A stretch of DNA of 29,897 nucleotides. Origin: a virus. The notes under the pieces were generated by a model. It had not been told where the DNA came from. It ran no database searches and saw only the letters and a program-made list of their open reading frames with translations. Made by a program: the position numbers and the translations under genes. The DNA lies in the UHGV virus genome UHGV-1792943. One strand, given 5' to 3'. Positions 1-29,897 of the stretch are shown in pieces; positions within the stretch are counted from its first letter, which is position 1, and the number at the start of each line of letters is the position of its first letter.

Positions 1-2
1 CG

Positions 3-341
3 TCCGATACTGTACATATACCTGATGACTTATATGATGAATTGTTATCAGGGTATGGCAATGGGAAAATAATAATTGCAAATGGCGATGGTTATCCAAT
101 GTTATCTGACCCACAACCTATGAGCTTAGAGGATAGAGTCAGCATTGCTGAAAACACCAAAAGTAGTCTTATGAATGATGTGAGCATAAAAATATCAACG
201 CTTCAGGATGCTGTTGATATGGATATTGCCACTGATGAGGAAATAGAAATGTTGACAAAGTTAAAGAGGTATAGAGTTCTTCTTAATAGAGTTGACACTT
301 CTGTTGATGCAGATATCTCATGGCCTGAGATGCCTGTATAA
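3..341 (+). CDS. tail fibre assembly protein (Tfa / gpU-like), C-terminal part; 5' end lies outside the window
   Basis: Frame is open from base 3 with no upstream stop. Translation (GYPMLSDPQP ... DTSVDADISWPEMPV) matches the conserved C-terminal pattern of caudoviral tail fibre assembly proteins as recalled from memory. Confidence 0.7.
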   Translation, partial: SDTVHIPDDLYDELLSGYGNGKIIIANGDGYPMLSDPQPMSLEDRVSIAENTKSSLMNDVSIKISTLQDAVDMDIATDEEIEMLTKLKRYRVLLNRVDTSVDADISWPEMPV

Positions 342-383
342 ACAATCATAACAATCCAATCAGCACTGCTTTTTTGATATTTC

Positions 384-410
384 AAGCCCTCTTTTGTTGA
401 GGGCTTTATT
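384..410 (+). terminator. weak hairpin after the tail fibre assembly gene
   Basis: caagccctc-ttttgtt-gagggctt hairpin followed by a short U-rich tail. Confidence 0.3.
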
Positions 411-454
411 AGTGAGTGCTTTTGTGACCTTTTTTAGTAATACAATCCTTTGGT

Positions 455-488
455 ACAAAAAAGCCGCCGTCCAGTCAATGACGGCGGG
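455..488 (-). terminator. rho-independent terminator, minus strand
   Basis: ccgccgtc / gacggcgg stem with an 8-nt loop; on the minus strand it is followed by TTTTTTGT. Confidence 0.45.
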
Positions 489-748
489 CAAAATGAACAC
501 TCAGTTAGTGGTATCTGAGAGGGGGGCATTATATTCACTGAATGACGCTTGTGAAGACTCACATGTCATCATTTTGTCCTCAAGAATCAGCTCACATCTT
601 GCGCATTCAAGCGTATTTCTCTTTAAAGCCGTGTTTGGACCATTTTGTTGATACGCGAATTTGGCATCCTCCACGCTCTGAGTGACGAGGTTTACGGACC
701 ACCGGGCCATCATATGCATCCATTTTGTGTGAATGGCATTTAGTCGGG

Positions 749-760
749 AAATAACAAACT
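749..760 (+). promoter_or_regulatory. late-promoter-like conserved element (AAATAACAAACT)
   Basis: One of five related 12-mers placed 38-44 nt upstream of start codons at 802, 4565, 8686, 14801 and 15395. Confidence 0.35.
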
Positions 761-801
761 GGATAAGTTGAAGCCGCGTTAAACGTCATTTCTGGAGGGG
801 T

Positions 802-1128
802 ATGTTTGCAGATTATGAAAATCTGGCTGTAGCAGTCATAACATCCCTGCTGAGTGGAACCGGCGTATTCCTTCTCGGAGTTAGAGACGGGCGCATTTCT
901 GCGTCACTGCTCAACCTCGCGAGTGAATTGTTTACTGCAGTAACTGCCGGGCTTGCGGGGTTTTGGGTGGCTGATAGCTATGAATGGCCGGAAGGCATCA
1001 TTTACTGCGTTGTTCTGATTGCCAGTAACAACGGAAGTGAAATTTTACAGGGCTTGAAGTCCAGAGCTAGTAACGTCTTGAATCTCTTAAGCGTAATAGC
1101 GAGTGGGGGAAAAGGTGGAGAGAAGTAA
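802..1128 (+). CDS. putative holin-like small membrane protein (LydA-like by position)
   Basis: Strong SD GGAGGGG before the ATG; 108 aa with about three hydrophobic helices; first gene of the operon. Confidence 0.5.
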   Translation: MFADYENLAVAVITSLLSGTGVFLLGVRDGRISASLLNLASELFTAVTAGLAGFWVADSYEWPEGIIYCVVLIASNNGSEILQGLKSRASNVLNLLSVIASGGKGGEK

Positions 1129-1574
1129 TGGGTGACTTTGGAAATTATTTCATTTTTATCATGGCATTTGTTGCCGTTATTGACCGTTTCTTATTTCGTC
1201 GCAAGAGTGTTGATATTTTGAGCATTGGCGAAGCTGTAGTGAAAGAGTCTGCTATAGCGTTTCCCGTGTCGCTTCGCGTTAAGCGAAGCTGGGTAAGCAA
1301 TGCACAAATCGAATATTGGTTGCAGGACTTGAAAAATCCATCTGTGGTTATTTCGGGGAAAACAAGACCAGTTGACGCATCAAAACGCGGTGAGAGAGAA
1401 GAATATTTGCTCATCGACACGAAATATCTTGAGCCAGCGAAGTGGGATCTAAAGGTCACATTGACTAACGGTAATTGCCGCCTGAATCCGCTTTATCGCA
1501 TTTTCCCTATCAATGACTGCATAGAACGTCAGTTTATGATTGAAAAGTGTGAAGGAGACTGGAATGTCAAATAA
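1128..1574 (+). CDS. hypothetical protein with N-terminal hydrophobic segment (possible antiholin / LydB-like)
   Basis: ATG overlaps the upstream TAA (TAATG); SD GGTGGAGAG; 148 aa. Confidence 0.5.
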   Translation: MGDFGNYFIFIMAFVAVIDRFLFRRKSVDILSIGEAVVKESAIAFPVSLRVKRSWVSNAQIEYWLQDLKNPSVVISGKTRPVDASKRGEREEYLLIDTKYLEPAKWDLKVTLTNGNCRLNPLYRIFPINDCIERQFMIEKCEGDWNVK

Positions 1575-2181
1575 ATCTAATTATGTTCTTCTTAATTATG
1601 ATGAGTTAAACGAAAAGGGGCTGGCAAAACTCGTCAAAGAAATCGGTAAAGGAGGCTACAAGATAGCGAGGGTGATCCCCGCCAGTAATGGCAGGAAGAA
1701 AGACGGGATCATGACGCGCACGTTTACCCTTATCGGAATCGATGAGCAGACGATGGACGTTCAGGTTAATGATACTGGTGATATTTCTGGTGTAAAACTG
1801 AACGGAAAAATTGTTCCTTTCAAGCCAGTTAAAACGCTGATGGCTTTAGGGCAATCACTGGCTGCTTTATTTAATAAAGGCGCATCATCATTTCAGAAAT
1901 CATTGGCGCGTAAGTTAGCTCGTGCGGCGAAAGATATTGATGATGGGAATAAGAAAATAAAAGGCGTTAAGTCCAATGCGCAGAAACTAGCAGAGGCAAA
2001 GGAATCTCGCGATGCGATCCGCGAGGATATTGAAAGGGCCAAAGAAAAATTAAATCAGGTGCAAGGTAATTCAGACCGCGCAACAAGAGAAACTGAAATC
2101 ATTAGAACCGAGATGGCGCAGGAACTGGCGAAAACTCGCGTATTGAAAGAAGAAATAGCGCGCCTGGAGGAAGATGCATGA
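1564..2181 (+). CDS. hypothetical coiled-coil protein
   Basis: The internal ATG at 1564 has SD AAGGAGA 7 nt upstream, preferred over the track start at 1540. The C-terminal half is rich in charged heptad-like repeats. Confidence 0.55.
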   Translation: MSNKSNYVLLNYDELNEKGLAKLVKEIGKGGYKIARVIPASNGRKKDGIMTRTFTLIGIDEQTMDVQVNDTGDISGVKLNGKIVPFKPVKTLMALGQSLAALFNKGASSFQKSLARKLARAAKDIDDGNKKIKGVKSNAQKLAEAKESRDAIREDIERAKEKLNQVQGNSDRATRETEIIRTEMAQELAKTRVLKEEIARLEEDA

Positions 2182-4103
2182 TAAAGAAACCTATTCGAAT
2201 AAATATCCAGTCCACTTTTGCAGATACGCTCACTGGATATACGCCTAATCGTTGGGTGGCGGAAGATATCACCGAGGATGATTTACTTATCGAGCCTGCG
2301 ACGCTGGAAGATATCGAGCTGGCCTATATGGGCAACGAAATTTTGGTAACTACCAATGAGGCAATGTTCGAAGCTTTAACCACAACAAAATTGCGGTTAG
2401 CGCAAACAATGCGAGCATTTGTCCGGGCGCTTAATCGCGGCCTGAATGGCACTGACATTGCTGCGGGTACGGATGAGGCAGGGGAATATGAAGACGGACG
2501 TAATAGTATCGGTGGGGCAATCATTGGGCGCGTGCGCCGGGTTGCTAATATCCCTGTTGTAACAGCACAAATACCTCTAACCGATGGACAAACGACAAGC
2601 ATAATTTTCCATTCTCCAACCGCAGACGGCACAAGAATTAAAGGGGATGACGAGCTGGTTGCGTTTCAGTTTCTTCTTAACAAAAGAAACGTTACGCATG
2701 TTGTTGCGCCAATCGGTGGGCGTGATGTATCTCTGAGCCAGGTGTGTCAGGCGCTTTCTAACCTCATTGAGCGTAACAGTGCAAAATTCAAAAAAGCAAA
2801 GGAGCGCCAGGACAAAATGAAGGCTGATATTGAGGGGTATCTCAATGAAGCCGACAAGCTGGCAGAAGAACGTTCTGTGCTGATTGAGCAGGTTGAAGAC
2901 GCACAGCGGGGGCTGGCAGAGAAACGCTCAACACTCAATGATATGCAGAATAAATTAGACGCACAAAAAGCCCTTAACGCGGAATTGCAGGCTAAGCGCG
3001 ATAATTTATTGTCAGCTAAGAGCCAAGGAACTAAAGAGCGTGCCTTCAATGATCAACTGCGACACATAAAACATAATCTTGCTACAGAAGGCCAAACAAC
3101 GCTGGATAATGGTGCTGTAGTTAAGTATGTCACGTCAGGCAGTGATAGCTTTGTCACGATTGAGGCACCAGAAGGCAATTTCAGTATTGATGTCAGTGCT
3201 GTTAAAGGTGGGAGTTCAGCGGACGCTGCAACCAAATTACTTAAAGCCTATCGTGAACATAATGCTGATCAATACAAAGTGGATGTGTTGCCGGGCCAGC
3301 CTGAGCCAACTGATCAGCCGCAGCCTGAACAGGAGCCACAACCAGCATCACATCCTGATCCCCTGGAGGTTGGTAAATATCGCTATGCGCTACAATCTCG
3401 CCCGGCGGGTGTTGGTGCGGTTCCTGAAGGAAATAAAGCTGTACTTGACCGTCCTGATCAGGCTGATCCGTATTACGAATATGCTCGTCACGGAATCATT
3501 ACGTATGACCGCAAACTGACAGACGAAGAAGTCAGTCAGTACGAATTACGCTATCTGCCTGATGACGATGAACTGAGAGGGATGGCGAACGAGCTGGTTG
3601 CGTCCAGCATGGTAAAACATATTGATGGCTATGTAGATCTGTTTGGAAGTGACCTGAAAACATTCAAGGCGCAAGTTAAAATTCTTTTCCGCAAAGCGTT
3701 CCCGAACGTGGCATATCCACTTGGTGATGGGGAGAACCTTTTCATTATGGACGTGTATAACGCCCTTCAAAATCATTCAAGCGAAGTAAAAACAGATCCT
3801 GTAGTTGAGCCAGAATCGCAACCTGCACCAGCACCAGAACAGGAGCCGGAGCCAGAAGAAGCGGGTGAATCAGCAAGCGAAGCTGACCAGGAAGCAGATA
3901 AAGCGCTTGAGTACCTGAAATCCGTTCCGGAGCAGTTCACATCCCGCGATCTGACGGTCATAAGTGCTGAACTTGATCATGTGCAGGAAGCTGCAAACGC
4001 TCTTATCAGTGCTGGTCGATATGACGAGAACGAAGCAACTGTAGGTGCAGCCGTTGACTACCTGATCAATATTCTGGCTGAAATTCAGCAGGGAGGTGCT
4101 TAA
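2178..4103 (+). CDS. large virion-associated protein, DarA-like by size and operon position (641 aa)
   Basis: ATGA overlap with the upstream gene; SD GGAGGAAG; two Pro/Glu-rich linkers (PEPTDQPQPEQEPQP and PESQPAPAPEQEPEPEE). Assignment to DarA is by analogy to the P1 darA operon, not by alignment. Confidence 0.5.
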   Translation: MIKKPIRINIQSTFADTLTGYTPNRWVAEDITEDDLLIEPATLEDIELAYMGNEILVTTNEAMFEALTTTKLRLAQTMRAFVRALNRGLNGTDIAAGTDEAGEYEDGRNSIGGAIIGRVRRVANIPVVTAQIPLTDGQTTSIIFHSPTADGTRIKGDDELVAFQFLLNKRNVTHVVAPIGGRDVSLSQVCQALSNLIERNSAKFKKAKERQDKMKADIEGYLNEADKLAEERSVLIEQVEDAQRGLAEKRSTLNDMQNKLDAQKALNAELQAKRDNLLSAKSQGTKERAFNDQLRHIKHNLATEGQTTLDNGAVVKYVTSGSDSFVTIEAPEGNFSIDVSAVKGGSSADAATKLLKAYREHNADQYKVDVLPGQPEPTDQPQPEQEPQPASHPDPLEVGKYRYALQSRPAGVGAVPEGNKAVLDRPDQADPYYEYARHGIITYDRKLTDEEVSQYELRYLPDDDELRGMANELVASSMVKHIDGYVDLFGSDLKTFKAQVKILFRKAFPNVAYPLGDGENLFIMDVYNALQNHSSEVKTDPVVEPESQPAPAPEQEPEPEEAGESASEADQEADKALEYLKSVPEQFTSRDLTVISAELDHVQEAANALISAGRYDENEATVGAAVDYLINILAEIQQGGA

Positions 4104-4471
4104 TGGCTATCTCTGTTTTAGAACGCCTGAAATTAGGTAAAGAGCTATCAGATCTAATGCAGGCGCAGAAAACCGCGCCAGTATTGCAACGCGTCTCAAT
4201 TGGTAAGCAGATTGTTGATGTGATGCTTAAACTGGGGCTTGGGGCTGCGGCCCAATCAGTATCGGATCCGCAGGCGCAGCCAGATACTGTTGCAGGTGAC
4301 ATTCCTAAGATAGTGACAGACTTCCTTGGAGGTGCATTCACAAAGTCCACGCAAATGGAATTTATTGATGCGCTACGTGGGATCTCAAACTATGTAGGCG
4401 AGTTCCTTACGTTGGAACAGGCTAAAGAGCAGACCATAAGCTGGGTGAAAGCCAACGGTTATGCAGGGTAA
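4103..4471 (+). CDS. small protein, DdrA-like by position (122 aa)
   Basis: TAATG overlap with the upstream gene; SD GGGAGG. Confidence 0.5.
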   Translation: MAISVLERLKLGKELSDLMQAQKTAPVLQRVSIGKQIVDVMLKLGLGAAAQSVSDPQAQPDTVAGDIPKIVTDFLGGAFTKSTQMEFIDALRGISNYVGEFLTLEQAKEQTISWVKANGYAG

Positions 4472-4514
4472 TCAAAGGGGCTGAAATGCCCCTTTCACTT
4501 TCCTGTAAGTCCAT

Positions 4515-4526
4515 AAATCACACACT
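4515..4526 (+). promoter_or_regulatory. late-promoter-like conserved element (AAATCACACACT)
   Basis: Sits 38 nt upstream of the TTG start at 4565, after a hairpin at about 4474-4500. Confidence 0.35.
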
Positions 4527-4564
4527 TTTTACACTTCCTGCTTTCTATGTAAGGGGAGTGTATT

Positions 4565-7500
4565 TTGAACAAGTCAGTTACTTCCGCGCTATCCGAAGCA
4601 GCAGACATTAACAGTGTTATTGCGCTGGTTTCTTCATTAGAGAGGCGAGAAACACGCCAGGGGCGCAGTAGTTACGTAGTCACCAGTAAAGGGGCAGAGG
4701 TAAAGACGGCTTTTAAGGTCGTTGATGCCAGCAGTCTGATCATTTCGAACAACCTTGACGGTACGATTAATCCGGCCTTCCCGGAAGAACTCCAGCCACG
4801 TGACCGTACACGGCTATCCAGCAAACTCCAGGTTAACCGTATTGCCTCCAATTTACGCCCGGCACAATTAACGGATTCCGGCATGAGCAGCCACGGAGCG
4901 CCGATAGTTGGTCCGGACAACGTTGTTGAATCCGGCAACGGAAGGAGCATGGGTATCTGGCGTGCCTATGAGCAAGGGCAGGCGGATGAATATCGCCAGT
5001 ACCTGATCGATCATGCAAAAGAGTTTGGTCTGAATCCTGACGACATTTCACAAATGTCTATGCCCGTATTGGTGCGCGAAAGACTCACTGATGTTGATCG
5101 TGCGCAGTTCGCCCGCGATTCAAACATCAGCGATCTGCAAGAGATGGCTGCAAGTGAAAAAGCGTATGCGGATGCGCAATTTCTCACTGAGAGCGTCATG
5201 GCGCTATTTAATCCTTCAGATGATGGGAATCTACTGGCGCGGTCCAATGATGCGTTTATTCGTGCGTTTTTGCGCGAAATAGGTGATACGGCGACGGCAG
5301 GTTTGCTTACAGCCGATGGGCGTCCAACGAAACAACTTATCGACCGCATCCAGAATGCAATTTTTGCCAAAGCGTACAAGGATGAAAGGCTTGTTCGGTT
5401 GGTGGCGGAAGAGCCAGATCCGGAAATGCGTAACATCCTTACCGCATTAAATACGGCAGCCAGCGATTTTGCGCAAATGCAGTCGCTTTCAGGTGATGTT
5501 CACCATGACACGGTAACCGGACTGGTAGACGGTATAGAGCAATTGAATGGTCTGGATAAACAGGCTATTGCCGCGCTACAGGAAGCAATTAACCTTGTTC
5601 GTGAAGCAAAAGATAACGGTCAGGCAGTAGAAGAGGTGATCGCACAGCGTGGATTGTTTGGAGATAGCACTCCGGAAGCAGAAGCGCTTGCTCTGTTTAT
5701 TGTTGCCAACAACCGAAGCGCTAAGCGAATGGGGGCAGCTTTCAAGAAACTGGCGCAAAAAATTAACGATGAACTTATTCACCAGCAACAAGCGTTAGGC
5801 GATATGTTCGGCGGCGGAGATGTCGATCTGCGTAGCATTTTATCTGCCGTTTCTGATGAAATTGAGGCTGAGTATGGCGAAGGTAAAGGGCTTAATTTCG
5901 CCATGTTCGAATCAGTTTCGGGAGATGTCGAACCATACATTTCAAAGCTAATTGCTGATGCGACCAGCGTGGAGGACTTGATCCGAATCGTGAAGGCGTC
6001 AGAAAAAATTAAGGAGTCCGCAAAAAAAATAAAGCGCAATGTATTTTTGGAACTTGGTTTTTATATTCGCAATGTCACCGTTAATGAGATTAAGGCGTGG
6101 GCTAAACGTTATGGATACAGCAACGCTGTGTTAACAACGATGTTATTGTCTTATCAACGCAGCAATTTTTATGCTAACGCACTGCGTGACGCGATTGAAA
6201 AAGGAGATGAAGCTCCTTCACTCGCAGATGAAAGAAATATTGATTGTGACATTGAAACGTTTTGCAATATGTCAGAAGAAGGCGTGCCCGCTGAACAATT
6301 TATACGTGTTTTACATAATGCAGCAAAACATATTCCTGATGACTTTAGCATTGATGAATTGCGCAATGGTTGTCTTGTTTGGTTAGGTAACTATTTAAAA
6401 TCTCCAGCGTCTATTGCAGAGAAAACAGCTTTAAGATTTAGAAAGGAAATGAATAAAGCTGGAAGCGCAGAAGAGATGGTGCGCATAATCCAAAATACTT
6501 TGAAGTTATTCAAAAAGAGCTTGCATAATATCAACGATATTATGGCGGCTGGTAGGAAAATAACAGCCAGCGTCGGAGTTAGCTCCGAACTAACGGCAGA
6601 GGAGATCGCTGATGCGTATATTGAGACACTTGTCAGGCTTAAGGAGATAGTGGAATTAGCAGAGCATTCCTCATATTACGGAATCAAGGAGCGCGTTGAC
6701 TTTACTATAGAACAAATCAATAAAGTTAGGTCAAATAAGGAAAAACTCACTGACTACCTTGCTGAGGTTTTGCACCAGAATGATCATGGGATTGGATATG
6801 ATCTGAAAAAAATGCTTGTTTTTAATCTGGACATACCGGAAGACTTGCAAGCAGAATTATATGAAATAGCTTCATTAACACGTGGACAAAAAGCCTATCC
6901 TAATGCGCTTGAAAATGTAGTACATAAAAAAGTCAGAGCCGCATTTGACATGATTCTTGAATCGTCAAATGTGTCACATGACCAGTCTAAGGAATGGAGT
7001 CGTGGGATTGCTATTTCTGATGAAGCAGAGCAGTTAAGTGGTCACGATAATGAAACTTTCTCCCGTAAAGCATACAGTATTCGCGAGACAATTGAAAAAG
7101 CCTATATTATTTCAGGAGGGACTTTATCTACATTAAAAAATATTAACCACAAGAACAATGTTCGTGCTTTTGCAAGTCGAAATGGGAATATAACAATTGA
7201 TGCTAATAGTGATCATGAGCGTGTATTATGGCATGAAATAGGTCACCATATAGAACATTCAAATCCCCATCTATTGGAGAGGGCCAAAGCCTTCATTAAA
7301 TCAAAAACTAACGGTAAAGTTTCTTATCATAATATTGGTAGCCGTGGCAGTGCTGAGTATTTGGTGCGAACCGACCTAAGTCATGGATATATGTCTAAAA
7401 TTTATATGGAAAATACGGTAAGTTCTGTCAGCGGCAGATTTATATCAAAGCCACCTGCATTAAGCAATTGCAGGGCGACTGAGATTTTTTCTATGGCCTT

Positions 7501-7606
7501 GCAGATGTATGCCGATCCTGAGCAGGCGACTAACTCTGTATTAAACAATGACGGCGTGCTGGAATTTTTCTTGGGATGTATGAAGGAGTTGCAAAATGAA
7601 GTATAG
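4565..7606 (+). CDS. 1013-aa putative internal virion protein (DdrB-like by position) with ParB/Srx-like N-terminal motifs and a C-terminal HEIGH zincin-like motif
   Basis: TTG start with SD AAGGGGAG. N-terminal region reads ELQPRDR ... GAPIVGPDNVVESGNGRSMG (ParB-type spacing). HEIGHHIEH is encoded at 7232-7258. Confidence 0.6.
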   Translation: MNKSVTSALSEAADINSVIALVSSLERRETRQGRSSYVVTSKGAEVKTAFKVVDASSLIISNNLDGTINPAFPEELQPRDRTRLSSKLQVNRIASNLRPAQLTDSGMSSHGAPIVGPDNVVESGNGRSMGIWRAYEQGQADEYRQYLIDHAKEFGLNPDDISQMSMPVLVRERLTDVDRAQFARDSNISDLQEMAASEKAYADAQFLTESVMALFNPSDDGNLLARSNDAFIRAFLREIGDTATAGLLTADGRPTKQLIDRIQNAIFAKAYKDERLVRLVAEEPDPEMRNILTALNTAASDFAQMQSLSGDVHHDTVTGLVDGIEQLNGLDKQAIAALQEAINLVREAKDNGQAVEEVIAQRGLFGDSTPEAEALALFIVANNRSAKRMGAAFKKLAQKINDELIHQQQALGDMFGGGDVDLRSILSAVSDEIEAEYGEGKGLNFAMFESVSGDVEPYISKLIADATSVEDLIRIVKASEKIKESAKKIKRNVFLELGFYIRNVTVNEIKAWAKRYGYSNAVLTTMLLSYQRSNFYANALRDAIEKGDEAPSLADERNIDCDIETFCNMSEEGVPAEQFIRVLHNAAKHIPDDFSIDELRNGCLVWLGNYLKSPASIAEKTALRFRKEMNKAGSAEEMVRIIQNTLKLFKKSLHNINDIMAAGRKITASVGVSSELTAEEIADAYIETLVRLKEIVELAEHSSYYGIKERVDFTIEQINKVRSNKEKLTDYLAEVLHQNDHGIGYDLKKMLVFNLDIPEDLQAELYEIASLTRGQKAYPNALENVVHKKVRAAFDMILESSNVSHDQSKEWSRGIAISDEAEQLSGHDNETFSRKAYSIRETIEKAYIISGGTLSTLKNINHKNNVRAFASRNGNITIDANSDHERVLWHEIGHHIEHSNPHLLERAKAFIKSKTNGKVSYHNIGSRGSAEYLVRTDLSHGYMSKIYMENTVSSVSGRFISKPPALSNCRATEIFSMALQMYADPEQATNSVLNNDGVLEFFLGCMKELQNEV

Positions 7607-7889
7607 CATTGTGAGTCCCGCTGGGATTAGAGGGATTGTTGAATGCTCTGATGACGGCACATTGCGTATATTTGAAGGCGATATTTCGGAAGAAAATATT
7701 GCGCAAGATTTACGCTTTATCAACACAAATTCCGCAATGGGGATCGTGAATACCATTCATGCCGATGGGGTGTTTGTTCTGCGGAGCCTGGAAACTGTTG
7801 GCTGGGAGGTTGAGTGGCCAGAGGTGGAAGGAGATCCTGACGACGAAGACGATACTGGCGAATCATATCAAGACATTGATGTGAATTGA
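7596..7889 (+). CDS. small acidic protein, last gene of the operon (Hdf-like by position)
   Basis: Overlaps the upstream stop by 11 nt; acidic C-terminus; followed by a strong terminator. Confidence 0.5.
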   Translation: MKYSIVSPAGIRGIVECSDDGTLRIFEGDISEENIAQDLRFINTNSAMGIVNTIHADGVFVLRSLETVGWEVEWPEVEGDPDDEDDTGESYQDIDVN

Positions 7890-7902
7890 TATGATTGATA
7901 AT

Positions 7903-7925
7903 CCCGCCGTCAGGCGGGTTTTTTT
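7903..7925 (+). terminator. rho-independent terminator
   Basis: cccgcc-gtca-ggcggg followed by TTTTTTT. Confidence 0.8.
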
Positions 7926-8187
7926 AGCGTGGTGTAAGAATAAATTCAGGATGCTCTCCAGCAAGCAATAACAGGTACTCAAATTCACCAGCCATAAGGC
8001 GTCTCGGTTTATTTCTATCTTCTTTGAATTGCCAAGCCCGGAGTTGATACCCCATTTTGTGGGCTAACTCCGTTTGCGTTAGCCCCATTCGCTGGCGGAT
8101 TTCAATTATGGTTTCCGGGGTGTTTGGTGGGAGTTGTTTCACAATATGCCCTTTGCCAATGCTGTGATTCGCAACGAAGTATATCAT
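7924..8187 (-). CDS. XRE-family HTH DNA-binding protein
   Basis: HTH segment MGLTQTELAHKMGYQLRAWQ; lies 12 nt downstream of the preceding minus-strand ORF. Confidence 0.55.
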   Translation of the reverse strand: MIYFVANHSIGKGHIVKQLPPNTPETIIEIRQRMGLTQTELAHKMGYQLRAWQFKEDRNKPRRLMAGEFEYLLLLAGEHPEFILTPR

Positions 8188-8199
8188 CGTTGAATCGAT

Positions 8200-8502
8200 T
8201 CACAGAGCTGCGCCGAACAGACCGCAGCATGGCATCCCTTCATCACAGTACCTGGCCCATTCTTTTTGGCATTCTTCTGTTTGCGCGTATTGGCTTAACG
8301 CGTCATCCAGCATATCCCAGGCCTTATAGGAATCCTCTGCAACGCTAAACAAAGTCCTGCCTTCCCGGCTTAGAATTTGCAGATTGTAAATGTTTTCATT
8401 GCTCAGACATGCGTGGCTGATATGCATGTAAACCGACCATGCAGGAACTCGATTTTTGATAGCAAGTTGGTGTAATTTGGAGTTAATTAAAGAGCTTTTC
8501 AT
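8200..8502 (-). CDS. hypothetical protein, upstream partner of the HTH gene
   Basis: Start taken at the internal Met preceded by SD GGAGA (the track ORF extends to 8553); about 100 aa; no recognisable motif. Confidence 0.4.
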   Translation of the reverse strand: MKSSLINSKLHQLAIKNRVPAWSVYMHISHACLSNENIYNLQILSREGRTLFSVAEDSYKAWDMLDDALSQYAQTEECQKEWARYCDEGMPCCGLFGAAL

Positions 8503-8633
8503 GGAATTTCTCCGCAGCAAAGTGGTCAACTTTTTTAATCTTAATACGCACAATGTGCATATTCAAGTTTTATTCTTCACTTTGTTACGAGAGGGGCCAG
8601 CCAATATTTCTAGTTGAAAAGATCCATCATCAA

Positions 8634-8645
8634 AAATCACATACT
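8634..8645 (+). promoter_or_regulatory. late-promoter-like conserved element (AAATCACATACT)
   Basis: Sits 40 nt upstream of the ATG at 8686. Confidence 0.35.
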
Positions 8646-8685
8646 GACTATGCTGCCGCAAACTGAAAACATTTCGCGGTGACTC

Positions 8686-10371
8686 ATGGCAACGAAAGAC
8701 AAAAACAAAGGCTTTCTGTCGGCATTGAAGAAAGCCTTCAACAGTGGCGATGTCACGCCTGCTGATCCGGTCGTTTTTACAAGCGGTCATAGTGTCGTTG
8801 CGCGTTCTGGTCTGTCTGCTTTACGTCCGGGTATCCTGGGTGGCAATAGCGATGGCATGACAAGCGCGGCAGATACAGTATCAATTTCGGCAGAACTGCC
8901 CGGCGACCGCCTGCAAAAATACAACATACTGGAGACGATGGCGAAAAGTCCGACTATCTCCACAGCATTAAACATTCACATTGCGCATTCTCTGGCTCCA
9001 TCAAAAAAAACAGGCCTCGCATTTATTCTCGCTCCGAAAAATGGGGCAGATAAGGAGGCTGTAAGTCGATGTGAGGAATTGACCGCTGATTTAAGCTCAA
9101 TGATTAATGATGGCCTGCCATCGTGGGCCATGATCATGGCTATTTTCGGTGTGTCGTATATCCGTCCATATGCAGAGCAAGGGAAGGGGATAACTGGAAT
9201 TGAGTCGAGCTATTACACGCTCCCTCATTTCGTTCAGGAGTTTTATCGCGGTAGCCAACTTGTCGGATTCAGCGGTGATTACATTCTGGATACGCATACT
9301 TTGCGCAGAGTTATAACCGAACCATGGAATCTGGTTTCCATGAAAAACCCGTACTGGACGCCTCAGCATAATGTAATGCCAGTAACTTACGGCACTAAAG
9401 GCTATTCCTTGCTTAGTGAACAGCAGGACAAGCCGTTAATGGAGACGCAGAACTACGGTACGTCATTTCTTGAATACAGTTATGAACCCTACCTGAATTT
9501 ATGTGCCGCGCTTGCTGCGCTGAAAGCAACGCGAAACAACGCTGCAAAAATTGATCGCCTGATTGCACTCACAACGAACACGATAGATCCGGTAAATGCG
9601 GCGAATTATACGCGCGGGGTCAGCCAGGCACTGAAGCGTCATAGCGACCTCGTAGCGCAACGGTCGATTAATTCTAATGCTCTCCCATCTGTACTTAACC
9701 ATCTGATACCCGTCATGGGGGATGGGAAGAACGGGATCACCATTGATACGCAATCTATACCCGCAGATATCAGTGGTATCGAAGACGTTATGTTTCATCT
9801 CCGACAGCTCGCGGCAAGCCTCGGTATTGACGCAACAATGCTTGGCTGGGCTGATCAGATGAGTGGTGGACTTGGAGAAGGCGGTTGGCAGCAAACAGCT
9901 ATCCAGGCCGCCTTACGCGCGAACTGGATCAGACAGGCCGCCCAGCGGACTATTTATCGGCTTCATGACATTCACCTCGCTTATAAATACGGGAAGGTTT
10001 ACACCGAAAAAAACCGTCCTTATGACGTGCAATTCAACTCAATGAACACAGCTATCCAGGAAGAGGAAAACCGAGAGCTGGATGCGCGCGCCAACTTCGT
10101 AGCTGTCATCTCGCAAATAATGGACCAGATCCAGAACAACCCGAAACTGGCGGGTAGCGACGCGTTTATGCGTTATCTGTTCACCGAACAGCTTTGTATC
10201 GACGATGACACTCTCAACGTAATGATCAAAGAGTTTAAAGCGAATGAATCAGAGCAAAACAACGAGCATGGTATGTACGAATCCGCGCCGTTGTCGTCCG
10301 GTGACGATCCGGAAAACTGGACGCAAGAACAATTAATCAACTTTGCAAAATTTGTGATGAGCAATAATTAA
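8686..10371 (+). CDS. putative portal / head structural protein (561 aa)
   Basis: Size and position immediately upstream of a protease/scaffold-like gene; no decisive motif seen. Confidence 0.4.
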   Translation: MATKDKNKGFLSALKKAFNSGDVTPADPVVFTSGHSVVARSGLSALRPGILGGNSDGMTSAADTVSISAELPGDRLQKYNILETMAKSPTISTALNIHIAHSLAPSKKTGLAFILAPKNGADKEAVSRCEELTADLSSMINDGLPSWAMIMAIFGVSYIRPYAEQGKGITGIESSYYTLPHFVQEFYRGSQLVGFSGDYILDTHTLRRVITEPWNLVSMKNPYWTPQHNVMPVTYGTKGYSLLSEQQDKPLMETQNYGTSFLEYSYEPYLNLCAALAALKATRNNAAKIDRLIALTTNTIDPVNAANYTRGVSQALKRHSDLVAQRSINSNALPSVLNHLIPVMGDGKNGITIDTQSIPADISGIEDVMFHLRQLAASLGIDATMLGWADQMSGGLGEGGWQQTAIQAALRANWIRQAAQRTIYRLHDIHLAYKYGKVYTEKNRPYDVQFNSMNTAIQEEENRELDARANFVAVISQIMDQIQNNPKLAGSDAFMRYLFTEQLCIDDDTLNVMIKEFKANESEQNNEHGMYESAPLSSGDDPENWTQEQLINFAKFVMSNN

Positions 10372-10384
10372 CCGGAGGGAAATA

Positions 10385-11383
10385 ATGCAATCACTGAATA
10401 CCGTTACGGATCGCTTCTCCCTGGTAGAGAAAATCCGCAAACACACACCTCAGAACAATCGCAATTACGTTATCCAGTCGGTACGAGACACATTCAACTC
10501 GCCAGAAACAAAAGAGCGTATCGCACTGGGTGAGATGTATGGTTATTACGGTCATGGTCGCCGGGCGATGCACTATAACAAAACGAAAAGCCTGGACTTG
10601 CCGGAAGTCTCTGTTGTGATGGTAGATGGGAAGCCTGTTGTATTGGAGAACGTGCCGTCAAACAGGACTATCGACATTTCAATTGACGACAACGGCATTG
10701 TTACCCATACACAGGAAATACTGGATACGGACACCGGACGTATTGTTCAGGGTATGATTAATTCTGGCGCAGGTGGTTGGTCATGGGCTACATCTGGTCC
10801 AGATTACTCTGTATCCCTGGTAAAGTCTTTTCACGGTTTTGATTACGTAACTGTGCCTAACTATATCAGCCTCGACAAGAAAAGCCTGATGCTTGAATCA
10901 GCAGAAGAACGCGACGCGGCGATTCATGCGGCACTTATCGAACAAGGTTTTACCGATAATGCTGCTACGGATCTGGTTCACCACTTTTCAGCAATGAAGA
11001 GTCAGCAAGCCATATTCGAATCAGCACAACGTGAAGTTCTGGAGTCGGAACTGATACATCTTGAAGTGGAAAATATGCAGCTTCGCGACAAACTACGCGA
11101 CCAGGCCGCGATGATGGAAAGCCAGGGGGAGAACGCGAAGAAATGCCGCCGTATTTTGCGTGATGCTATCCAGGAAATGCCTGTTTTTATCAGCGCAGAA
11201 CAGCGCCGGGCGCTCTGCCGTATGCAGTCAGAGGATGATGCACGCATTGTCGCAGCGATGCTTGAATCCCTGGGGGCTAATGCCACTTATGGTCTGCCAA
11301 TATCAGCCAATAAACAACAAGAAATACCGGTGAAAGAGAACAAGACGGTGACTCCGCTGATCTTTGTGTCTAAGAGGATGTGA
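10385..11383 (+). CDS. putative head maturation protease or scaffold protein (332 aa)
   Basis: SD GGAGGG; coiled-coil C-terminal half; position after the portal-like gene. Confidence 0.35.
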   Translation: MQSLNTVTDRFSLVEKIRKHTPQNNRNYVIQSVRDTFNSPETKERIALGEMYGYYGHGRRAMHYNKTKSLDLPEVSVVMVDGKPVVLENVPSNRTIDISIDDNGIVTHTQEILDTDTGRIVQGMINSGAGGWSWATSGPDYSVSLVKSFHGFDYVTVPNYISLDKKSLMLESAEERDAAIHAALIEQGFTDNAATDLVHHFSAMKSQQAIFESAQREVLESELIHLEVENMQLRDKLRDQAAMMESQGENAKKCRRILRDAIQEMPVFISAEQRRALCRMQSEDDARIVAAMLESLGANATYGLPISANKQQEIPVKENKTVTPLIFVSKRM

Positions 11384-11400
11384 GCTAAAAGCTAGCTTAA

Positions 11401-11410
11401 TTTTCTAACA
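11401..11410. promoter_or_regulatory. operator-like site (TTTTCTAACA, minus-orientation copy of TGTTAGAAAA)
   Basis: Member of a dispersed motif family with eight sites; about 170 nt upstream of the 11583 gene. Confidence 0.4.
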
Positions 11411-11497
11411 CAGTGTGTTTTTATACACTGTTGATCCGACGGCACGTGATCGAGTAGGATCGCGGTCACTGCTCCGGTAGCGACTGCCAAAAAAAGC

Positions 11498-11523
11498 AAA
11501 AGCCGCTGAGTAGCGGCTTTTGG
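11498..11523 (+). terminator. rho-independent terminator
   Basis: aagccgct-gagt-agcggctt followed by TTTT. Confidence 0.7.
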
Positions 11524-11582
11524 GTGTATAAATCCACTGGCATAGATTTATACGGTAGATAGATTTTTCACGGAACTATCTG

Positions 11583-12545
11583 GTGAGTATTTTAAATTCA
11601 GTTTCAGTTACTTTCAACACTTCTGAGTATAAAAACAACACTGAATACCACAAAAAAATCAAAGGTCATCAGTTGAGTTTTTTTGCTCGTCATAGCGGTT
11701 TTCTTTCCCCTTCACATAGCGCCATTATTGCCGAGTTCGCCAACCTGGCAGGAGCTACCGATGAATACATGATCCGTCGCTCATATGCGGATATGTCCGA
11801 GATTACAGGACGCAGTATTTCTACTGTGCGCCGGGCATTTGCCGAAGCGACGAAGTGCGGAATGCTTGTTAAGCAGCATCAGGTAGCGAATAACAATGCT
11901 CAGGTGTGTAACGTGTACCGGTTTACAACACAATTTCTCCACTTCATTCATGTAGCAATGGAGATAGGGAGTAAGCAGGGCATCAAATTTGCCAACGCCA
12001 CAAAACTGGTTAAGCAGTTGATTTCAAAGGTTCGTTATTTTTTTGAAACTGGGAACCCCCTGTTCAAATTGAACAAGTCCCCCCATGTTCAAAATGAACA
12101 GCCAATAGAAAATAAGAGTCACTCTATAGCCAAAAGAAGAGAAAGATCATGCGCGGTTCAGCCAAAGGCTTCACCAGCAGATAGTTCTCAAGCGGATAAT
12201 GGGGGGCTGGATAAAAAACCAGTAACCAGGGAAGAACATACCAACCACTGCCTGGCGGCGGCAAAAGCGAGAGCTGCAAAGCGTCGTTCAGATGAGGGGC
12301 ACGCAAAACGGCAGGCTCTGTATCGTACCGCTGAAAAGCTGGCAAAAAAATTTGCATGGATACGTAGTGCCGCTACAGCAGTGAATAAGCCTAAACAATC
12401 CAGTGCCCTGGATTTCTCAATGGATTATTCTGGCTCCCAGGGGTGTGCAACCATTGGTGAAGCCTTTGACCTGATGAAACAGCGTGGCTATCGGTCTGAA
12501 TTTGACCGGGAAGACTGGTCAATTCCGGAGGGCTTTCGGGGATGA
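11583..12545 (+). CDS. putative DNA-binding protein, possibly a replication initiator (RepL-like by context)
   Basis: GTG start, exact start uncertain. HTH-like segment MSEITGRSISTVRRAFAEA; basic C-terminal region; two 15-bp palindromes lie inside the coding sequence. Confidence 0.4.
   Translation: MSILNSVSVTFNTSEYKNNTEYHKKIKGHQLSFFARHSGFLSPSHSAIIAEFANLAGATDEYMIRRSYADMSEITGRSISTVRRAFAEATKCGMLVKQHQVANNNAQVCNVYRFTTQFLHFIHVAMEIGSKQGIKFANATKLVKQLISKVRYFFETGNPLFKLNKSPHVQNEQPIENKSHSIAKRRERSCAVQPKASPADSSQADNGGLDKKPVTREEHTNHCLAAAKARAAKRRSDEGHAKRQALYRTAEKLAKKFAWIRSAATAVNKPKQSSALDFSMDYSGSQGCATIGEAFDLMKQRGYRSEFDREDWSIPEGFRG
12061..12101. repeat. two near-identical 15-bp palindromes (TGTTCAAATTGAACA and TGTTCAAAATGAACA), each preceded by a C5-7 tract, inside the 11583-12545 CDS
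   Basis: Read directly at 12061-12075 and 12087-12101. Confidence 0.8.
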
Positions 12546-12602
12546 TGTTGCGATTGACTGTACAATAACCGTGCGGCGGGAATTTCATCGCTCGAAAATG
12601 TA

Positions 12603-12631
12603 TGTTAGAAAATTAAATTGATGTTTCTAAT
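12603..12631. promoter_or_regulatory. operator-like inverted pair (TGTTAGAAAA, 11 nt, TTTCTAAT)
   Basis: Upstream of the immI-like module. Confidence 0.45.
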
Positions 12632-12684
12632 CAAGAATGTATGATTTATATCGTCACTAAAAAACAGCATCTGATAAAAATTCT

Positions 12685-12698
12685 GTTGATCTTTCTAA
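12685..12698. promoter_or_regulatory. operator-like half site (TTGATCTTTCTAAT)
   Basis: Shares the TTGAT-N-TTTCTAAT core with the 12618-12631 half site. Confidence 0.4.
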
Positions 12699-12839
12699 TG
12701 TTCAGGCTTATATTCATGCCGTCGTAGCAAATTCTGCGACCGGGTTTAGCAGCCTGAATGTTAGTGCGGACAACCGCAGATATCCGATATTGCGGTATTT
12801 TTGTGTCCGTAAAACCGCGTTACGCCCAAATTATGGTGG

Positions 12840-12912
12840 GGCGTGATGGGGAGGCTTCGGCCTGCTGGTTTCACTAACGCCAGTCTGCTAACCCCGTCAC
12901 GTCCTGCCACCT
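12840..12912 (+). ncRNA. c4-like antisense regulatory RNA (boundaries approximate)
   Basis: Loops CACTAAC (12872-12878) and CTGCTAAC (12885-12892) are antiparallel complements of GTTTAGCAG and GTTAGTG. Those targets occur at 12746-12768 and again at 12913-12950, where GTTAGTG overlaps the SD of the downstream ORF. A UUCG tetraloop hairpin is present. Confidence 0.5.
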
Positions 12913-12961
12913 GTTTAGCAGCGGGTAGCAGGTTGTTAAACCTGTTAGTGAGGCCGTAACT

Positions 12962-13186
12962 ATGGTTAATGCCAATCCTTGCTCACGTCCAGAATTCATC
13001 TGGCGTTTTCACTCCCTGCAAAAACACTGCGATCACTTCGCAATTGCCGCAACTGAAAAAGAAGCCCGTTCTCTGATCCCTGATCAGTATGGCGTTCTCA
13101 CTGGTCGTTTCTCTACTTCCCCACAACCAAACACCAATCCCTGGTATCGCAATATTACCAATCCCGGCATTGCGGAGGCTCACTGA
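12962..13186 (+). CDS. icd: Icd-like small ORF translationally coupled to the antirepressor gene
   Basis: 74 aa; its SD is masked by the target repeat of the c4-like RNA; stop overlaps the ant start (TGATG). Architecture as in P1 immI. Confidence 0.5.
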   Translation: MVNANPCSRPEFIWRFHSLQKHCDHFAIAATEKEARSLIPDQYGVLTGRFSTSPQPNTNPWYRNITNPGIAEAH

Positions 13187-13893
13187 TGGATATCTGCATT
13201 CTCGAAAAGCCATCAATGACCAGCATTGAGATCGCGGAGCTGGTGGGAAAACGTCATGACAATGTGAAACGCACTATTGAGACATTAGACAAAGGTGGCG
13301 TTATTGTTCGTCCTCAAATTGAGGTTTTCGAAAAAATCAATAACTTAGGACTACGACGTAGTGTTGAGGCTTACGTCTTCGAAGGCGAGCAAAGCAAGCG
13401 CGATAGCATTATCGTCGTCGCGCAGCTCTCTCCCGAATTCACCGCCCGGCTGGTGGACCGCTGGCGCGAACTGGAAGAACAAGTACGCCAGCCGTTGACC
13501 GAAATAGAGATGATCGCTGCAATGGCTGCAAATGCAGTTCAGCAGCAAAAGCGGCTTCATGTTGTTGAGTCAAAGGTTAGCCAGGTTGCTGAAACCGTCG
13601 AGCAGATCAAGAAGGGCAACATGCCAGAAGGTTACATTGGCTATCGCCAGTTAGCGGCGAAATGTGGCCTGACTGAAGCCAAATGCCGTAACCTGGTCAA
13701 CGCTTACCGGATTCCCACAGATACGCATGAGTTTTTGACGCCAGAGGGGGTATTGTCGCGTCGTACTATTGTGGCCTTATCTCCCTTCATGAATGCCTTT
13801 ACCCTGATGATGTCGGAGGCTGAACACCGAGGAAAACGCTGGTATCACCCAAGGATGGGACAATTCCAGGTGATCGGTTGGGGAGGCGAGTGA
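13186..13893 (+). CDS. ant: antirepressor (Rha / Ant family)
   Basis: N-terminal SIEIAELVGKRHDNVKRTIETL is typical of Rha/antirepressor N-domains; SD GGAGG. Confidence 0.65.
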   Translation: MDICILEKPSMTSIEIAELVGKRHDNVKRTIETLDKGGVIVRPQIEVFEKINNLGLRRSVEAYVFEGEQSKRDSIIVVAQLSPEFTARLVDRWRELEEQVRQPLTEIEMIAAMAANAVQQQKRLHVVESKVSQVAETVEQIKKGNMPEGYIGYRQLAAKCGLTEAKCRNLVNAYRIPTDTHEFLTPEGVLSRRTIVALSPFMNAFTLMMSEAEHRGKRWYHPRMGQFQVIGWGGE

Positions 13894-14090
13894 TGGACAT
13901 CATGCAGGCGGTAAAAAAAATCAGGGAAGGACAGGCTGAAGTGTGCCGCCGTAAAGCATGGAGTGTTGGTATATGGATCTGGCCTGATAATTGCTCTACT
14001 ACCGGATGGTTTTGTATTAATGGATGCCAGATCCGGGAAGTCGATTTATCGACGGCGGATGCAGTCGGTAATGATTGGATCGTAACTTGA
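13893..14090 (+). CDS. small DUF2829 (Tad2)-like protein, 65 aa
   Basis: TGATG coupling to ant; SD GGGGAGG. Carries G-x3-V-x-RR-x2-W near the N-terminus and NDWIV at the C-terminus, shared with two other ORFs in the window. Confidence 0.45.
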   Translation: MDIMQAVKKIREGQAEVCRRKAWSVGIWIWPDNCSTTGWFCINGCQIREVDLSTADAVGNDWIVT

Positions 14091-14098
14091 AGTGTGAT

Positions 14099-14123
14099 GC
14101 CCCGGCCTGGCCGGGGCTTTTTC
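14099..14123 (+). terminator. rho-independent terminator
   Basis: gccccgg-cctgg-ccggggc followed by TTTTT. Confidence 0.75.
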
Positions 14124-14613
14124 ATGCCTCATTAGTTGAGGTTGCTGCGTCGCCGACAGGTAACAGAGCTGTATTGCGTGGTTCGCCAGCAGGCCAGCGA
14201 TAGCCAGACACTCTTGATGTTGGGAATGCGCGAATATTAACAGCATCCCCCTGGTTCCCACCCAAGACAAGCAGATCGCCATTGGCGCGGCGTCCGACAA
14301 CAAAGCCTACATGCCCACCGCCTGCGCGAGTAAATACAACGATACATCCGTATGCCGGTGTATCTAATTTCTCGCCCCAATCCAGATAGGATTTTGCCGA
14401 CTCAAATCTTGTTGAGCGGATGCCTACACGTTCCAGCATTGCACCGACAAATGCTGCGCACCACGGCGTTTCATCGTCTTTAATTCCACCGCGCTTAATA
14501 TCCCGCCAGAACTGGACGATCTCAGGATTGTGTTTCGCTCCTTTTATTTCGGTGACTCCAATATTTTTACGGGCTTCAATAAGCCAGCGAGGTTCATTAT
14601 TGATCATAATCAT
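14122..14613 (-). CDS. CHAP / NlpC-P60-like peptidoglycan hydrolase (TIGR02594-like)
   Basis: Candidate catalytic Cys in PWCAAFVGAM and His in GGGHVGFVVG. The true start may be the third codon (14607), which has better SD spacing. Confidence 0.55.
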   Translation of the reverse strand: MIMINNEPRWLIEARKNIGVTEIKGAKHNPEIVQFWRDIKRGGIKDDETPWCAAFVGAMLERVGIRSTRFESAKSYLDWGEKLDTPAYGCIVVFTRAGGGHVGFVVGRRANGDLLVLGGNQGDAVNIRAFPTSRVSGYRWPAGEPRNTALLPVGDAATSTNEA

Positions 14614-14744
14614 GCTCCGAATGAAAAAAGAGCAATAACTATGTTGAGAATGTGATTTCTATTACACCAAACATTATTAAACGGCATTCATCTTTAACTT
14701 TATTCAATGTATTATCTAACAGAAAAGTTAAGTTGCGCTAAGTT

Positions 14745-14756
14745 AATGATAACACT
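14745..14756 (+). promoter_or_regulatory. late-promoter-like conserved element (AATGATAACACT)
   Basis: Sits 44 nt upstream of the ATG at 14801. Confidence 0.3.
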
Positions 14757-14800
14757 GGTTATTATTGGTTTGCGTTATTTATTTGAGAAAAGAGAAAGTT

Positions 14801-15298
14801 ATGAAAAAAGCAATATTAGCGACTATTGTTTGTGCATTTGCATTATCAGGATGCGCTCCGGTTCAGACATACAACAAGCCTCAGCAAGTAAAACAGTTTG
14901 TTAAACGCCCAGCATTCCCTGTAGAGGAATATCAGGCATTGCCGAAAAAAGGCACAGGTAAGGTTAAGGGGGAATTATTTGGAGTAACTCGCGGAGGGGA
15001 TGTGAAGATTGGTGCTGGCTCCAATATCATACTGCGTCCGTATACTTCATATATCAAAAATACCCCCAAAATTGATTACGACACTCAGACCTTAGAAATA
15101 ATCGACGGCAGGGTTGCGGAATATGACAGAACTGTCCTGACTGATGCTCAAGGCAAATTTGAGTTCGAAAACGTACCACCAGGCCAGTATGAAGTGATTG
15201 GTTCGTTCAGTTGGTATGCTGGAAATTTCCCGCAAATCGTTCTTCTGAACAAAATCATTACCGTTAAGAACGGTGATGTTATCCAGGTTCAACCATGA
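14801..15298 (+). CDS. lipoprotein with a carboxypeptidase-regulatory-like beta-sandwich motif
   Basis: Signal peptide with lipobox LSGC; TDAQGKFEFENVPPGQYEV motif. Start taken at the internal ATG of the track ORF. Confidence 0.65.
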   Translation: MKKAILATIVCAFALSGCAPVQTYNKPQQVKQFVKRPAFPVEEYQALPKKGTGKVKGELFGVTRGGDVKIGAGSNIILRPYTSYIKNTPKIDYDTQTLEIIDGRVAEYDRTVLTDAQGKFEFENVPPGQYEVIGSFSWYAGNFPQIVLLNKIITVKNGDVIQVQP

Positions 15299-15338
15299 TC
15301 CCCTTTTGAGTAAGAACCTTCGGGGTGTGATTCTGCGA

Positions 15339-15350
15339 AATTAACACACT
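15339..15350 (+). promoter_or_regulatory. late-promoter-like conserved element (AATTAACACACT)
   Basis: Sits 44 nt upstream of the start at 15395. Confidence 0.35.
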
Positions 15351-15394
15351 CCATACCCTCTCAAACCGTACCGCTTAAGGCGGATTTAACGGTT

Positions 15395-18300
15395 TTGAGG
15401 GGGCTTCCTTTGGACAAAATAATTGATTCAATTAGCCAGGCCACCAGCATTGGGGCGCTGATTGAAATTGTTAGTCGGTTGCATAAACCGCGAGCTGTAG
15501 TGACCTTTGGCGTTAAGAAAGTCGATGGCGTCAGTATTCAGAAAACACGCCGGGCAGCAAACAACGCCGCAGTAAATCTTCTTAATTCCCTTCCGCCTGG
15601 CTTCGATGGGGCGAAATTAACTGACGAACAGCGCCAGATTCTTGCCGGGTATACCGGTGAAGGCGGCCTGACAGATGGTGAGGGCAGCCAATACGAATAC
15701 TATACGCCACAGTTTATGGCAGAAGGTATATGGGATCTCTTCGGCGACTACGGTATTGATAGCGGTCACGTACTGGAACCGTCAGCAGGCACAGGTATTT
15801 TCCAGGAGACAAAACGGCAGGGCATGATAATGACCAGCGCCGAACTGTCTCCGATCTCCGGTCGAATAAACCAGCTTTTGCACCCGGAAGATGATGTGAA
15901 TATCGGGGCGTTTGAGGCGCTGGCGGCGAAAGATGCAATGTATGACCACGCAGTTGGTAACGTACCGTTTGGCGAAGGGCGTTCCGGCGTCGCCGGGCTT
16001 GATCCGGCATATGCAAACGAGAAGAACGTTGGCAATTATTTTGTGCTGCGCACGATCGACAAGGTTAAGCCTGGTGGACTAATTGTATTGGTGGTGCCGA
16101 ATGGCATGACCGATGGTACGAAATACAAAAAATTGCGCGATAAAGTCAGCCGTAAAGCGGAATTTTTGGGCGCGCATCGTATGCCTTCTGGTACGTTCAG
16201 CGAATCCGGTACAGATACCGTGGTGGACGTATGGGTATTGCGTAAACACCCGGAAACCTTCCTGGAGATGATCCCCGACACGGATGATGCAACGCTCAAA
16301 TCGGCAAACGTCCTTTGGGATACCTTCCTCAAAGGGAAATGGTTTACAACCGAAGGGAAGCGATTTGTTTACGGCGACATGGAACGCACCAGCTTCCGCA
16401 ATACCCTGGTGGTGAAAAAGGACGGTCGTGTATCCAATGAGTCGATGAAAACCGCGTTATCACGCCGCTTTGAAAGCCGTATTAATTGGGATTTGCTCGG
16501 AGTAACTACCCAGGCATGGCAGGGCGCAAAAGTAGGGGATAAGCGTCTTGTAGGCGGTATCTGGCATGAGTTTGATGGCCTGAAATGGGTTAAGGACACG
16601 ACAACCAAATCCTCCGCGCTTGATGTAAGTCGATATGGTGTTTCGACGTTTGGCGATCTGCAGATCGCGTTCCAGTCAACAAACGGGATTCTGGCTTTGT
16701 CATGGGACCAGATATCGGCGATCGCGTCCGACTATCCATCGGTTGTCAGTGATGAAGTGGCAGCAATGATTCGCTTTGCTGGCAAACAGCGAGAAAAAGA
16801 CAGGGAGCGCGTTATGCGCGGTGCGTTGATAGGGCAGTTGATCAACAAGGCACTTGATTTGCGTAACCTGGGGGTGAACGTTGATGACAAACTGGCAGAT
16901 GCATCCCGCCTGGCGGCAGCAGAAGTTGCGAAGTATGGACCACCGCACGCGATTAAGCTGAATGGGCTTGCTGAAGCTGGCGCTAAAAACTGGATGACGT
17001 TCACTGGCAATGTGAAACAGGATGGTTCCACTTCTGACCTTCTGGCAGGGCGACTTGATGTAACGGATGGTGCTGCCGGTATTGACTTTACACGTCCGGA
17101 ACAAGTGATAGCACATCTTTTCAGTGATGTAGCCCTTAATCCTATAACGCTGGGCGACTTTCGTGAGGCGTTTGCTGGTGAACTGCCAGAGGACGACGAC
17201 GCGGCCCTTGAATACCTGGCGAAATTTGATGATATCGCTATTGATGGGTATGGCTGCCTGCTACCGATGGACCGCGCCACCAGCGGCGATATTGTAACCA
17301 AAACAGCATTGCTGGTGGGCTGGCGTGATGCATCAACAGGTGAGCAGAAAGCGAACTTTGAGCGTCAGTTGGCGAAAATCGAAGAGAAACGCATTTTCAC
17401 GCCACTAAATAAAGTCACCGTTAATCTGAACGCCCGCTGGCTGGATCGCCGCTTGATAAAAGAGTTCCTGGCAGAGCAGGGCTATGACGAGTTTAAGTAC
17501 ACAGAACCTGATCTGAAGATCGTCGATGGCATTCTGGTATCTCCGGACGATTACGAAGGTAAGGACGGGGTATTTACCGGCTATCAGCTACGAACCGTAA
17601 ACGGCAAAAACGGGAATGAGTTCAAGAAGGCCAACAATAAAGACGGCTTCCTGAACCAGTTAGAAAACTACCTGAACGGTGTTAAACCGCGTGGGCAGAA
17701 CGCTAACGAGTACCTGGATAAAATTGCTCAACTGGAAGTTAGCTTTAACGACTGGTTACGCACCCACCCGCAGGCGGATCAGATAGCCCGTGACTATAAC
17801 GACGCATTCAATGGCTTCATTCCGTTCACGCACTCTAACGCACCGCTTGGCCTGGAAGGGATTAGTGGAAAGCGCATTCCTCTGACTTATCAGAATGAAG
17901 AAGTTCGTCGCTTGTCAGAAGATGGGCGCGGCATCATGGGATTTGGTACCGGGCTGGGTAAAACCACGACCGCGCTTGCGCTTGAGGCGTATAACTTCGA
18001 AACAGGTCGTACTAAACGCACGTGTATTGTTGTTCCGAAGGCGGTTTATCAGAACTGGTATCACGAGGCACAGAGCTTCTACAGTGCTGATGCCTTCGCC
18101 AATATGATGTTTATCGGTCTGGATGAAGTTCGTGATGACAGCGGAAATATTCTGACCGCTCCGGTGCTTGATGAAAATGGCGAACCCCGCCTCGACAGTA
18201 ACGGGCAGCCTCTTACCAGAAATGTTGTGAAAGAGTCCGCCAGCGCCGTTATCGTTCAGCGCATGAACATGATCCCGTCGTCAAATTGGCGAACGGTCAT

Positions 18301-21300
18301 CATGACAAAAGAACAATTCGCGTCTATCCCGCTACGAGAAAAAACCATCGAGGAGAACTCACAGCAAGCTGTCTTTAATGCTGTGGAAATGGGGCGTCTT
18401 GACCTGGCGTCTGGTAAACATCGTGATGCGCAGAAGAAGAACAAGATTAAGGATCAGGCCGCGAATACCGGTACAACGAAGAAGCAGAATATCCCGTACT
18501 TTGAGGATATGAACTTCGATAGCGTGATTGCCGACGAGGGGCATAACTACCGCAACTCCTTTAATGCCGGGCGTGAAGCGGGACAACTGGCATATTTGCC
18601 TAACCCGGCAGTATCCAAGATGGCCCGCGACATGGCTGTAAAAGCTGCGTACATGATGAAACGCAACAACGGGCGTGGTGTAGTCATGCTGACGGCAACA
18701 CCGCTGGTGAACAGTCCGATTGATGCCTTCAACATGCTGTCTACAGTCATTCCGCAGGAAGAGTGGATGCGCATGGGCATCATTACGCCTGATGATTTCG
18801 TTCGTGTGTTTGGTAAAACAGCCACAGTTCAGGTCCAGAAAATTTCCGGGGAAGTGGAAGAGAAGCAGGGGCTGGTTGGCTTCCAGAACCTTGATGGCCT
18901 GCGTGGTATTTTCCATCGCTGGACTACTCTGAAGACTGCTGCGGACGTCGGGGCGACGGTTAAAATCCCTGATATTGTCGAGAATACCTTGCAGATCCCG
19001 ATGACAGGGGAGCAGGAGGCTGCTTATGAAGAGCTTCGTAAGCGTGCACAGGAGTTAAGTAGTAAAGATGCGCTGACGGTTGATGAAAACGGGCATATCA
19101 CAAACGAAAAACCGGATGATTTCATCTTCTCCATCATCCGCGACATGGATAAGGTTGCTATAGATCCGGATCTGTATGCCAGTGCGATTACATTCCAGTT
19201 CCCCGTTGAGCTTGCAGACAAGGTAAAAGCTATTGCTGATGCCCTGCCAAAAGTAGCTGGCGGTAAAGTGGCAGATGATGCAGACGAGGCCGAAGAAGAC
19301 GGCGCTGGTGGGCTGGTTAGTACGCGCACCAGTAAGGTAGTGAAGACCACCTTTAGTGAACATCCGGCGCATGTTGAAATACGTGCCAGCATTGAACTGG
19401 AAGCTGAAATACTGAAGGCCATTGCTGCCGCCGGGATTGATATGCAGCAGGTATCACACCCAATCCCGCCGAAGTATGCCGCGCTGATCGAAAACCTTCG
19501 TGAAGGTCTGAAGAACGGTAAACAAATTGTCTTCATTGATGAAAAAGCCCAGCACCAGAAGCTGCGCCGTATTATCGCCAGTGCACTGCAAATGCCGGAG
19601 CAAGAGATAGGCATTATCAATGCGACGACCGTTAGCCAGGCTGGCGGCATCAAGCTGAAGAAGGTGAATAAGCCGACTGAACCTACTCCGAATAAAAACG
19701 GTGAATACAAAGAAGGGGCATGGGAAACCTACTACAGCAAACTTGCCCAATATGAGGATTATCTCTCAGCTAAAAATGATGCTGGCCTTGAGGGTATGGA
19801 AGGCATTGCCGCCGACTATAACGAAGGGCGCACGCGCATAATTATCTGTAACAAGAAGGCTGAAGTAGGTATTAACCTGCATATCGGGACAACCGATATC
19901 CACCACCTGACACTACCCTGGACACCAGCCAGTATCGACCAACGAAATGGGCGCGGTGCGCGCGTAGGTTCACCGCAAGAGAAGGTCAATGTTCACTACT
20001 ATTGTGGCAAAGGCACATTCGACGACTTCCGTCTGGATACGCTGAAACGTAAGAAAGACTGGATCAAGATGGTGATGACCTCCGACATGTCAGAGATCGC
20101 CAATGGTGATGCGGATGATGCTGATGAACGCGCCATTATGCTGGCGGCAAACCCGGAAGAACGCCGCGCAATCATGGCTCGCCAGGCGCAAGAGCGTGAA
20201 GAACGTCTGAAACTGAAAGCACAGCGCGAGGCCAACAATGCTCTCGATATCTACCTGAAAGCGGCAAACGCCGCTGGAAAAGATATCGGCATGATGGAGA
20301 CAGAACTGAAAAGCGCGATGGAACAGATAGAGTATTACCAGCGAAATCTTGACGACCTGATAAAAGCAGGTACGAACAGGAATGGGCAAAAATTCGCGCT
20401 TGAGCAGTTGAGTAGCTACAGAAAACGTGCGCGGGTGCTGCGGTTTGCGATCACCAGGGCAAAAGACGCGGATACCATAATGAAACGCTCTCGTGGTGAT
20501 GTGGAGCGCGCTATTAAGTCTGGTGTGCTGGATATCAGTATCGATGTTATTCAGAACCCACAGGAATATATGCGCACTGACAAGAATATCCTGTTGCATA
20601 AAGGTAGTTATTACCGTGCAGTCATTGATGATCGCGAAACAACAGCGATTGTCCGGGTGGAAAAAATTGACGGTGAAAAAGCACAATACCTCTGCCGTAT
20701 CGCCTGGCTGGATAGAGCAAGTCGTTACGCTCGATCACCGGGGTCAATCGTTACATTGCCGTTTGACTCTGTGATTGAAGCGGTAACTTTTGAAGAGGGG
20801 GTAGCTGAATCGCGCGCAACGGCTGCGCGTGGTGTTCAGTGCCACCAGCTATCAACAATACTTACTCGCGATCAGTTCTATGATGCTATTCGCAATGGGG
20901 TAATGAATGTTATTGCTGGTAAACCTGGTAATGCATGGGGCGGTGGGTCAGCTATTAAATACTGGGCATATCGCACAGATGATGGTCAGATCGCGCTGTC
21001 ATCGGCCTATGATGGCGTGATAGGCCAAAAAATCGGGCGAGCATCGGATATAGCACCTGAACGATGGATATATCCAGATGGCAACGATGAGGCGCTGAAG
21101 CGTGAAGTGGCAAAAATACAAGCCAGTGATAACCCGCTGAATATCGTGGACGGCGAGGGATTCCTCCAGGCATTGTATGGGTATGATTACATCCAGGGAA
21201 TGCAGGCATGGGGCGCACAGGCAACGATGGATGATGTTGTCCAGGAGTTCGAAAACTGGATGGCTGGGCGTGGTCTGTCAGGTCGTTCGCTTAATAAAGT

Positions 21301-22246
21301 CACTTCTGAAGATATTCTTAGCTTGTTCCGCAAACCGTCCGGAGAAGGTCTGGAATCATTCTGGAGGACCGTGCTGGCATACCGTTTATTCAAGGGCAGA
21401 ATGAAAGCCTTTAGCAATATCGATGATATTGAACGGATGTTTAATCAGGTCAAGATCGCCAAAATTAAGACGAAGATCGAAAAAACACGTTCTGCGCTGG
21501 TGGCCTGGCGCGATGCATTGTTTGAGCAATATAAATCACTCAGTGATGCAGATGGATGGGCGGCATTGGAACAGTTGGCGAATAATGGGGTAGATGGAGC
21601 GAAACTCGCCATAGTCCAGGCTGATAACCCCCTGGAATCACCGGCAGCACAGTGGATTAAGGTGGGGGCTGTCATCAATGCATTTGATGAAAAACACATT
21701 AGTAAGGACGATTTTGCTGATGCTGTTTCTGTTAATCGCCTGGTAGAAATGGCTACCCGCCGCGCCCGTGAGTTGAAAGACGGTGACTATGTGAATGAGT
21801 TGCCGGATGCGCTCAAATCAGCAACGTGGCAAGACTATGTATCGCTGAAAAACGGCGGGGCCACCGAATCAGAGATCGCGGAAAGGCTTGAACAGGCTGA
21901 AAGCAAAAGAGAAGAGCAGGCGGCAGTGGCTGAAGCCAGAGCTGATGAAGCGGCGAATGATGACTATATCATTGTGGTTAATGATAAGCCGATTCGCGCT
22001 AAGGCGCGTGTTCGCGGGCGCTGGTGGAGTGTCAGCGAGGACGTCGGTGCGGTTTATCTCATTGCCGACCAACCTGGTTCCTCGACAATACGGAACGCCA
22101 AAGACGCGATTAAGAAGATTGGCGGGCGTTTCTGGAATTTTGAAGCAAACCCGGTTGCTGATGTGAACTTTGACCGTCCTGCATGGATGGTATCTACGCG
22201 TTACTCGGTAGATGAACTGCGTAAAATAATCGCCGATGCGGCCTAA
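15395..22246 (+). CDS. darB: giant N6-adenine methyltransferase plus SF2 helicase protein, DarB-like (2283 aa)
   Basis: MTase motifs YYTP, EPSAGTG (nt 15776-15796) and GNVPFG (nt 15956-15973). Helicase motifs: Walker A GTGLGKTT (from nt 17939), DEGH (nt 18533-18544), TATP, QRNGRGAR. TTG start is uncertain. Architecture and size match phage P1 DarB as recalled. Confidence 0.7.
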   Translation: MRGLPLDKIIDSISQATSIGALIEIVSRLHKPRAVVTFGVKKVDGVSIQKTRRAANNAAVNLLNSLPPGFDGAKLTDEQRQILAGYTGEGGLTDGEGSQYEYYTPQFMAEGIWDLFGDYGIDSGHVLEPSAGTGIFQETKRQGMIMTSAELSPISGRINQLLHPEDDVNIGAFEALAAKDAMYDHAVGNVPFGEGRSGVAGLDPAYANEKNVGNYFVLRTIDKVKPGGLIVLVVPNGMTDGTKYKKLRDKVSRKAEFLGAHRMPSGTFSESGTDTVVDVWVLRKHPETFLEMIPDTDDATLKSANVLWDTFLKGKWFTTEGKRFVYGDMERTSFRNTLVVKKDGRVSNESMKTALSRRFESRINWDLLGVTTQAWQGAKVGDKRLVGGIWHEFDGLKWVKDTTTKSSALDVSRYGVSTFGDLQIAFQSTNGILALSWDQISAIASDYPSVVSDEVAAMIRFAGKQREKDRERVMRGALIGQLINKALDLRNLGVNVDDKLADASRLAAAEVAKYGPPHAIKLNGLAEAGAKNWMTFTGNVKQDGSTSDLLAGRLDVTDGAAGIDFTRPEQVIAHLFSDVALNPITLGDFREAFAGELPEDDDAALEYLAKFDDIAIDGYGCLLPMDRATSGDIVTKTALLVGWRDASTGEQKANFERQLAKIEEKRIFTPLNKVTVNLNARWLDRRLIKEFLAEQGYDEFKYTEPDLKIVDGILVSPDDYEGKDGVFTGYQLRTVNGKNGNEFKKANNKDGFLNQLENYLNGVKPRGQNANEYLDKIAQLEVSFNDWLRTHPQADQIARDYNDAFNGFIPFTHSNAPLGLEGISGKRIPLTYQNEEVRRLSEDGRGIMGFGTGLGKTTTALALEAYNFETGRTKRTCIVVPKAVYQNWYHEAQSFYSADAFANMMFIGLDEVRDDSGNILTAPVLDENGEPRLDSNGQPLTRNVVKESASAVIVQRMNMIPSSNWRTVIMTKEQFASIPLREKTIEENSQQAVFNAVEMGRLDLASGKHRDAQKKNKIKDQAANTGTTKKQNIPYFEDMNFDSVIADEGHNYRNSFNAGREAGQLAYLPNPAVSKMARDMAVKAAYMMKRNNGRGVVMLTATPLVNSPIDAFNMLSTVIPQEEWMRMGIITPDDFVRVFGKTATVQVQKISGEVEEKQGLVGFQNLDGLRGIFHRWTTLKTAADVGATVKIPDIVENTLQIPMTGEQEAAYEELRKRAQELSSKDALTVDENGHITNEKPDDFIFSIIRDMDKVAIDPDLYASAITFQFPVELADKVKAIADALPKVAGGKVADDADEAEEDGAGGLVSTRTSKVVKTTFSEHPAHVEIRASIELEAEILKAIAAAGIDMQQVSHPIPPKYAALIENLREGLKNGKQIVFIDEKAQHQKLRRIIASALQMPEQEIGIINATTVSQAGGIKLKKVNKPTEPTPNKNGEYKEGAWETYYSKLAQYEDYLSAKNDAGLEGMEGIAADYNEGRTRIIICNKKAEVGINLHIGTTDIHHLTLPWTPASIDQRNGRGARVGSPQEKVNVHYYCGKGTFDDFRLDTLKRKKDWIKMVMTSDMSEIANGDADDADERAIMLAANPEERRAIMARQAQEREERLKLKAQREANNALDIYLKAANAAGKDIGMMETELKSAMEQIEYYQRNLDDLIKAGTNRNGQKFALEQLSSYRKRARVLRFAITRAKDADTIMKRSRGDVERAIKSGVLDISIDVIQNPQEYMRTDKNILLHKGSYYRAVIDDRETTAIVRVEKIDGEKAQYLCRIAWLDRASRYARSPGSIVTLPFDSVIEAVTFEEGVAESRATAARGVQCHQLSTILTRDQFYDAIRNGVMNVIAGKPGNAWGGGSAIKYWAYRTDDGQIALSSAYDGVIGQKIGRASDIAPERWIYPDGNDEALKREVAKIQASDNPLNIVDGEGFLQALYGYDYIQGMQAWGAQATMDDVVQEFENWMAGRGLSGRSLNKVTSEDILSLFRKPSGEGLESFWRTVLAYRLFKGRMKAFSNIDDIERMFNQVKIAKIKTKIEKTRSALVAWRDALFEQYKSLSDADGWAALEQLANNGVDGAKLAIVQADNPLESPAAQWIKVGAVINAFDEKHISKDDFADAVSVNRLVEMATRRARELKDGDYVNELPDALKSATWQDYVSLKNGGATESEIAERLEQAESKREEQAAVAEARADEAANDDYIIVVNDKPIRAKARVRGRWWSVSEDVGAVYLIADQPGSSTIRNAKDAIKKIGGRFWNFEANPVADVNFDRPAWMVSTRYSVDELRKIIADAA

Positions 22247-22282
22247 CAGATAAGGAGCGGCCCCAACCGGGGCCGAATTTGA

Positions 22283-22717
22283 ATGACGACATTAATTGAC
22301 ACTGTAAAACCGACGGAATCCTACCTTGAGGACATTTTGCCGCAGGCGCTCAATGGCAGGAGTGAAGAGGCGTTTCTGGATGCATATCTGGATGGCATGG
22401 CGGAAAGGCTGAAAAGAGATCCACAGCTTTATCATCTTTATGGGCCGTGGTGGCCTGCGCTTAAAACGTTATTGCTGGAGCGTGGCGACATATCATTTGG
22501 ACAAGTTGTAGATAGTGATGTGGCAGAAATCTACAAAATGAGTCGCCCGGCGCTTACGGTTTTAGCCGGGCATCTGTATTCGAGCGATCGCCTGGAAAAT
22601 GACGCGGTATACAATCCCGTTCATGCTCTGGAAGTCGCGCCTTATGCTGATGATACAGAGCCATACGTATACACAAGTTACGACGAGTCTATAGAGAAAT
22701 ATCGAATCGTGGGGTAG
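22283..22717 (+). CDS. hypothetical protein (144 aa)
   Basis: ORF directly after the giant gene; no motif recognised. Confidence 0.45.
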   Translation: MTTLIDTVKPTESYLEDILPQALNGRSEEAFLDAYLDGMAERLKRDPQLYHLYGPWWPALKTLLLERGDISFGQVVDSDVAEIYKMSRPALTVLAGHLYSSDRLENDAVYNPVHALEVAPYADDTEPYVYTSYDESIEKYRIVG

Positions 22718-22719
22718 CC

Positions 22720-22980
22720 ATGCGGAAGAATCGTAGGTTTACGATCGACGACTTAAAAGCGTACTCACAAGGGAAGGGATACGCCCTTGAATACCACCGT
22801 TATAAGCGGGTATTTACCCTGCGGCATATAGAAAACCCTTCGAAATGGGGATGGATTTATTTTCCGCACACTGACGATAAGCTGGTGGGACTTGTTGATG
22901 ATTTATCCTATGAAGGATGGATGATTGCTATCGACAAGGCGGTTACGGAAATTAACGAACCTGATAAAATAAACCATTAA
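22720..22980 (+). CDS. hypothetical protein (86 aa)
   Basis: Starts 3 nt after the upstream stop. Confidence 0.4.
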   Translation: MRKNRRFTIDDLKAYSQGKGYALEYHRYKRVFTLRHIENPSKWGWIYFPHTDDKLVGLVDDLSYEGWMIAIDKAVTEINEPDKINH

Positions 22981-23156
22981 AAATAACAAGTTGGGTAAAT
23001 GACATACAATTTACCCGGCTTGTTGACCCGCATCACCATTTACTCTAAAAACAAGTCCGACCTGTTGCATCCGCCTATCTCTTCAGTAGTATTCCCCTCG
23101 GTTTTGATAAAACTAACGCTCTTGTTATTATCGTGTTCATGATTTCAGGAAGTTTG

Positions 23157-23165
23157 TGTTAGAAA
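23157..23165. promoter_or_regulatory. operator-like site (TGTTAGAAA)
   Basis: Immediately upstream of the 23170 start codon. Confidence 0.4.
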
Positions 23166-23169
23166 TTTG

Positions 23170-23613
23170 ATGCGAAGACGCAGGCATCATAGTGCGTATT
23201 CTGAAATATCCCCGCACGCTGCTGCACTGAGAGAGTTAGAAAGAAATCCTGACTTATTAAAACGGAATTACGAACATTACGAACAGGTTCGCGTTCTGGA
23301 TTGGCTGTATCGCAACATGCGATACGTGTATGAGCACACACACTCAACACCGAACGGCGGCCTGAGAGGCAAAAGGACAGCCATTAAGATGGTGGCAGAA
23401 GGTCAGAAGAAGGGCTATCCGGACCTTTCTATTGACCTTGCTCGTGGTGGGTATCACGGAATGCGCATTGAGATGAAGCACGGGAGAAACCGTCTGACTC
23501 CCGAACAGCTCGTCTGGATGACTCGCCTCACGGAAGCAGGCTATTACTGCTTTGAGGCGCGCAGTGCCGATGAAGCCATAAAAGCTATCACGGAATATGT
23601 AAATCTTGATTAA
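23170..23613 (+). CDS. VRR-NUC domain nuclease
   Basis: GYPDLSIDL ... IEMK ... LTPEQLVW pattern of a PD-(D/E)xK VRR-NUC fold. Confidence 0.6.
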   Translation: MRRRRHHSAYSEISPHAAALRELERNPDLLKRNYEHYEQVRVLDWLYRNMRYVYEHTHSTPNGGLRGKRTAIKMVAEGQKKGYPDLSIDLARGGYHGMRIEMKHGRNRLTPEQLVWMTRLTEAGYYCFEARSADEAIKAITEYVNLD

Positions 23614-23627
23614 ACGGAGAAATCGTT

Positions 23628-23828
23628 TTGCGTTTACTTAACGTGGCTGAACTTATCCCTGCCGGTGCTAACGTTGTTGCTCGTCGCTGCTCATGGCCTC
23701 ATTCTTTCTGTATAGAGCTTAAAAAGATGGATGATGGGGCATTAGAAGCCCGAAACATAGTTACCGGCGACAAGGTATGCATTACCCCGGAAAGCGCGAA
23801 AGCCAATGATTGGGAGTTTGTTCATTGA
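23628..23828 (+). CDS. small DUF2829 (Tad2)-like protein, 66 aa
   Basis: TTG start with SD GGAGA; VARRCSW and C-terminal ANDWEFV motifs shared with 13893-14090 and the C-terminus of 28603-29178. Confidence 0.4.
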   Translation: MRLLNVAELIPAGANVVARRCSWPHSFCIELKKMDDGALEARNIVTGDKVCITPESAKANDWEFVH

Positions 23829-23890
23829 GCAGAAAACACCACGTAAATCTGACGTTTGCTGATGACGCCGGAAGAACCAGAAGCATAACC

Positions 23891-24136
23891 ATGAAAGTTG
23901 CTTCCAGGAAAGTAACCGCGCCACTTATACGAGAGGCCGTAAGTGAACTTGATATGAGTGAGAATGCAGCTCTGTTATCGGTAAGCTGGCTGGGGAAAAT
24001 GACGGATCAGGAATACTCGGATGGTATACCCCACGGTGAGCGGCAGATAGTAAAGCGCGCGTTTAGAATTTCAGAGGTAGTTGTCGTACTGATAGCTTTG
24101 ATTTATATGGCATACATGCTACTCCAACACGTCTAA
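23891..24136 (+). CDS. small C-terminally membrane-anchored protein
   Basis: C-terminal hydrophobic helix VVVVLIALIYMAYMLL; start uncertain (track ORF begins at 23810). Confidence 0.35.
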   Translation: MKVASRKVTAPLIREAVSELDMSENAALLSVSWLGKMTDQEYSDGIPHGERQIVKRAFRISEVVVVLIALIYMAYMLLQHV

Positions 24137-24144
24137 ACGGTCAT

Positions 24145-24169
24145 AAACCCGCCAGTTGGCGGGTTTTTT
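24145..24169 (+). terminator. rho-independent terminator
   Basis: aacccgcc-agtt-ggcgggtt followed by TTTTTTG. Confidence 0.8.
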
Positions 24170-24211
24170 GTTGCCTGAGTCTTTTTATTGAAATTGCATA
24201 CTAATAAAATA

Positions 24212-24221
24212 TGTTAGAAAA
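24212..24221. promoter_or_regulatory. operator-like site (TGTTAGAAAA) within a promoter-like region
   Basis: TTGAAA, 16 nt, TATGTT arrangement overlaps the site; 25 nt upstream of the ATG at 24246. Confidence 0.45.
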
Positions 24222-24245
24222 CTAATTTCAAGAAAGGGAACAAAC

Positions 24246-25454
24246 ATGAGTCAGCAAGTAGAATCATCAAGCCTGGAGATCATCTCAACCGCAATTGAAA
24301 CGCTGCGGACACAAATCGCGCTTATACAGAAACGAAATCCGGGCGATGACCTGTCAAAGCGACTGCATGAGAGCGTCATTGCCACTACAGATAACCTGGT
24401 GGCGGAAATCAACCAGCTCCTTGATGATGGGGCAGTTGATTACAATAAGCTGGTGGATCAGTTTGAGGAATATCAGCAAGCCGTTAATGATGGCTTGATC
24501 CGTTTTTCTCAAGTCACTGGTGTATCAGCGACAGTTGAAAGCCTGGGGGATGCAGTTAATCAATTTGCCGCGAATATGCGTAATGAGATCGGCAATCTGG
24601 AGGCGCGTCTTGAGCAGGCAAATACACTGCGCAAATCTGCTGAAGTCGATTTGAGTCGTTACAAAAAAGACTATCCGCCAAGCCTGACAAAACGACTGGA
24701 TGTTGCGGAGAAAGATAACCGCACGCTGAAAAGAGAGCGTCGGGAACTAAAAGAGCGTTTAACCAAGCTAAATCAGCAATGCGTTGAGTATCAAGGCGAA
24801 CTCGTCACACTGCGTAAAAAGTTAGCAGCGGCGCAGAGCATTATTGAAACATTGAAACGAGAGTGCTCAGAGCTTGGTCATGATCTGAATCGCGCCTGTG
24901 GCATGGGGCAAAGGCCAGAGACATTCCCGCTAATGTATGACGGAAGAGAAGCTATTGCCTATATCCATGAGTTTCCGCATGGTCTGGTCGCGGAGACTGG
25001 GCAACGTGGCGAAGCGTTGCTGACGGCAAATTACCATCAGCAAATCAGAACCAGCCGCCTGCTGACGATGGATGTGATCCCGTCAGTATGGGGAACGCCG
25101 CTTTACTACCGAATTCCTGGCTTCGAAACTGACTGGAATACCGACATAGACGAATGTCTGGCAGATAAAATTATGGCGTACCTTGAAACGGATTTTCCAC
25201 GCTTGCATCGCCGGATTATGGACTCTAAGGATGCACCGATCGACGAATTGAAAATGCGTCCAGAGACGTTGGAGGCAATCAAGCAGACTGAGTTTGATAC
25301 AGTGTTCAGTGTGGCCTGCATTCCAAGCAGCTTTCATGAAAGCATTCCGTTCATGCAGGGCGATCGCCGTCAGGAAATAATTGATGCTTGCCGGGTATGG
25401 GCGAACGAGTGGGATAAGAAGAACGGTGGAGTTGAAAATCTTTACGGGAAATAA
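24246..25454 (+). CDS. hypothetical protein with N-terminal coiled coil (402 aa)
   Basis: Long ORF bracketed by a terminator and operator-like sites on both sides. Confidence 0.6.
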   Translation: MSQQVESSSLEIISTAIETLRTQIALIQKRNPGDDLSKRLHESVIATTDNLVAEINQLLDDGAVDYNKLVDQFEEYQQAVNDGLIRFSQVTGVSATVESLGDAVNQFAANMRNEIGNLEARLEQANTLRKSAEVDLSRYKKDYPPSLTKRLDVAEKDNRTLKRERRELKERLTKLNQQCVEYQGELVTLRKKLAAAQSIIETLKRECSELGHDLNRACGMGQRPETFPLMYDGREAIAYIHEFPHGLVAETGQRGEALLTANYHQQIRTSRLLTMDVIPSVWGTPLYYRIPGFETDWNTDIDECLADKIMAYLETDFPRLHRRIMDSKDAPIDELKMRPETLEAIKQTEFDTVFSVACIPSSFHESIPFMQGDRRQEIIDACRVWANEWDKKNGGVENLYGK

Positions 25455-25456
25455 TG

Positions 25457-25485
25457 TGTTAGAAAATTAAAATTGTTTTTCTAAC
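25457..25485. promoter_or_regulatory. operator-like perfect inverted repeat (TGTTAGAAAA, 9 nt, TTTTCTAACA)
   Basis: Read directly; the best palindromic copy of the motif family. Confidence 0.5.
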
Positions 25486-25607
25486 ATATTGATTATGTAG
25501 TTAACTTAACATAGAATTTTTCGTGCTGGTGGGGAGCTTCCCATGTCGCTTGCGGGTTTGATAGTCACTTCATTGTCTTTCCCCACCAGCATCAAACAAT
25601 TTTAAGT

Positions 25608-25617
25608 GTTAGAAAGT
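25608..25617. promoter_or_regulatory. operator-like site (TGTTAGAAAG)
   Basis: Member of the same family. Confidence 0.35.
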
Positions 25618-25827
25618 AAATTTTAAGGTAAGGGAAAGCTCCGGCACCGTGCAAATACATGCCCGGCAGGTTTAGTGCGTAAAGTGGTTTCAGCGAGAGC
25701 ATTTTACGGAGTAAACGACAGTGACTTGAGCCACGGAAGGTCTTTTTATGGTGTTCATTGATGATGATCTGGCAGTGAGTATGTTAAGTGGGCCAGGCTG
25801 CATCGGGTCATCATCAGTGCACATCCT

Positions 25828-25906
25828 CAACGTTAAGGAGGCGCAGAGTTGGGTTTTCCTCTTATTTTGCTGACTCTGAGTCTCCTTAACGTTGCGGTAA
25901 TGCACC
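25828..25906 (+). repeat. hairpin family member H1 (arms CAACGTTAAGGAG / CTCCTTAACGTTG, tail GCGGTAATGCACC)
   Basis: Inverted arms with the conserved 3' tail shared with H3-H6. Confidence 0.5.
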
Positions 25907-26313
25907 TATGCGGATGTGGCCTTGCATTGTGTCTTGAAAGAATGGGGTAAGGCCGGGGATATTCCCAGGGGGAGGCACCCCCGCTGCAACGAACAGCCAT
26001 AGACGGCAGTCGAGTGATGAAAACGTGAAAAGACTTTAAACCTCGTTACGGCTGGCGTGGCAAACGCGACAACCGGGATAGGACGGTGACGGGCGGAGAG
26101 AGAGCCGCTTCAAGATAAAAGCCGACTATGGATTCCTTTCTGCGGGCCTTTGAAAGTGAATCTTGCTCAGGCAGTCGGCTTTTATGTTGATACGTAGCGA
26201 TAACCGCGACAGGCGCGGCGGTAAGTATGGCGGGGTTATTCCTTCCCCGTTGAGGACACCGAGTTGCCAGGTTGACCATACGCCTAAGTGGCAATACCGC
26301 GAGTGGGATATTT

Positions 26314-26339
26314 GCCCACCTTCGGGTGGGTGTTTTTTC
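26314..26339 (+). terminator. rho-independent terminator
   Basis: cccacc-ttcg-ggtggg followed by TGTTTTTTC. Confidence 0.75.
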
Positions 26340-26522
26340 AGTGTTTTCGTCATGGTTAGCGACTTTGCGGCGGTTTAGAACCCGACCATTAAAGTAAATG
26401 CAAACGATGATCTGATGATGGTAGCGGCCTAAGAAGCCTGACGCCACGGGGTATGAGTCGTCCCCCGTCAAAAAATCGACCGCAGAGTGTCCCCGTCTGT
26501 GTATTAGGGAACGGGGAGGCAT

Positions 26523-26599
26523 AACAGGCAAGGGCGCTGGTGTGATTAACCAGATGAATGAGAAGGGTCAGGTCTTTCTGGTCAGCGCCCTTACCTGTT
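26523..26599 (+). repeat. hairpin family member H2 (arms AACAGGCAAGGGCGCTG / CAGCGCCCTTACCTGTT)
   Basis: 17-bp near-perfect stem; arm sequence related to H3. Confidence 0.45.
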
Positions 26600-26799
26600 A
26601 CGTCCCTCCCGCGTAACAGCCATTGGTTAATGGCTTTCTGGGATAATGTCTTGTAACGGGTATATCCCGTCATGCTGAAGGCGCTAATCACGCTGGAAGC
26701 CAGGGTTATGCATCCCCTGTTACCGAATTGCAGCCAGGGCGCGGTGCGCCGAAAAGCATACGGAGGTGGAAGCCCTCGCCGGAGACGTACCCGGCAAGT

Positions 26800-26876
26800 G
26801 ATGGTGTAGCTCAGTAGGATAGAGCAGCAGCCTTCTAAGCTGTCGGTCGGTGGTTCGAATCCACCCACCATCGCCA
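26800..26876 (+). tRNA. tRNA-Arg (anticodon TCT)
   Basis: Full cloverleaf folded by hand: acceptor gatggtg / caccatc, anticodon loop cttctaa, T-loop ttcgaat, encoded CCA. Confidence 0.8.
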
Positions 26877-26882
26877 ATTTAG

Positions 26883-26968
26883 GGGAGTTAGTCCGTAGGG
26901 GTAGCGGGGTAGACTGTAAATCTACTGTCATTGCGACTCGGATGGTTCGACTCCATCACTCCCCACCA
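26883..26968 (+). tRNA. tRNA-Tyr-like (anticodon GTA), long variable arm, slightly irregular D-arm
   Basis: Acceptor ggggagt / actcccc, anticodon stem gtaga / tctac with loop ctgtaaa, 15-nt variable arm, T-loop ttcgact, CCA. Confidence 0.5.
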
Positions 26969-26972
26969 AATT

Positions 26973-27048
26973 GCCGGTTTAGCTCAGTTGGTAGAGCGCC
27001 TGCCTTGTAAGCAGGATGTCAGCGGTTCGAGTCCGTTAACCGGCACCA
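26973..27048 (+). tRNA. tRNA-Thr (anticodon TGT)
   Basis: Acceptor gccggtt / aaccggc, anticodon loop cttgtaa, T-loop ttcgagt, CCA. Confidence 0.8.
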
Positions 27049-27050
27049 AC

Positions 27051-27146
27051 ACAACAGGTAAGGGTATTTTGCGACGTCGGAGATCGCCGAGCTTGGCAGA
27101 GGGTTCGAATCCCTACGAAGTACCCTTACCGTTGTGATGAATGCAC
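27051..27146 (+). repeat. hairpin family member H3, with an internal T-arm-like minihelix
   Basis: Arms ACAACAGGTAAGGGTA / TACCCTTACCGTTGTG, tail ATGAATGCAC; begins 3 nt after tRNA-Thr. Confidence 0.55.
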
Positions 27147-27315
27147 AGGCTGATGTGCCGCAACTACAGTAGTGCGCGCTTTGCGGGGCTTGCTACAACC
27201 CTGTGTCGGAATTCAGCACCGACCATCACAGTTTGATTCTCTGGCATGAGCATAACGCTGAAATAAGTCCAGTCTGGTGCGGTCTGATCACCCGCCGTTA
27301 GCTCCACGATACGGA

Positions 27316-27416
27316 GCGCACAACAGGTAAGAGTATTTGTAGAGTTCGACTCTCTACCGTGGGCTTTTTCCCGCGATGCGAGCCATAAATGCTCTTTCCG
27401 TTGTGGTGAATGCGCG
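27316..27416 (+). repeat. hairpin family member H4, with an internal perfect T-arm-like hairpin (gtagag-ttcgact-ctctac)
   Basis: Arms GCGCACAACAGGTAAGAGTATTTG / AAATGCTCTTTCCGTTGTGG, tail TGAATGCGCG. Confidence 0.55.
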
Positions 27417-27558
27417 TTGCTAGCGCGCAAGTCCGCCCTATGGCAACGAGGCGGCGTAGTAAATATCGATGCCTCAGTCATCAAGCGCACTGACCGGCCT
27501 TATGGGCTATGAAAAAAAGAGGCGCAGTCGGAGTTCAGCACCGACCATCACAATCACT

Positions 27559-27645
27559 GGAGAGTAGGGAGCATGGTGCTCAAGCGGTCTTGAAAACCGT
27601 CCCATTGCGCAAGCGATGATGGTTCGATTCCATTACTCTCCGCCA
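27559..27645 (+). tRNA. tRNA-Ser-like (anticodon TGA), type II with long variable arm
   Basis: Acceptor ggagagt / actctcc, anticodon stem gcggt / accgt with loop cttgaaa, T-loop ttcgatt, CCA. The D-arm is not perfectly canonical. Confidence 0.45.
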
Positions 27646-27768
27646 GCGCAACGTTAAGAGTATTTGGCTAATTAAGCGAATGCCGGAAGCAGAACCGGAT
27701 CACCAAATGCGTACAGGCGTCATCGCCGCCCAGTCAGCCAAATGCTCTTACCATTGCGGTGAATGCGG
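27646..27768 (+). repeat. hairpin family member H5
   Basis: Arms GCGCAACGTTAAGAGTATTTGGC / GCCAAATGCTCTTACCATTGCGG, tail TGAATGCGGC; starts at the base after the tRNA-Ser-like CCA. Confidence 0.55.
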
Positions 27769-27936
27769 CTAAGCGCACGCGGAACAGTTAAAACAGTAAA
27801 GGTGGTCTTTTTACTGGCGTAACGAGAATCCATAAGTGATCCGGCGTTAATTGTTAACTGGTTAACGTCACCGGGAGGCACCCGGCACCGCAACCTAACA
27901 GCAATGGCGTTTTGTCTTAAAAGGTGGCTGCAAGTG

Positions 27937-28065
27937 ATGGATTTTTGGGCGTTTGCCGATAAAAACCCGGAGTGGACATTATTGTTTCTGCTGGTGGTTG
28001 CATACGGGGTAGAGCAAGCGGCAAAAGCCTTACGCGGTTCTGGCAAAAAGCGTAAGCGTAATTAA
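27937..28065 (+). CDS. 42-aa small membrane peptide (MDFWAFADKNPEWTLLFLLVVAYGVEQAAKALRGSGKKRKRN)
   Basis: SD AAGGTGG 8 nt upstream of the ATG; one hydrophobic helix and a basic tail; absent from the ORF track because it is under 60 aa. Confidence 0.35.
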   Translation: MDFWAFADKNPEWTLLFLLVVAYGVEQAAKALRGSGKKRKRN

Positions 28066-28074
28066 CAGTAATCT

Positions 28075-28150
28075 GGCCCTTTAGCTCAGTGGTTAGAGCG
28101 GGCGACTCATAATCGCACGGTCACCGGTTCAAGTCCGGTAGGGGCCACCA
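28075..28150 (+). tRNA. tRNA-Ile2 (anticodon CAT, lysidine type)
   Basis: Near-identical to the enterobacterial ileX-type tRNA as recalled: acceptor ggccctt / aggggcc, anticodon loop ctcataa, T-loop ttcaagt, CCA. Confidence 0.8.
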
Positions 28151-28329
28151 CATTTGGTTGTAACACGGCGTATGGCACATGCGTCGTTAGCGGTCTGGTG
28201 TAGCTGTTAGGTACCTTTTACTAACACTGCATGGGCACACCAGGTAGCCGGAATGTGCAAGCCCCGTTCATAGCGTCGGACTGCGGATTCACCATCCTGG
28301 CGATTCGGTGTGACAGCCGGAAGAGCACG

Positions 28330-28391
28330 GCGTACAACAGGAAAAGGCGTTTAATTAGCGTGAGCGCCGTTTCCGTTGTGGTAATTGCGGC
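28330..28391 (+). repeat. hairpin family member H6 (short-loop version)
   Basis: Arms ACAACAGGAAAAGGCG / CGCCGTTTCCGTTGTGG, tail TAATTGCGGC. Confidence 0.5.
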
Positions 28392-28602
28392 TATGCGCTC
28401 GTAACGAAGCCATTTTCATTCACTACGTTCTGATAAGGGTCGTCCCGGGGCGTGGCTACCCGGGCAGGGGGGGGCCCCCCCGCCACAACTCCTTTCAATT
28501 CATCATATAGCCGCTCAGGCTGTAACCCTTAATTAATACGAAGTTACGACGTCACTACCGGTTCAGCCGGGGGATAGTCGCGCGTGTAAAAAAGGAGACG
28601 TT

Positions 28603-29178
28603 ATGTTAACGGCGAACGATAACGCGTATTTAGAAGATGATCTCGTTTTGAGTGACTTTATAGGGCGACGAGAATGCTGGACGCAAAAGCGCGAGGAGCT
28701 TTATGCAGCGTTAGTTCGTAAAGGCGTCAACATCGAAACCGCACAGAACGGTGATATGACAGTGGTAAGTGTTGGACTGCACGGCGTAAGTGTGTCAGCA
28801 ATCAATCATGAGCCGTACATTGCGTTATCCGAGTCGATGGTAAGGTTAGTTAAGTTCCTGAAGTACACAGAAGCGAATAACGTGCTCATTGCCAAAAAGA
28901 ACATCCCGTTCTCATCGGCCTTTTACTGGATGATGAAGGGGCTTGATGCCCGGCGAACATCATGGCCTAAAGGGAGCTATATATCGATGCTCCGTGGCAG
29001 TGTTGGTAGCAAAGAAAAGCTCGTCGAATTCCTGCCGGAAGAGGCATTCGATATTGTTGAAGGTTGTGATGTGATGGTTATGCCTCGCCTGGTAATGATG
29101 AATGGGGATTTACAGGCGCAGACAGACTGGTTTGCAACTGGAGTTGATATTATCGCTACTGACTGGGAGGTTTTTTGA
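28603..29178 (+). CDS. hypothetical protein with C-terminal DUF2829 (Tad2)-like domain (191 aa)
   Basis: SD AGGAG. C-terminal half carries ARRTSWPKG and AQTDWFATGVDIIATDWEVF, matching the two small ORFs at 13893 and 23628. Confidence 0.6.
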   Translation: MLTANDNAYLEDDLVLSDFIGRRECWTQKREELYAALVRKGVNIETAQNGDMTVVSVGLHGVSVSAINHEPYIALSESMVRLVKFLKYTEANNVLIAKKNIPFSSAFYWMMKGLDARRTSWPKGSYISMLRGSVGSKEKLVEFLPEEAFDIVEGCDVMVMPRLVMMNGDLQAQTDWFATGVDIIATDWEVF

Positions 29179-29558
29179 TGTACGAGGCTACTAAATTACG
29201 CACTGAGGATGCGATGCACATTGGTTGGGACATCATCACCTGCAAGATAACATCATGCAAGGCTACACGCACAGACGCCGGACACAAGAGCACAATATCA
29301 GGTTATGTCGTGATGTCAGTCAGGAGTGTGCGCATACGCTTCAGATGGAAAGCCTGCCAGGTTACATCATCAATGCCGCTTACCGTCGAGCAGGATTATT
29401 TATGCTTACCCGAAATAGACGGAGCGTTGCTGGTGGGCAATAGTGGTCGAAAAGCCGATTTTGAAGCCAGTCTGAAGATGGCGCAGGCGGTGATCAACAA
29501 ACATAAAGGGAAGTGGGAGGCAAAAGTTAAGCATGTTGTTCGTTTATCCCGCTGGTAG
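29178..29558 (+). CDS. hypothetical protein (126 aa)
   Basis: TGATG coupling to the upstream gene; no motif recognised. Confidence 0.45.
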   Translation: MYEATKLRTEDAMHIGWDIITCKITSCKATRTDAGHKSTISGYVVMSVRSVRIRFRWKACQVTSSMPLTVEQDYLCLPEIDGALLVGNSGRKADFEASLKMAQAVINKHKGKWEAKVKHVVRLSRW

Positions 29559-29586
29559 TGTTAGCAAATTGATATTAATTTTCTAA
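29558..29586. promoter_or_regulatory. operator-like inverted pair (TGTTAGCAAA, 11 nt, TTTCTAAT)
   Basis: Same spacing as the 12603-12631 site; upstream of the partial gene at the right edge. Confidence 0.45.
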
Positions 29587-29665
29587 TACATCATGTTTTT
29601 GACAGTCTTCTCAGTATTAACAAGCTGATTATCATCCCCTCGGTCTTTTTCTATCCGGGGGATAA

Positions 29666-29897
29666 ATGGAGCAAATCAGTAGCGCCGAAATAGCGGATAT
29701 CATGATCAGGGCTAACTGCTATCTGACGGTCACCGAAATCACCAGCCGTGCAAAAGCACAATATCCTCACCTTCATGTGTCGCGCGTAAACGTAAATAAC
29801 ATCATACGTTTTTTTGTTCGTTCCAGTCGTGCCATTTGCGAAATAGACGACCGCGTATACCCCCGGAAATATTGGTTACATGGCCTGAATGGATACC
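29666..29897 (+). CDS. hypothetical protein, N-terminal part; 3' end outside the window
   Basis: ATG with SD GGGGGA; frame is open to the window end; preceded by an operator-like pair. Confidence 0.4.
   Translation, partial: MEQISSAEIADIMIRANCYLTVTEITSRAKAQYPHLHVSRVNVNNIIRFFVRSSRAICEIDDRVYPRKYWLHGLNGY

Follow-up and report, generated by a model that had tools for sequence, protein, structure and literature searches.

Probable late promoters with a diverged activator box, most likely read by Lpa, in a D6-type phage-plasmid of the P1 family

A recurrent motif in the window (the whole analyzed stretch of 29,897 nucleotides from virus genome UHGV-1792943) very probably represents the half that an activator recognizes in five late promoters of a D6-type phage-plasmid of the P1 family, and the protein reading it is most likely Lpa. 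The element is of an ordinary kind, with a recognition sequence that has diverged from that of classic P1. A preliminary description of this DNA had reported related 12-mers in front of five genes. The related sequence is real, but the element combines a box with a -10 hexamer and is not a 12-mer standing alone. All five 12-mers are present at their reported positions, and those at 749, 4515, 8634, and 15339 are genuine, but the one at 14745 is not, and a minus-strand site at 14638-14659 in front of a peptidoglycan hydrolase gene (pgh) had been overlooked. The reported distance of 38-44 nt to the start codons was confirmed with 41, 38, 40, 44, and 44 nt, the 44-nt gap of the lipoprotein gene being counted to the ATG at 14801. 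The sites regarded as true are the following.

748..769, plus strand: putative late promoter of lydA (holin) and the operon lydA-lydB-hdf-darA-ddrA; box AAATAACAAACT at 749-760, spacer GGA, -10 hexamer TAAGTT at 764-769, ATG at 802.
4514..4535, plus strand: putative late promoter of ddrB (1013 aa, ddrB-ParB domain, Pfam PF18763); box AAATCACACACT at 4515-4526, spacer TTT, -10 hexamer TACACT at 4530-4535, TTG at 4565.
8633..8654, plus strand: putative late promoter of prt-pro (portal, head protease); box AAATCACATACT at 8634-8645, spacer GAC, -10 hexamer TATGCT at 8649-8654, ATG at 8686.
14638..14659, minus strand: putative late promoter of the CHAP peptidoglycan hydrolase gene pgh (14122-14613, minus strand); box AAATCACATTCT at 14658..14647, spacer CAA, -10 hexamer CATAGT at 14643..14638, ATG at 14613.
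15338..15359, plus strand: putative late promoter of darB (2283 aa), with ulx and further genes downstream; box AATTAACACACT at 15339-15350, spacer CCA, -10 hexamer TACCCT at 15354-15359, TTG at 15395.

The full element reads AAAT(C/A)ACAnACT, followed by N3 and TAnnnT. If the hexamer is taken as -12 to -7, the 12-bp box extends from about -27 to -16, so that its center lies near -22 and the box adjoins the -10 hexamer as in the late promoters of P1. At all five true sites the spacer between box and hexamer is exactly 3 nt, and the start codon follows 24-35 nt past the hexamer. The hexamers are of the -10 type with an invariant A and T as required by sigma-70; in three hexamers from D6 or the window, the first position is C or G and not T (CATAGT, CATACT, GAAAAT). 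None of the five sites showed a sigma-70 consensus promoter with a -35 region. The restriction to lysis and virion genes claimed earlier holds, as the window sites precede lydA, ddrB, prt, pgh, and darB; the product of pgh has a CHAP domain and matches endolysin/tail-lysozyme PHROGs. The 12-mer at the pgh site (14647-14658, minus strand) is also among the matches of AAATCACACACT with at most three mismatches.

The core ACAnACT-N3-TAnnnT occurs exactly four times in the window, always on the plus strand and always at a site of the preliminary description. With at most one mismatch, 14 matches were found compared to 4.85 expected, a number reached in none of 100 shuffles. Training a 22-nt matrix with 11 sites from D6 resulted in five window matches of at least 14 bits; shuffles had 0.29 on average and two at most. 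An independent matrix, built from only those seven D6 sites that have no orthologue in the window, ranked the five true sites first with 16.5-20.2 bits, followed by the next match at 14.2 bits; among 500 shuffles, 467 had no such match, 32 had one, and a single shuffle had two. Since the scores of single sites with the independent matrix overlap the best shuffle scores (maximum 19.2 bits), significance rests on the number and placement of the sites. With the 11-site and the independent matrix, respectively, the scores are 19.5 and 16.5 bits for lydA, 22.3 and 17.3 bits for ddrB, 25.7 and 18.7 bits for prt, 22.6 and 20.2 bits for pgh (the top match of the independent matrix), and 20.7 and 17.7 bits for darB.

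The window derives from a D6-like phage-plasmid of the P1 family with about 91% identity to phage D6, and 616 plasmid records, mostly from E. coli and Salmonella, matched it. Promoters are not annotated in the D6 record. A scan of the D6 genome returned 12 sites with at least 18 bits, the next best match scoring 12.1 bits. All 12 sites are intergenic, and 11 of them have a co-oriented annotated start codon 15-60 nt downstream, which is true of 3% of D6 positions (P ~2e-16). Orthologues of window sites are located at 31511-31532(-) for lydA, 27727-27748(-) for ddrB, 19214-19235(+) for pgh, and 19171-19192(-) for darB, and the mat site, which was not part of the training set, reached 24.5 bits. 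The same 12 gene positions were matched in a second complete genome, NZ_LR890273 (97% identity to the window), and in both genomes all but one of the 12 sites found with the same matrix lie 20-50 nt upstream of late genes. Beyond the five genes of the window, these are R, pmgB/sit, 23, 26, 7, upfC, and mat. Absence of the motif in front of late genes elsewhere in the genome had been named in the preliminary description as grounds for rejection; in the complete D6-type genomes the motif is present there, and in the window, D6, and NZ_LR890273 it is located in late and not in early operons. An unbiased 7-mer count in the upstream regions of D6 placed AAATCAC (P = 4e-9) and AATCACA (P = 3e-8) on top, above the operator words. 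The box is retained even where the flanks can no longer be aligned, as it precedes the lydA-, ddrB-, prt-, pgh-, and darB-like genes of a lineage whose Prt is 75% identical.

The element was also correctly separated from the operator class. The early genes (repL, c4/icd/ant, and lpa) carry TGTTAGAAAAnTAA operators instead, which have 11 matches in the window compared to 0.97 expected. Two further candidates were rejected. The site in front of the lipoprotein gene (14745..14765, plus strand; AATGATAACACT, ggt, TATTAT) scores 3.4 bits and mismatches four near-invariant box positions. In the only diverged orthologue available (L029), three substitutions fall on motif positions, and 130 nt upstream are identical. 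The site is located in a 0.68-kb insertion that is missing from D6, and a search for a convincing sigma-70 promoter of the lipoprotein gene found none. A sixth candidate in front of pmgS (24191; AAATTGCATACT, aa, TAAAAT) has 4.3 bits and the wrong spacing, and it adjoins a C1-type operator; the P1 record annotates pmgR/S as sigma-70 genes controlled by C1.

The presumed activator is encoded at the end of the window, where three features are found.

29559..29588: inverted C1-type operator pair upstream of lpa, identified by pattern matches at 29559-29572 (plus strand) and 29575-29588 (minus strand).
29614..29635, plus strand: weak box-like sequence TATTAACAAGCT, gat, TATCAT, 31 nt before the lpa start codon.
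29666..29897, plus strand: first 77 codons of lpa, the presumed box-reading activator; the gene extends beyond the end of the window.

The coding part at 29666-29896 corresponds to the N-terminal 77 aa of an Lpa-family activator; IMG/VR contig 2579778606_000002 encodes a complete Lpa of 130 aa, from which the window sequence differs in a single residue. Against Pfam PF25716 BPP1_LPA, the D6 homologue reaches 192 bits (cut-off 35), and the Lpa proteins of the D6 type and of P1 share only 31% identity; a PDB sequence search found no structure of the family. The operator pair suggests that lpa is under control of the prophage repressor, and an equivalent layout, Olpa/Plpa before lpa, exists in P1. 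The box type follows the Lpa type on 20 of 20 contigs, which fall into two clades and thus in effect represent one evolutionary contrast. Around prt, the 15 contigs with D6-type Lpa have three to five boxes of the D6 type and none of the P1 type, and the five contigs with P1-type Lpa have two to three P1-type boxes and no D6-type box. For the lineages whose Prt is 75%, 63%, and 56% identical, pattern scans did not recover the lpa genes. The weak sequence before lpa scores 12.2 bits (11-site matrix) and 13.0 bits (independent matrix), which is inside the shuffle range, and its D6 equivalent scores 11.1 bits; it could either be the -10 region of lpa's own promoter or mediate weak autoregulation.

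In the prophage state, a C1-type repressor would keep lpa off via the operator pair. After induction, Lpa would be produced, bind to the box, and, by analogy with P1, recruit sigma-70 RNA polymerase via the host co-activator SspA, by which the operons would be expressed late. Transcription is predicted to start about 7 nt past the hexamer, resulting in leaders of about 17-28 nt, and this short leader would account for the constant distance to the start codons. Conserved leader hairpins as a cause of the constant spacing were rejected, as the leaders of lydA, ddrB, and prt fold no better than shuffles; those of darB (z = -3.2) and pgh (z = -2.1) fold better.

The earlier proposal of a late promoter read by a phage-encoded activator thus gains comparative support from promoter architecture, gene positions, the presence of Lpa, and the co-variation of box and Lpa. 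The P1 record AF234172 contains 11 annotated late promoters (LPs/Ps, LPdar, LPpro, LPsit, LP23, LP26, LPmat, and others) in which a 9-bp "-22 region" is separated by 4 nt from a -10 hexamer. Both types have a box centered near -22 directly 5' of a TAnnnT hexamer without a -35 region, and both have a gene for a PF25716-family activator behind C1-type operators and beside pacA. Seven of the 11 annotated late promoters of P1 (mat, prt, lydA, R, sit operon, 23, and 26) match positions of D6-type elements, LPdar and LPpro being annotated at the same genes as the lydA and prt sites. In contrast to the 9-bp inverted repeat AAGTGACTT of P1, the D6-type box has 12 bp and is non-palindromic, and the gap to the hexamer is 3 bp instead of 4 bp. 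Because the inverted repeat is absent and the gap is shorter, the recognition geometry may differ between the two boxes. In D6-type genomes, additional promoters precede ddrB, darB, gene 7, and upfC, and no promoter of this type precedes hot or pacA. A matrix from eight P1 late promoters gave no window match of at least 10 bits, and the AAGTGACTT box was not found in the window; around prt in D6-like loci no P1-type box of at least 16 bits was detected, and a search of the window for AAGTnACTT-N3-5-TAnnnT returned nothing before a late gene. The P1 repeat has been described as the binding site of Lpa (PMC10695390). No D6-type late promoter was described in the literature covered by full-text search, and an earlier publication in the D6 genome paper is possible.

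Other explanations of the repeated sequence differ in what they make of the box. The promoters could be real and the box be read by another phage regulator or by a host factor such as CRP, or the -10 region alone could be weakly constitutive. Binding of Lpa to the box is deduced, the D6-type box does not resemble the P1 Lpa site, and the opposite strand of the box includes TGTGAT, which resembles a CRP half site. However, CRP requires two half sites with a center at -41.5 or -61.5 and not at -22, Lpa is the only transcription factor that was matched to late control, and position, spacing, and gene set agree with the Lpa-dependent promoters of P1, as does the association of box type with Lpa type. 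A small probability is assigned to a reader other than Lpa.

It is highly improbable that the box mainly serves as a recombination or module-boundary linker for mosaic exchange instead of a transcription signal. Such a linker is suggested by homology edges at two boxes, since homology between the window and D6 begins at 747, the 5' edge of the lydA box, and homology with other D6-like contigs is resumed at 15336, the 5' edge of the darB box; in addition, the prt box is retained in D6-like contigs across four unrelated upstream contexts that meet there. A linker would, however, need neither the fixed 3-nt spacing to TAnnnT nor a fixed strand or a start codon at 24-35 nt, and junctions at promoter edges are expected if operons travel with their promoters. 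The probability that short A-rich upstream sequences resemble each other by chance is negligible. The 12-mer AAATCACACACT by itself, with at most three mismatches, is indeed found at chance level (30 matches compared to 29.05 expected in the window), but the statistics of the composite motif, its genome-wide placement, and its conservation across lineages contradict this explanation, which is effectively refuted.

Among other systems, the late promoters of P2/P4 (Ogr/Delta), Mu (C protein), and T4 (gp55/gp33) are similar to the Lpa-type promoters in being positively controlled without a normal -35 region. The Ogr/Delta site of P2/P4 is a dyad near -55, the C protein of Mu binds around -30 to -55, and T4 replaces sigma-70 and uses TATAAATA; to our knowledge, none of these promoters has a box abutting the -10 region at -22. 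Positive control of phage late genes has been stated in general terms (PMC10695390). In Francisella, PigR together with MglA-SspA is likewise a DNA-bound activator thought to act via an SspA-family protein on sigma-70 RNA polymerase, and P1 Lpa/SspA has been cited as a precedent for this model (PMC1891329). In the passage of this article that cites Hansen 2003, Lpa is described as a sequence-specific DNA-binding protein working with SspA. The Francisella system differs in its unrelated activator and DNA element and in controlling chromosomal virulence, and a role of SspA at the D6-type element is proposed by analogy only.

The known picture of late regulation of the P1 type is unchanged by these results. 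They provide a promoter model, AAAT[C/A]ACAnACT-N3-TAnnnT, that is usable for the late operons in a large group of phage-plasmids, and the late operons of this group appear to be exchanged as units starting exactly at the promoter. Judging from sequence comparison, the Lpa family probably falls into two or more classes that differ in DNA specificity and share one promoter layout, which would offer a natural experiment on DNA reading by Lpa and a possible source of orthogonal activator-promoter pairs for engineering. Each lineage has a single promoter of the foreign type, located ahead of a small membrane gene. In D6-type genomes, a hydrophobic ORF of 44 aa is preceded by a perfect late promoter of the P1 type, which lies within a block of 110 nt that is 100% conserved between flanking genes diverged by about 10%. 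P1 has a 21-bit D6-type promoter before the holin-like gene lydC, for which no promoter is annotated. It is conceivable, if rather improbable, that the two box/Lpa types are orthogonal pairs within one family and that the foreign-type promoters act as cross-phage sensors, in which case a membrane-damaging gene would fire only upon the late activator of a superinfecting phage of the other class; the foreign-type promoters may equally be relics of past exchange.

Between positions 747 and 25000, the window shares ~91% identity with Escherichia phage D6 (MF356679), a P1-related plasmid prophage. Identity is higher with the E. coli plasmid NZ_LR890273 (97%) and with the IMG/VR contig 2579778606_000002 (~99.9% over the compared stretch). 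The window's gene order, read by reference to the D6 annotation, is listed below.

Gene order in the window
Window start: tail-fibre assembly gene, end only
Start 802: lydA, then lydB, hdf, darA and ddrA
Start 4565: ddrB, then hxr
Between hxr and prt, minus strand: two ORFs
Start 8686: prt (portal), then pro
After pro: repL, then c4/icd/ant
14122-14613, minus strand: CHAP peptidoglycan hydrolase
ATG 14801: lipoprotein-like ORF without a counterpart in D6
Start 15395: darB, then ulx, pmgM, pmgR and pmgS
Between pmgS and lpa: five tRNA genes
29666-29896, window end: first 77 codons of lpa, the gene for Lpa, the activator of late promoters

The tRNA cluster (26800-28150) comprises Arg-TCT, Tyr-GTA, Thr-TGT, Ser-TGA and Met-CAT, and several mechanically listed 'ORFs' overlap these genes.

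A preliminary description had reported five related 12-mers at a near-constant distance from late-type genes. All five are present, with gaps of 38-44 nt to the start codons. The 12-mer alone is uninformative, as up to three mismatches give 30 matches in the window where 29 are expected. Overlooked in that description, a TAnnnT hexamer follows each 12-mer after exactly 3 nt (TAAGTT, TACACT, TATGCT, TATTAT and TACCCT), and it is the box plus hexamer, rather than the 12-mer, that forms the significant unit. The pattern ACAnACT-N3-TAnnnT occurs exactly four times in the window, always on the plus strand and at one of the 12-mers. With one mismatch it gives 14 matches against 4.85 expected, a number reached in none of 100 shuffles. 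A 22-nt weight matrix built from 11 D6 sites retrieves five window matches at 19.5-25.7 bits, the next reaching 12.9; with a cut-off of 14 bits, shuffles gave 0.29 matches on average and never more than 2, against these five. Against circularity, a second matrix was built from seven D6 sites whose genes lie outside the window (R, pmgB, 23, 7, 26, upfC and mat). The same five sites lead at 16.5-20.2 bits, followed by 14.2; of 500 shuffles, 467 lacked any match of at least 16.5 bits, 32 yielded a single match and one yielded two. That the similarity of the boxes is due to chance is unlikely.

Box-plus-hexamer sites in the window
748-769, plus strand: lydA site, start codon 32 nt after the hexamer
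4514-4535, plus strand: ddrB site, start codon 29 nt after the hexamer
8633-8654, plus strand: prt site, start codon 31 nt after the hexamer
14638-14659, minus strand: hydrolase site, start codon 24 nt after the hexamer
15338-15359, plus strand: darB site, start codon 35 nt after the hexamer

Four of the originally listed sites are thus retained, the one before the lipoprotein gene was wrong, and the hydrolase site on the minus strand had been missed. The lipoprotein site was rejected with 3.4 bits and mismatches at four near-invariant positions; in the single diverged orthologue, on the compared locus L029, it carries three substitutions within 21 nt beside 130 identical bases. Leader hairpins covering the ribosome-binding region are predicted for darB (15360-15403, plus strand, z = -3.2) and the hydrolase gene (14605-14637, minus strand, z = -2.1); the lydA, ddrB and prt leaders fold no better than shuffles.

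In the P1 GenBank record AF234172, 11 late promoters are annotated, each with a 9-bp '-22 region' separated by 4 nt from a -10 hexamer, which read out as AAGTGACTT/AAGTTACTT/AAATGACTA, N4, TAnnnT. Lpa binds at the P1 repeat (PMC10695390); it is described as a protein that recognises specific DNA sequences and works together with SspA (PMC1891329, citing Hansen 2003). The window hexamers have invariant A and T at the positions required by sigma-70, and a sigma-70 consensus scan found neither a promoter nor a -35 element at any of the five sites. With the hexamer set at -12 to -7, the box falls at about -27 to -16, in the same '-22 region' as in P1. As in P1 late promoters, the -10 hexamer has a conserved box next to it and no -35 element, and the window element has every testable defining feature of P1 late promoters except the box sequence. 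Because its box is not the 9-bp inverted repeat of P1 and its spacing is 3 instead of 4 bp, the element is, judged by its sequence, a variant of the P1 late promoter kind with a different specificity and not a P1-type site. Literature text searches, the D6 genome paper and the original P1 papers apart, found no description of the D6-type consensus, and the D6 records are without promoter features; an earlier published description may exist.

Absence of the motif before late genes elsewhere in the genome had been named beforehand as the refuting observation. When the whole D6 genome was assembled and scanned with the matrix, the motif was found before late genes throughout: 12 sites reach at least 18 bits, the next best scoring 12.1, and all 12 lie between genes, in the orientation of the gene that follows. 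For 11 of them the annotated start lies 15-60 nt downstream, which is true of 3% of genome positions (P ~2e-16); the twelfth (24.5 bits), which was outside the training set, lies 137 nt upstream of the annotated mat start. The sites serve lydA, ddrB, prt, the hydrolase gene and darB, together with R (tail fibre operon), pmgB (sit operon), 23 (major capsid), 26, 7, upfC and mat. For seven of these genes, the P1 orthologue has an annotated late promoter (LPdar, LPpro, LPs, LPsit, LP23, LP26 or LPmat), and the hydrolase corresponds in function to P1 LPlyz. All 12 positions are matched again in NZ_LR890273, the complete genome most closely related to the window. In a 7-mer count over positions -70 to -10 of D6 genes, made without reference to the motif, the highest ranks went to AAATCAC (9 of the 54 regions, P = 4e-9) and AATCACA, with repressor operator words next. 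Taken together, the D6 sites, the NZ_LR890273 matches and the 7-mer ranking therefore place the motif before late genes genome-wide and not elsewhere.

Conservation was followed in 80 loci encoding portal relatives taken from IMG/VR. D6-like contigs (94-100% Prt identity) carry 3-5 D6-type sites in ~20 kb, with 2 on those contigs that are shortest or poorest; a P1-type site was matched just once among them, on contig L010. Six D6-type sites occur in a lineage with 75% Prt identity; they precede its lydA-, ddrB-, prt-, hydrolase- and darB-like genes and lie in intergenic DNA that is otherwise unalignable. Lineages with 62-66% Prt identity have the variant box AAATTACAAACTCCATAC, and P1-like contigs (49-51%) carry 2-3 P1-type and zero D6-type sites. 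For 147 of the 151 matches scoring at least 15 bits, an ORF of 50 aa or more begins within 120 nt, mostly 17-44 nt. D6 Lpa and P1 Lpa each match Pfam PF25716 with ~192 bits, with a mutual identity of only 31%. In NZ_LR890273, the full-length D6-type lpa occupies 33924-34316. On all 20 contigs from which both portal and lpa loci were retrieved, box type matches Lpa type (15 D6-type, 5 P1-type), which amounts to one evolutionary contrast and not 20, because only two clades are involved. A reading of the box by a factor different from Lpa is unlikely. The box might also serve mainly as a recombination linker, as homology breakpoints lie exactly at the 5' edges of the boxes before lydA, prt and darB. 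However, fixed spacing, strand and gene distance are properties of promoters, and breakpoints at promoter edges are expected if operons travel with their promoters, so that this explanation is unlikely as well. The breakpoints are at 747, 8633 and 15336, with window-D6 similarity beginning at 747 and resuming at 15336; among D6-like contigs, four unrelated upstream contexts all join at the prt box.

The comparative evidence supports the proposed late promoter element with a phage-encoded activator, distinct from the operator class. The C1-type operators (prophage repressor sites, TGTTAGAAAAnTAA) have 11 matches in the window against 0.97 expected.

C1-type operators, located before repL, c4/icd, pmgS and lpa and partly arranged as inverted pairs
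11397-11410
12603-12616
24212-24225
25457-25486
25607-25620
29559-29588: inverted pair of TGTTAGAAAAnTAA upstream of lpa, matching the Olpa/Plpa arrangement of P1

In the prophage, the repressor would silence lpa. After induction, Lpa would accumulate and, as inferred from P1 and the comparative pattern, bind the box at -22 and, together with SspA, enable sigma-70 polymerase to transcribe from a promoter limited to a -10 element. The resulting layout of box, 3 nt, hexamer, ~7 nt to the transcription start and a short leader would account for the constant start-codon distance. A partial box with hexamer (TATTAACAAGCT gat TATCAT, 12-13 bits), also present in D6, lies at 29614-29635, 31 nt upstream of the lpa start, and may be lpa's own promoter or provide weak self-activation.

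Late promoters are an expected feature of a P1 relative; what gives the present set its value is the distinct box, clean co-variation of activator and box, and two cross-type promoters. D6-type genomes hold a single P1-type late promoter, a perfect one (TGACAAGTGACTT tcat TAATCT, 24.6 bits), in D6 at 71092-71114 (plus strand) and in NZ_LR890273 at 64231-64253 (minus strand), ~55 nt before a 44-aa hydrophobic ORF (D6 orf77, phrog_38362) and adjoining the gene 26 promoter. The surrounding block of ~110 nt is identical in both genomes while flanking genes differ by ~10%, and P1 nucleotide homology is absent there. Conversely, P1 (AF234172, locus L002) contains a strong D6-type element at 31571-31592 on the minus strand (GAAATCACAAAGT aca TACCGT, 21.3 bits), 38 nt upstream of the holin-like lydC, which has no annotated promoter in the P1 record. 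Gene 7 is preceded by a D6-type promoter in D6-type genomes; in P1, a P1-type matrix match that is absent from the record annotation lies near the start of gene 7 (CAACAAGTGACTGGTGATAACCT, ~76780-76802, minus strand, 20.8 bits). The late promoters of the hydrolase gene and darB diverge, and between them the window carries a moron-like insertion (14660-15337) that D6 lacks; its ORF (14801-15298, 165 aa, phrog_14789) has a signal-peptide-like start and weak matches to carboxypeptidase regulatory domains.

Follow-up and report, generated by a model that had tools for sequence, protein, structure and literature searches.

The 1013-residue protein encoded by the open reading frame at 4565..7606 (+) of the window, i.e. 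the whole 29,897-nucleotide stretch of DNA analysed here, is the counterpart of P1 DdrB, a "defence against restriction" protein that is packaged into the capsid, and a role in the virion would follow by orthology. The window itself is a P1/D6-like plasmid prophage. The best overall explanation, to which we assign a probability of roughly 0.8, is that of a P1/D6-type DdrB, a two-module polyvalent internal head protein that would be self-processed and whose ParB module would be delivered. This reading draws on the orthology, the operon context, both folds, the conservation of catalytic-type residues and the modularity established here, and on features carried over by analogy from the P1 literature, namely virion location, processing to ~76 kDa, dependence on DarA/Hdf and a role in DarB incorporation, which presumably apply to the present protein.

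The reading frame, which starts with TTG and includes the stop codon in the ORF listing of the window, is preceded by a GGGGAG Shine-Dalgarno sequence 6 nt 5' of the TTG, and this start agrees with P1 DdrB, the two N-termini being aligned. The gene proposed in the initial annotation therefore exists on the (+) strand, as indicated by the ORF listing, the Shine-Dalgarno sequence and the P1 alignment. The tblastn comparison with P1 DdrB covered residues 4-1011 (44% identity, E = 0), the pairwise alignment gave 47% identity over the full length, and positions 10-994 of the phrog_2299 profile matched residues 12-1012, i.e. end to end; an NCBIfam search with the 1013-residue protein retrieved no model. 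We regard its assignment as a DdrB orthologue, with a ParB/Srx and a metallopeptidase domain, as nearly certain.

In the darA operon (lydA-lydB-hdf-darA-ddrA-ddrB-hxr), ddrB occupies the sixth position; all on the (+) strand, the lydA holin gene (802-1128), lydB (1128-1574), hdf (1540-2181) and ddrA (4103-4471) were assigned by PHROG and by synteny with D6 and P1 annotation, darA (2178-4103) by PHROG, the Pfam families DarA_N and DarA_C and synteny, and ddrB by the evidence given above. The final gene, a 97-aa ORF at the hxr position (7596..7889, +; phrog_2292), overlaps the ddrB stop as P1 hxr does, and is followed by an intrinsic-terminator-like hairpin recognised in the sequence (7903..7925, +; CCCGCC-GTCA-GGCGGG, then seven T), which is probably the end of the operon. 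Portal, pro, repL and darB lie 3' of the operon, and the whole order matches that of D6 and P1. Alignment of the region upstream of lydA with the P1 LPdar late promoter gave no clear conservation.

The N-terminal module comprises residues ~30-453. The N-terminal ~40 residues (4565..4687, +) form two short helices (2-11 and 15-26) and the first strand in the full-length structure model and, by analogy with the 30-residue N-terminal capsid-targeting signal carried by DarB (PMC9024508), may be a candidate capsid-targeting segment. They are followed by a DdrB-like domain of the ParB/Srx superfamily (residues 42-173, 4688..5083, +), matched by Pfam PF18763 with an E-value of 9.7e-42 (142.4 bits, gathering threshold 27.6; positions 2-120 of 121 of the profile). 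The initial annotation had recognised ParB/Srx-like motifs at the N-terminus, in PRDRTRLSS (residues 78-86, nt 4796-4822) and GAPIVGPDNVVESGNGRSMGIWRA (residues 111-134, nt 4895-4966), and this is supported by the Pfam match, by the invariance of Arg127 in all 13 full-length relatives (13/13) and by the position of the GxxR motif, GNGR (residues 124-127, 4934-4945, +), at the junction between a strand (120-123) and a helix (125-136) in the full-length model. Gln77, Pro78 and Arg79 are invariant or nearly so, and this QPR triplet, upstream of GxxR, is placed as in box I of chromosomal ParB. The canonical ParBc Pfam model gave no direct HMMER match to the protein, and Foldseek, run against the PDB with the ParB domain inside the whole full-length model, gave nothing but generic helical-repeat matches (E > 0.1).

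The ParB domain is always accompanied by an all-alpha extension (residues 174-453, 5084..5923, +), delimited by the P1 alignment, by helices 179-449 and by a phrog_14693 match over residues 129-452. The extension is highly conserved with P1 DdrB, and in phage relatives (Acinetobacter, Aeromonas, Pseudoalteromonas and others) the match is confined to residues ~32-435. In these sequence comparisons the ParB domain and the extension make up one conserved N-terminal module.

Chromosomal ParB is a CTP-dependent sliding clamp, a property found after the 2017 analysis of polyvalent proteins. DdrB retains both motifs of the nucleotide pocket, QPR and GxxR, and its ParB module could conceivably be a nucleotide-gated DNA clamp of the same kind, loading on the packaged genome after release from peptidase and linker inside the head, although we consider this improbable. 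If true, a clamp carried into the cell with the genome would explain why Dar protection acts only in cis, on DNA from the same capsid, and the long, peptidase-containing forms and the short D6 forms would be two delivery routes for one clamp.

The module ends at a hinge and recombination junction (residues 439-458, 5879..5938, +), defined by the blastn comparison with phage D6, by the length of the D6 protein and by pLDDT values, which fall below 50 over residues 439-458 of the full-length model. Nucleotide similarity to D6 ends at nt 5898. The N-terminal 44% of ddrB is of D6 type, with 95% nucleotide identity to D6, and the short DdrB of this phage (orf25, D6_25; 454 aa) is 97% identical over residues 1-452 (tblastn), with the same flanking genes. 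D6 has neither linker nor metallopeptidase and no gene at the hxr position, and carries instead a DUF4145 gene together with a further small ORF; a search of D6 for a separate copy of the linker or peptidase detected none. This natural 454-aa form is found in D6 and most D6-like plasmid prophages, from which it follows that the ParB module needs no peptidase in cis.

Downstream of the hinge lies a variable linker (residues 454-779, 5924..6901, +), all-alpha in the model, which is matched by the closest relatives only and whose identity to P1 is low; its pLDDT is mixed and partly low. Weak Pfam matches in this region, to SRP19 (24.2 bits, cut-off 25), ANAPC5, Band_7_1 and others, were rejected, and we attribute them to noise from helical composition, since the region is unconserved even with respect to P1. 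The full-length model (mean pLDDT 71.6, pTM 0.44) is of too low confidence for domain packing to be interpreted.

The C-terminal domain (residues 780-1013, 6902..7603, +) is a zincin by fold and motif only, and probably a gluzincin-type metallopeptidase, with M34-type enzymes as the most similar. Its structure model is confident (pLDDT 94) and resembles solved zincins in overall fold, the nearest being PPEP-2/-3 and anthrax lethal factor, which are M34-type gluzincins, and also MtfA (M90). The HEIGHHIEH motif (residues 890-898, 7232..7258, +) is located in helix 885-899 of the models. Homologues of the domain were collected with HMMER over 1.8 billion cluster representatives (164 proteins), the best 150 of which were aligned to give ~155 domain segments. 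His890, Glu891, His894 and Glu897 are kept in 153-154 of these segments and His895 in ~75%; position 898 is unconserved and mostly occupied by tyrosine or phenylalanine. We predict His890 and His894 to be zinc ligands and Glu891 the general base, with Glu897 as a conserved acidic residue at +3 from the second histidine. In the same set, a group of residues 3' of HExxH is also conserved (Glu931, Tyr942, Lys945, Tyr947 and Thr972-Glu973; 7355..7483, +), with Glu931, Tyr942 and Glu973 invariant and Tyr947 and Lys945 nearly so. Glu973, which opens the core helix 974-980, is the predicted third zinc ligand by analogy with the gluzincin pattern (PMC5512222), Glu931 being the other candidate, and either Tyr942 or Tyr947 is a candidate catalytic tyrosine.

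A lone HExxH is weak evidence, since 4.2% of shuffles of the 1013-residue sequence contain one (HExxHxxE, 0.3%), and it is the conservation in homologues that places the motif beyond chance. Such frequencies, together with the non-essentiality of P1 ddrB (PMC10695390), are what could be said for HExxH and GxxR being incidental motifs in a structural head protein, an explanation that is effectively refuted, and to which we give a negligible probability, in view of the PF18763 match (E 1e-41), the ~99% conservation of the motif in the segments and the confident zincin model. The zincin-like motif of the initial annotation is accordingly present, conserved and placed in a zincin fold, and both motifs proved conserved when homologues were considered (Arg127 in 13/13; His890, Glu891 and His894 in 153-154 of ~155).

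No Pfam family, MPTase-PolyVal and the anthrax lethal factor family included, matched residues 780-1013 at E-values up to 1, and in 70 homologues the peptidase domain likewise fell outside every Pfam model. The partner domains identified by Pfam in these homologues (ddrB-ParB in 17 of 70, Phage_Mu_F in 3, InPase in 2, Portal_Mu and DarA_N in 1 each) are all phage-head or polyvalent-protein domains. Sequence searches of PDB chains with the single protein, a C-terminal profile and a full-length profile gave nothing usable, and a word-indexed search for homologues of the C-terminal domain recovered one fragment only, compared with 164 proteins by exhaustive HMMER. The peptidase is a widespread phage-head domain, with 164 cluster representatives and several PHROGs of unknown function, and has no Pfam model.

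On the preferred reading of a two-module DdrB, the protein would be made late, as an internal head protein of the Dar system, and its recruitment into the prohead would depend on DarA/Hdf; the peptidase would then cut its own polypeptide inside the linker, the N-terminal ParB module would remain in the head and aid DarB loading, and this module would finally be ejected with the DNA, where it may bind or hydrolyse nucleotide and/or act on DNA. P1 DdrB, described as a ParB domain plus a C-terminal MPTase, is cut to ~76 kDa ahead of packaging, and the paper that describes this predicts autoproteolysis (PMC5512222). It belongs to the P1 virion proteome, where it is listed as aiding DarB addition to the capsid, with a peptide coverage in virions of 59.5%, a value that does not in itself tell which part is packaged (PMC9024508), and the Dar proteins enter the capsid in a set order, following DarA/Hdf, and are ejected together (PMC12810830). 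We infer autocatalytic cleavage, its location in the linker and an enzymatic activity of either domain; a literature search returned no report of NTP binding or hydrolysis, nuclease or peptidase activity for any DdrB. The self-processing step taken by itself has a chance somewhat short of even.

Cleavage might instead be the work of Pro, which would process DdrB as it does the capsid protein, the zincin then having another role, for example as a removable assembly chaperone or targeting domain, or as a peptidase acting on other Dar proteins. Pro of P1, a T4-type prohead protease similar to T4 gp21, cuts the major capsid protein at E120/S121 and could just as well yield the 76-kDa form; DarA is also proteolytically processed in head maturation. 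The pro gene (10385..11383; ORF and PHROG) is close to ddrB within the window, Glu-containing helices are abundant in the linker and would offer many possible sites, and the MPTase-containing region of the N4 vRNAP is needed for encapsidation without cleavage (PMC5512222). Nevertheless, the near-perfect conservation of the general-base glutamate and the metal ligands argues for catalysis over a purely structural role, and we consider this explanation rather unlikely, a little more so than the one that follows.

The metallopeptidase may instead be an injected effector, with or without the ParB module, with a host target, for instance a type I restriction subunit or another defence protein, as its substrate. 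This was left open for polyvalent MPTases by Iyer et al., who note that N4 vRNAP, ArdC and TraC1 are transferred without processing (PMC5512222). The nearest folds, PPEP-2/-3 and anthrax lethal factor, are secreted endopeptidases or toxins acting on foreign substrates, and all of the catalytic-type residues are strongly conserved. The metalloprotease domain of plasmid ArdC is also reportedly needed to evade the hsdRMS system of the recipient. However, P1 DdrB is shortened to ~76 kDa before packaging, so that the N-terminal fragment, if it is the one retained, would lack the peptidase (PMC5512222), its listed role in DarB incorporation is one in assembly (PMC9024508), and D6-type phages manage without the peptidase domain. 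We therefore judge an injected peptidase unlikely, and retain the self-processed head protein as the preferred reading.

The combination of ParB and metallopeptidase domains in one head protein, which the initial annotation had considered unusual, is supported but not new. Iyer et al. had already reported this architecture, virion packaging and a proposed self-processing for P1 DdrB in 2017 (PMC5512222), and the 2004 P1 annotation labels it a 'possible metallopeptidase'. As a discovery it carries little weight, the gene being recognisably orthologous to P1 ddrB, after which the Pfam ParB family is named. What is added here is minor, i.e. the lack of a Pfam model for the peptidase, its M34 likeness, the variable linker between the two modules and the D6 short form. 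D6-type prophages that are otherwise nearly identical carry either the long or the short allele, which offers a ready comparison for the contribution of peptidase and linker, and DdrB is a reasonable experimental target with regard to the packaged fragment and to any antirestriction contribution beyond DarB entry.

Compared with P1 DdrB (P1_gp022, YP_006491.1; 995 aa against 1013), operon position and three-part layout are alike, the ParB module is highly conserved, and WHE[IL]GHH[IL]E, Glu931, Tyr942, Tyr947 and Thr-Glu973 are shared, whereas the linker (~454-800) is barely alignable; nucleotide similarity to P1 (~66%) was detected in a single stretch, and the ddrA-ddrB spacer, 12 nt long in P1, here has 93 nt with a hairpin. 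With ParB/Srx NTPase-nucleases (chromosomal ParB, Osa, GmrS and sulfiredoxin) DdrB shares an alpha+beta core and a GxxR with invariant arginine, while the helical extension (174-453) is specific to the DdrB lineage; unlike partition ParB, DdrB has no ParA partner, no HTH and no dimerisation domain.

Polyvalent proteins are defined by at least two unrelated effector-type domains from a recurring set, joined in a single phage or plasmid polypeptide in a late or virion context, and we find ddrB-ParB and MPTase domains in a product of the late darA operon; P1 DdrB is itself a named example (PMC5512222). Polyvalent MPTases, as described by Iyer, Burroughs, Anand, de Souza and Aravind (2017), have a HExxH helix, a variable insert and a later helix with the third-ligand glutamate, and likewise occur in phage-head proteins with ParB, MuF, InPase and DarA-N domains. 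The MPTase-PolyVal Pfam model derived from that work misses the DdrB peptidase, and the DdrB clade differs in having glutamate, not aspartate, three residues after the motif, and in its own signature of R-A, Glu931 and Y-x-x-K-x-Y.

The protein is encoded by a single long ORF in the window (4565..7606 on the plus strand, 1013 codons), whose TTG start codon is credible because the first residues of the product match the start of P1 DdrB in pairwise alignment; a Shine-Dalgarno sequence, GGGGAG, also ends 6 nt 5' of it. In tblastn searches, residues 4-1011 showed end-to-end similarity (44% identity) to DdrB of P1, P7, SJ46, RCS47 and others, and pairwise alignment with P1 DdrB gave 47% identity, the N-terminal 450 and last 230 residues being well conserved and the middle poorly. 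The gene order, with names backed by PHROG and Pfam matches, is that of phage D6: lydA (802-1128), lydB (1128-1574), hdf (1540-2181), darA (2178-4103), ddrA (4103-4471) and ddrB, then portal (8686-10371), pro (10385-11383), repL (11583-12545) and a darB-size ORF of 2283 aa (15395-22246). The D6 record lists holin lydA, lydB, hdf, darA, ddrA and ddrB, followed by portal, head protease, repL and darB, and describes the gene matching ddrB as "similar to P1 gene ddrB". Similarity and gene order together identify the protein as the DdrB orthologue of a P1/D6-like plasmid prophage, belonging to the DdrB orthologue group, to PF18763 and to the polyvalent-protein class. The initial annotation had placed it in a virion operon. 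For P1, DdrB was identified among the proteins of purified virions, with 39 peptides giving 59.5% coverage (Gonzales et al., 2022, PMC9024508). In P1, ddrB is non-essential (PMC10695390).

Just 3' of the hxr-position ORF (7596-7889) lies a strong intrinsic-terminator-like hairpin, CCCGCC-GTCA-GGCGGG (7903-7918), followed by T7 (to 7925), which probably marks the end of the darA operon. Immediately 3' of the ddrA stop (~4474-4500), in a ddrA-ddrB spacer of 93 nt, as against only 12 nt in P1, lies another hairpin, G+C-rich, AAAGGGGC-TGAAAT-GCCCCTTT, with a T-rich tract behind it; this hairpin is absent from the terminator-scan output for the window and could attenuate ddrB expression. Two minus-strand ORFs separate the operon end from the portal gene: 7924..8187, with a weak HTH_3 match and, at its position in plasmid NZ_CP117014, a shorter CDS annotated as an XRE-family regulator, and 8200..8553, without Pfam or PHROG family; the pair might form a small regulatory or toxin-antitoxin-like module. 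A 141-aa ORF, rich in Ser, Ala and Arg, runs antisense within ddrB (5011..5436, minus strand) at the relative position of P1 iddB, to which it is 64% identical across 98 aa. It matched no family and is probably a by-product of the strong conservation in the sense frame, yet it is open in both phages.

The ParB-type N-terminus proposed initially was borne out. PF18763, the "ddrB-like ParB superfamily domain" that takes its name from DdrB, covers residues 42-173 (E 9.7e-42), and the strings PRDRTRLSS and GAPIVGPDNVVESGNGRSMGIWRA are found at residues 78-86 and 111-134. R127 of the GNGR motif is the same in all of 13 full-length relatives, among which Q77-P78-R79 vary little or not at all. In the full-length structure model GNGR sits between strand 120-123 and helix 125-136, the strand-to-helix position that the nucleotide-binding GxxR occupies in ParB/Srx proteins (Iyer et al., 2017, PMC5512222). 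A conserved all-helical extension, to about residue 450, always follows the ParB domain on its C-terminal side, and in relatives from Acinetobacter, Aeromonas, Pseudoalteromonas, Alcaligenes and other phages the tblastn match is confined to residues ~32-435.

Sequence searches of Pfam, NCBIfam and the PDB gave no match covering the C-terminal domain (residues 780-1013). An HExxH motif occurs in 4.2% of shuffles of the DdrB sequence, and HExxHxxE in 0.3%, so that HExxH alone proves little, and conservation and fold are decisive. When 1.84 billion cluster representatives were searched exhaustively with HMMER, 164 proteins were retrieved at E <=1e-3, nearly all of the best 150 having HExxH at the aligned position. 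Across ~155 aligned domain segments R867, A868, H890, E891, H894, E897, E931, Y942, K945, Y947 and T972-E973 are invariant or nearly so. Of the other His residues in HEIGHHIEH (890-898), which was initially read as metallopeptidase-like with extra His and Glu, H895 is present in about three quarters of the segments and H898 shows no conservation. From an alignment of 30 sequences, AlphaFold2 models the domain confidently (mean pLDDT 94.2, pTM 0.91), with HExxH carried by helix 885-899; its nearest folds are toxin-type endopeptidases. Chance origin of the motifs is ruled out by the Pfam E-value, motif conservation, the confident model and the zincin-type fold matches.

In other zincins an acidic residue three positions after HExxH orients a His ligand, a role that E897 probably has here, and M34 peptidases have a catalytic Tyr, a part that may be played by Y942 or Y947. 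Invariant E973 opens a later helix (974-980), past a variable insert; this layout is that of polyvalent-protein MPTases, in which a Glu borne by the second C-terminal helix serves as the third zinc ligand (Iyer et al., 2017, PMC5512222). By analogy, H890, H894 and E973 are predicted to be the metal ligands and E891 the general base. Partners of the domain in 70 homologues were ddrB-ParB (17), Phage_Mu_F (3), InPase (2), Portal_Mu (1) and DarA_N (1), and several PHROGs of unknown function are built around the domain, as is one PHROG annotated "minor head protein". Some relatives consist of linker and peptidase only, or of peptidase alone (e.g., P0003, 500 aa; P0004, 272 aa), and may be either separate genes or contig-end fragments; some giant ones, such as P0033, P0036 and P0038 (1367-2398 aa), carry two or three copies.

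The linker between the two modules (454-779) is modeled as helical, with partly low confidence, and aligns among the closest relatives only. D6 is collinear with the window from 747 to 5898 and again from 8634, and the break falls at DdrB residues ~445-453, the last P1-conserved stretch (FESVSG), in the low-confidence hinge 439-458; the left mosaic junction (5898) coincides with a protein domain boundary. In megablast, D6 matched only the first 1334 nt of ddrB (95% identity), and of the 118 E. coli, Salmonella and Shigella plasmids that matched, only four contain the whole gene (97-99% identity). In D6 and most D6-like plasmids, DdrB is 454 aa long, ending at the break, and a DUF4145 gene comes next. 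Relative to D6, 5899-8633 is a mosaic replacement: 2.7 kb with linker, peptidase, hxr-position ORF and the two minus-strand ORFs stand in place of 1.1 kb with the DUF4145 gene and a small ORF. In tblastn, no counterpart of linker or peptidase was found elsewhere in D6. On these grounds the ParB module is a self-sufficient unit. The near-identical plasmid NZ_CP117014.1 has no CDS across the ddrB interval (5001-8042 of locus L004) in the PLSDB gene table, while the search summary nevertheless gives 'hypothetical protein' for the matched stretch; NZ_CP035876 has two hypothetical proteins there. Some annotations may split or mis-call the long allele, perhaps owing to its TTG start.

P1 DdrB was described as cut to a 76-kDa form ahead of packaging, and autoproteolysis was proposed, the N-terminal ParB fragment being predicted to be the packaged one and its ParB domain suggested to have nucleotide sensing/degradation or DNase activity (Iyer et al., 2017, PMC5512222); DdrB is also listed as an aid to DarB addition to the capsid (Gonzales et al., 2022, PMC9024508). 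In the best-supported account, DdrB is an internal head protein made late, and its peptidase would cleave its own polypeptide inside the variable linker, an inferred self-cleavage to which we assign a probability of 0.4-0.5; the ParB module would then stay in the head, help DarB loading and leave with the DNA on ejection. Alternatively, the peptidase, whose nearest folds are of toxin type, may itself be an injected effector acting on host proteins, or processing may be due to Pro, the T4-type prohead protease. As the short D6 allele demonstrates, the ParB module can do without a peptidase in cis, which weakens models with obligatory processing and does not discriminate between these two alternatives. 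That the module is a nucleotide-gated DNA clamp riding on the ejected genome, accounting for cis-only Dar protection, seems to us quite improbable.

The analysis bears out the initial interpretation in all substantive respects. The combination of ParB and metallopeptidase, called unusual, is in print as a textbook case of a polyvalent protein. P1 DdrB is a "possible metallopeptidase" in GenBank, one P1-like phage record gives "putative metallopeptidase" and another "DdrB-ParB domain-containing protein", and Iyer et al. (2017, PMC5512222) based the DdrB-like ParB family on P1 DdrB and recognised a zincin-like MPTase at its C-terminus; a literature search that did not extend to Piya et al. (2017) yielded no biochemical work on either domain. 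What is added here is small: a structural placement for the peptidase, its conserved signature residues outside HExxH, its absence from Pfam's models and the junction between long and short alleles. The long allele is in the minority among D6-type elements in PLSDB (4/118), unlike in P1-type phages, where it is the standard form.

Follow-up and report, generated by a model that had tools for sequence, protein, structure and literature searches.

What reads a short sequence that recurs between the genes of a P1-like element, and where is the gene of its reader encoded? The question is raised by the window analysed here, the whole of a 29,897-nt stretch of viral DNA (UHGV-1792943), for which a preliminary description had listed eight sites of a dispersed operator-like motif and had proposed as their reader a C1-like master repressor with altered specificity. 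Sequence comparison places the window in a D6-type relative of P1, a P1-family phage-plasmid of E. coli. It is mosaic; its identity to phage D6 (MF356679 / AY753669), the type member of the lineage and of the same gene order, is 82–94%, some relatives are at least 99% identical to it over most of its length, and 87% homology with P1 runs from position 12686 on, starting at the c4 promoter. Sites were scanned in the nearest complete relative, NZ_LR890273 (LR890273), 17% of whose replicon carries no annotated genes, and were compared with those of D6, the further genomes L009, L010 and L011–L013, and P1 (AF234172).

As a dispersed family, the motif lies far above chance. Exact TGTTAGAAAA occurs five times in the window (11401 minus, 12603 plus, 24212 plus, 25457 plus and 25477 minus) against 0.10 expected, and no shuffle reached five. 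With at most one mismatch there are 12 copies against 2.7 expected and a maximum of 7 in shuffles; one of these 12, at 17658 inside darB, is in coding DNA. With a 21-bp weight matrix derived from 20 sites in NZ_LR890273, nine strong sites are detected at seven loci (scores 21–31) and nothing between 10 and 21. The earlier statement that the sites are always intergenic holds for all nine, three of which touch a start or stop codon (the pmgM ATG at 23170, the pmgS stop at 25452–25454 and the orf5 stop at 29556–29558). The genome-wide scan of NZ_LR890273 likewise separated coding from non-coding DNA: all 20 weight-matrix sites scoring at least 19 are non-coding, and the 15.6 kb of unannotated DNA holds 12 exact and 23 one-mismatch copies of TGTTAGAAAA, whereas the 77 kb of coding DNA contains none and seven, respectively. 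Nulls restricted to the intergenic DNA of this replicon (Markov resampling and permuted 10-mers) predict 0.05–0.06 exact and 1.6 one-mismatch copies. In D6, 14 sites scoring at least 20 and two weaker matches were found at syntenic positions. The consensus of the asymmetric ~17–21-bp site is (T)RTGTTAGAAAAYYAAWWT, and the D6-type operator sequence reads TGTTAGAAAAYYAAWWT, with the core GTTAGAAA. The candidate sites in the window are the following.

11394–11414, minus strand: putative single operator (ACTGTGTTAGAAAATTAAGCT), score 28.2, immediately following the stop codon of pro; repL (11583–12545) starts 169 bp downstream
12599–12636: putative operator pair ahead of the immunity operon c4/icd/ant; left arm 12599–12619, plus strand, strong, score 28.7; right arm 12616–12636, minus strand, degenerate (GATTAGAAAC), score 2.9, in the correct fixed +17 register
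12684–12704, minus strand: weak match (TGAACATTAGAAAGATCAACA), score about -0.6
14705–14725: weak candidate, score 10.0, the sole other weight-matrix score of at least 10 in the window; not before a late operon
23153–23173, plus strand: putative single operator, score 21.2, overlapping the start codon of pmgM (VRR-NUC) at 23170
24208–24228, plus strand: putative single operator before pmgS (24246–25454), score 29.4
25453–25473, plus strand, and 25470–25490, minus strand: putative operator pair TGTTAGAAAA-N10-TTTTCTAACA, scores 31.0 and 27.1, starting at the pmgS stop codon
25603–25623, plus strand: putative single operator, score 24.4, just past a stem-loop (25523–25592)
29555–29575, plus strand, and 29572–29592, minus strand: putative operator pair, scores 22.7 and 26.6, starting at the orf5 stop codon

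Sites are thus either single and asymmetric, ~17–21 bp long, or arranged as inverted pairs of a fixed 30 bp; five strong pairs and additional degenerate ones all show an offset of 17. The spacing between the 10-mers is exactly 10 nt in every pair, rather than the 9–11 nt given earlier, and the ends of two pairs shift by 1–2 nt (25486, not 25485; 29559–29588, not 29558–29586). Half of the strong sites in LR890273 (10 of 20) are true single asymmetric sites, with pair-register partners at background level. Seven of the eight proposed loci carry strong sites. The eighth, 12685–12698, does not: the match at 12684–12704 overlaps a conserved promoter-like site (12686–12714, TTGATC-17-TATATT), of which only the hexamers are conserved, while its TTTCTAAT is not kept in D6, L009 or L010. 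Considering its weak score as well, it is probably not a functional operator. The inverted pair proposed at 12603–12631 stands as far as its register is concerned, the right arm being degenerate.

Most sites are conserved in D6 and other relatives, and the ones ahead of c4, pmgS and lpa stand out as islands without variation. The site at 11394–11414 is kept in D6, L009 and L010, next to a pro 3' end that diverges. At c4, the operator core is 100% conserved in D6 and L010, compared with 68% for the flanks, and L009 retains a pair despite a TnpB insertion and rearrangement. Downstream follow the C4 RNA and the a1b1 sequences it targets. P1 homology begins only at 12686, downstream of the window's pair, and c4 is a mosaic boundary at which P1 and the window each have their own operator in non-homologous DNA just upstream. 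The 29-bp island ACTAATAAAATATGTTAGAAAACTAATTT at pmgS is invariant in the window, D6, L009 and L010, within flanks of 66–69% identity. The core GTGTTAGAAA is kept at 25603–25623 in D6, L009 and L010, and at 23153–23173 in D6 and L009, where the tail is not; L010 has a 1-nt deletion there. In two of the window's pairs, one arm is specific to the lineage: the right arm at 25453–25490 (core identity 0.43 to D6; left arm conserved) and the left arm at 29555–29592 (57–64%; the right-arm core shows 100% identity to D6 and 93% to L010). In D6, both of these pairs are represented by single sites or have degenerate arms. Sites with the core GTTAGAAAA persist at matching positions in elements whose C1 is just 43–50% identical.

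At c4, pmgS, the tRNA leader and 25603, the sites are overlapped or directly adjoined by promoter-like hexamers. The c4 pair overlaps the -35 of a promoter-like site at 12618–12645 (TTGATG-16-TATGAT), and the pmgS operator, preceded by a terminator-like hairpin (24145–24166), contains the -10-like hexamer TATGTT (24210–24215) of another (24188–24215). The pair at 25453–25490 abuts the -35 of a conserved promoter-like site (25489–25517, TTGATT-17-TAGAAT) that points into a 1.3-kb non-coding leader and a tRNA cluster (26800–28150). A minus-strand promoter-like site (25626–25599, TTAAAA-16-TAAAAT) overlaps 25603–25623. At pmgM, a strong promoter-like site (23104–23131, TTGATA-16-TATTAT, with TG before the second hexamer) precedes the operator by 22 bp, an arrangement that would mean a roadblock rather than occlusion. 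The late-promoter activator gene lpa (ATG at 29666) starts 74 bp downstream of the pair at 29555–29592; convincing sigma-70 hexamers were absent from both lpa and repL in the promoter scan. The register of site to promoter-like hexamers is not uniform, ranging from -27 to +59.

As suspected in the preliminary description, tblastn found no C1-like gene in the window. A homologue was identified in its relatives, which encode a 345-aa protein between pacB and a Cre-like (Cre/Dre-type) recombinase, the position of c1 in P1, about 3 kb past the window's right end (in LR890273, 37223–38260, minus strand). This protein is 80% identical to the annotated c1 product of D6; the D6 GenBank records annotate c1 but not the operators. 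Compared to P1 C1, it shows 21% identity (BLASTP, E 1e-7), shares the precomputed Pfam family PF27008 (Phage_P7_repressor_C1) and aligns by profile-profile comparison over 230 columns (hhalign, 97.6% probability, E 4e-12). It exceeds P1 C1 by 62 aa and has an additional helical hairpin at its C terminus. In the relatives, a motif site is found 12 bp ahead of the start codon of its gene, which suggests that the c1 homologue is autoregulated.

P1 contains 22 dispersed C1 operators with the asymmetric consensus ATTGCTCTAATAAATTT (PMC8546580), in agreement with the preliminary description; P1 operators are also annotated in AF234172. The likeness drawn there to the scattered operators of P1 is borne out by site numbers (20 dispersed asymmetric sites in NZ_LR890273, single and paired as in P1), by the homologous candidate repressor, encoded between pacB and a recombinase as in the ImmC arm of the tripartite immunity system of P1/P7, and by the gene junctions. 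When matches to the P1 consensus were set against the D6-type sites of LR890273, D6 and the window, shared junctions were found at c1, lpa, c4/icd/ant, repL, ref (5' and 3'), hrdC, pmgM and pmgS, after cre/dre and ahead of the tRNAs. In position, 11394–11414 matches the P1 operator ahead of kilA-repL (between ant1 and kilA); the D6-type element has no kilA before repL. The pmgM, pmgS and lpa sites correspond to P1 operators between 26 and pmgL-pmgM, between pmgQ and pmgR-pmgS, and between pdcB and lpa, respectively, and a P1 operator pair at the dmt 3' end lies just upstream of DNA homologous to 26201–26878 of the window. What differs is the sequence of the sites. No P1-type operators (at most three mismatches) were found in the window, LR890273, D6 or L011–L013, and no D6-type sites in P1; TGTTAGAAAAYYAAWWT and ATTGCTCTAATAAATTT are each confined to their own phage type. 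The two operator matrices are only marginally similar, with a shared TCTAA/TTAGA core (p about 0.05), and D6-type pairs span 30 bp with cores 21 bp apart, compared with 28 bp and 13 bp in P1. The D6-type elements therefore form a heterospecific sister group rather than members of the P1/P7 specificity group. Accessory parts of the P1 system were also sought, at two candidate places: for the co-repressor Lxc (Bof), an 86-aa gene next to ulx (22720–22980) has no similarity to the P1 protein, and for the anti-repressor Coi, the relatives have no annotated ORF between c1 and the recombinase.

Taken together, homology, syntenic placement and operator exclusivity make a C1-like repressor of altered specificity, encoded outside the window, the best-supported reader, as had been proposed. 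Very probably, the motif sites serve the C1 prophage repressor of D6-type elements as operators and correspond in function to the C1 operators scattered over P1. We infer both that the protein binds the motif and that binding represses.

Regulatory sites of this kind might instead be read by another protein, such as a Rha/Roi-type antirepressor, one of the small DNA-binding proteins of the early operon or a host nucleoid protein, and the element does encode other putative DNA-binding proteins (a Rha family regulator at 13186–13893, and a 'DNA-binding protein' and HTH genes elsewhere). This is unlikely, considering that the sites follow the C1 regulon of P1 from one gene junction to the next, with one immediately ahead of c1, that the motif goes together with C1 of the D6-type clade in elements differing in accessory genes, and that it is absent from P1 despite a common host and many common genes. 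Single asymmetric sites are also more in keeping with the C1 family than with dimeric HTH proteins, the operator of P1 C1 being asymmetric (PMC8546580). Less probable still is that the motif forms part of a specialised promoter, for example one for Lpa-dependent late genes or other phage-directed transcription. Its 5' part (TATGTT or TAATGT) can resemble a -10 hexamer, and the best -10 at pmgS lies inside it, but the motif is absent upstream of the window's late operons (lydA/darA, prt/pro and darB), precedes lpa and c1 themselves, occurs in both orientations and in inverted pairs of fixed geometry, and keeps no constant offset to promoter-like hexamers. A functionless chance repeat, or what is left of a small mobile or repeated element, to which the AT-richness of the motif and of the intergenic DNA might point, is hardly credible given the excess of exact copies over the intergenic nulls, the lack of extended flanking homology between copies and the conservation of sites above that of their flanks.

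With C1 as the reader, the 345-aa homologue would, in the plasmid-prophage state, bind asymmetric ~17–21-bp sites, alone or as 30-bp inverted pairs, and shut off the overlapped or adjoining promoters of repL, for lytic replication; of c4-icd-ant, for secondary immunity and the antirepressor; of the pmgM and pmgS operons and the tRNA operon; and of lpa, for the late-gene activator. Outside the window, the same control would extend to further genes, among them ref, hrdC and c1 itself. Once the repressor lost its activity, every target would be freed simultaneously and lytic growth would begin. Like lambda CI or LexA, such a master repressor would silence the prophage through promoter-proximal sites, some of them inverted pairs. 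Unlike those two-fold symmetric operators, about half of the strong D6-type sites are single and asymmetric; moreover, the sites are genome-wide rather than clustered in one immunity region, and no HTH family match was detected in the 345-aa repressor.

For the predicted structures of both C1 types, Tus was the only significant structural match (TM-scores 0.38–0.50); neither type has sequence similarity to Tus. Tus works as a monomer, clamping an asymmetric site of about 21–23 bp; C1, too, probably binds as a monomer. Asymmetric sites are common to both systems, the P1 C1 operator included (PMC8546580), whereas Tus serves replication-fork arrest and C1 the transcriptional repression of the prophage. 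The likeness between C1 and Tus is a fold-level resemblance between models, not family membership. The chances appear about even that the whole C1 family (PF27008), including P1 C1, has a Tus fold, with a monomer clamping asymmetric DNA via an interdomain beta-sheet. By analogy with Tus, bound C1 might not only occlude promoters but also block RNA polymerase or replication forks in an orientation-dependent manner; the location of the pmgM site past its promoter, and of sites at the 3' ends of genes, would fit this.

In kind, the D6-type system is ordinary and expected; its DNA specificity is different from that of P1. To our knowledge, nearly all other phage repressors have operators that are not asymmetric, unlike those of the P1 type. 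A Tus fold, if true, would explain this asymmetry, and also why pair geometry is free to differ, at 28 bp in P1 and 30 bp in D6-type elements.

The motif TGTTAGAAAA occurs in five exact copies in the window compared with 0.10 expected, and in 12 copies when up to one mismatch is allowed (2.7 expected). Sites were scored with a 21-bp weight matrix built from the 20 best sites of LR890273 (NZ_LR890273.1, the nearest complete relative) and kept fixed; an iterated matrix drifted to generic AT-rich DNA and was dropped. Against a background with a mean of −37 and a 99th percentile of −11, nine window sites score 21–31 and none falls between 10 and 21. Every strong site is non-coding, and we conclude that the dispersed motif is real.

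Strong sites in the window and their promoter context
11394–11414, minus strand: site before repL; no convincing promoter hexamers found
12599–12619, plus strand: site before c4; −35 inside the right arm of the pair
23153–23173, plus strand: pmgM site; a strong promoter-like site lies ∼22 bp upstream of it
24208–24228, plus strand: pmgS site; −10 hexamer TATGTT inside the site, which a terminator precedes
25453–25473, plus strand, and 25470–25490, minus strand: pair at the tRNA leader; −35 abuts the pair, promoter-like site conserved in all relatives
25603–25623, plus strand: single site; a minus-strand promoter-like site overlaps the operator
29555–29575, plus strand, and 29572–29592, minus strand: pair before lpa; no convincing promoter hexamers found

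Equal frequency in coding DNA, which the preliminary description had named as an outcome that would speak against its reading of the motif, was not seen in LR890273: its 15.6 kb of unannotated DNA holds 12 exact copies and 23 with up to one mismatch, compared with 0 and 7 in 77 kb of coding DNA, and all 20 sites scoring at least 19 are non-coding. Markov-resampled intergenic DNA of LR890273 gave 0.06 exact and 1.6 one-mismatch copies, and permuted 10-mers searched in the real intergenic DNA gave 0.05 and 1.5. Seven of the eight loci originally proposed hold at least one strong site, but 12685–12698 scores about −0.6 and its sequence TTTCTAAT is not conserved in phage D6 (the type phage of the lineage) or in the relatives L009 or L010; it is probably no working operator. 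The pair proposed at 12603–12631 is in the correct register but has a degenerate right arm (score 2.9). A weak operator-like site, TTTCTGTTAGATAATACATTG (14705–14725, minus strand, score 10.0), was also seen in the divergent intergenic region between a peptidoglycan hydrolase gene and a carboxypeptidase-regulatory-like ORF.

The D6-type consensus, (T)RTGTTAGAAAAYYAAWWT, with the operator core GTTAGAAA, carries information over ∼17–19 bp and has no internal symmetry. Half of the LR890273 sites (10/20) form five inverted pairs in which the two 21-mers are always offset by 17, giving a 30-bp unit, TGTTAGAAAA-N10-TTTTCTAACA, in which 21 bp separate the TTAGA core from the TCTAA core. For several more sites the partner is in this register but degenerate, and true single sites, with partners at background level, include those before c1, before pmgS, after the recombinase gene and at 25603.

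The repressor gene was said not to be obvious in the window, and indeed no C1-like gene was found there. The candidate reader is encoded in LR890273:

37223–38260, minus strand: 345-aa C1 homologue, between pacB and a Cre-like recombinase gene

This is the place of c1 in P1, and the start codon follows a strong site at a distance of 12 bp. The protein shares 80% identity with the D6 protein whose annotation reads 'c1, prophage repressor' and 21% with P1 C1 over 240 colinear residues (E 1e-7); WP_029701835 and D6 gp1 are examples of such C1 homologues. Profile–profile comparison of the D6-type and P1-type families gave 97.6% probability (E 4e-12, 230 columns), and both carry the precomputed Pfam family PF27008, Phage_P7_repressor_C1; the D6-type protein differs in being longer by ∼100 C-terminal residues. 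A local Pfam search of the D6-type repressor returned no match, PHROGs only a family of unknown function and sequence searches of the PDB nothing; at the syntenic gene no Lxc homologue was found.

P1 (OP279344) was scanned with the published P1 C1 operator consensus, ATTGCTCTAATAAATTT (PMC8546580), and its matches were compared with the D6-type sites of LR890273 and D6.

Placement of operator matches in P1 and of D6-type sites in LR890273 and D6
P1, junctions: cre/c8, c8/ref, lyz/ssb, simB/icd (c4), ant1/kilA-repL, upfB/uhr-hrdC, 26/pmgL-pmgM, pmgM/pmgN, pmgQ/pmgR-pmgS, pap/pmgT, pdcB/lpa
P1, other positions: 3′ end of ref, 3′ end of dmt (a pair, ahead of tRNAs), around c1 and coi
D6 type: before c1, after the recombinase gene, before and after ref, before c4/icd, before repL, before hrdC/rdgC, before pmgM, before and after pmgS (the latter ahead of tRNAs), before lpa

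As far as can be read from these sequences, the predicted regulon wiring is kept between P1 and the D6-type elements while the site sequence is replaced. No D6-type site scoring at least 14 is present in P1, and a search for P1-type sites with up to three mismatches found none in the window, in LR890273, in D6 or in the more distant elements L011–L013. At c4 the homology to P1 starts sharply at window position 12686, in the −35 of the c4 promoter, and continues at 87% identity; immediately before this point the two types carry different operators, in DNA that is unrelated. The P1 counterpart of window 26201–26878 (85% identity) directly follows the dmt 3′ operator pair. Matrix comparison left only a TCTAA/TTAGA core in common (p ∼0.05, column-permuted nulls), the best alignment being in reverse orientation and the same orientation not significant; at orthologous junctions, five sites are opposite in orientation versus two the same, which is not decisive. 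Pairs measure 28 bp in P1 compared with 30 bp in the D6 type.

The P1-like placement and the site before c1 support the preliminary reading of the sites as operators of a C1-like repressor. Both facts oppose the disfavoured proposals that the sites are read by another regulator or are a specialised promoter element, as do the late operons, which have no strong sites ahead of them, and the occurrence of sites in both orientations with a fixed pair geometry. A chance repeat is opposed by the same observations and by the nulls confined to intergenic DNA. We read the sites as the predicted operators of a system that is a heterospecific sister to that of P1 C1. GenBank records of D6 annotate c1 but not the operators. 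The motif string was met in the full-text literature only in unrelated primers and similar, never in a phage context, and the searchable literature yielded nothing relevant on D6-like operators; a prior description is possible.

At c4, pmgS, the tRNA leader and 25603, the sites overlap or adjoin promoter-like hexamers. A fixed site-to-promoter distance was sought and not found, the register not being uniform. P1 C1 binds adjacent operators, inhibiting the coi and c1 promoters (PMC8546580), and by analogy repression would proceed by occlusion, or by a roadblock at some sites. Next to the repL operator, an inverted repeat, CAGTGTGTTTTTATACACTG (11410–11429), is conserved in D6. The repL leader also contains a minus-strand promoter-like site (11617–11589, 10/12) and a minus-strand terminator (11522–11497), resembling the antisense promoter of the P1 lytic replicon.

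Aligned with D6, L009 and L010, the window shares with all three an unchanged 29-bp island that surrounds the pmgS site, set in flanks of 66–69% identity. Conservation is 93–100% in the core of the c4 site and in the right arm of the lpa pair. The right arm of 25453–25490 and the left arm of 29555–29592 are lineage-specific. In L009 (NZ_AP027678.1, locus 2948–4400), the repL–c4 spacer has been rearranged and has received an inserted gene for TnpB, of the RNA-guided endonuclease family; a D6-type operator pair is nevertheless retained before c4 at 4368/4385. In three further relatives, L011–L013, whose C1 is only 43–50% identical, GTTAGAAAA-core sites lie before c1, after the integrase gene and before lpa, and also near pmgM and pmgS.

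Gene order and features of the window (D6 annotation)
First: lydA, lydB, hdf, darA, ddrA, ddrB, prt, pro
Second: repL; then c4 RNA, icd, Rha/Roi-type antirepressor
Third: minus-strand peptidoglycan hydrolase; then darB, ulx, orf13
Fourth: pmgM, orf11, pmgR; then pmgS
Fifth: 1.3 kb non-coding, five tRNAs, Tad2-like gene, orf5, start of lpa
3779–8634: mosaic segment, ddrB region and small minus-strand ORFs
12708–12760: a1b1 targets of C4 RNA (Rfam)
12829–12914: C4 antisense RNA (Rfam)

By our gene list, coding DNA makes up about 81% of the window. Segments 11300–13000 and 22900–25800 are 92% and 84% identical to D6, and their P1/P7 match is confined to the c4–icd segment; the second, a 2.9-kb piece, has 100% identity with NZ_LR890273.1, an E. 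coli plasmid of 92.8 kb, and matches 113 PLSDB plasmids of Escherichia, Salmonella and Shigella. Identity to LR890273 is 99.5% over 8634–27230 and 99.4% over 27527–29897, the window being no exact substring. From ∼3779 to 8634 it diverges from this otherwise 99.5% identical plasmid and instead matches other D6-like plasmids, e.g. CP035876, at 98% identity, indicating that the window's replicon is a recombinant; no exact counterpart was found in PLSDB or in complete RefSeq E. coli genomes. Besides c4–icd–ant, D6-type elements carry a second icd/antirepressor module (LR890273 60412–60765, D6 74022–75178) with an ash family gene, an Icd-like gene and a Rha/KilA-type antirepressor.

Around 1.3 kb (25489–26800) has no credible ORF and is bounded by the conserved, operator-flanked promoter-like site at 25489–25517 and the cluster of five tRNAs (ARAGORN). 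It opens with a stem-loop, 25523–25592 (GCUGGUGGGGA...UCCCCACCAGC), with apparently compensatory changes in D6 (GGGCG/CGCCC) and a fold z-score of only −1.4; an Rfam search of 25400–26900 at permissive thresholds gave sub-threshold noise only. The stretch may represent a small RNA, or a leader of the tRNA operon that is under repressor control. Both ARAGORN and Rfam place the tRNAs (26800–28150; Arg/Tyr/Thr/Ser/Met) on the plus strand, whereas the homologous tRNAs of D6 (MF356679, 7145–7850; Asn/Thr/Ser) are annotated on the strand equivalent to minus in the window, so that the D6 record may have the strand wrong. The ORF at 28603–29178 is annotated in RefSeq relatives as a Thoeris anti-defense Tad2 family protein (PF11195, Tad2-like, in L011 and L012); its place, with the tRNA cluster on one side and the lpa operator pair on the other, makes early expression probable.

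AlphaFold2 models of D6-type and P1-type C1 (pLDDT 85.5 and 78.3), built from one shallow alignment common to both, had a single significant match among solved structures, E. coli Tus (Foldseek probability 1.00; E-values of 8.5e-8 to 1.9e-6 with the D6-type model, 7.6e-9 to 3e-8 with the P1-type model). The next-best matches had E-values of 0.08 or worse; TM-scores to Tus are modest (0.38–0.50), and no sequence signal links C1 to Tus. A Tus-like fold for C1 is probable from these models, not established. Tus binds its asymmetric Ter site as a monomer, which would fit the asymmetric C1 operators. The searchable literature yielded no paper linking Tus and C1; if true, the fold would be the first structural explanation of the operator asymmetry.

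Phage-plasmids of the D6-like kind are frequent in E. coli, Salmonella and Shigella. With the operator consensus, sequence alone is enough to predict the regulon of the repressor and to assign any such element to the P1-type or D6-type immunity group, and annotation of the early promoters of D6-like elements is helped. The consensus also supports the design of orthogonal repressor–operator pairs beside the Cre/lox and Dre/rox systems already exploited from the same two phages. The comparison of P1 with D6 suggests that repressor specificity is swappable while the wiring of the regulon is kept.

What the first reader, a model, noticed from the sequence alone, without database searches (positions are those of the whole stretch)
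12045..12105. Two tandem 15-bp palindromes with C-tracts inside the coding sequence of the putative RepL-like gene
TGTTCAAATTGAACA and TGTTCAAAATGAACA, each preceded by CCCCC(C), sit 11 nt apart within the ORF. Such strong symmetric sites inside a gene are unlikely by chance and resemble an origin or protein binding site embedded in a rep gene, as described for the P1 lytic origin within repL (from memory).
Basis: partly seen in the sequence, partly recalled or inferred. Interest (0 to 1): 0.45.

Follow-up and report, generated by a model that had tools for sequence, protein, structure and literature searches.

The report
Lytic origin dyads inside repL
Two matching 15-bp palindromes inside the replication-initiator gene (repL) of a D6/P1-type phage-plasmid are most likely where that initiator docks on the phage's lytic replication origin; an origin inside its own initiator gene is a known arrangement, but I found no description of the binding sites in the literature I could reach.

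Summary
TGTTCAAATTGAACA (12061-12075) and TGTTCAAAATGAACA (12086-12100), each preceded by a C5/C6 run, are the only TGTTCA-N3-TGAACA sites in the window and in the whole 91-kb phage D6 genome.

- **Gene:** the host ORF (11583-12545) is the D6-type homologue of P1 RepL (28% identity, E 1e-28).
- **Position:** the dyads lie where the gene encodes a predicted disordered linker, just after a winged-helix domain. A purine/A-rich, easily melted tract follows.
- **P1 counterpart:** P1 repL has the same layout at the aligned position. It falls inside the 88-bp fragment that was enough for RepL-driven amplification in trans in a published experiment.
- **Conservation:** all seven RepL clades examined carry the core TCA-N3-TGA 24-25 bp apart in the linker. 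Two copies are usual; one variant has a single unit and one a degenerate second copy. The outer arm bases differ by clade.
- **DNA-level selection:** the arms are invariant while the spacers, neighbouring synonymous sites and even the encoded amino acids change. In the window the two copies sit in different reading frames.

Best reading: these are RepL-binding dyads of the lytic origin (oriL), next to its unwinding element. This is a new member of a known kind. It also gives a testable candidate for the uncharacterised RepL recognition site. Binding and origin activity are inferred, not shown.

The parts
11583..12545 (+). repL-type lytic replication initiator gene (320 aa) that contains the element.
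   Evidence: 94% nucleotide identity to phage D6 orf20, annotated 'lytic replication protein, similar to P1 repL'. BLASTP against P1 RepL: 28% identity, E 1e-28. Near-identical homologues carry PF26868 Phage_P1_RepL.
11637..12053 (+). Coding region for the N-terminal winged-helix DNA-binding domain (aa 19-157).
   Evidence: The AlphaFold2 model is confident in this region, with an H-E-H-H-E-E winged-helix topology. Weak Pfam HTH_36 hit. Foldseek gives only generic MarR/ArsR/TFE-type winged-helix matches.
12033..12050 (+). T-rich tract upstream of the dyads; positional counterpart of P1 AT1.
   Evidence: CGTTATTTTTTTGAAACT. Conserved with one change in E. fergusonii. It aligns with P1 AT1. In P1, recoding AT1 had no effect (PMC9948254).
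12056..12075 (.). Unit 1: C5 run plus dyad TGTTCA-AAT-TGAACA (core TCA-N3-TGA). Distal from the A-rich tract.
   Evidence: Arms invariant in 23 distinct D6-clade sequences, while the spacer varies: AAT, AAA or TTT.
12079..12100 (.). Unit 2: C6 run plus dyad TGTTCA-AAA-TGAACA. Proximal to the A-rich tract; counterpart of the single dyad kept in the P1 minimal T5 fragment.
   Evidence: It is in a different reading frame from unit 1, because the spacing is 25 bp.
12101..12150 (+). Purine/A-rich tract with low duplex stability, ending in a GATC (12145-12148). Candidate DNA-unwinding element; counterpart of P1 AT2.
   Evidence: 68% A+T and 68-70% purine; 98th percentile of helix instability in the window. 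It aligns with P1 AT2, and the A-run before the GATC is invariant across 8 clade representatives. AT2 is essential in P1.
12126..12170 (+). Block with the strongest synonymous-site conservation in the gene; probably the right-hand part of the origin.
   Evidence: 15 of 15 third codon positions are identical between the window and E. fergusonii, against 48% gene-wide.
12066..12227 (+). Coding region for the predicted disordered inter-domain linker (aa 162-215), which houses the origin elements.
   Evidence: pLDDT below 50 for residues 162-215. This is the most variable part of the family protein alignment.
11393..11412 (+). Repressor-operator-like site (TTAATTTTCTAACACAG) upstream of repL. It may make the replicon repressor-controlled, as Op53 does in P1.
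   Evidence: The TTTCTAAY motif occurs 13 times against 2.3 expected, mostly in intergenic regions. This copy is conserved in D6 and E. fergusonii. The function is inferred only.

Best explanation
The two palindromes are the initiator-recognition dyads of the lytic replication origin (oriL) of a D6-like, P1-family phage-plasmid. The origin is built into the repL gene, in the stretch that encodes a disordered linker between RepL's winged-helix domain and its C-terminal helical domain.

Proposed mechanism:
1. After derepression, RepL is made.
2. RepL binds as a dimer to each TGTTCA-N3-TGAACA dyad. The half-site centres are 9 bp apart, so both lie on one face of the helix.
3. The two units sit 25 bp apart, directly next to a roughly 50-bp purine/A-rich tract.
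4. RepL binding, probably helped by transcription through repL, opens that tract, and the host replisome is loaded.
5. The dyad next to the A-rich tract (12086-12100) is probably the essential one. The distal dyad probably adds cooperativity.

Shown here: the sequence anatomy; non-randomness; uniqueness in the genome; positional homology to the functional P1 fragment; DNA-level purifying selection on the arms; family-wide conservation of the TCA-N3-TGA core with clade-specific outer bases.

Inferred: RepL is the protein that binds; the A-rich tract melts; the host helicase is loaded.
For: 1. **Gene identity.** The ORF is a D6 repL homologue of P1 RepL (PF26868).

2. **Same architecture in P1.** At the aligned place, P1 repL reads: T-rich AT1, then CCCCC-A-TGTCAAAATGATA, then CCCCCTCCCCC-TGTCAGGATGACG, then A-rich AT2.

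3. **Published P1 experiments** (PMC9948254):
- Synonymous recoding of AT2 abolishes RepL-driven amplification.
- Mutating AT1 or the DnaA boxes has no effect.
- The 88-bp T5 fragment, made of the second C-run + dyad + AT2, works in trans.
- The authors state that the RepL binding site is unknown and that the C/G-rich sequence before AT2 was not tested.

4. **Selection acts on the DNA, not the protein.**
- D6 clade: arms 0/24 variable against 360/933 elsewhere (p=1.5e-5); third codon positions 0/8 against 195/311 (p=4.5e-4).
- Enterobacter clade: arms 3/28 against 452/818 (p=2e-6); third positions 2/10 against 227/272 (p=3e-5).
- P1 plus its sister clade: arms 4/20 against 435/751 (p=9e-4) (all).
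- Spacers and the amino acids they encode change freely.
- The two copies are read in different frames (LFKLN and HVQNEQ).
- 100 of 117 plasmids have the 46-bp element 100% identical, whereas only 35 of 111 are at least 95% identical over the 1.3-kb region.

5. **Family-wide core.** All seven clades carry TCA-N3-TGA 24-25 bp apart in the linker, usually twice, and these are almost the only occurrences in each gene. The exceptions are L093, with a single unit, and L092, whose second copy has one core mismatch. Clade-specific arms:
- TGTTCA (D6 clade)
- TGTCA/TATCA (P1)
- CTGATCA (Enterobacter clade)
- GATCA (L200)
- CTGCTCA (L201)
- TGTCA/TGATCA (L202)

The core bases are the invariant columns of the cross-clade DNA alignment.

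6. **Uniqueness.** These are the only such sites in the 91-kb D6 genome.

7. **Protein.** The predicted N-domain is a winged helix, of the kind that as a dimer typically reads dyads. The origin-coding part of the gene is the disordered linker.
Against: - There is no binding or replication experiment for any D6-type element.
- In P1 the minimal fragment lacks the first dyad, and a natural variant (L093) has one unit only. So two dyads are not strictly needed.
- In P1 the dyads are not sufficient: AT2 recoding with intact dyads kills activity.
- No P1 construct removed the dyads while keeping AT2, so even in P1 their requirement is untested.
- The putative recognition helix (S-T-V-R/V-R-A-F) is nearly invariant across clades whose outer arm bases differ. 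The specificity determinants are therefore unexplained.
- The two dyads can also pair with each other. In several genomes their spacers are mutually complementary, which hints at a structural (hairpin) role or a mutational artefact.
- There is no GC-skew switch and no DnaA box at the site.
- The IHF-like core at 12011-12023 is not conserved.
Confidence: 0.72

Rival explanations
1. The functional unit is a nucleic-acid structure rather than a duplex protein site. Because both dyads have the same arms, the pair can extrude as one long hairpin or cruciform in unwound DNA, for example as a priming or helicase-loading signal. It could also fold in the repL mRNA and affect translation or stability.
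For: - The RNA fold of 12040-12115 pairs dyad 1 with dyad 2: -16.7 kcal/mol, z -3.9, 0 of 200 shuffles as stable.
- In the Enterobacter clade the spacers of dyads 1 and 2 are reverse complements in 3 of 5 sequences: CCC/GGG, and GCA/TGC twice.
- A D6-like variant (L021) changed AAT to TTT, which makes its spacer complementary to the AAA of dyad 2.
Against: - Any two identical palindromes pair with each other trivially, so the fold energy is not independent evidence.
- Spacers are not complementary in the window, D6, E. fergusonii, P1, clade D, L004, L092 or L201.
- The single-dyad P1 T5 fragment and the one-unit natural variant L093 cannot form the long hairpin.
- Complementary spacers are what quasi-palindrome template switching would produce without any selection (established mutational mechanism, from memory).
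- There is no U-run or other RNA regulatory context, and no Rfam match.
Confidence: 0.12
2. The dyads are bound by a protein other than RepL. This could be a host factor or another phage regulator. Alternatively RepL binds them only as an autoregulatory roadblock inside its own gene, and origin recognition happens in the A-rich tract.
For: - Nobody has shown what RepL binds. The P1 study could not tell whether RepL binds AT2 or the preceding sequence.
- Only AT2 mutations have been shown to matter in P1.
Against: - The arm sequence differs between clades that share the same host genus: P1 has TGTCA and D6 has TGTTCA, both in E. coli. It tracks the RepL clade, as expected for a cognate element-encoded protein rather than a host factor.
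- The site is always inside repL, next to the essential A-rich tract, and is unique in the genome.
- The repressor-operator-like motif of this phage (TTTCTAAY) is unrelated.
Confidence: 0.1
3. The repeat is a by-product of a repeated peptide motif in the linker, or is simply chance.
For: In clades with 24-bp spacing the dyads do encode repeated peptides, such as PCQND/PCQDD in P1 and RSDxxDQ in the Enterobacter clade.
Against: - In the window the spacing is 25 bp, so the two copies are in different frames and encode unrelated peptides.
- The nucleotide arms are more conserved than the amino acids they encode.
- The encoded region is predicted to be disordered.
- The chance expectation is negligible.
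Confidence: 0.02

Closest known systems
Bacteriophage P1 lytic replicon (repL with internal oriL; minimal 88-bp 'T5' RepL target including AT2, Huan et al. 2023, PMC9948254)
   Same: - The initiator is homologous (28% identity, full length).
- The origin elements sit at the aligned position inside the gene.
- The order is the same: T-rich tract, two C-run + dyad units with a TCA-N3-TGA core, then a purine/A-rich tract ending at GATC.
- There is a repressor-operator-like site upstream of the gene.
   Different: - Arm sequence is TGTTCA rather than TGTCA, and unit spacing is 25 bp rather than 24 bp.
- There is no DnaA box next to the dyads.
- There is no kilA upstream: repL follows the head protease gene and precedes c4-icd-ant.
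- No rlf operon follows.
- The dyads themselves are not discussed in the one P1 origin study I could read; the older P1 papers were not available.
Phage lambda ori inside gene O (four dyad-symmetric O-binding iterons plus an A/T-rich, purine-biased tract in the linker-coding part of O)
   Same: - The origin is embedded in the initiator gene, at the inter-domain linker.
- The binding sites are short inverted repeats with C/G runs.
- Directly downstream is a 40-50-bp purine/A-rich tract. Compare lambda ACAAAAGACACTATTACAAAAGAAAAAAGAAAAGAT with the window and clade B tracts.
- Transcription runs through the origin.
   Different: - There are two sites rather than four.
- No detectable homology to lambda O: hhalign probability below 1% and no Pfam Phage_rep_O hit. 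There is only a weak PHROG 'O-like' hit.
- No P-like helicase-loader gene lies downstream.
Iteron-type plasmid origins (Rep_3/RepA family, e.g. P1 oriR, F, pPS10)
   Same: Repeated initiator sites lie next to an A/T-rich unwinding element, and there are element-specific initiator-site pairs.
   Different: - Those origins have 3-7 direct 17-22-bp iterons bound by monomers of WH1-WH2 Rep proteins, and usually lie outside the coding sequence.
- Here there are only two units, each a dyad.
- The protein has no Rep_3 signature.
MarR/GntR-type winged-helix dimers binding palindromic operators
   Same: The fold class of the RepL N-domain, and a dyad with half-site centres 9 bp apart.
   Different: Only a generic fold resemblance (Foldseek E above 3e-3). 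Those proteins are transcription factors, not initiators.

Membership tests
P1-type lytic replicon (oriL within repL) | Initiator homologous to P1 RepL | tested here: met
   tblastn against P1/P7 repL gives E 1e-15 to 1e-17 over 92% of the length. BLASTP gives E 1e-28. PF26868 Phage_P1_RepL is recorded on 98%-identical and more distant homologues. The local Pfam copy has no such model.
P1-type lytic replicon (oriL within repL) | Cis-acting origin sequence located inside the repL coding sequence, corresponding to the P1 minimal RepL-responsive fragment | tested here: met
   The sequence counterpart of P1 T5 (C-run + dyad + AT2) is present at the aligned position. This is positional and sequence correspondence only.
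P1-type lytic replicon (oriL within repL) | A/T-rich AT2-like element adjacent to the dyads | tested here: met
   12101-12150 has 68% A+T and lies in the 98th percentile of helix instability. It aligns to AT2.
P1-type lytic replicon (oriL within repL) | RepL-dependent replication of the fragment in trans or in cis | not testable with these tools
   This needs the plasmid-amplification assay of PMC9948254, or origin mapping.
P1-type lytic replicon (oriL within repL) | Control by the C1 repressor through an operator at the replicon promoter (P53/Op53) | tested here: inconclusive
   An operator-like TTAATTTTCTAACA lies at 11393-11412 and is conserved. No convincing + strand promoter was found, and a hairpin lies between the operator and the gene.
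Lambda-type ori-in-O origin | Initiator homologous to lambda O (Phage_rep_O) | tested here: not met
   No Pfam hit. hhalign probability 0.55%. Only PHROG 391 'O-like' at E 1e-7 and weak Foldseek similarity to a putative O protein.
Lambda-type ori-in-O origin | Several dyad-symmetric initiator sites plus an A/T-rich purine-biased tract in the linker-coding part of the initiator gene | tested here: met
   Two dyads plus the tract lie in the predicted disordered linker. Compared directly with lambda ori.
Lambda-type ori-in-O origin | Downstream P-type helicase-loader gene | tested here: not met
   Downstream are the c4 RNA, icd and an anti-repressor.
Iteron plasmid origins (Rep_3) | Rep_3/WH1-WH2 initiator and at least 3 direct iterons | tested here: not met
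   No Rep_3 hit. There are only two units, each palindromic.
Firmicute plasmid RepL (PF05732) | Match to the Pfam RepL model | tested here: not met
   No hit at E up to 1. The shared name is a coincidence.

The most novel reading that the evidence does not exclude
The two dyads may not be simple duplex operators. On unwinding they may extrude as one hairpin or cruciform that RepL or the host primosome recognises. That would make a structure-specific initiation signal built into a coding sequence.

The reverse-complementary spacers seen in several lineages would then be maintained by selection rather than by template switching. The clade-specific arms would insulate the lytic origins of co-resident P1-like and D6-like phage-plasmids from each other's initiators.
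Probability: 0.12. Interest if true: 0.65.

Novelty: new member of a known kind. Interest (0 to 1): 0.45.

Why it matters
P1 oriL has been placed 'somewhere inside repL' since 1989. A 2023 study still states that its exact sequence and the RepL binding site are unknown.

The comparison here singles out a family-wide TCA-N3-TGA dyad pair next to the essential A-rich tract as the candidate recognition site. It also shows that the outer arm bases differ between clades. If that is confirmed, three things follow:
- It would define the P1/D6 lytic origin at nucleotide resolution.
- It would explain how related phage-plasmids in the same cell could keep their lytic origins separate.
- It would supply sets of potentially orthogonal RepL/origin pairs for the copy-number amplifiers already built from P1 RepL.

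For annotation, it allows an oriL feature to be placed in D6-like plasmids. These are common in E. coli and Salmonella (over 100 PLSDB records), and the D6 GenBank record currently has no oriL feature.

Tried and rejected
- **Chance:** rejected. Single 6+3+6 palindromes are common, so only the identical twin arrangement carries weight.
- **Peptide repeat:** rejected, because the two copies are in different frames and the arms are more conserved than the amino acids.
- **Homology to lambda O:** tested by hhalign and not supported.
- **Solved-structure relatives by sequence:** none; only E 0.2-1 noise and GntR-type HTH fragments.
- **Fold searches:** only generic winged-helix matches.
- **NCBIfam:** no model for this family.
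- **DnaA boxes:** none near the element; one-mismatch hits are at the chance level.
- **IHF core at 12011-12023:** present, but not conserved in E. fergusonii and only weakly enriched.
- **GC skew:** no switch in the window.
- **Rfam:** nothing at the element.
- **More clades in IMG/VR or GTDB genomes:** scans returned only clades already seen.
- **Older P1 papers** (Lobocka 2004; Hansen 1989; Sternberg & Cohen 1989; Cohen et al. 1996): one was looked up and is not held, and the others were not obtained. I cannot exclude that they noted these repeats in P1.
- **Long-range 14-nt inverted repeat inside repL:** not conserved, so set aside.

Full report
**What is in the sequence.** The window reads ...GGGAA CCCCC TGTTCAAATTGAACA AGT CCCCCC A TGTTCAAAATGAACA GCCAATAGAAAATAAGAG....
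- Dyad 1 (12061-12075) is a perfect 7+1+7 palindrome.
- Dyad 2 (12086-12100) is 6+3+6.
- The arms are identical. C5 and C6 runs precede the dyads. Ten bases separate them, and the units start 25 bp apart. The repeat finder returns the same 20-nt unit.

**Chance.** One 6+3+6 palindrome means little: there are 13 in the window, and 21-32% of shuffled copies of the gene contain one. Two with the same twelve specified bases side by side is a different matter.
- The exact pattern occurs only here in the window.
- With the C-run included and up to 3 mismatches, there are 3 matches (the two units plus the reverse-strand reading of unit 1) against 0.16 expected, and no shuffle reaches this.
- In the complete 91-kb phage D6 genome even TTCA-N3-TGAA occurs only at these two sites.

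**Context.** The window is a D6-like phage-plasmid.
- It is 94% identical to Escherichia phage D6 and up to 99.7% identical to E. coli plasmids.
- Gene order is portal, head protease, this ORF, then c4 RNA, icd and an anti-repressor.
- The ORF (11583-12545, 320 aa) is D6 orf20, annotated 'lytic replication protein, similar to P1 repL'.
- The homology is remote but real: tblastn E 1e-15 to 1e-17 over 92% of the length, and BLASTP 28% identity, E 1e-28.
- Close and distant homologues carry the precomputed Pfam hit PF26868 Phage_P1_RepL.
- The family is small: 24 representatives at E up to 1e-10 among 1.84 billion.

**Protein anatomy.** An AlphaFold2 model built on 17 family members gives:
- a confident N-terminal winged-helix domain (aa 19-157);
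- a low-confidence, presumably disordered linker (aa 162-215);
- a long C-terminal helix (aa 217-266).

The dyads encode L160-K165 and H168-Q173, at the start of the linker, and the A-rich tract encodes the next residues. Sequence and fold searches find only generic winged-helix relatives of MarR/GntR/TFE type and phage 'HTH' or putative O/DnaD-like proteins, none significant. A profile comparison with lambda O is negative. The PHROG 'replication initiation O-like' hit (E 1e-7) is the only hint of a deeper link.

**P1 has the same thing in the same place.** At the aligned position, P1 repL reads:
- TTGGCTTTATTTAATTTTTTATCC (AT1, containing a DnaA box);
- ACACCCCC A TGTCAAAATGATA;
- CCCCCTCCCCC TGTCAGGATGACG;
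- TGGCAATAAAGAATAAGAAGTCACAAGTTAAAAAAACAAAAAGATC (AT2).

Huan, Brown and Wang 2023 (PMC9948254) report the following:
- The exact P1 oriL and the RepL binding site are unknown.
- Synonymous recoding of AT2 abolishes RepL-driven plasmid amplification.
- Recoding AT1 or either DnaA box does nothing.
- An 88-bp fragment, T5, suffices in trans.
- Their supplement gives T5 as ccccctccccctgtcaggatgacgtgg + AT2 + agtttccggcggtgccgg. That is the AT2-proximal C-run and dyad plus AT2, without the first dyad.
- They note a C/G-rich sequence before AT2 whose role was not tested. The paper never mentions a palindrome, dyad or iteron.

No later paper in the searchable library addresses RepL binding.

- *D6 clade.* Among 23 distinct sequences, including E. 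fergusonii-type genes at 64% protein identity, 373 of 960 columns vary. None of the 24 arm positions does. In the 12-sequence codon alignment the arms are 0/24 variable against 360/933 elsewhere (p=1.5e-5). Third codon positions are 0/8 against 195/311 (p=4.5e-4).
- *Spacers.* They do vary: AAT, AAA and TTT in dyad 1, and AAA and TGA in dyad 2. The amino-acid replacements between the window and E. fergusonii (L to M, K to N, H to R, Q to H, N to D) fall in and around the spacers.
- *Reading frame.* The units are 25 bp apart, so the two identical DNA dyads are read in different frames. The repeat therefore exists at the DNA level only.
- *Plasmids.* 100 of 117 plasmid records carry the 46-bp element unchanged, although only 35 of 111 are at least 95% identical over the surrounding 1.3 kb.
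- *Other clades.* The Enterobacter-type clade gives arms 3/28 against 452/818 (p=2e-6), and third positions 2/10 against 227/272. P1 plus its sister clade gives arms 4/20 against 435/751 (p=9e-4).
- *Extent.* The strongest synonymous conservation in the D6 clade lies just downstream, at 12126-12170 (15 of 15 third positions). The constrained DNA therefore spans roughly 12005-12172.

**Family-wide pattern.** Every clade for which I could get DNA has the core TCA-N3-TGA 24-25 bp apart in the linker. Two copies are usual, and these are almost the only occurrences in each gene:
- D6 type: CCCCC-TGTTCA nnn TGAACA.
- P1: CCCCC-TGTCA nnn TGA(T/C)A. One P1-like variant has a G-to-A change that makes the first dyad perfect, TATCA-AAA-TGATA.
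- P1 sister clade: CCCCCC-TGTCA aaa TGACA.
- Enterobacter-type clade: CGGT-CTGATCA nnn TGATCAG.
- Three remote clades: GATCA aat TGAT / GATCA aaa TGATC; CTGCTCA tgg TGAACAG twice; TGTCA aaa TGATC / TGATCA aag TGATC.

There are two exceptions. One natural variant (L093) has lost exactly one 24-bp unit. In L092 the second copy carries one core mismatch.

In an eight-clade DNA alignment the two TCA and two TGA triplets are invariant columns; the few others include a C before each dyad and scattered A positions, mostly in the downstream A-run. Linker peptides of still more remote homologues (xQN[DE] after prolines) look like the translated form of the same motif, but I have no DNA for them.

Arms that differ between clades living in the same hosts argue for a cognate, element-encoded binding protein rather than a host factor.

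**Mechanism proposed.** The layout is a winged-helix initiator, dyads with half-site centres 9 bp apart, and an adjacent tract (12101-12150) that is 68% A+T, about 70% purine on the coding strand and in the 98th percentile of predicted helix instability. This is the lambda ori logic: dyad-symmetric O sites plus a purine/A-rich tract in the linker-coding part of O. Here it is realised with a different protein family and only two sites.

I therefore propose that RepL dimers bind the dyads and open the A-rich tract, with transcription of repL passing through it, and that the host replisome is then loaded. The binding, the melting and the loading are all inferences. The D6 record as annotated shows no ban-type helicase gene, so the host DnaB would be used; this is also an inference.

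**Weak points and rivals.**
- The dyads are neither shown to be necessary (no P1 construct lacks them while keeping AT2) nor sufficient (AT2 recoding alone kills function).
- One dyad is enough in the P1 assay.
- The putative recognition helix is nearly invariant although the outer arm bases differ.
- The two dyads can pair with each other. In three of five Enterobacter-clade sequences and in one D6-like variant the two spacers are reverse complements. This may reflect selection for a larger hairpin, or quasi-palindrome template switching. I rate a structure-based role at about 0.12.
- Binding by some other protein is unlikely, given the clade-specific arms.
- A peptide-repeat or chance origin is effectively excluded.

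**Verdict.** This is the D6-type version of the P1 lytic origin inside repL, so a new member of a known kind. The useful extra is that comparative analysis points to the TCA-N3-TGA dyads as the uncharacterised RepL recognition element across the whole family. That is directly testable with existing assays.

Noticed in passing
window 11393-11412, 12604-12631, 12692-12699, and 23158-25615, 29580 etc.: The motif TTTCTAAY occurs 13 times against 2.3 expected. Its extended consensus is about AAATTAATTTTCTAACAYA, mostly in intergenic regions. It is probably the C1-type repressor operator of D6-like phages (compare P1 ATTGCTCTAATAAATTT, from memory). One copy sits upstream of repL and three sit upstream of c4.
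   Followed up: partly
window 11617-11589 (- strand promoter-like) and 11522-11497 (- strand terminator hairpin + T7): A strong sigma-70-like match (TTGAAA-17-TAAAAT, 10 of 12) inside the first codons of repL points leftwards. About 60 bp downstream of it lies a minus-strand terminator. Together they would give a roughly 90-nt RNA antisense to the repL start and leader, reminiscent of the P1 P53as/PaskilA antisense RNA annotated in AF234172. Both hexamers and the hairpin are conserved in D6 and E. fergusonii, but the hexamers lie in coding sequence.
   Followed up: partly
window 12708-12760 and 12829-12914: Rfam finds the a1/b1 targets of the C4 antisense RNA and the C4 RNA itself. The immI-type immunity operon (c4-icd-anti-repressor) therefore lies directly downstream of repL. 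This gene order differs from P1, where c4-icd-ant-kilA precede repL.
   Followed up: no
window 12163-12176 and 12455-12468: A perfect 14-nt long-range inverted repeat inside repL (CAAAGGCTTCACCA / TGGTGAAGCCTTTG), 278 nt apart. By my arithmetic about 0.004 would be expected in 1.5 kb. It is present in D6 but not conserved in E. fergusonii. Unexplained, possibly chance.
   Followed up: partly
L005 3434-3474, L007, L033, L200, L202 (linker of remote repL genes): In several clades the RepL dyads are built from TGATCA/GATCA, so each origin carries up to four GATC (Dam) sites. The hexamer is the same as the TGATCA/G repeats of the P1 pac site (from memory). This may mean Dam-sensitive initiator binding in those clades. 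The window's dyads have no GATC, but its A-rich tract ends in one (12145-12148).
   Followed up: no
L093 1972-1995 versus L091 1972-2019: A natural RepL gene with exactly one dyad unit. It shows a clean 24-bp (8-codon) deletion between the two repeats. This parallels the single-dyad minimal P1 fragment.
   Followed up: partly
window 13073-13087: CTGATC-CCT-GATCAG palindrome upstream of the anti-repressor ORF. It superficially resembles the Enterobacter-clade RepL dyad but has different spacing. Untested, possibly chance.
   Followed up: no
window 26800-27045 and 28075-28147: Four tRNA genes. The D6 record annotates three tRNAs in its corresponding region.
   Followed up: no
window 11407-11433: A conserved inverted repeat, CAGTGT..ACACTG, directly follows the operator-like site upstream of repL. 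It is conserved in D6 and E. fergusonii. It may be part of the repL promoter or operator region.
   Followed up: no

Follow-up and report, generated by a model that had tools for sequence, protein, structure and literature searches.

A predicted immI-type immunity operon with a mixed P7/P1 recognition code in a D6-like, P1-family plasmid prophage

Immunity circuits are well known in which a small RNA closes the ribosome-binding site of one gene and, through that gene, keeps an anti-repressor-like protein under control. In phage P1, c4 is established as an RNA, Rho-dependent polarity operates within untranslated icd, and loop differences are the cause of the heteroimmunity of P1 and P7. Immunity of phage P4 is built on CI RNA with seqA, seqB and seqC and acts through premature transcription termination of the replication operon, with no known icd and no known step in which a Shine-Dalgarno sequence (SD) is masked. 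The P1 mechanism has been described elsewhere (PMC8198154, PMC8201110), the C4 RNAs of P1 and P7 are listed among the substrates of RNase P (PMC2190699), and homologues of c4, icd, the antirepressor and C1 have been reported for a D6-like plasmid (PMC6799933). The CI RNA of P4 is processed from an untranslated leader and pairs with complements both upstream and downstream of itself (PMC4825925). The isrK-orf45-anrP locus of Gifsy-1 in Salmonella, which encodes the IsrK sRNA (STnc1160), has a two-hairpin leader ending in a terminator past which transcription can also continue. A stable processed RNA follows this leader, and the stop of a small ORF overlaps the start of the anti-repressor-like gene, which depends on translation of that ORF (PMC4825925).

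We analyzed a stretch of 29,897 nucleotides of the virus genome UHGV-1792943, referred to here as the window, which by its sequence is a D6-like, P1-family plasmid prophage. It is highly probable, at about 0.88, that this window holds a functional immI-type immunity operon using a P1-like C4 mechanism, arranged as promoter(s), a1b1 leader, c4, a2b2, icd, a Roi/Rha-type gene, orf65 and a terminator. A sequence-only reading had already taken the region for an immI-type module, and this is borne out by two curated covariance models, by Icd homology and by three-way covariation in 116 related copies, one diverged copy among them being left unscored. Judged from sequence comparison, what is particular to the window is the D6-like prophage, the mixed P7/P1 recognition code and a cargo other than that of P1. 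The elements at the core of the module are the following.

12744-12752, plus strand: a1 target, GTTTAGCAG, with the pairing core TTAGCAG at 12746-12752; P7-type allele
12760-12766, plus strand: b1 target, GTTAGTG; P1-type allele
12835-12911, plus strand: predicted mature C4 RNA of 77 nt, its ends placed from the P1 misc_RNA annotation through the identical scaffold
12856-12859, plus strand: UUCG tetraloop, capping the GGC/GCC stem of the first internal hairpin
12872-12878, plus strand: b' recognition loop CACTAAC (CACUAAC), the loop of the second internal hairpin; P1-type
12885-12892, plus strand: a' recognition element, CTGCTAAC / CUGCUAAC, with the core CTGCTAA at 12885-12891; single-stranded in the multiloop; P7-type
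12913-12921, plus strand: a2 target, GTTTAGCAG, with its core at 12915-12921; on a short hairpin
12944-12950, plus strand: b2 target GTTAGTG(A), with the A at 12951; overlaps the icd SD
12950-12953, plus strand: icd SD, GAGG, its first G common to b2
12962-13186, plus strand: icd homologue of 74 aa, with ATG at 12962 and TGA at 13184-13186

The c4 segment matches the Rfam C4 antisense RNA model (RF01695) over its full length (12829-12914, plus strand, model positions 1-87 of 87) with 70.0 bits, where the gathering score is 45. Folding of the 79-nt segment gives -45.4 kcal/mol and a z-score of -5.8, equalled by no shuffle; both of these checks had been proposed beforehand, and both came out in favor of a stable C4-type RNA. 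The minimum free energy and centroid structures agree on a long closing stem around the tetraloop hairpin, a second hairpin presenting the b' loop, and an unpaired a', and the scaffold and its flanks are the same as in P1, where the RNA is annotated. Small ORFs of 38-49 aa that overlap c4 were rejected as protein-coding, as the region fits the RNA model, its variation is limited to the pairing elements, and the P1 counterpart is known to be an RNA. The RNA had been described as a cis-encoded antisense RNA, and its loops are indeed complementary to the targets; however, it lies on the same strand and in the same transcript as these targets, and it acts by short loop pairing rather than as a classical opposite-strand antisense RNA.

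Direct reading places the antiparallel complements CACTAAC and a', together with the UUCG, between the two target pairs as had been claimed. The position given for the second pair (12913-12950) is exact, whereas the first pair spans 12744-12766, 2 nt away from the 12746-12768 previously assigned. The composite pattern TTAGCAG-N5-35-GTTAGTG has exactly three matches in the 29.9 kb of the window, two on the plus strand and one on the minus strand (0.01 expected from shuffles), and these are a1b1, the c4 loops in antisense, and a2b2. Predicted energies of the cognate duplexes are -6.2 kcal/mol for a and -9.4 kcal/mol for b, compared with -0.5 to -3.4 kcal/mol for mismatched alleles. The second GTTAGTG overlaps the SD through the G at 12950, in agreement with the earlier reading, and the gene served by this SD is an Icd homologue: it shares 61% identity with P1 Icd (E 8e-27), matches NCBIfam NF033153 (phage_ICD_like; 40 bits, 3e-10) above the curated cut-off of 25 bits, and is assigned to phrog_1426. 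Its TGA overlaps the ATG of the next gene (13186-13188) in TGATG at 13184-13188, as the sequence-only reading had noticed, and a second stop/start overlap, at 13891-13895, links that gene to orf65. The icd gene contains 32% C and 17% G, and the gene after it 23% C and 28% G.

In the mechanism that we propose for the window, the P51b-type promoter (12686-12714) would give rise to a single RNA, out of which the 77-nt C4 RNA (12835-12911) would be cut, with RNase P acting at the 5' end as in P1. The b' loop CACUAAC and the single-stranded a' CUGCUAA would then pair with b2 (12944-12951) and a2 (12915-12921), either on further copies of the prophage's own transcript or on that of a superinfecting phage. 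The duplex at b2 would cover the first bases of the icd SD and, by analogy with P1, leave icd untranslated. This would both prevent coupled translation and permit Rho termination before the cargo gene, because the downstream starts lie at stop/start overlaps and the icd RNA is C-rich and G-poor; the base composition of this icd is compatible with Rho polarity as in P1. The anti-repressor-like protein of the prophage would thus stay off, and incoming phages with matching a/b targets would meet immunity. The elements with their complementarity and covariation, the homology to P1, P7 and D6 and the gene overlaps are observed directly in the sequences; from P1 we infer that the RNA is processed, that the SD is occluded in vivo, that Rho polarity operates and that the cargo acts as an anti-repressor.

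The part of the transcript upstream of c4 carries the first target pair and resembles a known regulatory RNA.

12721-12802, plus strand: a1b1 leader RNA, an IsrK-type unit according to the Rfam c4-a1b1 and isrK models and to folds
12773-12802, plus strand: terminator-like hairpin ACCGCA/TGCGGT followed by TTTTT, according to folds and the isrK model

In the predicted fold, hairpin 1 is followed by hairpin 2, which presents a1, then by a linker with b1, and finally by a hairpin and U5. The Rfam c4-a1b1 model (RF03163) aligns in full (model positions 1-53 of 53) to 12708-12760 with 53.9 bits, above its gathering score of 46.7. Rather than being a passive target, this leader could be released as an IsrK-like sRNA in its own right, roughly 80 nt long with its 3' end at the hairpin and U5 (12773-12802), and serve as a decoy that titrates C4, so that the ratio of terminated to read-through RNA sets the positive arm of the switch; we offer this tentatively, at somewhat less than even odds. 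In support, the isrK covariance model (RF01394) spans 12721-12802 from end to end, terminator included (46.0 bits, E 6.5e-9), though this lies below the Rfam gathering score of 50 and is a likeness of architecture, not curated membership. In module 2 of the closest plasmid, a bona fide isrK hit (62.7 bits) lies directly 5' of C4 (77.1 bits), with a1 and b1 inside isrK. The final hairpin and its U-run are predicted to be enclosed by an outer helix, GGACA/TGTCC (12768-12772/12804-12808), a combination that is retained in three diverged leaders; locus L064 and module 2 of NZ_CP085065 share this two-tier build but have other stem sequences. A consensus fold of four a1b1-type leaders with RNAalifold gave no information on the third hairpin, as MAFFT left the diverged stems out of register, and this hairpin was judged from the isrK model alignment and single folds. 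We hypothesize that it may act as a terminator, but a simple terminator scan does not call it, and its U-run is just 5 nt long and is predicted to lie inside the outer helix, all of which count against the decoy. Pairing between C4 and a1b1 is under selection, since the upstream target pair follows a' and b' no less strictly than the downstream pair. The Gifsy-1 precedent cuts both ways: IsrK occurs both in a short terminated form and as read-through mRNA, and when supplied in trans it activates translation of the coupled orf45-anrP pair, but its authors explain their data by alternative structures of the mRNA rather than by titration of a C4-like RNA (PMC4825925). Given its likeness to IsrK, the leader may thus provide the switch with a positive arm.

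The recognition code of the window is mixed by sequence, with the a allele of P7 and the b allele of P1. Throughout the scored copies a1 and a2 are identical and complementary to a', and b1 and b2 are identical and complementary to b', and this perfect covariation of the recognition elements supports the earlier claim that the complementary loops would set the immunity specificity. The same reading had described the sequences as diverged from P1, which did not hold: a1b1-c4-a2b2 is 94-96% identical to P1 and P7 with identical stems, and only the recognition elements differ. The window, P1, P7 and D6 have the same scaffold and differ from one another only in the six recognition elements and at a few SNPs. 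Two to three a alleles and at least six b alleles occur in the 116 copies, in at least 11 combinations. Up to four modules are found per P1-like genome, always of different type, and the cassettes precede different cargos, namely P1 Ant1, diverged Ant paralogues and D6-type Rha proteins. One could read this as a code of two modular keys that are naturally reassorted on an invariant 77-nt scaffold, with the leader as an active anti-antisense partner; taken as a whole, this view is speculative and falls short of being the probable one. The window is an a(P7)/b(P1) hybrid with one key in common with each classical heteroimmune phage, and its cross-immunity pattern would tell whether a match in a single key is enough and whether the plasmid prophages of P1-like and D6-like type belong to one cross-immunity network. 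The hybrid is a ready-made test of how many of the two short RNA-RNA contacts immunity needs. For P1/D6-type phage-plasmids, important vehicles of resistance genes among Enterobacteriaceae, the survey of related copies indicates that a small, easily typed combinatorial code sets immunity specificity.

Upstream of the leader, two promoter-like sequences and an inverted repeat are present.

12605-12630, no strand assigned: inverted repeat TTAGAAA-N12-TTTCTAA, overlapping the -35 of the upstream promoter; read directly
12618-12645, plus strand: predicted promoter-like TTGATG-16-TATGAT, matching P1 P2c4/P51a in position
12686-12714, plus strand: predicted promoter-like TTGATC-17-TATATT, aligned with the P1 constitutive promoter P1c4/P51b

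The second promoter-like site matches the annotated P1 -35 and -10 column for column, and the inverted repeat is kept in the D6 alignment and is a possible repressor site. A 14-nt direct repeat, TTGAT[G/C]TTTCTAAT, overlaps both -35 boxes; it was considered as a genome-wide operator and rejected because no good copies besides these turned up in the 94-kb closest plasmid. The P1 C1 operator consensus, searched with up to 3 mismatches, has no match in the window. The outcome of these two operator searches would suit an inactive remnant that merely travels with the plasmid, an explanation that we consider very improbable. None of the six recognition elements has a mismatch, the three genes icd, Rha-type and orf65 are undamaged and show the overlaps seen in D6, and the covariation across alleles shows ongoing selection. 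Conservation is likewise difficult to reconcile with decay: more than 100 complete plasmids have the region at 93-99.7% conservation, and 34 sequenced plasmids have the exact c4 core with the same a/b combination as the window. The module reaches 99.7% conservation in complete plasmids and 89.7% in phage D6. A scan of genome contigs returned only three loci, as is expected because one genome stands for each species.

The downstream genes follow icd without a gap.

13186-13893, plus strand: Roi/Rha-type anti-repressor-like protein of 235 aa, its start overlapping the icd stop, with its own GGAGG at 13174-13178
13893-14090, plus strand: coupled ORF of 65 aa (orf65), its start overlapping the preceding stop in TGATG
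14099-14122, plus strand: strong intrinsic terminator of 8 G-C pairs and TTTTT, closing the operon after orf65

The 235-aa protein had been called the antirepressor, and this name stands in that the protein matches phrog_63 ('anti-repressor Ant', 5.7e-48), which P1 Ant1 also matches, but not in the sense of P1 Ant1/2, as it is of Roi/Rha type and lacks KilAC. Residues 11-98 match Pfam Phage_pRha (PF09669; 36.9 bits, 5.5e-9, gathering cut-off 29.9), weak wHTH domains are also detected, and the domain search found no KilAC/ANT domain in this protein; in the same comparison the P1 Ant1 control hits Pfam ANT (1.2e-30), whereas the window protein hits Phage_pRha only. BLASTP against P1 Ant1 gave no significant match (E 0.33), and hhalign of Rha-type against the collected Ant1-type profiles, which are shallow (Neff ~1.5), gave a probability of 0.1%. 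Three alignments place residues 5-135 of the window protein against Ant1 111-245 in a consistent register. Because the profile-profile comparison was too shallow, the case for remote homology is drawn from PHROG co-membership and this register, and the shared phrog_63 and phrog_1726 suggest a common N-terminal/central region only; 'antirepressor' is thus a family-level label by sequence. The protein is 89% identical to D6 orf18. The third member of the operon, orf65, belongs to phrog_7385 (2.2e-46), is retained in D6-type loci and aligns at 35% identity (E 4e-16) with the module-2 protein over residues 249-313 of the latter, making it the counterpart of the C-terminal domain in a fused 313-aa paralogue.

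These affinities permit a different output from the same RNA switch, in which the 235-aa protein and orf65 would form a DNA-binding lytic regulator like Roi of HK022/HK97 instead of an inactivator of a C1-type repressor. The domain content, limited to Phage_pRha and weak wHTH matches with KilAC absent, is what such a regulator would show; residues 11-98 share 78-84% identity with Roi of several Stx/lambdoid phages, and RefSeq names the protein 'Rha family transcriptional regulator'. In addition, a c4-icd operon at locus L049 holds a Rha-like and an Ant-like gene together, which indicates that the two are not simply interchangeable. We nonetheless find this output unlikely, as the gene sits exactly in the ant slot behind icd, its phrog_63 match is shared with P1 Ant1 in a consistent register, and many proteins with a Rha N-terminal domain, some with KilAC, are annotated as anti-repressors. 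AnrP of the related Gifsy-1 isrK locus, a possible relative of the 235-aa protein, raises expression of a phage operon (PMC4825925).

The known mechanism is left unchanged by our findings. The features listed in the consulted records of D6 and of the plasmids do not include the c4 RNA and its targets, and PLSDB lists no RNA genes; the region can now be given confident labels for the c4 RNA, four target sites, icd, the Roi/Rha-type anti-repressor-like gene and the coupled small ORF. With the immI regions of P1 and P7, the window shares an orthologous P51b, a1b1 leader, C4 scaffold, a2b2 leader, SD and first half of icd (94.0% identity to P1 and 95.9% to P7 over window positions 12700-12965), with identical stems, the same element order and an icd stop that overlaps the next start. 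DNA homology stops within icd, near 13073. Beyond it the cargo is the 235-aa Roi/Rha-type protein and orf65, whereas P1 has Ant1 and Ant2 with KilAC; the window's downstream regulator is not of the Ant1/Ant2 kind, which has KilAC/ANT and two in-frame products. Placement differs as well, the module following a repL-like gene and preceding a terminator and a CHAP-domain gene in the window but lying between sim and kilA-repL in P1, and the C1 operator consensus is missing. The immI-like region of phage D6 (orf19 icd, orf18 'anti-repressor', orf17) is closer in context, with the same cargo and the same succession of pro-like gene, repL-like gene, module, CHAP-domain gene and darB-like gene. It is 89.7% identical in DNA to window 12540-14100 over 97% of that length, with an identical Icd and with 89% and 92% identity for the Rha-type protein and orf65. 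Its code, in contrast, combines the P1 allele of a with a b allele of its own (ACTTACG/CGTAAGT), and cross-pairing of the window C4 with D6 targets is predicted to be weak on both elements (-3.4 and -0.5 kcal/mol). For Gifsy-1, IsrK is reported to activate in trans by way of alternative structures (PMC4825925); its small ORF is not Icd, and the window leader scores under the isrK gathering score, but this leader resembles the isrK model, and the same plasmid family has a module that combines isrK, C4, icd and a Rha-type gene.

The immunity module that a sequence-only reading had placed in this window, on the pattern of P1 c4-icd-ant, is real, and that interpretation was correct in outline. All of the sequence features it listed are present, with its first repeat pair offset by 2 nt: CACTAAC and the a' complement lie between the two target pairs, the second GTTAGTG overlaps the Shine-Dalgarno sequence GAGG, and the stop codon of the 74-aa ORF overlaps the next start. 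The composite TTAGCAG-N5-35-GTTAGTG occurs at exactly three sites in the whole 29.9-kb window (two on the plus strand, one on the minus), against 0.01 expected from shuffles.

Elements of the module, read from the sequence
12744-12752, plus strand: a1 target, GTTTAGCAG
12760-12766, plus strand: b1 target, GTTAGTG
12856-12859, plus strand: UUCG
12872-12878, plus strand: b' element, CACTAAC
12885-12892, plus strand: a' element, CTGCTAAC
12913-12921, plus strand: a2 target
12944-12950, plus strand: b2 target
12950-12953, plus strand: GAGG Shine-Dalgarno of icd, overlapped by b2
12962, plus strand: icd ATG
13184-13186: icd TGA, overlapping the ATG of the next gene (13186-13188)

Folding of 12833-12911 gave -45.4 kcal/mol (z = -5.8), with a long closing stem, the claimed UUCG hairpin, a second hairpin that presents b' in the loop, and a' left unpaired. 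Comparison with Rfam, suggested as a check, gave scores above the gathering cut-off for the C4 antisense RNA (RF01695; 12829-12914, 70 bits against 45) and for the c4-a1b1 target motif (RF03163; 12708-12760, 53.9 bits against 46.7). The product of the 74-aa ORF is Icd (61% identity to P1 Icd, E 8e-27; NF033153 at 3e-10), and everything that sequence can test for C4, c4-a1b1 and Icd was found in the module. By sequence, the window belongs to the P1 family of plasmid prophages and is of the D6-like kind; across 12540-14100 it shares 99.7% identity with the E. coli plasmid NZ_CP085065 and 89.7% with phage D6, and this region is covered in full by more than 100 plasmids. Homology to P1 and P7 is confined to 12686-13073 (promoter, leader, c4, targets and the first half of icd, ~91%), with identities over 12700-12965 of 94.0% and 95.9%, respectively. 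A four-way alignment shows no variation in the C4 stems, with the differences clustering in the six recognition elements. Given this identity and these invariant stems, the window c4 is orthologous to P1 c4 rather than a diverged analogue; the earlier reading was thus right about the P1 logic and wrong about the divergence.

In P1, the dependence of downstream genes on icd translation reflects Rho-dependent polarity. Extrapolating from P1, a 77-nt C4 RNA would be excised from the transcript, its 5' end by RNase P (P1/P7 C4 is listed among RNase P substrates; PMC2190699), and would pair with a2/b2 to block icd translation, on which downstream expression would depend as it does in P1 (PMC8201110, PMC8198154). 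One of the two promoter-like sites upstream of c4 aligns with P1 P51b. A 14-nt direct repeat, TTGAT[G/C]TTTCTAAT, spans the -35 box of each of these sites (12605-12631, 12686-12699), its first copy being part of the inverted repeat TTAGAAA-N12-TTTCTAA; there are no other copies in the 94-kb plasmid, so it is not a genome-wide motif. Since this repeat is purely local and the P1 C1 operator consensus was not found upstream, a C1-type repressor is no more than a putative regulator of the upstream promoter. A D6-like plasmid is reported to encode a C1 homologue and no Lxc (PMC6799933).

The recognition elements form a combinatorial code. The window has the P7 allele at its a elements (a1, a', a2; TTAGCAG/CUGCUAA) and the P1 allele at its b elements (b1, b', b2; GTTAGTG/CACUAAC), whereas phage D6 combines the P1 a allele with a b allele of its own. 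A scan of IMG/VR with the invariant 28-nt core yielded 120 loci, and the six elements were read in 116 full-length copies; in every copy except the outlier L064, a1 and a2 are identical and complementary to a', and b1 and b2 to b'. There are two a alleles, with a third in the diverged L064, and six b alleles, and 11 of the 12 possible combinations were observed. That of the window occurs 10 to 11 times, and 34 PLSDB plasmids (E. coli, E. albertii, E. fergusonii and Salmonella) carry its exact 48-nt b'-a' core (100% identity). Backbone SNPs mark the cassette, also found upstream of P1-type Ant1, as a P7-type scaffold with P1-type b elements and a D6-like promoter-proximal part. Predicted cognate duplex energies are -6.2 (a) and -9.4 kcal/mol (b); in predicted duplexes, the window C4 would make a single full contact with P1 targets (b), a single one with P7 targets (a), and neither with D6 targets. 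Because the element order is a1, b1, b', a', a2, b2 (12744-12950 in the window, and in all relatives), recombination that exchanged the a set or the b set alone would need several crossovers within 6-22 nt intervals; despite this, nearly all combinations exist on almost identical scaffolds. A 2867-nt contig labelled as a Bacillota MAG (L127, JAFAFU010000019.1) carries a P1-type cassette with the P7 a and D6 b alleles, and its binning is most likely an artefact and not the real host.

Single P1-size contigs carry two to four c4 modules with an identical scaffold core and always different a/b combinations, mostly upstream of diverged Ant paralogues. Examples from IMG/VR are 2703718869_000013 (L018, L053, L101, L122; L018 and L122 share a b allele and differ only in a), 651053023_000001 (L015, L078, L105), 2713896909_000009 (L068, L094, L123) and three others. 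The closest complete plasmid (L124, NZ_CP085065.1) has a second module outside the window, more diverged than that of the window, at about 9748-11170 on the minus strand, and a weak third C4 match (39.5 bits, 11519-11598). The second module comprises an isrK match (62.7 bits), a C4 match (77.1 bits), an icd-like gene and a 313-aa Rha-type ORF with a fused orf65-like C-terminus; its code is TTGGAAC for a and GTCAAAGG for b, the latter overlapping the SD AAGGAGG. A second c4/icd region is also mentioned in a D6-like plasmid (PMC6799933).

In that second module the bona fide isrK match lies directly upstream of C4, with a1 and b1 inside the isrK RNA. Once thresholds are relaxed, the isrK model (RF01394) aligns over its full length with 12721-12802 of the window, hairpin and U5 included (46.0 bits, gathering 50, E 6.5e-9). 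Three diverged leaders (window, L064 and the second module) fold into an inner hairpin followed by a U-run within an outer helix, with differing stem sequences. RF03163 and RF01394, which together match window 12708-12802, model one kind of leader RNA and overlap in the parts that they cover; the search output places c4-a1b1 in the C4 clan (CL00128) and isrK in none, and a 2025 review has one entry for IsrK and another for c4. That a1 and b1 covary so strictly shows, on comparative grounds, that C4-a1b1 pairing is selected. In Gifsy-1, IsrK exists as a short terminated RNA and a read-through mRNA, acts in trans to switch on translation of a small ORF to which an anti-repressor-like gene is coupled, and is followed by a stable processed RNA (PMC4825925). 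Given this behaviour and the isrK-like architecture, the a1b1 RNA may plausibly play an active part, much like a decoy, which we offer as a hypothesis because the isrK score is sub-threshold and a simple terminator scan did not call the leader hairpin.

Downstream genes and neighbours of the module
11583-12545, plus strand: RepL-like gene for lytic replication, directly upstream of the module (D6 synteny)
13186-13893, plus strand: Roi/Rha-type gene, 235 aa (Pfam Phage_pRha)
13893-14090, plus strand: orf65, third gene, coupled by another TGATG overlap
14099-14122, plus strand: strong terminator after orf65
14122-14613, minus strand: gene for a CHAP-domain peptidoglycan hydrolase, converging on the operon terminator (D6 synteny)
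15395-22246, plus strand: 2283-aa DarB-like methyltransferase/helicase gene (D6 synteny)
26800-26873, 26882-26965, 26973-27045 and 28075-28147, plus strand: four tRNA genes, in keeping with the tRNA region of P1/D6-like phages

The icd gene is rich in C and poor in G (C 32%, G 17%), compared with C 23%, G 28% in the gene that follows. The naming of this second gene as the antirepressor agrees with its match to phrog_63 ('anti-repressor Ant'), but P1 Ant1/Ant2 is ruled out by BLASTP against P1 Ant1 (E 0.33) and by Pfam, which finds no ANT/KilAC domain (present in P1 Ant1 and KilA). Over residues 11-98 the protein shares 78-84% identity with Roi of several Stx and lambdoid phages, and phiP27 is among the phages that have full-length relatives. 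Since both this protein and Ant1 match phrog_63 and phrog_1726, and BLASTP and two PHROG alignments agree on a common register (5-135 corresponding to Ant1 111-245), the two likely share an N-terminal/central region; profile-profile comparison with shallow profiles gave no confirmation of the relationship. The protein encoded by orf65 corresponds to the C-terminal domain of the fused 313-aa paralogue in the NZ_CP085065 plasmid family (35% identity, E 4e-16), whose Rha part is 64% identical to the window protein. In Pfam it also shows weak similarity, below threshold, to the Tad2-like/Thoeris anti-defence 2 domain (E 0.0095, 16.9 bits, cut-off 25), and the closest plasmid has a separate DUF2829 protein gene (27840-28490). 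Three kinds of cargo lie behind the c4 cassettes of the various loci: P1-type Ant1+KilA+RepL, diverged Ant paralogues, and D6-type Rha+orf65. In L049 (IMGVR_UViG_2579778564_000018), whose c4 is of the same specificity type as that of the window, a single operon contains, one after another, icd, a Rha-like gene (54% identity to that of the window) and an Ant1-like gene (63%).

In the literature searched, which left out key D6 and P1 papers, we found no description of several different-type modules in one genome, of the c4-a1b1/IsrK equivalence or of the combinatorial allele repertoire, any of which may have been described before. Homologues of c4, icd and the anti-repressor of the D6 variant have already been noted (PMC6799933), also in the D6 sequence record. 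The module departs from a P1-type immI operon in one defining feature, its cargo not being Ant1/Ant2, and repL lies upstream of it whereas in P1 it lies downstream of immI. By analogy, the module would work like P1 immI, and it belongs to the D6 variant. This copy stands out by its a(P7)/b(P1) combination, unlike the characterised P1, P7 and D6 types and yet common among sequenced plasmids.

Follow-up and report, generated by a model that had tools for sequence, protein, structure and literature searches.

The closest described relatives of the proteins analysed here are the Tad2/DUF2829 sponges of phages (Pfam family PF11195), among them SPO1 Tad2, HgmTad2 (AcrIIA7), SptTad2 and MoTad2. Tad2 is one of the few known families of phage sponges – its typical sponges form homotetramers, bind an immune signal with nM–µM affinity and rescue phage on defended hosts, and the range of signalling defences that the family blocks is widening. 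The fold consists of an N-terminal helix and an antiparallel sheet, and its extended loops contain the helices alpha2 and alpha3. An insertion between beta2 and beta3/beta5 provides the dimer interface (alpha2) and, in the long forms, a cyclic-dinucleotide site. In the solved structures the gcADPR pocket is made up of W25, N26, W73 and D79 in SPO1 Tad2, and of W21, N22, G23, W87, S90, T92 and D93 in HgmTad2. The nearest characterised relatives of the proteins described below are Tad2_69 and Tad2_72, both of an "RR-x-x-WP" clade, and the short Tad2_80, none of which comes from a P1- or D6-type element. Tad2_72, which has the same W-P as ORF C (below), inhibits type I Thoeris, while Tad2_69 and Tad2_80 inhibited none of seven signalling defence systems (bioRxiv 10.1101/2025.08.24.671296, Table S2), so that function cannot be transferred from these relatives. 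The three proteins of this study were not found in that table.

A second point of comparison is the immI operon of phage P1 (c4-icd-ant1/ant2). In operons of this type the expression of icd and ant is controlled by the C4 antisense RNA. In P1, Ant1 and Ant2 act together.

The window, meaning the whole stretch of 29,897 nucleotides that was analysed (UHGV virus genome UHGV-1792943), comes from an E. coli phage-plasmid that is D6-like and related to P1. Phage D6 is 86–90% identical to it in nucleotide sequence, and the E. coli plasmid NZ_LR890273.1 is 99.7% identical. Phage-plasmids like D6 are common in E. coli, with 91 plasmid records that cover 80% or more of this region. The window lacks the HicA toxin that the annotation of the near-identical plasmid includes. 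Three of the ORFs in the window, here called A, B and C, probably represent one divergent superfamily that has been put to three different jobs: ORF C as a Tad2-like candidate sponge, ORF A as a module of an antirepressor, and ORF B as an accessory of its gene cassette.

Three ORFs with common motifs

The three ORFs were found at the positions, and with the translations, given in a preliminary description of this DNA, and all of them are on the plus strand, as are all other features described here. ORF A (13893–14090, 65 aa) has an ATG start that overlaps the stop codon of the preceding gene, with GGAGG 8 nt upstream. ORF B (23628–23828, 66 aa) starts with TTG and has GGAG 5' of the start, and ORF C (28603–29178, 191 aa) has AGGAG in the same place. 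Their counterparts in phage D6 are orf17, orf11 and orf6, respectively, all three annotated as hypothetical. Homologue searches found the families of ORFs A, B and C to be restricted to D6-like elements, and the NCBIfam and PADLOC models had no match to any of the three. The preliminary description also had their settings right – the three copies are in different operons, one is coupled to the antirepressor, and one is fused to an N-terminal domain of no recognisable family.

Two motifs, one N-proximal and one C-terminal, had been proposed to unite these ORFs, and both occur together in exactly these three. The pattern G.{3,5}RR..W matched 3 of the 519 six-frame segments with a length of 30 aa or more, namely ORFs A, B and C, and the pattern [NT]DW[IE][VF].{0,2}$ matched the identical three out of 519. 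Over 2000 residue shuffles, the mean number of matches was 0.6 for G.{3,5}RR..W, 0.0015 for [NT]DW[IE][VF] and 0.0 for both motifs, in a test that is partly circular because the motifs were set post hoc. The N-proximal motif had been written as G-x3-V-x-RR-x2-W. This form is exact in ORFs A and B, but ORF C has a shorter one, G-x3-RR-x2-W.

A profile comparison agreed with the motifs. When an HMM of just the ORF B family was run, ORF A came out at 17.1 bits (p 1.8e-7) and ORF C at 11.4 bits (p 1e-5), both ahead of all 327 decoys from the window. Plain pairwise BLASTP was marginal (E 0.02 for A and B, E 2e-4 for B and C, and no match between A and C), so the kinship of the three is visible only at the level of profiles. 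An ORF at 29175–29558 was considered as a fourth copy and rejected; it ranked weakly in one HMM search, and it has neither the motif nor a family match.

The Tad2-like domain of ORF C

ORF C is made of two parts. The N-terminal domain (28603–28887, residues 1–95) belongs to no recognisable family: it has no Pfam match and no likeness to the extensions that 80 viral Tad2 homologues have at their N-termini. It is kept in L110 at 43% identity. The C-terminal domain (28909–29178, an interval that holds residues 103–190 and also residue 191 and the stop codon) is matched by PF11195 with 40.4 bits (E 4.4e-10), residues 103–190 aligning to positions 3–72 of the 73 in the model, and so passes the curated gathering cut-off of this family, which is 25 bits. 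A profile of the ORF C clade matched all seven solved Tad2/AcrIIA7 sequences, with E from 2.8e-11 to 4.5e-4, and nothing else. ORF C also matches PHROGs 872 and 1048, families that are matched by solved Tad2 proteins as well, and its last 90 residues align end to end with the Tad2 sponges, SptTad2 included. The assignment to DUF2829/Tad2 made in the preliminary description is therefore sound for ORF C, while for ORFs A and B nothing closer than a remote homology is plausible. Of the Tad2 homologues that have been tested, the nearest to ORF C are Tad2_69 (31% identity, E 1e-10), Tad2_72 (27%, E 2e-9) and Tad2_80 (33%, E 1e-5), and an RR-x-x-WPK motif is common to ORF C and Tad2_72.

The pocket residues of Tad2 are partly kept in ORF C. 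Like Tad2, it has the beta2–beta3 insertion, both pocket tryptophans, the pocket aspartate and, at its end, the A-x-DW strand. When the pocket is mapped with the aid of the published structures, W121, W176 and D182 correspond to W21, W87 and D93 of HgmTad2, and T179 is also kept. Unlike Tad2, it has a proline (P122) in place of the phosphate-binding asparagine N22, the glycine that follows (G23) is deleted, and T92 is replaced by V181. Within the insertion, R31 and S47 of HgmTad2 are not conserved and align to Leu and Phe. The unrelated N-terminal domain of 95 residues is another difference.

Given the role of its family, ORF C is most likely an immune-signal sponge, and it is proposed here as a candidate for that function. 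The protein would form an oligomer, and its pocket, lined by W121, W176, T179 and D182, would sequester an immune signal derived from a nucleotide. With a Pro in place of the phosphate-binding Asn, and with the HgmTad2 cyclic-dinucleotide site unconserved, the sequence does not point to any one ligand. ORF C may also be no sponge at all, as its closest tested relative, Tad2_69, was inactive against all seven systems. The ORF downstream (29178–29558, orf5 in D6) is translationally coupled to ORF C by a TGATG overlap and has no family match.

Genomic settings of ORFs A and B

ORF A is found at the end of an operon of the immI type. From 5' to 3', the features of this operon are a c4-a1b1 target element (12708–12760; Rfam RF03163, 53.9 bits against a gathering score of 46.7), a C4 antisense RNA gene (12829–12914; Rfam RF01695, 70 bits against 45), an icd-like gene for a host cell division inhibitor (12962–13186; ca. 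91% nucleotide identity to icd of P1 and P7, with the same annotation in D6 and in the near-identical plasmid), a gene for a Rha/Roi-type antirepressor of 235 aa (13186–13893; Pfam Phage_pRha, 36.9 bits), and ORF A itself. An intrinsic terminator (14099–14117), with a stem of 8 G-C pairs and a T-run, closes the operon 9 nt past the stop codon of ORF A. ORF A is the last cistron of a C4-RNA-controlled c4-icd-ant operon, translationally coupled to ant through an ATGA overlap and a strong Shine–Dalgarno sequence. The name antirepressor is putative for this Rha-type protein, and goes back to the D6 annotation and to the place of its gene, in an operon of the P1 immI type.

The antirepressor gene and ORF A together correspond to a single gene elsewhere in the same element, which encodes a fused Ant paralogue of 313 aa. 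The upstream Ant matches the N-terminal part of this paralogue with 66% identity over 237 aa, and ORF A is 37% identical, without gaps, to the paralogue's C-terminal 65 aa (E 3e-17). In IMG/VR, 21 loci have the split form and 16 have the fused form, and both forms are present on four contigs. ORF A, a minimal DUF2829-like domain, is the free-standing C-terminal module of a split antirepressor. A weak PHROG match of ORF A is also at the C-terminus of an "Ant" family. PF11195 had no match to the C-terminus of the fused paralogue, and a scan of GTDB genomes with the A-type domain gave no match. ORF A was also considered as a module of Roi, and this was rejected: it does not travel with Roi in a lambdoid phage. 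ORF A most likely serves the antirepressor as a non-covalent subunit, for partner binding or for oligomerisation.

As in the P1 immI operon, there is a C4 antisense RNA with a1b1 targets, and icd is ahead of the antirepressor gene; as with Ant1 and Ant2, the antirepressor function is apparently divided between two polypeptides. There are two differences from P1. The antirepressor is of the Rha/Roi type rather than Ant1/2, and the other polypeptide, a DUF2829-like mini-domain, is translated separately here and fused in the paralogous locus of the same element. The connection to an antirepressor hints at a possible link between the domain family and the decision between lysis and lysogeny.

ORF B is the middle gene of a three-gene unit. 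A candidate sigma-70-like promoter (23104–23131; TTGATA-16-TATTAT with an extended TG, 10/12 matches, identified by consensus match only) precedes a VRR-NUC nuclease-domain gene that resembles pmgM of P1 (23167–23613; Pfam VRR_NUC, 26.2 bits, and the D6 annotation). ORF B follows, and its end is overlapped by a pmgR-like gene (23810–24136, named from the D6 annotation). An intrinsic terminator with a 9-pair stem (6 G-C) and a T-run closes the unit at 24145–24166. The same order, with the VRR-NUC gene, ORF B and a 97-aa gene, is kept in L110 and L112, where the identity of ORF B is only 35–44%. Compared with D6, ORF B has 70% amino acid identity, versus 92% for ORFs A and C. ORF B is thus a fast-evolving but syntenically fixed gene of a VRR-NUC–B–PmgR-like cassette.

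The product of ORF B appears to be a minimal DUF2829-like small beta-barrel protein. Its AF2 model is confident and has helix alpha1, four strands and a short helix, whereas the model of ORF A, built on an alignment of two sequences, had a pLDDT of 51 and was unusable. A HMMER scan of the B family against 1.8 billion representatives found only seven real clusters, along with three low-complexity false positives. ORF B is most likely a protein-binding accessory of its cassette, which is the weakest of the functional assignments made here and has little behind it beyond guilt by association.

Probable kinship of ORFs A and B to Tad2, and competing explanations

Judged by sequence comparison, ORFs A and B are clearly related to one another and plausibly, but only remotely, to PF11195. 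Their homology was recovered by hhalign (86–91%, E 1e-6 to 5e-6), with ORF A at 90.8% against the B family, and the HMM matches between them are reciprocal. PF11195 aligned to ORF A from end to end (residues 1–64 against positions 1–72 of 73), with a score of 16.9 bits (E 0.0095) that is under the 25-bit cut-off, and did not match ORF B. The best member of the B family reached 13.1 bits (E 0.15), the consensus of that family 11.8 bits (E 0.37), and a consensus of A and B 13.8 bits, all under the cut-off. The search with PF11195 that the preliminary description had suggested was thus clear for ORF C alone. PF11195 was the best match for ORF A and for the consensus of A and B, and the sole or best weak match for three members of the B family; for the B-family consensus it came second, after a sub-threshold match to Cyc-maltodext_C. 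Of the tested homologues, Tad2_69 was scored highest by the B-family HMM, and Tad2_80 was scored highest by ORF A. Tad2_80 is a short form of 73 aa with the same architecture as A and B (ca. 66 residues), and at 29.9 bits it is a bona fide member of PF11195.

ORFs A and B have the alpha1–beta1 RxxW module and the terminal DW strand of Tad2. Unlike Tad2, they are ca. 35–45 residues shorter, with no beta2–beta3 insertion, one strand fewer, and no second ligand-stacking Trp (W73 in SPO1 Tad2, W87 in HgmTad2). Without the insertion and this Trp, they are not expected to bind gcADPR-type signals in the manner of Tad2. As for the other pocket residues, both have the first Trp, while the Asp is present only in ORF A (D56), with a Ser in ORF B. 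When A and B were used to search the PDB, as single sequences and as shallow profiles, no Tad2 was returned, and the matches were noise (MHC, Fc receptors and a copper oxidase). In hhalign comparisons of A or B with long-form Tad2, only the N-terminal 20–30 residues aligned, with 2–56% probability, and with the shallow family of ORF C only the RR-x2-W region did. Global and low-MAC modes forced the C-terminal motif into register, without significance.

If A, B and C do form one superfamily, its members would begin with a helix, followed by a strand with RR-x2-W and a small SH3-like beta-barrel, and would end in a strand with DW. Should this analysis hold, D6-like phage-plasmids carry at least two canonical Tad2-like genes, ORF C and a gene for a 216-residue protein outside the window, and the Tad2 family would extend to P1-type elements, with candidates that can be tested. 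The same fold would also exist in stripped forms of ca. 65 residues without a ligand pocket, one of which now serves as an antirepressor module. Where such forms exist, it is unsafe to call every DUF2829-like match an anti-defence sponge.

Two other explanations concern how far the likeness to Tad2 extends. One is that A and B are a small-barrel family of their own, and that their RR-x2-W and DW motifs resemble those of Tad2 by convergence or by chance among short SH3-like domains. This appears rather unlikely, for several observations go against it. Among 24,736 Pfam models it is PF11195 that recurs, weakly but mostly over the full length, for ORF A, for the consensus of A and B, and for several relatives of B. 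The HMM of the B family alone puts ORF C and ca. 20 viral Tad2 homologues before all but one decoy. The top structural match in BFVD is a DUF2829 protein of 66 aa with 26% identity, and there are genuine short forms of PF11195 with the same architecture, namely Tad2_80 and the N-terminal half of the L044 tandem protein. The other explanation, close to the "diversified anti-defence sponge set" of the preliminary description, is that all three proteins are Tad2-type sponges that jointly sequester a range of immune nucleotides (Thoeris, CBASS, Pycsar). The N- and C-terminal signatures of the family are common to all three, and Tad2 homologues are functionally very diverse, with Thoeris I, II and IV, CBASS and Pycsar among the systems blocked. 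ORF A is in an early, derepression-dependent operon, a suitable place for an anti-defence gene, and ORF B evolves fast, as described above. However, A and B have neither the insertion, which holds the dimer interface and the cyclic-dinucleotide site, nor the second stacking Trp, and Tad2_80, itself a short form, inhibited none of the seven systems. ORF A is a module of an antirepressor, and ORF B is fixed in a conserved three-gene cassette, not in a variable anti-defence island. A set of three sponges is for these reasons quite unlikely, and the proposal was not borne out for A and B.

Sensing and toxicity, as functions in place of sequestration, are more improbable still. The minimal domain, on or split from Rha-type antirepressors, might be a small-molecule sensor that descended from a Tad2-type sponge, such that the antirepressor would be turned on when the domain binds a nucleotide of host immunity or stress; ORF B would then be a third sensor, differently tuned, on the VRR-NUC cassette. 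We regard this as very improbable, though if it were true the plasmid-prophage would eavesdrop on host defence signalling and induce when abortive infection is imminent. For ORF C, a role as the toxin of a type I toxin-antitoxin system is suggested by a RefSeq name, "MW1434 family type I TA system toxin", which is borne by an identical protein in the near-identical plasmid and goes back to a bioinformatic list of toxin-antitoxin candidates in S. aureus. The source paper lists MW1434 as a predicted type I toxin, without an experiment on it. At 191 aa and with no long hydrophobic stretch, ORF C is unlike type I toxins; it has no match in NCBIfam or PADLOC, and no Rfam antisense family is found at its locus. 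That ORF C is such a toxin is therefore extremely improbable, and structures and binding data have since led to the name Tad2-like for the Pfam family to which it belongs.

Shared motifs and the element that carries them

The preliminary description picked out three plus-strand reading frames, ORF A (13893–14090, 65 aa), ORF B (23628–23828, 66 aa) and ORF C (28603–29178, 191 aa), as carriers of a paralogous domain, which in ORF C is the C-terminal half, with an N-proximal and a C-terminal motif in common. The three ORFs were confirmed with the same translations, and a Shine-Dalgarno sequence precedes each. Three of the 519 six-frame segments of the window match the N-terminal motif G.{3,5}RR..W, and the same three match [NT]DW[IE][VF], at the extreme end of the protein; residue shuffling predicts 0.6 segments with the first motif, 0.0015 with the second and 0 with both. 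The motifs were taken from the three sequences themselves, so the count was supplemented by an HMM of the ORF B family alone. Set against 327 window decoys, this HMM puts ORF A first (p 1.8e-7) and ORF C next (p 1e-5); after them, some 20 unrelated Tad2 homologues from viruses still rank ahead of the first decoy. An HMM of the A-type domain finds the B family in return (E 4.5e-4 to 0.02, database of 1140 segments), and hhalign aligns A with B over the full length at a probability of 86–91%. Because motif counts, family HMMs and hhalign agree, the shared motifs are real and mark a kinship that plain BLASTP would have missed.

The regions around the three ORFs are 86–90% identical in nucleotide sequence to Escherichia phage D6, a P1-related plasmid-prophage whose orf17, orf11 and orf6, each annotated ‘hypothetical protein’, are the counterparts of ORFs A, B and C. 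P1 and P7 have shorter nucleotide matches to the window than D6. The E. coli plasmid NZ_LR890273.1 (92.8 kb) is 99.7% identical across a 17.4-kb stretch, at least 80% of which is covered in 91 plasmid records.

ORF A and the Rha-type antirepressor

ORF A stands in an operon in the order C4 elements, icd, antirepressor, ORF A. Rfam places c4-a1b1 targets (12708–12760, +) and a C4 antisense RNA (12829–12914, +) upstream of icd. This C4-type control region is shared with P1 immI, though the antirepressor of the window (13186–13893, +; Pfam Phage_pRha) is of the Rha/Roi type. The start of ORF A overlaps the antirepressor stop (ATGA), and a strong terminator lies 9 nt past the ORF A stop. Convergent on this terminator is a gene for a CHAP-domain/TIGR02594 peptidoglycan hydrolase-like protein (14122–14613, −), named ‘baseplate hub subunit and tail lysozyme’ in D6.

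A scan of the entire NZ_LR890273.1 with an A+B profile uncovered a second icd-ant locus outside the window (60550–61703; L115:14551–15704), where an icd-like gene overlaps, stop to start, an antirepressor paralogue. This Rha-type protein of 313 residues is 66% identical to the window antirepressor across its first 237 residues, and its last 65 residues align with ORF A without gaps (37% identity, E 3e-17). IMG/VR contains 21 split and 16 fused versions, with both on four contigs, and D6 also has both loci. The paralogue thus ends in an ORF A-type domain, and ORF A is the detached C-terminal domain of the antirepressor, the two loci forming a fission/fusion pair. This split/fused relationship is the most useful new result. 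ORF A most likely works as a subunit of the antirepressor; a speculative and very improbable alternative would have the mini-domain sense a ligand and so link immune signalling to prophage induction. In the one lambdoid phage checked, ORF A does not accompany Roi.

Canonical and minimal DUF2829-like domains

The preliminary description had likened all three ORFs to DUF2829/Tad2 (PF11195) and suggested a diversified set of anti-defence sponges. The assignment is right for ORF C, whose residues 103–190 score 40.4 bits against a cut-off of 25. ORF C matches PHROGs 872 and 1048, as do solved Tad2 proteins (1e-24 to 1e-30), and aligns with SptTad2 end to end, insertion included. A clade profile, combining ORF C with two tested homologues and an orthologue of 43% identity found in a diverged element, matched nothing in the PDB except the seven Tad2/AcrIIA7 sequences of known structure (E 2.8e-11 to 4.5e-4). 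ORF C is thus a true member of the Tad2 family. Published ligand contacts are W25, N26, W73 and D79 in SPO1 Tad2 and W21, N22, G23, W87, S90, T92 and D93 in HgmTad2. ORF C retains both tryptophans (W121, W176), the aspartate (D182) and a threonine at the S90 position; the phosphate-binding asparagine is proline, the next glycine is absent and T92 is valine. ORF C does not conserve R31 or S47, the residues that HgmTad2 uses for cyclic dinucleotides. Its closest relatives among the 18 Tad2 homologues of a 2025 screen are Tad2_69 (31% identity), which inhibited none of the seven systems tested, and Tad2_72 (27%), which was positive against type I Thoeris in plaque assays (bioRxiv 10.1101/2025.08.24.671296). 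Tad2_72 and ORF C share an RR-x-x-WPK motif. The mapped residues and the mixed results of these relatives make ORF C a credible but unproven candidate immune-signal sponge with a putative ligand pocket.

The 95-residue N-terminal domain of ORF C had no match in family searches or among N-terminal extensions of viral Tad2 homologues. The RefSeq name of ORF C, ‘MW1434 family type I TA system toxin’, goes back to an S. aureus prediction made without experiment and does not suit a soluble protein of 191 residues.

For ORFs A and B the DUF2829 kinship is plausible, with scores below the PF11195 cut-off. ORF A scores 16.9 bits (E 0.0095), yet covers model positions 1–72 of 73, and matches phrog_643 (E 0.006), as does MoTad2 (6e-4). 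ORF B itself has no PF11195 score; its relatives and consensus reach 11–14 bits, and PF11195 recurs among their weak matches, second for the consensus after another sub-threshold model. The AF2 model of ORF B is confident (pLDDT 84) and combines four strands with two short helices, one at the start and one ahead of the last strand. Foldseek with this model found nothing significant in the PDB; the best BFVD match, 66 residues long, comes from Pectobacterium phage CBB and is named ‘DUF2829 domain-containing protein’ (E 0.011, 26% identity). Short forms have genuine precedents: Tad2_80 (73 aa) clears PF11195 at 29.9 bits, and a 187-aa viral ORF (L044:601–942 and upstream, IMGVR_UViG_2731639260_000001) joins in tandem a full-size Tad2 domain and a DUF2829-like short form of about 68 residues (G-KKV-R-x2-W ... 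TDWEI), the latter matching PF11195 weakly over its N-terminal 24 residues only (E 0.11). ORFs A and B quite probably belong to the DUF2829 superfamily.

Both are some 35–45 residues shorter than Tad2, without the insertion, one strand and the second tryptophan. The insertion carries helix alpha2, the dimer interface, and the second tryptophan sandwiches the ligand. Tad2_80 inhibited none of seven systems (bioRxiv 10.1101/2025.08.24.671296). These absences and the inactive relative make Tad2-type sponge activity unlikely for ORFs A and B, and the proposed sponge set is not supported for them.

Outside the window, immediately after dut (41076–41726; L114), NZ_LR890273.1 also encodes a protein of 216 aa, named ‘DUF2829 domain-containing protein’, whose PF11195 domain is strong at 66.7 bits. 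The N-terminal domain of this protein, with the motif YLIVYENGYLFYAPEKPFEECY, is shared by several viral Tad2 fusions (L032, L051, L064). Counted together with ORFs A, B and C and the fused paralogue, this brings the DUF2829-like domains of the element to five, of which two are canonical and three minimal.

The ORF B cassette and neighbouring genes

ORF B is flanked by a pmgM-like gene with a VRR-NUC nuclease domain and a pmgR-like gene, in a unit that a promoter-like site precedes and a strong terminator closes. Across 1.8 billion representatives, a complete HMMER search turned up just seven clusters of homologues, of 66–76 residues. Two diverged D6-like contigs keep the order darB–ulx–x–VRR-NUC–B–97-aa gene–pmgS-like, with 4-nt overlaps and ORF B at 35–44% identity. 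Between window and D6, ORF B is 70% identical in amino acids and ORFs A and C 92%. At the nucleotide level, 53 of the 201 positions of ORF B are changed relative to the D6 orthologue (L002:2927–3127; 20 synonymous and 19 non-synonymous codons), far above ORF A (11/198) and ORF C (57/576), a pattern that suggests fast evolution or recombinational replacement. As a weak best guess, ORF B may be a protein-binding accessory of the VRR-NUC–B–pmgR-like cassette.

The interval from ORF A to ORF B contains genes for a DarB-like SNF2 helicase/methyltransferase (15395–22246, +; 2283 aa) and a ulx-like protein (22283–22717, +), both of the P1 Dar anti-restriction system, which places known anti-defence functions near both ORFs. 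ORF C is immediately preceded by a cluster of five tRNA genes on its own strand (Arg-TCT, Tyr-GTA, Thr-TGT, Ser-TGA and Met-CAT; 26800–28150, +); D6 has just three annotated in this region, and the window sequence departs from it here. In one diverged D6-like contig (L112:9032–12201, Logan contig SRR32618728_280), a microcin-like cluster of YcaO, ABC transporter and pentapeptide-repeat genes sits downstream of the pmgS-like gene, in place of the tRNA–ORF C region.

Follow-up and report, generated by a model that had tools for sequence, protein, structure and literature searches.

We found that the largest gene described here, on the plus strand of the window (the whole 29,897-nt stretch of viral DNA that was analysed, UHGV-1792943), is very probably the DarB orthologue of a D6-like, P1-family phage-plasmid, with a packaged antirestriction role that we infer from experiments on P1. 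BLASTP against P1 DarB (2255 aa) gave 43% identity over residues 1-1935 (1521 bits, E = 0), which bears out the homology proposed in the initial annotation. The DarB-type architecture and size that it had proposed were also confirmed, since the product of 2278 aa consists of a methyltransferase, an SNF2 helicase and a long C-terminal extension. Its best PHROG match was full length, and 'DarB-like antirestriction' was among the matches. With 96.9% nucleotide identity to phage D6 and 99.8% to plasmids of E. coli, the window represents a P1-family phage-plasmid of the D6 type, and the darB gene was matched in 392 plasmid records. The DarB assignment is correct but already known, because orf15 of phage D6 (ASR76325.1, GenBank MF356679), which is 98.1% identical in amino acids over all 2278 residues (43 differences), is annotated as 'defense against restriction; similar to P1 gene darB'. 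As an injected antirestriction protein DarB is a classic case, and the darB locus adds no new type of system. RefSeq names the product only 'SNF2-related protein', so a better annotation would have practical value; phage-plasmids of the D6 type are often found in clinical E. coli and Salmonella. The features of the locus are collected in Table 1.

Table 1. Positions of darB, its domains, its leader and the Dar partner genes in the window
Feature	Position	Strand	Description
hdf	1540-2181	+	Assigned by PHROGs
darA	2178-4103	+	NCBIfam anti_RE_DarA, 1155 bits
ddrA	4103-4471	+	Assigned by PHROGs
ddrB	4565-7606	+	Assigned by PHROGs; full length, 1013 aa
Late-promoter-like element	15344-15359	+	ACACACT-CCA-TACCCT: box, 3 nt, TANNNT -10-like hexamer
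Leader hairpin	15356-15403	+	3' arm is the Shine-Dalgarno sequence GAGGGGG (15397-15403)
darB CDS	15410-22246	+	TTG start, 2278 aa plus stop
N-terminal helices and LPD36-like helical region	15410-15694	+	aa 1-95; AF2 helices, invariant residues
Gamma-class N6-adenine DNA methyltransferase domain	15695-16309	+	aa 96-300; EYYTP cap, EPSAGTG motif I, NVPF motif IV
Conserved mixed alpha/beta region	16310-17869	+	aa 301-820; between methyltransferase and helicase
SNF2-type SF2 ATPase	17870-20089	+	aa 821-1560; two lobes, variable insert at about aa 1201-1440
Fast-evolving C-terminal module	20090-22243	+	aa 1561-2278; limited to DarB-like proteins
ulx homologue	22283-22717	+	PHROG 1629 'Ulx-like anti-restriction', E = 4.5e-59; 46% identity to P1 Ulx

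The reading frame was uninterrupted on the plus strand from 15395 to 22246, and the 2283 codons counted from its first TTG would stay free of stops by chance with a probability of (61/64)^2283, or about 1e-48. The frame proposed initially is thus real, and its TTG start codon also held, although the site did not: the start lies most likely at the second in-frame TTG, at 15410, and not at 15395. GAGGGGG lies 6 nt upstream of this codon, which is the annotated start in both the D6 GenBank CDS and the RefSeq CDS of a 99.8%-identical plasmid; the ATG of P1 DarB aligns with it, and D6 has TTT in place of the TTG at 15395. The first in-frame ATG falls downstream of the YYTP motif, so that a non-ATG start is unavoidable.

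The AF2 model of the N-terminal region placed helices at aa 2-9, 14-25, 43-60 and 72-79, followed by an LPD36-like region (LPD36 is described in PMC5512222) in which Y81, G83, G85 and G86 of the sequence G83-E-G85-G86 are invariant. In P1 DarB, a capsid-targeting sequence lies within the first 30 aa and is sufficient for capsid targeting (PMC9024508). The first 60 residues of the window protein are 30% identical to P1 DarB; P1 residues 6-10 (MGVFR), which are implicated in capsid targeting, align with DSISQ and are not conserved, and what is kept at the N-terminus is the predicted helices and a semi-conserved A12/S14/L18-I19/I22/L25/R29 pattern.

All of the methyltransferase and helicase motifs named in the initial annotation were present. 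In the 2278-aa numbering, those of the methyltransferase are YYTP (97-100), EPSAGTG (123-129) and NVPF (184-187), and motif I precedes motif IV, which is the gamma-class order. The NVPF sequence had been called non-canonical. It does depart from the (N/D)PP(Y/F) consensus, but it is no oddity of one gene: N[V/I]PF, in which Val or Ile replaces the second Pro of (N/D)PP(Y/F/W), was invariant in 120 family members, and NVPF is kept in Desulfovibrio homologues too. Pfam N6_Mtase scored 20.0 bits, just below its cutoff of 20.4. Foldseek matched aa 96-300 with a probability of 1.00 and E values of 4e-9 to 1e-6, the best matches being HsdM proteins of type I enzymes including EcoKI M. The structures matched were 7eew, 3ufb, 2okc, 2y7c, 2ar0, BsaXI, PacII, M.BseCI and M.TaqI. 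The sequence matches of the domain to 7eew and 2y7c were weak.

Among solved structures, type I HsdM (EcoKI M, 2ar0/2y7c; V. vulnificus, 7eew) has the fold closest to aa ~90-300 (Foldseek E 4e-9 to 8e-7), at 13-20% identity. HsdM belongs to the very type I enzymes that DarB defeats. HsdM works with HsdR, whereas the darB methyltransferase is fused to an SNF2 motor, and neither an HsdS partner nor a target-recognition domain was detected for it. The domain order, including the LPD36-like region and the NVPF methyltransferase, is common to P1 DarB (YP_006479.1). Another close counterpart is the methylase-SWI2/SNF2 'dyad' of polyvalent proteins (Iyer et al. 2017, PMC5512222). Like the darB product, it combines an adenine methyltransferase of the EcoKI/TaqI type, bearing a TP cap, with a C-terminal SNF2 ATPase that contains inserts; both also have LPD36-like helices at the N-terminus and a GxGU motif, which in the darB product reads GEGG (83-86). 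Motif IV of the dyad is given as NPP(Y/F) (PMC5512222), whereas the DarB clade has N[V/I]PF throughout, and the darB product carries no other effector domains.

NVPF lies 666 residues before the GKT of the ATPase, and the protein continues for 760 residues beyond motif VI. The intervening aa 301-820 had no Pfam match; over most of its length it was 27-51% identical to distant homologues, with 60% at aa 781-840, and its AF2 model was mostly confident. The SNF2 motifs are GLGKT (848-852), DEGH (1042-1045), TATP (1095-1098) and QRNGRGAR (1511-1518). Pfam detected SNF2-rel_dom at 49.3 bits (cutoff 24.9) and Helicase_C at 24.3 bits (cutoff 23.5), and ResIII was also supported. Motifs I, II, III and VI of the ATPase were conserved across the 120 homologues. 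In this set of full-length sequences (36-96% identity), EYYTP, EPSAGTG, N[V/I]PF, GTGLGKT, DEGH, TATP and QRNGRGAR were all invariant or nearly so. Both enzymatic domains are under strong purifying selection (dN/dS 0.01-0.07), with values of 0.03-0.05 in the methyltransferase domain, 0.01-0.04 in the SNF2 lobes and 0.05-0.07 in the insert. The constancy or near-constancy of N[V/I]PF and of every ATPase motif speaks for the use of both enzymatic activities.

The darB gene is located among head genes, with ulx directly downstream, in the same order as in P1. The complete Dar set is preserved in the D6 lineage: the products of hdf, darA, ddrA and ddrB were 34-44% identical to the P1 proteins. With Ulx, all Dar partners are 34-46% identical, and the portal and protease 41-51%; this similarity suggests vertical orthology and not a swapped-in gene. 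The arrangement differs from P1, where darB is divergent from prt; in the window, pro and darB are separated by repL, the c4/anti-repressor region and a gene for a peptidoglycan hydrolase. Phage D6 has the TTG start, the downstream ulx and the leader hairpin in common with the window. Its ddrB is represented by a 455-aa gene and two small ORFs, whereas that of the window is intact, and the window, unlike D6, has an extra plus-strand gene (14765-15298) just upstream of darB.

A packaged DarB orthologue might nevertheless carry a non-catalytic methyltransferase, acting by ATP-driven translocation alone, which would block type I complexes or push them off the DNA, or through an HsdM-like surface that binds restriction subunits. 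NVPF in place of NPPF/Y, the Pfam score just under the cutoff and a fold nearest to HsdM, the partner of HsdS and HsdR, fit such a protein, as does the fact that DarB-dependent methylation has not been reported for any DarB (PMC11109961, PMC12707154). We regard this as unlikely, because motif I, the TP cap and N-x-P-F vary little or not at all among the 120 homologues, at a dN/dS of 0.03-0.05, a pattern expected of an active site. In the KsgA/Erm adenine-N6 methyltransferases, N-[L/I]-P-Y serves as a functional motif IV, so catalysis is compatible with a hydrophobic residue at the second position.

The lack of conservation of the P1 capsid-targeting residues, together with the plain RefSeq name, would also suit a cytoplasmic enzyme of the phage or plasmid that shares DarB ancestry and stays out of the virion, serving for example in self-modification of replicating DNA or as a replication/recombination helicase. 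This is very unlikely, since homology to P1 DarB starts at the first residue, since the partners Ulx, Hdf, DarA, DdrA and DdrB have all been kept and have diverged to a similar extent, and since darB sits amid head genes and is preceded by a late-promoter-like box such as also stands before the portal and dar/lysis operons. It is even more improbable, to the point of being nearly negligible, that the gene encodes a prophage defence or restriction-modification enzyme directed against other invaders (DISARM DrmD-like or Type ISP/Type I-like). Weak local matches were obtained to the helicase cores of DrmD, ZorD, DpdE and BrxHII and to methyltransferase models, and Foldseek also matched the Type ISP enzyme LlaBIII. 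However, DrmD scored 45.3 bits against a cutoff of 610 and DpdE 31.6 against 500, both over the generic helicase lobe only, and the PADLOC matches were local and did not exceed 38 bits. Searches of Pfam, NCBIfam and the PDB and with Foldseek detected no nuclease or target-recognition domain in the darB product, and the adjacent genes are Dar and head genes, not partner defence genes.

The probable function of the DarB orthologue can be sketched from P1. P1 DarB was found in virions by mass spectrometry at about 40 copies (PMC9024508), Dar assembly is ordered (PMC12810830), and DarB acts in cis (PMC12707154). In P1, Ulx aids DarB incorporation. The antirestriction seen with cloned P1 darB was due to Chi and EcoKI sites on the plasmid rather than to the protein (PMC11109961), so that protein-level evidence rests on phage genetics only; reviews of 2024-2025 call the mechanism undefined about 40 years after the discovery of DarB (PMC11109961, PMC12707154). 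By analogy with P1, the darB protein would be made late and recruited through its N-terminus into the prohead, onto an Hdf/DarA scaffold, with the help of DdrB and Ulx and at some tens of copies per head. It would be ejected with the DNA and would protect only this co-ejected DNA, in cis, from type I restriction of the EcoKI/EcoBI type. For DarB itself, we propose that the SNF2 motor tracks along the entering duplex, carrying the HsdM-like N6-adenine methyltransferase. The type I target adenines would become at least hemimethylated, and EcoKI-type enzymes would thereby carry out maintenance methylation instead of cutting. In addition, the motor may dislodge translocating restriction complexes or stand in their way.

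The C-terminal module consists of a three-helix coiled coil (~1568-1703), a Tudor/SH3-like barrel (~1720-1792), more beta strands, an all-alpha domain (~1894-2182) and a small alpha/beta domain (2186-2278). Its last ~650 aa are only 10-20% identical to P1 DarB, and the last ~570 residues align end to end with P1 DarB at ~20%, with shared motifs. The module may be an adaptor to Dar/capsid partners or to host targets. A bolder and rather doubtful suggestion is that it is the specificity determinant of DarB, docking the methyltransferase-translocase core on particular restriction or BREX complexes of the host or on RNA polymerase; Tudor-like domains of other bacterial helicases dock on RNA polymerase, and the module could do likewise. 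If so, the divergence between the P1 and D6 types would reflect an arms race with different host systems, and a swap of the P1 and D6 C-termini would alter which restriction families are evaded.

Upstream of darB, the layout of the late-promoter-like box resembles that of the P1 late promoters. The pattern ACAHACTNNNTANNNT had exactly four matches in the window against 0.13 expected, all on the plus strand, a count made on the same four sites from which the pattern had been drawn. These sites lie ~45-65 nt upstream of lydA, ddrB, prt and darB, and the box was found again upstream of darB and/or prt in D6, L003, L004 and L031-L033. The leader hairpin had a predicted free energy of -27.6 kcal/mol and a z-score of -3.7 (RNAfold). 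In eight sequences from five lineages with differing stem sequences, the MFE fold paired all or nearly all of the Shine-Dalgarno sequence (z -3.0 to -7.0). The hairpin was absent from relatives with an ATG start; P1 darB, likewise, starts with ATG and is without a structured leader, in contrast to the TTG and hairpin of the window. The hairpin that pairs the Shine-Dalgarno sequence co-occurs with the TTG start.

The initial annotation had proposed a plus-strand reading frame of 2283 codons at 15395-22246, starting with TTG. This frame is open without interruption, and by our own arithmetic a stop-free run of 2283 random codons has a chance of ~1e-48. The start, however, had to be moved from TTG 15395 of the mechanical ORF to TTG 15410, which is almost certainly the true start of darB and gives a protein of 2278 aa. 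GAGGGGG is located 6 nt 5' of TTG 15410, and the equivalent TTG is the start both in the GenBank CDS of Escherichia phage D6 (MF356679) and in the RefSeq CDS of a 99.8%-identical plasmid. D6 has TTT where the window has TTG 15395, and the ATG of P1 darB lines up with 15410. Since the earliest in-frame ATG is downstream of the YYTP motif, a non-ATG start of darB is unavoidable.

The assignment of the product as DarB, originally made from motifs and size, was supported by BLASTP, the Dar partner set, and the D6 annotation. BLASTP against P1 DarB (YP_006479.1, 2255 aa) gave 43% identity over residues 1-1935 (1521 bits, E = 0). In an 11-sequence alignment, the last 570 residues were aligned with P1 end to end at ~20% identity, and the motifs YPD..D..LK and FL.ALFG..Y as well as a C-terminal AKD.IK...F/W block were common to both proteins. 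A Ulx homologue is encoded directly after darB (PHROG 'Ulx-like anti-restriction', E = 4.5e-59), and Hdf, DarA (NCBIfam anti_RE_DarA, 1155 bits), DdrA, and full-length DdrB have their genes elsewhere in the window. The Dar set is 34-46% identical to its P1 counterparts, which is similar to the values for the portal (51%) and the protease (41%), indicating that the whole Dar set probably diverged together with the phage. These comparisons argue for orthology of DarB with P1 rather than a chance likeness. The gene is a DarB orthologue that is already annotated so in D6, and earlier work has treated DarB as the archetypal methylase-SNF2 dyad.

Every motif listed in the initial annotation was found in the product. 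SNF2-rel_dom, ResIII, and Helicase_C were above the Pfam cutoffs, and N6_Mtase scored 20.0 bits, slightly under its cutoff of 20.4. A search of 5.8 billion proteins with DarB yielded 1281 matches, the best 120 of which were nearly all 2200-2320 aa long and came from contigs of ~80-100 kb of Enterobacterales and Aeromonas. An alignment of 120 full-length family members (36-96% identity) revealed invariant residues in the methyltransferase (E96, T99, P100, E123, G129, N184, P186, F187) and in the ATPase (G848, G850, K851, D1042, E1043, H1045, A1096, T1097, P1098, Q1511, R1512, G1514-R1518).

Features of the darB locus (nucleotide positions in the window) and of its product (aa, residues of the 2278-aa protein)
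Feature	Position	Strand	Remark
Late-promoter-like sites	754-769, 4520-4535, 8639-8654, 15344-15359	+	last site ACACACT-CCA-TACCCT, 5' of darB
ddrB	4565-7606	+	1013 aa
c4 antisense RNA	12708-12760	+	Rfam, 70 bits
a1/b1 target element	12829-12914	+	Rfam, 53.9 bits
Anti-repressor gene	13186-13893		
TIGR02594 peptidoglycan hydrolase gene	14122-14613	-	
Extra gene	14765-15298	+	177 aa
Leader hairpin pairing darB SD	15356-15403	+	-27.6 kcal/mol, z = -3.7
Chi sites inside darB	15441, 17277, 17311, 19304, 20842, 21496, 22020		
tRNA genes	26800-28150	+	Arg(TCT), Tyr(GTA), Thr(TGT), Ser(TGA), Met(CAT)
YYTP	aa 97-100		
EPSAGTG	aa 123-129		
NVPF	aa 184-187		
GLGKT	aa 848-852		
DEGH	aa 1042-1045		
TATP	aa 1095-1098		
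QRNGRGAR	aa 1511-1518		
Methyltransferase and two ATPase lobes			identity to distant members mostly 60-73%
Middle-region segment	aa 361-540		identity to distant members 27-37%
C-terminal part	aa 1620-2278		identity to distant members mostly 11-22%
Three-helix coiled coil	aa ~1568-1703		model
All-alpha domain	aa ~1894-2182		model
Small alpha/beta domain	aa 2186-2278		model

An AlphaFold2 model of residues 1-830 (56-sequence alignment, mean pLDDT 82.4) consisted of helices at residues 2-9, 14-25, 43-60, and 72-79 followed by a Rossmann-type domain. The invariant G83-E-G85-G86 fits the GxGU motif of the LPD36 domain, which sits ahead of DarB-type methyltransferases according to Iyer et al. (PMC5512222). 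The best Foldseek matches in the PDB were type I HsdM proteins (7eew, 3ufb, 2okc, and the EcoKI M subunit 2y7c/2ar0), followed by BsaXI, PacII, M.BseCI, M.TaqI, CamA, and the Type ISP enzyme LlaBIII, all at E values of 4e-9 to 1e-5. The predicted fold thus places the domain in the gamma-class N6-adenine DNA methyltransferase group, with type I HsdM as its closest solved fold. When the PDB was searched with the full-length sequence or a profile, the only matches were marginal ones to HsdM and SNF2. In aa 301-820, neither a target-recognition domain nor a Pfam match was found, and a scan of genome contigs with the N-terminal 300 aa detected only four loci.

The conservation, scored in 60-residue windows against distant members, drops in the C-terminal part. 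Nei-Gojobori estimates against D6 and three other darB loci (L030, L003, and L004) gave dN/dS of 0.01-0.07 in the enzymatic domains and 0.08-0.31 in the C-terminal segments with unsaturated dS, which indicates that all of darB is under purifying selection and that amino acids change much faster in its last third. The model of residues 1560-2278 (mean pLDDT 86.8) had no Foldseek match at E < 0.2. No meaningful match came from Pfam searches with six DarB subdomains or with an alignment of 11 C-termini, nor from a profile search of the PDB with the C-terminus. When the C-terminal third was searched exhaustively with phmmer against 1.84 billion representative proteins, only 33 matches were returned, which were either DarB-sized proteins aligned at their C-termini or short fragments, so that no independent domain context was found. 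As to what the C-terminal third does, a question raised in the initial annotation, these searches show a DarB-family-specific, fast-evolving module without assignable function. Tudor-like barrels adjoining helicase motors often dock protein or nucleic acid, although this would be only an analogy. The synonymous divergence was mosaic: against D6, dS was 0-0.02 in aa 1561-1870 and 0.10-0.26 in most other segments, and against L030 it was ~0.19-0.29 in aa 1-300 and mostly 0.8-2.8 beyond, with 0.36 in SNF2 lobe 2. This pattern suggests intragenic darB recombination between D6-like lineages.

By orthology with P1, DarB of the window is very probably a packaged, cis-acting antirestriction protein. 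P1 darB mutants gain sensitivity to EcoB and EcoK (PMC11109961), the P1 Dar proteins join in order onto Hdf/DarA (PMC12810830), and P1 Dar acts in cis only, on co-packaged DNA (PMC12707154). P1 DarB is present in the virion, and its first 30 residues are enough to send a reporter to the capsid (PMC9024508). That DarB of the window is a non-virion enzyme is an unlikely alternative. Membership in a defence system was rejected, since matches to defence models scored far below the cutoffs. Passive shielding of the DNA by DarB is also disfavoured, because a P1 head holds ~40 copies (PMC9024508) and a few tens of molecules are too few to coat about 90 kb of DNA.

The methyltransferase could also be catalytically dead, and its NVPF had been marked as non-canonical and worth checking in the initial annotation. 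However, position 185 is Val in 116 and Ile in 4 of the 120 aligned members, and NVPF is also kept in Desulfovibrio methyltransferase-domain homologues (46% identity), so that this motif is a clade hallmark rather than a local defect. KsgA/Erm adenine-N6 methyltransferases function with N-[L/I]-P-Y, and a hydrophobic second residue is therefore compatible with catalysis. For the packaged antirestriction protein, we propose that the SNF2 motor would track the entering duplex with the HsdM-like methyltransferase carried along. If type I target adenines became hemimethylated, this would already switch EcoKI-type enzymes from cutting to methylation. Translocating complexes may in addition be displaced by the motor. 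Both active sites are conserved, in agreement with this proposal. The mechanism of DarB is a worthwhile question, for which this locus alone is no more tractable than P1.

Upstream of darB, the pattern ACAHACTNNNTANNNT (ACAHACT-N3-TANNNT) occurs four times in the window versus 0.13 expected, a statistic that is partly circular because the pattern was built from the same four sites. They are located ~45-65 nt 5' of lydA (dar/lysis operon), ddrB, prt, and darB, and the pattern recurs 5' of prt and darB in other lineages. An IMG/VR scan with it returned mostly unrelated chance matches, and darB leaders only from the loci L021 and L025. The layout is similar to that of P1 Lpa-dependent late promoters (box, short spacer, TANNNT), although the P1 box AAGTGACTT differs from ACAHACT. 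The P1-type box, searched for in the window as AAGTGAYT...TANNNT and then as ACAAGTGACTT with 2 mismatches, gave nothing above chance. The D6 lineage uses a box other than that of P1. In D6, the lpa activator gene is just past the position of the window end.

The Shine-Dalgarno sequence (SD) of darB is paired in a leader hairpin. Eight leaders from five lineages formed differing stems (TCTCAAACCGT, TTCACATCC, TTCACGTC, CCCCCCACT, CCCTTACA), yet the SD was fully or nearly fully paired in all eight minimum-energy folds (z -3.0 to -7.0), and all eight genes start with TTG. Such a stable leader fold was not found in the ATG-start genes of P1, L005, and L006 (z = +0.6, +1.6, and -1.0). RNAalifold on a MAFFT leader alignment retained only 6 SD-proximal pairs because the stems are out of register between leaders, and each leader was therefore folded separately. 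A weak start codon thus accompanies a masked SD, which suggests that production of a costly 2278-aa protein is deliberately throttled. The 5' arm of the hairpin overlaps the -10-like hexamer of the late-promoter-like element, and a transcript starting ~7 nt after the hexamer would thus be without the anti-SD. The presence of the hairpin in late mRNA is accordingly uncertain: it may act on read-through transcripts only, the transcription start may be at another site, or the repeat may function as DNA.

Megablast with darB gave 96.9% identity to D6 over the whole gene, whereas darB of P1, P7, and SJ46 matched only in a stretch of ~170 bp at about 80% identity. The gene order of D6 is the same as that of the window, and D6 orf15 is annotated as 'defense against restriction; similar to P1 gene darB', from which we conclude that the window is part of a D6-like, P1-family phage-plasmid. 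Of the plasmid records, 392 matched darB, with coverage of 80% or more of the gene in 113 and a best identity of 99.8%, and almost all were non-mobilizable plasmids from E. coli or Salmonella. The window contains 15 Chi sites (GCTGGTGG) in 29.9 kb versus 0.8 expected, 11 of which are on the plus strand; seven are inside darB. P1 darB is reported to have 11 Chi sites, and Chi and EcoKI sites in the plasmid DNA, not the protein, were found to explain why cloned darB had an antirestriction effect (PMC11109961).

The window shows further features, several of which differ from D6. The window ddrB is full length (44% identity to the 995-aa P1 DdrB), whereas that of D6 encodes 455 aa and is followed by two small hypothetical ORFs. 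The extra gene between the peptidoglycan hydrolase gene and darB is absent from the corresponding position of D6 and may be a moron; its RefSeq name is 'carboxypeptidase-like regulatory domain-containing protein', and the N-terminus of its product weakly resembles Cor superinfection-exclusion lipoproteins. The c4 RNA and the a1/b1 element are located 5' of the anti-repressor gene, and this stretch is a P1-type immI immunity region. The window carries five tRNA genes, whereas the corresponding region of D6 encodes Asn, Thr, and Ser tRNAs on the opposite strand relative to darB, indicating that the tRNA cluster is not the same in the two elements.

Follow-up and report, generated by a model that had tools for sequence, protein, structure and literature searches.

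In phage P1, pmgR and pmgS are contiguous, with a single base between them, and form an operon read from one sigma-70 promoter flanked by the C1 operators OpmgRa and OpmgRb (formerly Op86a,b). A Chi-containing GCTGGTGG/CCACCAGC stem follows the pmgS stop codon. PMC9603915 reports pmgS to be one of the best-conserved genes in P1-like plasmids. In P1 it is dispensable for plaque formation: neither deletion (PMC9024508) nor CRISPRi knock-down caused a plaquing defect, and the deletion left anti-restriction unchanged. The P1 prophage repressor controls many scattered early promoters, and the ban/tRNA operon is another of its targets. There, a bivalent operator (Obanab/Op72ab) and the promoter P1ban precede a long untranslated leader, which includes a 'dicF-like region', and the tRNA genes trnA-trnT. 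Our P1 features were taken from the annotated P1 GenBank record, and what is known of P1 largely explains the locus described here.

The DNA that we analysed (the window, 29,897 nucleotides in all) comes from a D6-like relative of P1, a P1-family phage-plasmid. The ORF list places a 402-aa ORF with an ATG start at 24246..25454 on the + strand. Its product matches the PHROG 1660 profile (E = 3.8e-143, residues 1-401 to profile positions 1-404 of 405), is 94% identical to D6 orf9 and is collinear with P1 PmgS in BLASTP over residues 2-395 (22% identity, E = 2e-13). On this homology the ORF is a pmgS homologue, a gene already known, whose function is uncharacterised. It lies directly downstream of pmgR, as it does in D6 and in the related loci L005, L007, L008 and L011-L013, and this synteny is kept across P1, D6 and their relatives down to 22-46% protein identity. 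D6 orf9 (NC_050154 / MF356679) also has the neighbours, operator sites, promoter hexamers and hairpin found here. The gene and its operator arrangement are ordinary for the P1/D6 phage family. We read the locus as two adjacent early units, pmgS and a tRNA operon, both silenced in the prophage by a C1-type repressor, and give this reading a probability of roughly three in four. Its features are as follows (PWM, score with an 18-nt position weight matrix of the repeated operator-like site).

23825..24136, + strand: pmgR homologue, start TTG at 23825 or 23810 (ORF list; synteny with D6 orf10, 'similar to P1 pmgR')
24145..24172, + strand: intrinsic terminator closing the pmgR unit, stem AAACCCGCC/GGCGGGTTT (24145-24166) plus a T run (terminator scan)
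24198..24205: left operator half-site, degenerate, ATACTAAT; TTTCTAAT in distant relatives (nine-locus alignment)
24205..24210, + strand: predicted pmgS promoter -10, TAAAAT; TATAAT/TACAAT/TAGAAT in relatives (nine-locus alignment)
24210..24227, + strand: right operator half-site of pmgS, TATGTTAGAAAACTAATT, among the best-scoring sites (PWM 25.9)
25455..25488: bivalent operator O1, which reaches from the pmgS stop codon to the next -35 (PWM 26.5 and 23.9 on opposite strands)
25489..25517, + strand: predicted sigma-70 promoter of the tRNA ('ban-type') operon, TTGATT-17-TAGAAT (consensus scan)
25523..25592, + strand: long hairpin with which the tRNA-operon transcript is predicted to begin (folds)
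25605..25622, + strand: monovalent operator O2, at about +85 relative to the predicted start (PWM 21.0)
25623..26799, + strand: ORF-free untranslated leader (inverted repeats, covariation, comparison with P1)
26313-26332: terminator-like hairpin within the P1-homologous part of the leader
26800..28150, + strand: tRNA genes Arg(TCT), Tyr(GTA), Thr(TGT), Ser(TGA) and Met/Ile2-type (CAT) (ARAGORN, Rfam)
29557..29590: bivalent operator before lpa (PWM/palindrome), positional counterpart of P1 Olpa/Op94

The first predicted unit would be monocistronic pmgS. The pmgR homologue upstream is the last gene of a pmgM-orf11-pmgR unit, which has its own promoter (TTGATA-16-TATTAT, 23104-23131) and operator site (23155-23172) and which the terminator at 24145-24172 would end. 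Each of the nine related loci has that terminator, and its stem sequences co-vary between them. Here the window departs from P1, where one promoter serves both genes, whereas a terminator and a separate promoter-operator lie between them in the window. The pmgS promoter is predicted to be a weak sigma-70 promoter whose -10 sits between inverted half-sites, the strong TATGTTAGAAAACTAATT on its right and ATACTAAT on its left, which is degenerate in the window/D6 subgroup. Its -35 is weak (TTTTTA/TTTTAT, about 16-17 nt upstream of the -10); L005 and L008 have TTTACA/TTTACT-16-TATAAT. The columns CTAAT-A-NAAT are invariant at this -10 in the nine loci, and a 29-nt block, ACTAATAAAATATGTTAGAAAACTAATTT, is 100% conserved with D6 between diverging flanks. 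The sequence-only reading had given the gene its own promoter overlapping an operator, and the nine loci bear this out, but with TAAAAT at 24205-24210 as the -10 and not the scan's TATGTT. We replaced the scan promoter (TTGAAA-16-TATGTT) with the conserved -10; TTGAAA is absent from D6. By sequence, pmgS appears to be its own transcription unit, and since its -10 lies between inverted operator half-sites, a bound repressor would occlude it.

The second predicted unit would begin directly after the pmgS stop codon, with O1, the promoter, the hairpin at about +1, O2, a 1.2-kb leader and the tRNA genes in that order. A palindromic site directly after the gene had been pointed out before and is indeed present at 25455-25488, with PWM scores of 26.5 and 23.9. 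However, the palindrome, the hairpin and the third site do not bracket pmgS with operators of its own, as was then supposed. They are the control region of the next (tRNA) operon, the counterpart of P1 Op72ab/P1ban, and O1 holds the position of Obanab/Op72ab. Across the nine loci the -35 of the tRNA-operon promoter is invariant and its -10 is TA-N-AAT in nearly all, with a freely varying spacer. O2 is the most conserved block of the module, with TGTTAGAA invariant and ...AACAAATTAAAG...AAGTAT near-invariant.

The window shares with the P1 ban region its overall layout of bivalent operator, sigma-70 promoter, long untranslated leader and tRNA genes. The P1 operator overlaps the promoter hexamers and follows dmt, whereas O1 abuts the -35 without overlap and follows pmgS; the window also differs in having a second operator at about +85, some 680 nt of extra hairpin-rich leader and no ban gene. 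Repression of the tRNA operon might work by looping or by a roadblock. Complementarity between O1 and the flank of O2 (25467-25486 / 25607-25626) was considered and set aside as a by-product of inverted operator copies; it is absent from D6, whose post-pmgS palindrome has a degenerate second arm.

The leader has two parts. The distal part (26201-26799) is homologous to the P1 ban-operon leader; in blastn, 26201-26878 is 86% identical to P1 68736-69425 over 678 nt, a stretch that includes the P1 'dicF-like region', and the Rfam DicF model found no match in the leader. The proximal part (25623-26200), which only the D6 group has, contains many long hairpins. In L005 and L012, tRNA-Thr begins about 50 nt after O2. 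D6 has tRNAs Asn, Thr, Ser and Met, compared with Arg, Tyr, Thr, Ser and Met in the window. Between its tRNA genes and lpa the window contains no ORF for ban (a DnaB-like helicase), nor is a ban gene annotated in D6.

The hairpin has a perfect 12-bp core, TGCTGGTGGGGA (25524-25535) / TCCCCACCAGCA (25580-25591). This stem had been recognised from the sequence alone, at coordinates (25525-25593) that were off by 1-2 nt. In the minimum-energy fold it extends to 14 pairs (-30.7 kcal/mol, z = -2.8 to -3.4), and the loop of 42-44 nt contains two small sub-hairpins. A closing stem of 11-19 bp, different in sequence, is kept in 8 of the 9 loci. Each locus was folded separately, because no single register accommodates stems that lengthen in one direction in some lineages and in another in others. 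Inner pairs that are GA/TC in the window are CG/CG in D6, a compensatory change, and the stems of L008, L012 and L010 contain G.U pairs, which are valid only in + strand RNA. The loss of the 3' arm in L007 shows that the hairpin can be dispensed with. At the gathering and E<=1 thresholds, Rfam gave no family for hairpin or leader. On these sequence comparisons, we take the hairpin to be an RNA structure kept by selection at the predicted start of the tRNA-operon transcript, which it probably stabilises or processes.

The hairpin may also partly stop read-through from pmgS, because in P1 the same GCTGGTGG/CCACCAGC stem, in the same position, forms a true terminator. That it serves mainly as the pmgS terminator, as in P1, and not as a leader element of the tRNA operon, we consider unlikely. 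The stem is strong (12-14 bp) and its core is shared with P1, where GCTGGTGG-loop-CCACCAGC-T7 stands about 20 nt after the pmgS stop. However, the P1 structure has all three features of an intrinsic terminator, whereas the window has the stem but a loop of 42-44 nt (44 nt in the comparison with P1) and no U-tract, and it is not among the terminators that the scan reports. In none of the nine loci is the stem followed by a U-tract (the sequence there is AUCAAACAAUUUUAAG), loops measure 30-45 nt across loci, and a conserved promoter stands between the stop codon and the stem, which begins at about +1. The terminator and leader roles are compatible, and neither excludes the other.

Both arms of the hairpin also carry a Chi octamer, at 25525-25532 on the + strand and 25583-25590 on the - strand. 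Exact octamers on both arms are found in the window, L010, D6, L011, L005 and P1, the last of which shares these arms though its flanking DNA cannot be aligned with the window. P1-family phages are RecBCD-dependent and strongly Chi-enriched (PMC12315714; bioRxiv 2021.07.08.451572), which would fit a stem kept as an inverted Chi pair, a DNA-level signal modulating RecBCD from either direction, with pairing incidental. We find this improbable, since a 12-14-bp stem persists in L008 and L012 although they lack Chi there, L007 keeps Chi without the stem, the G.U pairs point to a constraint at the RNA level, and one more Chi site is unsurprising in a window that has 15. Given the stems without Chi in L008 and L012 and the family-wide enrichment, Chi as the sole reason for the stem was rejected as the primary explanation.

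Structure prediction, which the sequence-only reading had proposed as a check, gave an AF2 model of PmgS with a pLDDT of 85 and a helix-hairpin-helix (HhH) domain at the C-terminus. The model was built on an alignment of 59 sequences and is a monomer, which cannot show oligomerisation; a first model from 10 close sequences was poor (pLDDT 64). A useful alignment required an exhaustive profile search, and a second, word-indexed search added no homologue. The predicted parts are as follows.

Residues 4-217 (nt 24255-24896): helical/coiled-coil part, four long helices (AF2)
Residues 226-280 (nt 24921-25085): beta domain (AF2)
Residues 299-393: helical C-terminal domain (AF2), containing an (HhH)2 region at about 321-379 (nt 25206-25382)

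The earlier description of a 402-aa coiled-coil protein was right about length, but in the AF2 model the coiled coil is confined to the N-terminal half. Searches of Pfam, NCBIfam and PADLOC returned sub-threshold coiled-coil matches only, to the arms of myosin, SMC, Rad50 and JetC; single-sequence searches of Pfam and PDB gave nothing beyond coiled-coil noise, and NCBIfam and PADLOC gave no family assignment. The PmgS family profile, on the other hand, matches the (HhH)2 domains of RNA polymerase alpha-CTD and the RAD51/RadA N-terminus with E about 1e-5, and the C-terminal region superposes locally on such domains at 1.9-2.4 A over 55-61 residues. Pfam significance for HhH is reached alone by 5-6 of the 59 family members, with the window protein below significance. 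No global structural relative was found in PDB or BFVD. The profile and local structural matches indicate that the predicted C-terminal domain has an (HhH)2 fold, two consecutive helix-hairpin-helix motifs. PmgS differs from RNA polymerase and RAD51/RadA in the company that the domain keeps: it is joined to 215 helical residues and a small beta domain, with no polymerase or recombinase core. The modelled HhH domain suggests DNA binding. We infer that PmgS oligomerises through its helical half and binds DNA non-specifically in early lytic development, as an accessory function not needed under laboratory conditions.

More specifically, PmgS might be an ATPase-less DNA tether, a coiled-coil oligomer whose RAD51-NTD/alpha-CTD-like HhH domains bridge or organise phage DNA early, or else a mimic of alpha-CTD; we regard this as a long shot. 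A tether would be made early after infection or induction, for example aiding the Chi/RecBCD/RecA-dependent circularisation or concatemer formation that P1-family phages rely on, and an alpha-CTD mimic would divert host transcription factors or UP-element DNA. Under either idea, PmgS would be dispensable in the laboratory because Cre-lox and host pathways can take its place.

PmgS is a long helical protein, of a kind typical of scaffolds. The D6 GenBank record (MF356679) and PHROG 1660 carry corresponding labels, of head morphogenesis or prohead scaffolding. By the account in PMC9024508, the scaffold of P1 has yet to be identified, and P1 heads are not completed without the neighbouring pmgR. 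However, P1 pmgS is dispensable for plaques by deletion and CRISPRi, and PmgS is not among the virion-associated Pmg proteins named in the part of that paper cited here. P1 pmgS is read from a sigma-70 promoter under C1 control and does not have an Lpa late promoter, and the promoter predicted in the window is likewise operator-controlled and not late. Nor is the gene adjacent to portal, protease or capsid genes: it lies about 13 kb from the prt/pro homologues (roughly 8.7-11.4 kb, by D6 synteny), and the major capsid gene is outside the window. Because the protein ends in a DNA-binding-type HhH domain, the morphogenetic or scaffold label is probably wrong, and we rate a role in head morphogenesis or scaffolding as improbable.

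The sequence-only reading had proposed tight repressor control of one accessory gene with operators on either side of it, a gene that would be toxic or expressed in lysogens for exclusion or defence. Part of this survives: the sites are very probably operators, and pmgS is a separate unit with an operator over its -10. P1 pmgS is also non-essential, as accessory genes often are. However, the downstream sites are those of the tRNA operon, pmgS keeps its place and is conserved throughout the P1/D6 family (PMC9603915) and does not merit the name accessory, and deletion in P1 changed neither plaquing nor anti-restriction (PMC9024508). PADLOC gave no significant defence match for PmgS, its best hit (JetC2, E = 8e-6, 21.9 bits) covering a coiled-coil arm only and amounting to noise, and no partner genes are present. 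Control by a prophage-repressor operator implies silence in lysogens. On the placement of its operator, pmgS is therefore expected to be an early lytic gene that is off in lysogens, not a lysogeny-expressed defence gene, and a toxic, exclusion or defence function seems improbable.

The reading of two early units under one repressor draws on the operator-like sites across the window. The motif GTTAGAAA occurs 10 times where 1.0 would be expected, and none of 100 shuffles reached 10. The PWM finds 11 sites against 1.1 expected, which upholds the operator-like sites reported earlier; all are intergenic, and they include 24210-24227, both arms of the palindrome at 25455-25488, and 25605-25622. In D6 the same PWM finds 18 sites (2.0 expected). 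Three palindromes of 30-34 bp have the same geometry, at 25455-25488, 12601-12634 (before c4) and 29557-29590 (before lpa). The repeated site, asymmetric and about 17 bp long, is present in monovalent and bivalent forms and precedes c1, lpa, repL, c4/immI, ref and the tRNA operon. Because P1 has C1 operators at these places, the GTTAGAAA-type sites are very probably operators, most likely those of the C1-type repressor of the D6 immunity group. The P1 operator consensus, ATTGCTCTAATAAATTT, is not matched, the core here being TGTGTTAGAAAATTAA within GTTAGAAA-type sites, and D6 C1 is only 21% identical to P1 C1. By analogy of placement the site is C1-operator-like, with an immunity specificity other than that of P1. 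The D6 operator may already have been described, possibly differently. That these are instead Lpa-type late-promoter activator sites, or sites of another regulator, we think very improbable: an A/T-rich -10-like sequence often stands behind the core (GTTAGAAAATTAAAT) and in D6 one of them separates the major capsid gene from orf52, but the sites directly precede c1, lpa itself, c4/immI, repL and ref, which in P1 make up the classical C1 regulon, several form bivalent palindromes as Oc1ab and Obanab of P1 do, the motif is absent from most late-gene intergenic regions of the window, and P1 late -22 boxes are unrelated in sequence, so that with the motif before c1 and lpa a late-promoter role was rejected.

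In PLSDB, 886 records match the pmgS locus, and the D6 immunity group comprises hundreds of ~90-kb phage-plasmids of E. coli and Salmonella. Besides the domain architecture of PmgS, which is new, the analysis adds a consistent putative operator set for this group, useful for annotation and for predicting heteroimmunity, and a conserved 5' leader hairpin together with a hairpin-rich 1.2-kb untranslated leader before phage tRNA genes. Operator control argues for early lytic expression of pmgS and corrects the earlier inference of expression in lysogens. The HhH finding offers a concrete hypothesis for the function of this conserved gene.

The 402-aa ORF at 24246-25454 picked out by the sequence-only reading is a real gene, and we identify it, with very little doubt, as pmgS. 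The product gives a full-length match to PHROG 1660 ("PmgS-like"; E = 3.8e-143) and has 94% identity to D6 orf9. Its alignment to P1 PmgS is collinear, with 22% identity (E = 2e-13). The family is small, with 86 cluster representatives, mostly of 360-470 aa, in 1.8 billion proteins. The proposed coiled coil holds for the N-terminal half of the protein and not for the remainder. The DNA around pmgS is 85% identical to Escherichia phage D6, a P1 relative with a plasmid prophage, and both share the gene order darB-ulx-orf13-pmgM-orf11-pmgR-pmgS, after which come a stretch without genes, the tRNA genes and, at a greater distance, lpa and pacA. In PLSDB, 886 plasmids of E. coli, Salmonella and Klebsiella match the locus; nearly all of them are non-mobilisable and ~90 kb long. 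pmgS is among the most conserved genes in P1-like plasmids (PMC9603915); it is a conserved family gene and not cargo. Tn3-family transposase and resolvase genes lie near the pmgS/tRNA region in two related loci (L005, 7603-9239; L009, 1-3308). Since these insertions are at different places, the neighborhood evidently tolerates cargo.

The sequence GTTAGAAA occurs 10 times in the window, against 1.0 expected from shuffling. A matrix of 18 nt, derived from the unambiguous copies, found 11 sites (1.1 expected), every one intergenic. In the P1 record, the sigma-70 promoter of pmgR-pmgS is flanked by two C1 operators, OpmgRa/b (formerly Op86a,b), with the note "controls expression of pmgR and pmgS", and other C1 operators stand ahead of pmgT, lpa, c1/coi, pmgL, ppp and the ban operon. 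In D6 and the window, GTTAGAAA-type sites occupy corresponding places. One lies directly ahead of the c1 ribosome-binding site, 30-bp palindromes of this type precede ref and lpa, and further sites precede repL, the c4/icd/ant operon, hrdC-dmt, ppp/pdcB, pmgM, pmgS and the tRNA genes. The P1 operator is ATTGCTCTAATAAATTT, which differs from the D6-group site, and the two C1 proteins are homologous at only 21% identity. The -22 box of P1 late promoters differs in sequence and was rejected as the identity of the repeated site. From placement and analogy with P1, the site is likely to serve the D6 immunity group as its C1-type operator.

Features of the window
11395, 12601/12617, 14706, 23155, 24210, 25455/25471, 25605 and 29557/29573: operator-like sites found with the matrix
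12601-12634: bivalent operator, ahead of the a1/b1 target elements and c4 antisense RNA (Rfam RF03163, RF01695; 12601-12914)
24145-24166: intrinsic terminator with a T run, at the start of the interval first delimited (24139-25620)
24205-24210: pmgS -10 hexamer, TAAAAT
28603-29178, + strand: 191-aa ORF with a Tad2-like (Thoeris anti-defence 2) domain, PF11195 (40.4 bits; cut-off 25)

The immI region's c4 antisense RNA is also present in the window, and the bivalent operator ahead of it and of a1/b1 indicates that the P1 immI control region has been kept, with a D6-type operator. The Tad2-like ORF, just upstream of lpa, is also found in two related loci, L007 and L008.

We aligned the pmgR-pmgS spacer of nine loci (the window, L010, D6, L011, L007, L005, L012, L013 and L008), whose PmgS proteins are 46-95% identical to that of the window. 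All nine have a terminator 3' of pmgR, with co-varying stems, and after it the core TTTCTAA-TANAAT-N2-3-GTTAGAAA, in which a -10 hexamer sits between two inverted half-sites. Near-consensus promoters are found in L005 and L008 (TTTACA/TTTACT-16-TATAAT). The window combines a weak -35 and a degenerate left half-site (ATACTAAT) with a right half-site (24210-24227) that is among the strongest sites. A 29-nt block over these elements is identical in D6, with diverged flanks on both sides. A bound repressor would be expected to cover the -10. Whereas pmgR and pmgS of P1 are contiguous and share one promoter, pmgS is here a unit of its own. The suggestion of repressor control is supported, with direct precedent in P1. 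Such control implies a gene that is silent in the lysogen and expressed upon induction or infection, the reverse of an exclusion or defence function expressed in lysogeny.

The palindrome that follows pmgS is also real, consisting of two operator copies on opposite strands (O1, 25455-25488). In terms of regulation, the sites downstream of pmgS do not enclose it. The palindrome, the hairpin and the further site (O2, 25605-25622) very probably belong to the next transcription unit, the tRNA operon. The downstream segment is a conserved module of O1, promoter, hairpin and O2 in that order, with O1 at or overlapping the pmgS stop codon across the aligned loci. Its promoter has an invariant -35 (TTGATT), a freely varying 17-nt spacer and a TA-N-AAT -10, and the O2 block AACAAATTAAAGTGTTAGAAAAGTAT is the best conserved part of the whole module. 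The tRNA genes are all on one and the same strand, and tRNA-Thr starts ~50 nt after O2 in L005 and L012. The same logic is seen in the P1 ban operon, where a divalent operator, Obanab (Op72ab), at P1ban is followed by an untranslated "dicF-like region" leader, trnA, trnT, and then tciABC, trnI and ban. Window 26201-26878 is 86% identical to the ban-operon leader, and the match takes in both the "dicF-like region" annotated in P1 and a terminator-like hairpin at 26313-26332. This leader module recurs at ~87% identity in a further ~500 plasmids of ~95 kb, where nothing is annotated beneath it, and the Rfam DicF model did not match 26201-26878.

The hairpin is real and has a perfect 12-bp stem, placed here at 25524-25535/25580-25591, within a minimum-energy fold of 14 pairs (-30.7 kcal/mol, z about -3). 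When each of the nine loci was folded separately from the -10 to O2, eight had a closing stem of 11-19 bp beginning 5-8 nt after the -10 (z = -3.1 to -5.7); the exception, L007, no longer has the 3' arm. Stem sequence varies by lineage without loss of pairing: GGGGA/TCCCC in the window versus GGGCG/CGCCC in D6, GTTGTTGCTGGTGG/CCACCAGCAACAAC in L005, TTGTTGTCACTGGT/ACCAGTGGCAACAA in L012 and GTTGTCGGTGCT/AGCATCGACAAC in L008. L008, L012 and L010 have G.U pairs, which can form only in the + strand RNA. Since the stem has no U-tract after it in any of the nine loci, a canonical terminator was rejected, and the most plausible reading of the hairpin is a structure that forms at the extreme 5' end of the tRNA-operon RNA. 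By our inference, it may serve to stabilise or process this transcript. P1 has a genuine terminator, GCTGGTGG-AGTGCGC-CCACCAGC-T7, ~20 nt after its pmgS stop codon, with the same core as the window hairpin. This suggests that the stem is shared by descent, an operator and promoter having been inserted between stop codon and stem in the D6 group.

Each arm of the stem has the Chi octamer GCTGGTGG at its core. Chi occurs 15 times in the window (13239-29436; 0.8 expected), 11 of them on the + strand and none in the first 13 kb, and 53 times in D6. Chi enrichment has been published for P1, P7 and D6, denser toward the packaging end. We treat Chi as secondary for the stem because L008 and L012 have the stem without it.

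From O2 to the first tRNA runs an ORF-free leader of 1.2 kb (25623-26799), which matched no Rfam family. Only four inverted repeats in the window have an exact seed of 11 nt or more within 120 nt; three (25519-25596, 25812-25910 and 26110-26190) are assigned to the leader. A further inverted repeat lies at 26513-26609. In D6, L011 and L005 the loops of these leader hairpins have diverged, but compensatory changes preserve the pairing of the stems. The hairpins could be processing sites or small RNAs. Between tRNA-Ser and tRNA-Met, 27755-27892 (+) is a near-threshold match to the STnc100 sRNA (40.8 bits, gathering score 47, E = 9e-7). The tRNA-Ser(TGA) at 27558-27645 (+) comes near the Rfam selenocysteine-tRNA model (44.6 bits, gathering score 47), and the D6 record states that tRNAscan-SE did not call the amino acid of the corresponding tRNA. 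The D6 RefSeq tRNA genes (L001 9078-9783, NC_050154 7145-7850) are annotated on the strand opposite to that given by ARAGORN, which also predicts a fourth D6 tRNA (Met, CAT) absent from the annotation.

The name "putative morphogenetic function" is historical. A deletion without phenotype, the result named at the outset as speaking against a toxic or exclusion function, is what P1 shows for plaque formation and anti-restriction: the accessible part of PMC9024508 places an in-frame pmgS deletion among 24 mutants without a defect in either, and names only PmgC and PmgG as newly virion-associated Pmg proteins. CRISPRi knock-down of P1 pmgS gave an efficiency of plating of 1.2 (PMC10695390). The single transcript-level record found comes from lytic infection: in a host deleted for hfq, pmgS was one of the genes over-induced 10 min into infection by P1vir (bioRxiv 10.64898/2025.12.28.696737). 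PmgS has an even chance of binding DNA, and our confidence in any specific biological role for it is low.

We put the overall picture at about three chances in four. In the prophage, a C1-type repressor would occupy the half-sites around the pmgS -10, and O1 and O2 around the tRNA-operon promoter. Once it is inactivated, both would fire together with the remaining early units (pmgM-pmgR, repL, lpa and immI), and PmgS would probably act on DNA in an accessory manner, through its helical half and the helix-hairpin-helix (HhH) domain in its C-terminal part. The gene and its regulatory logic are already known from P1, and this element is a further member of the D6 group. What is added is modest: an HhH domain for PmgS, a set of operators for the D6 group and the conservation of hairpins in the leader.
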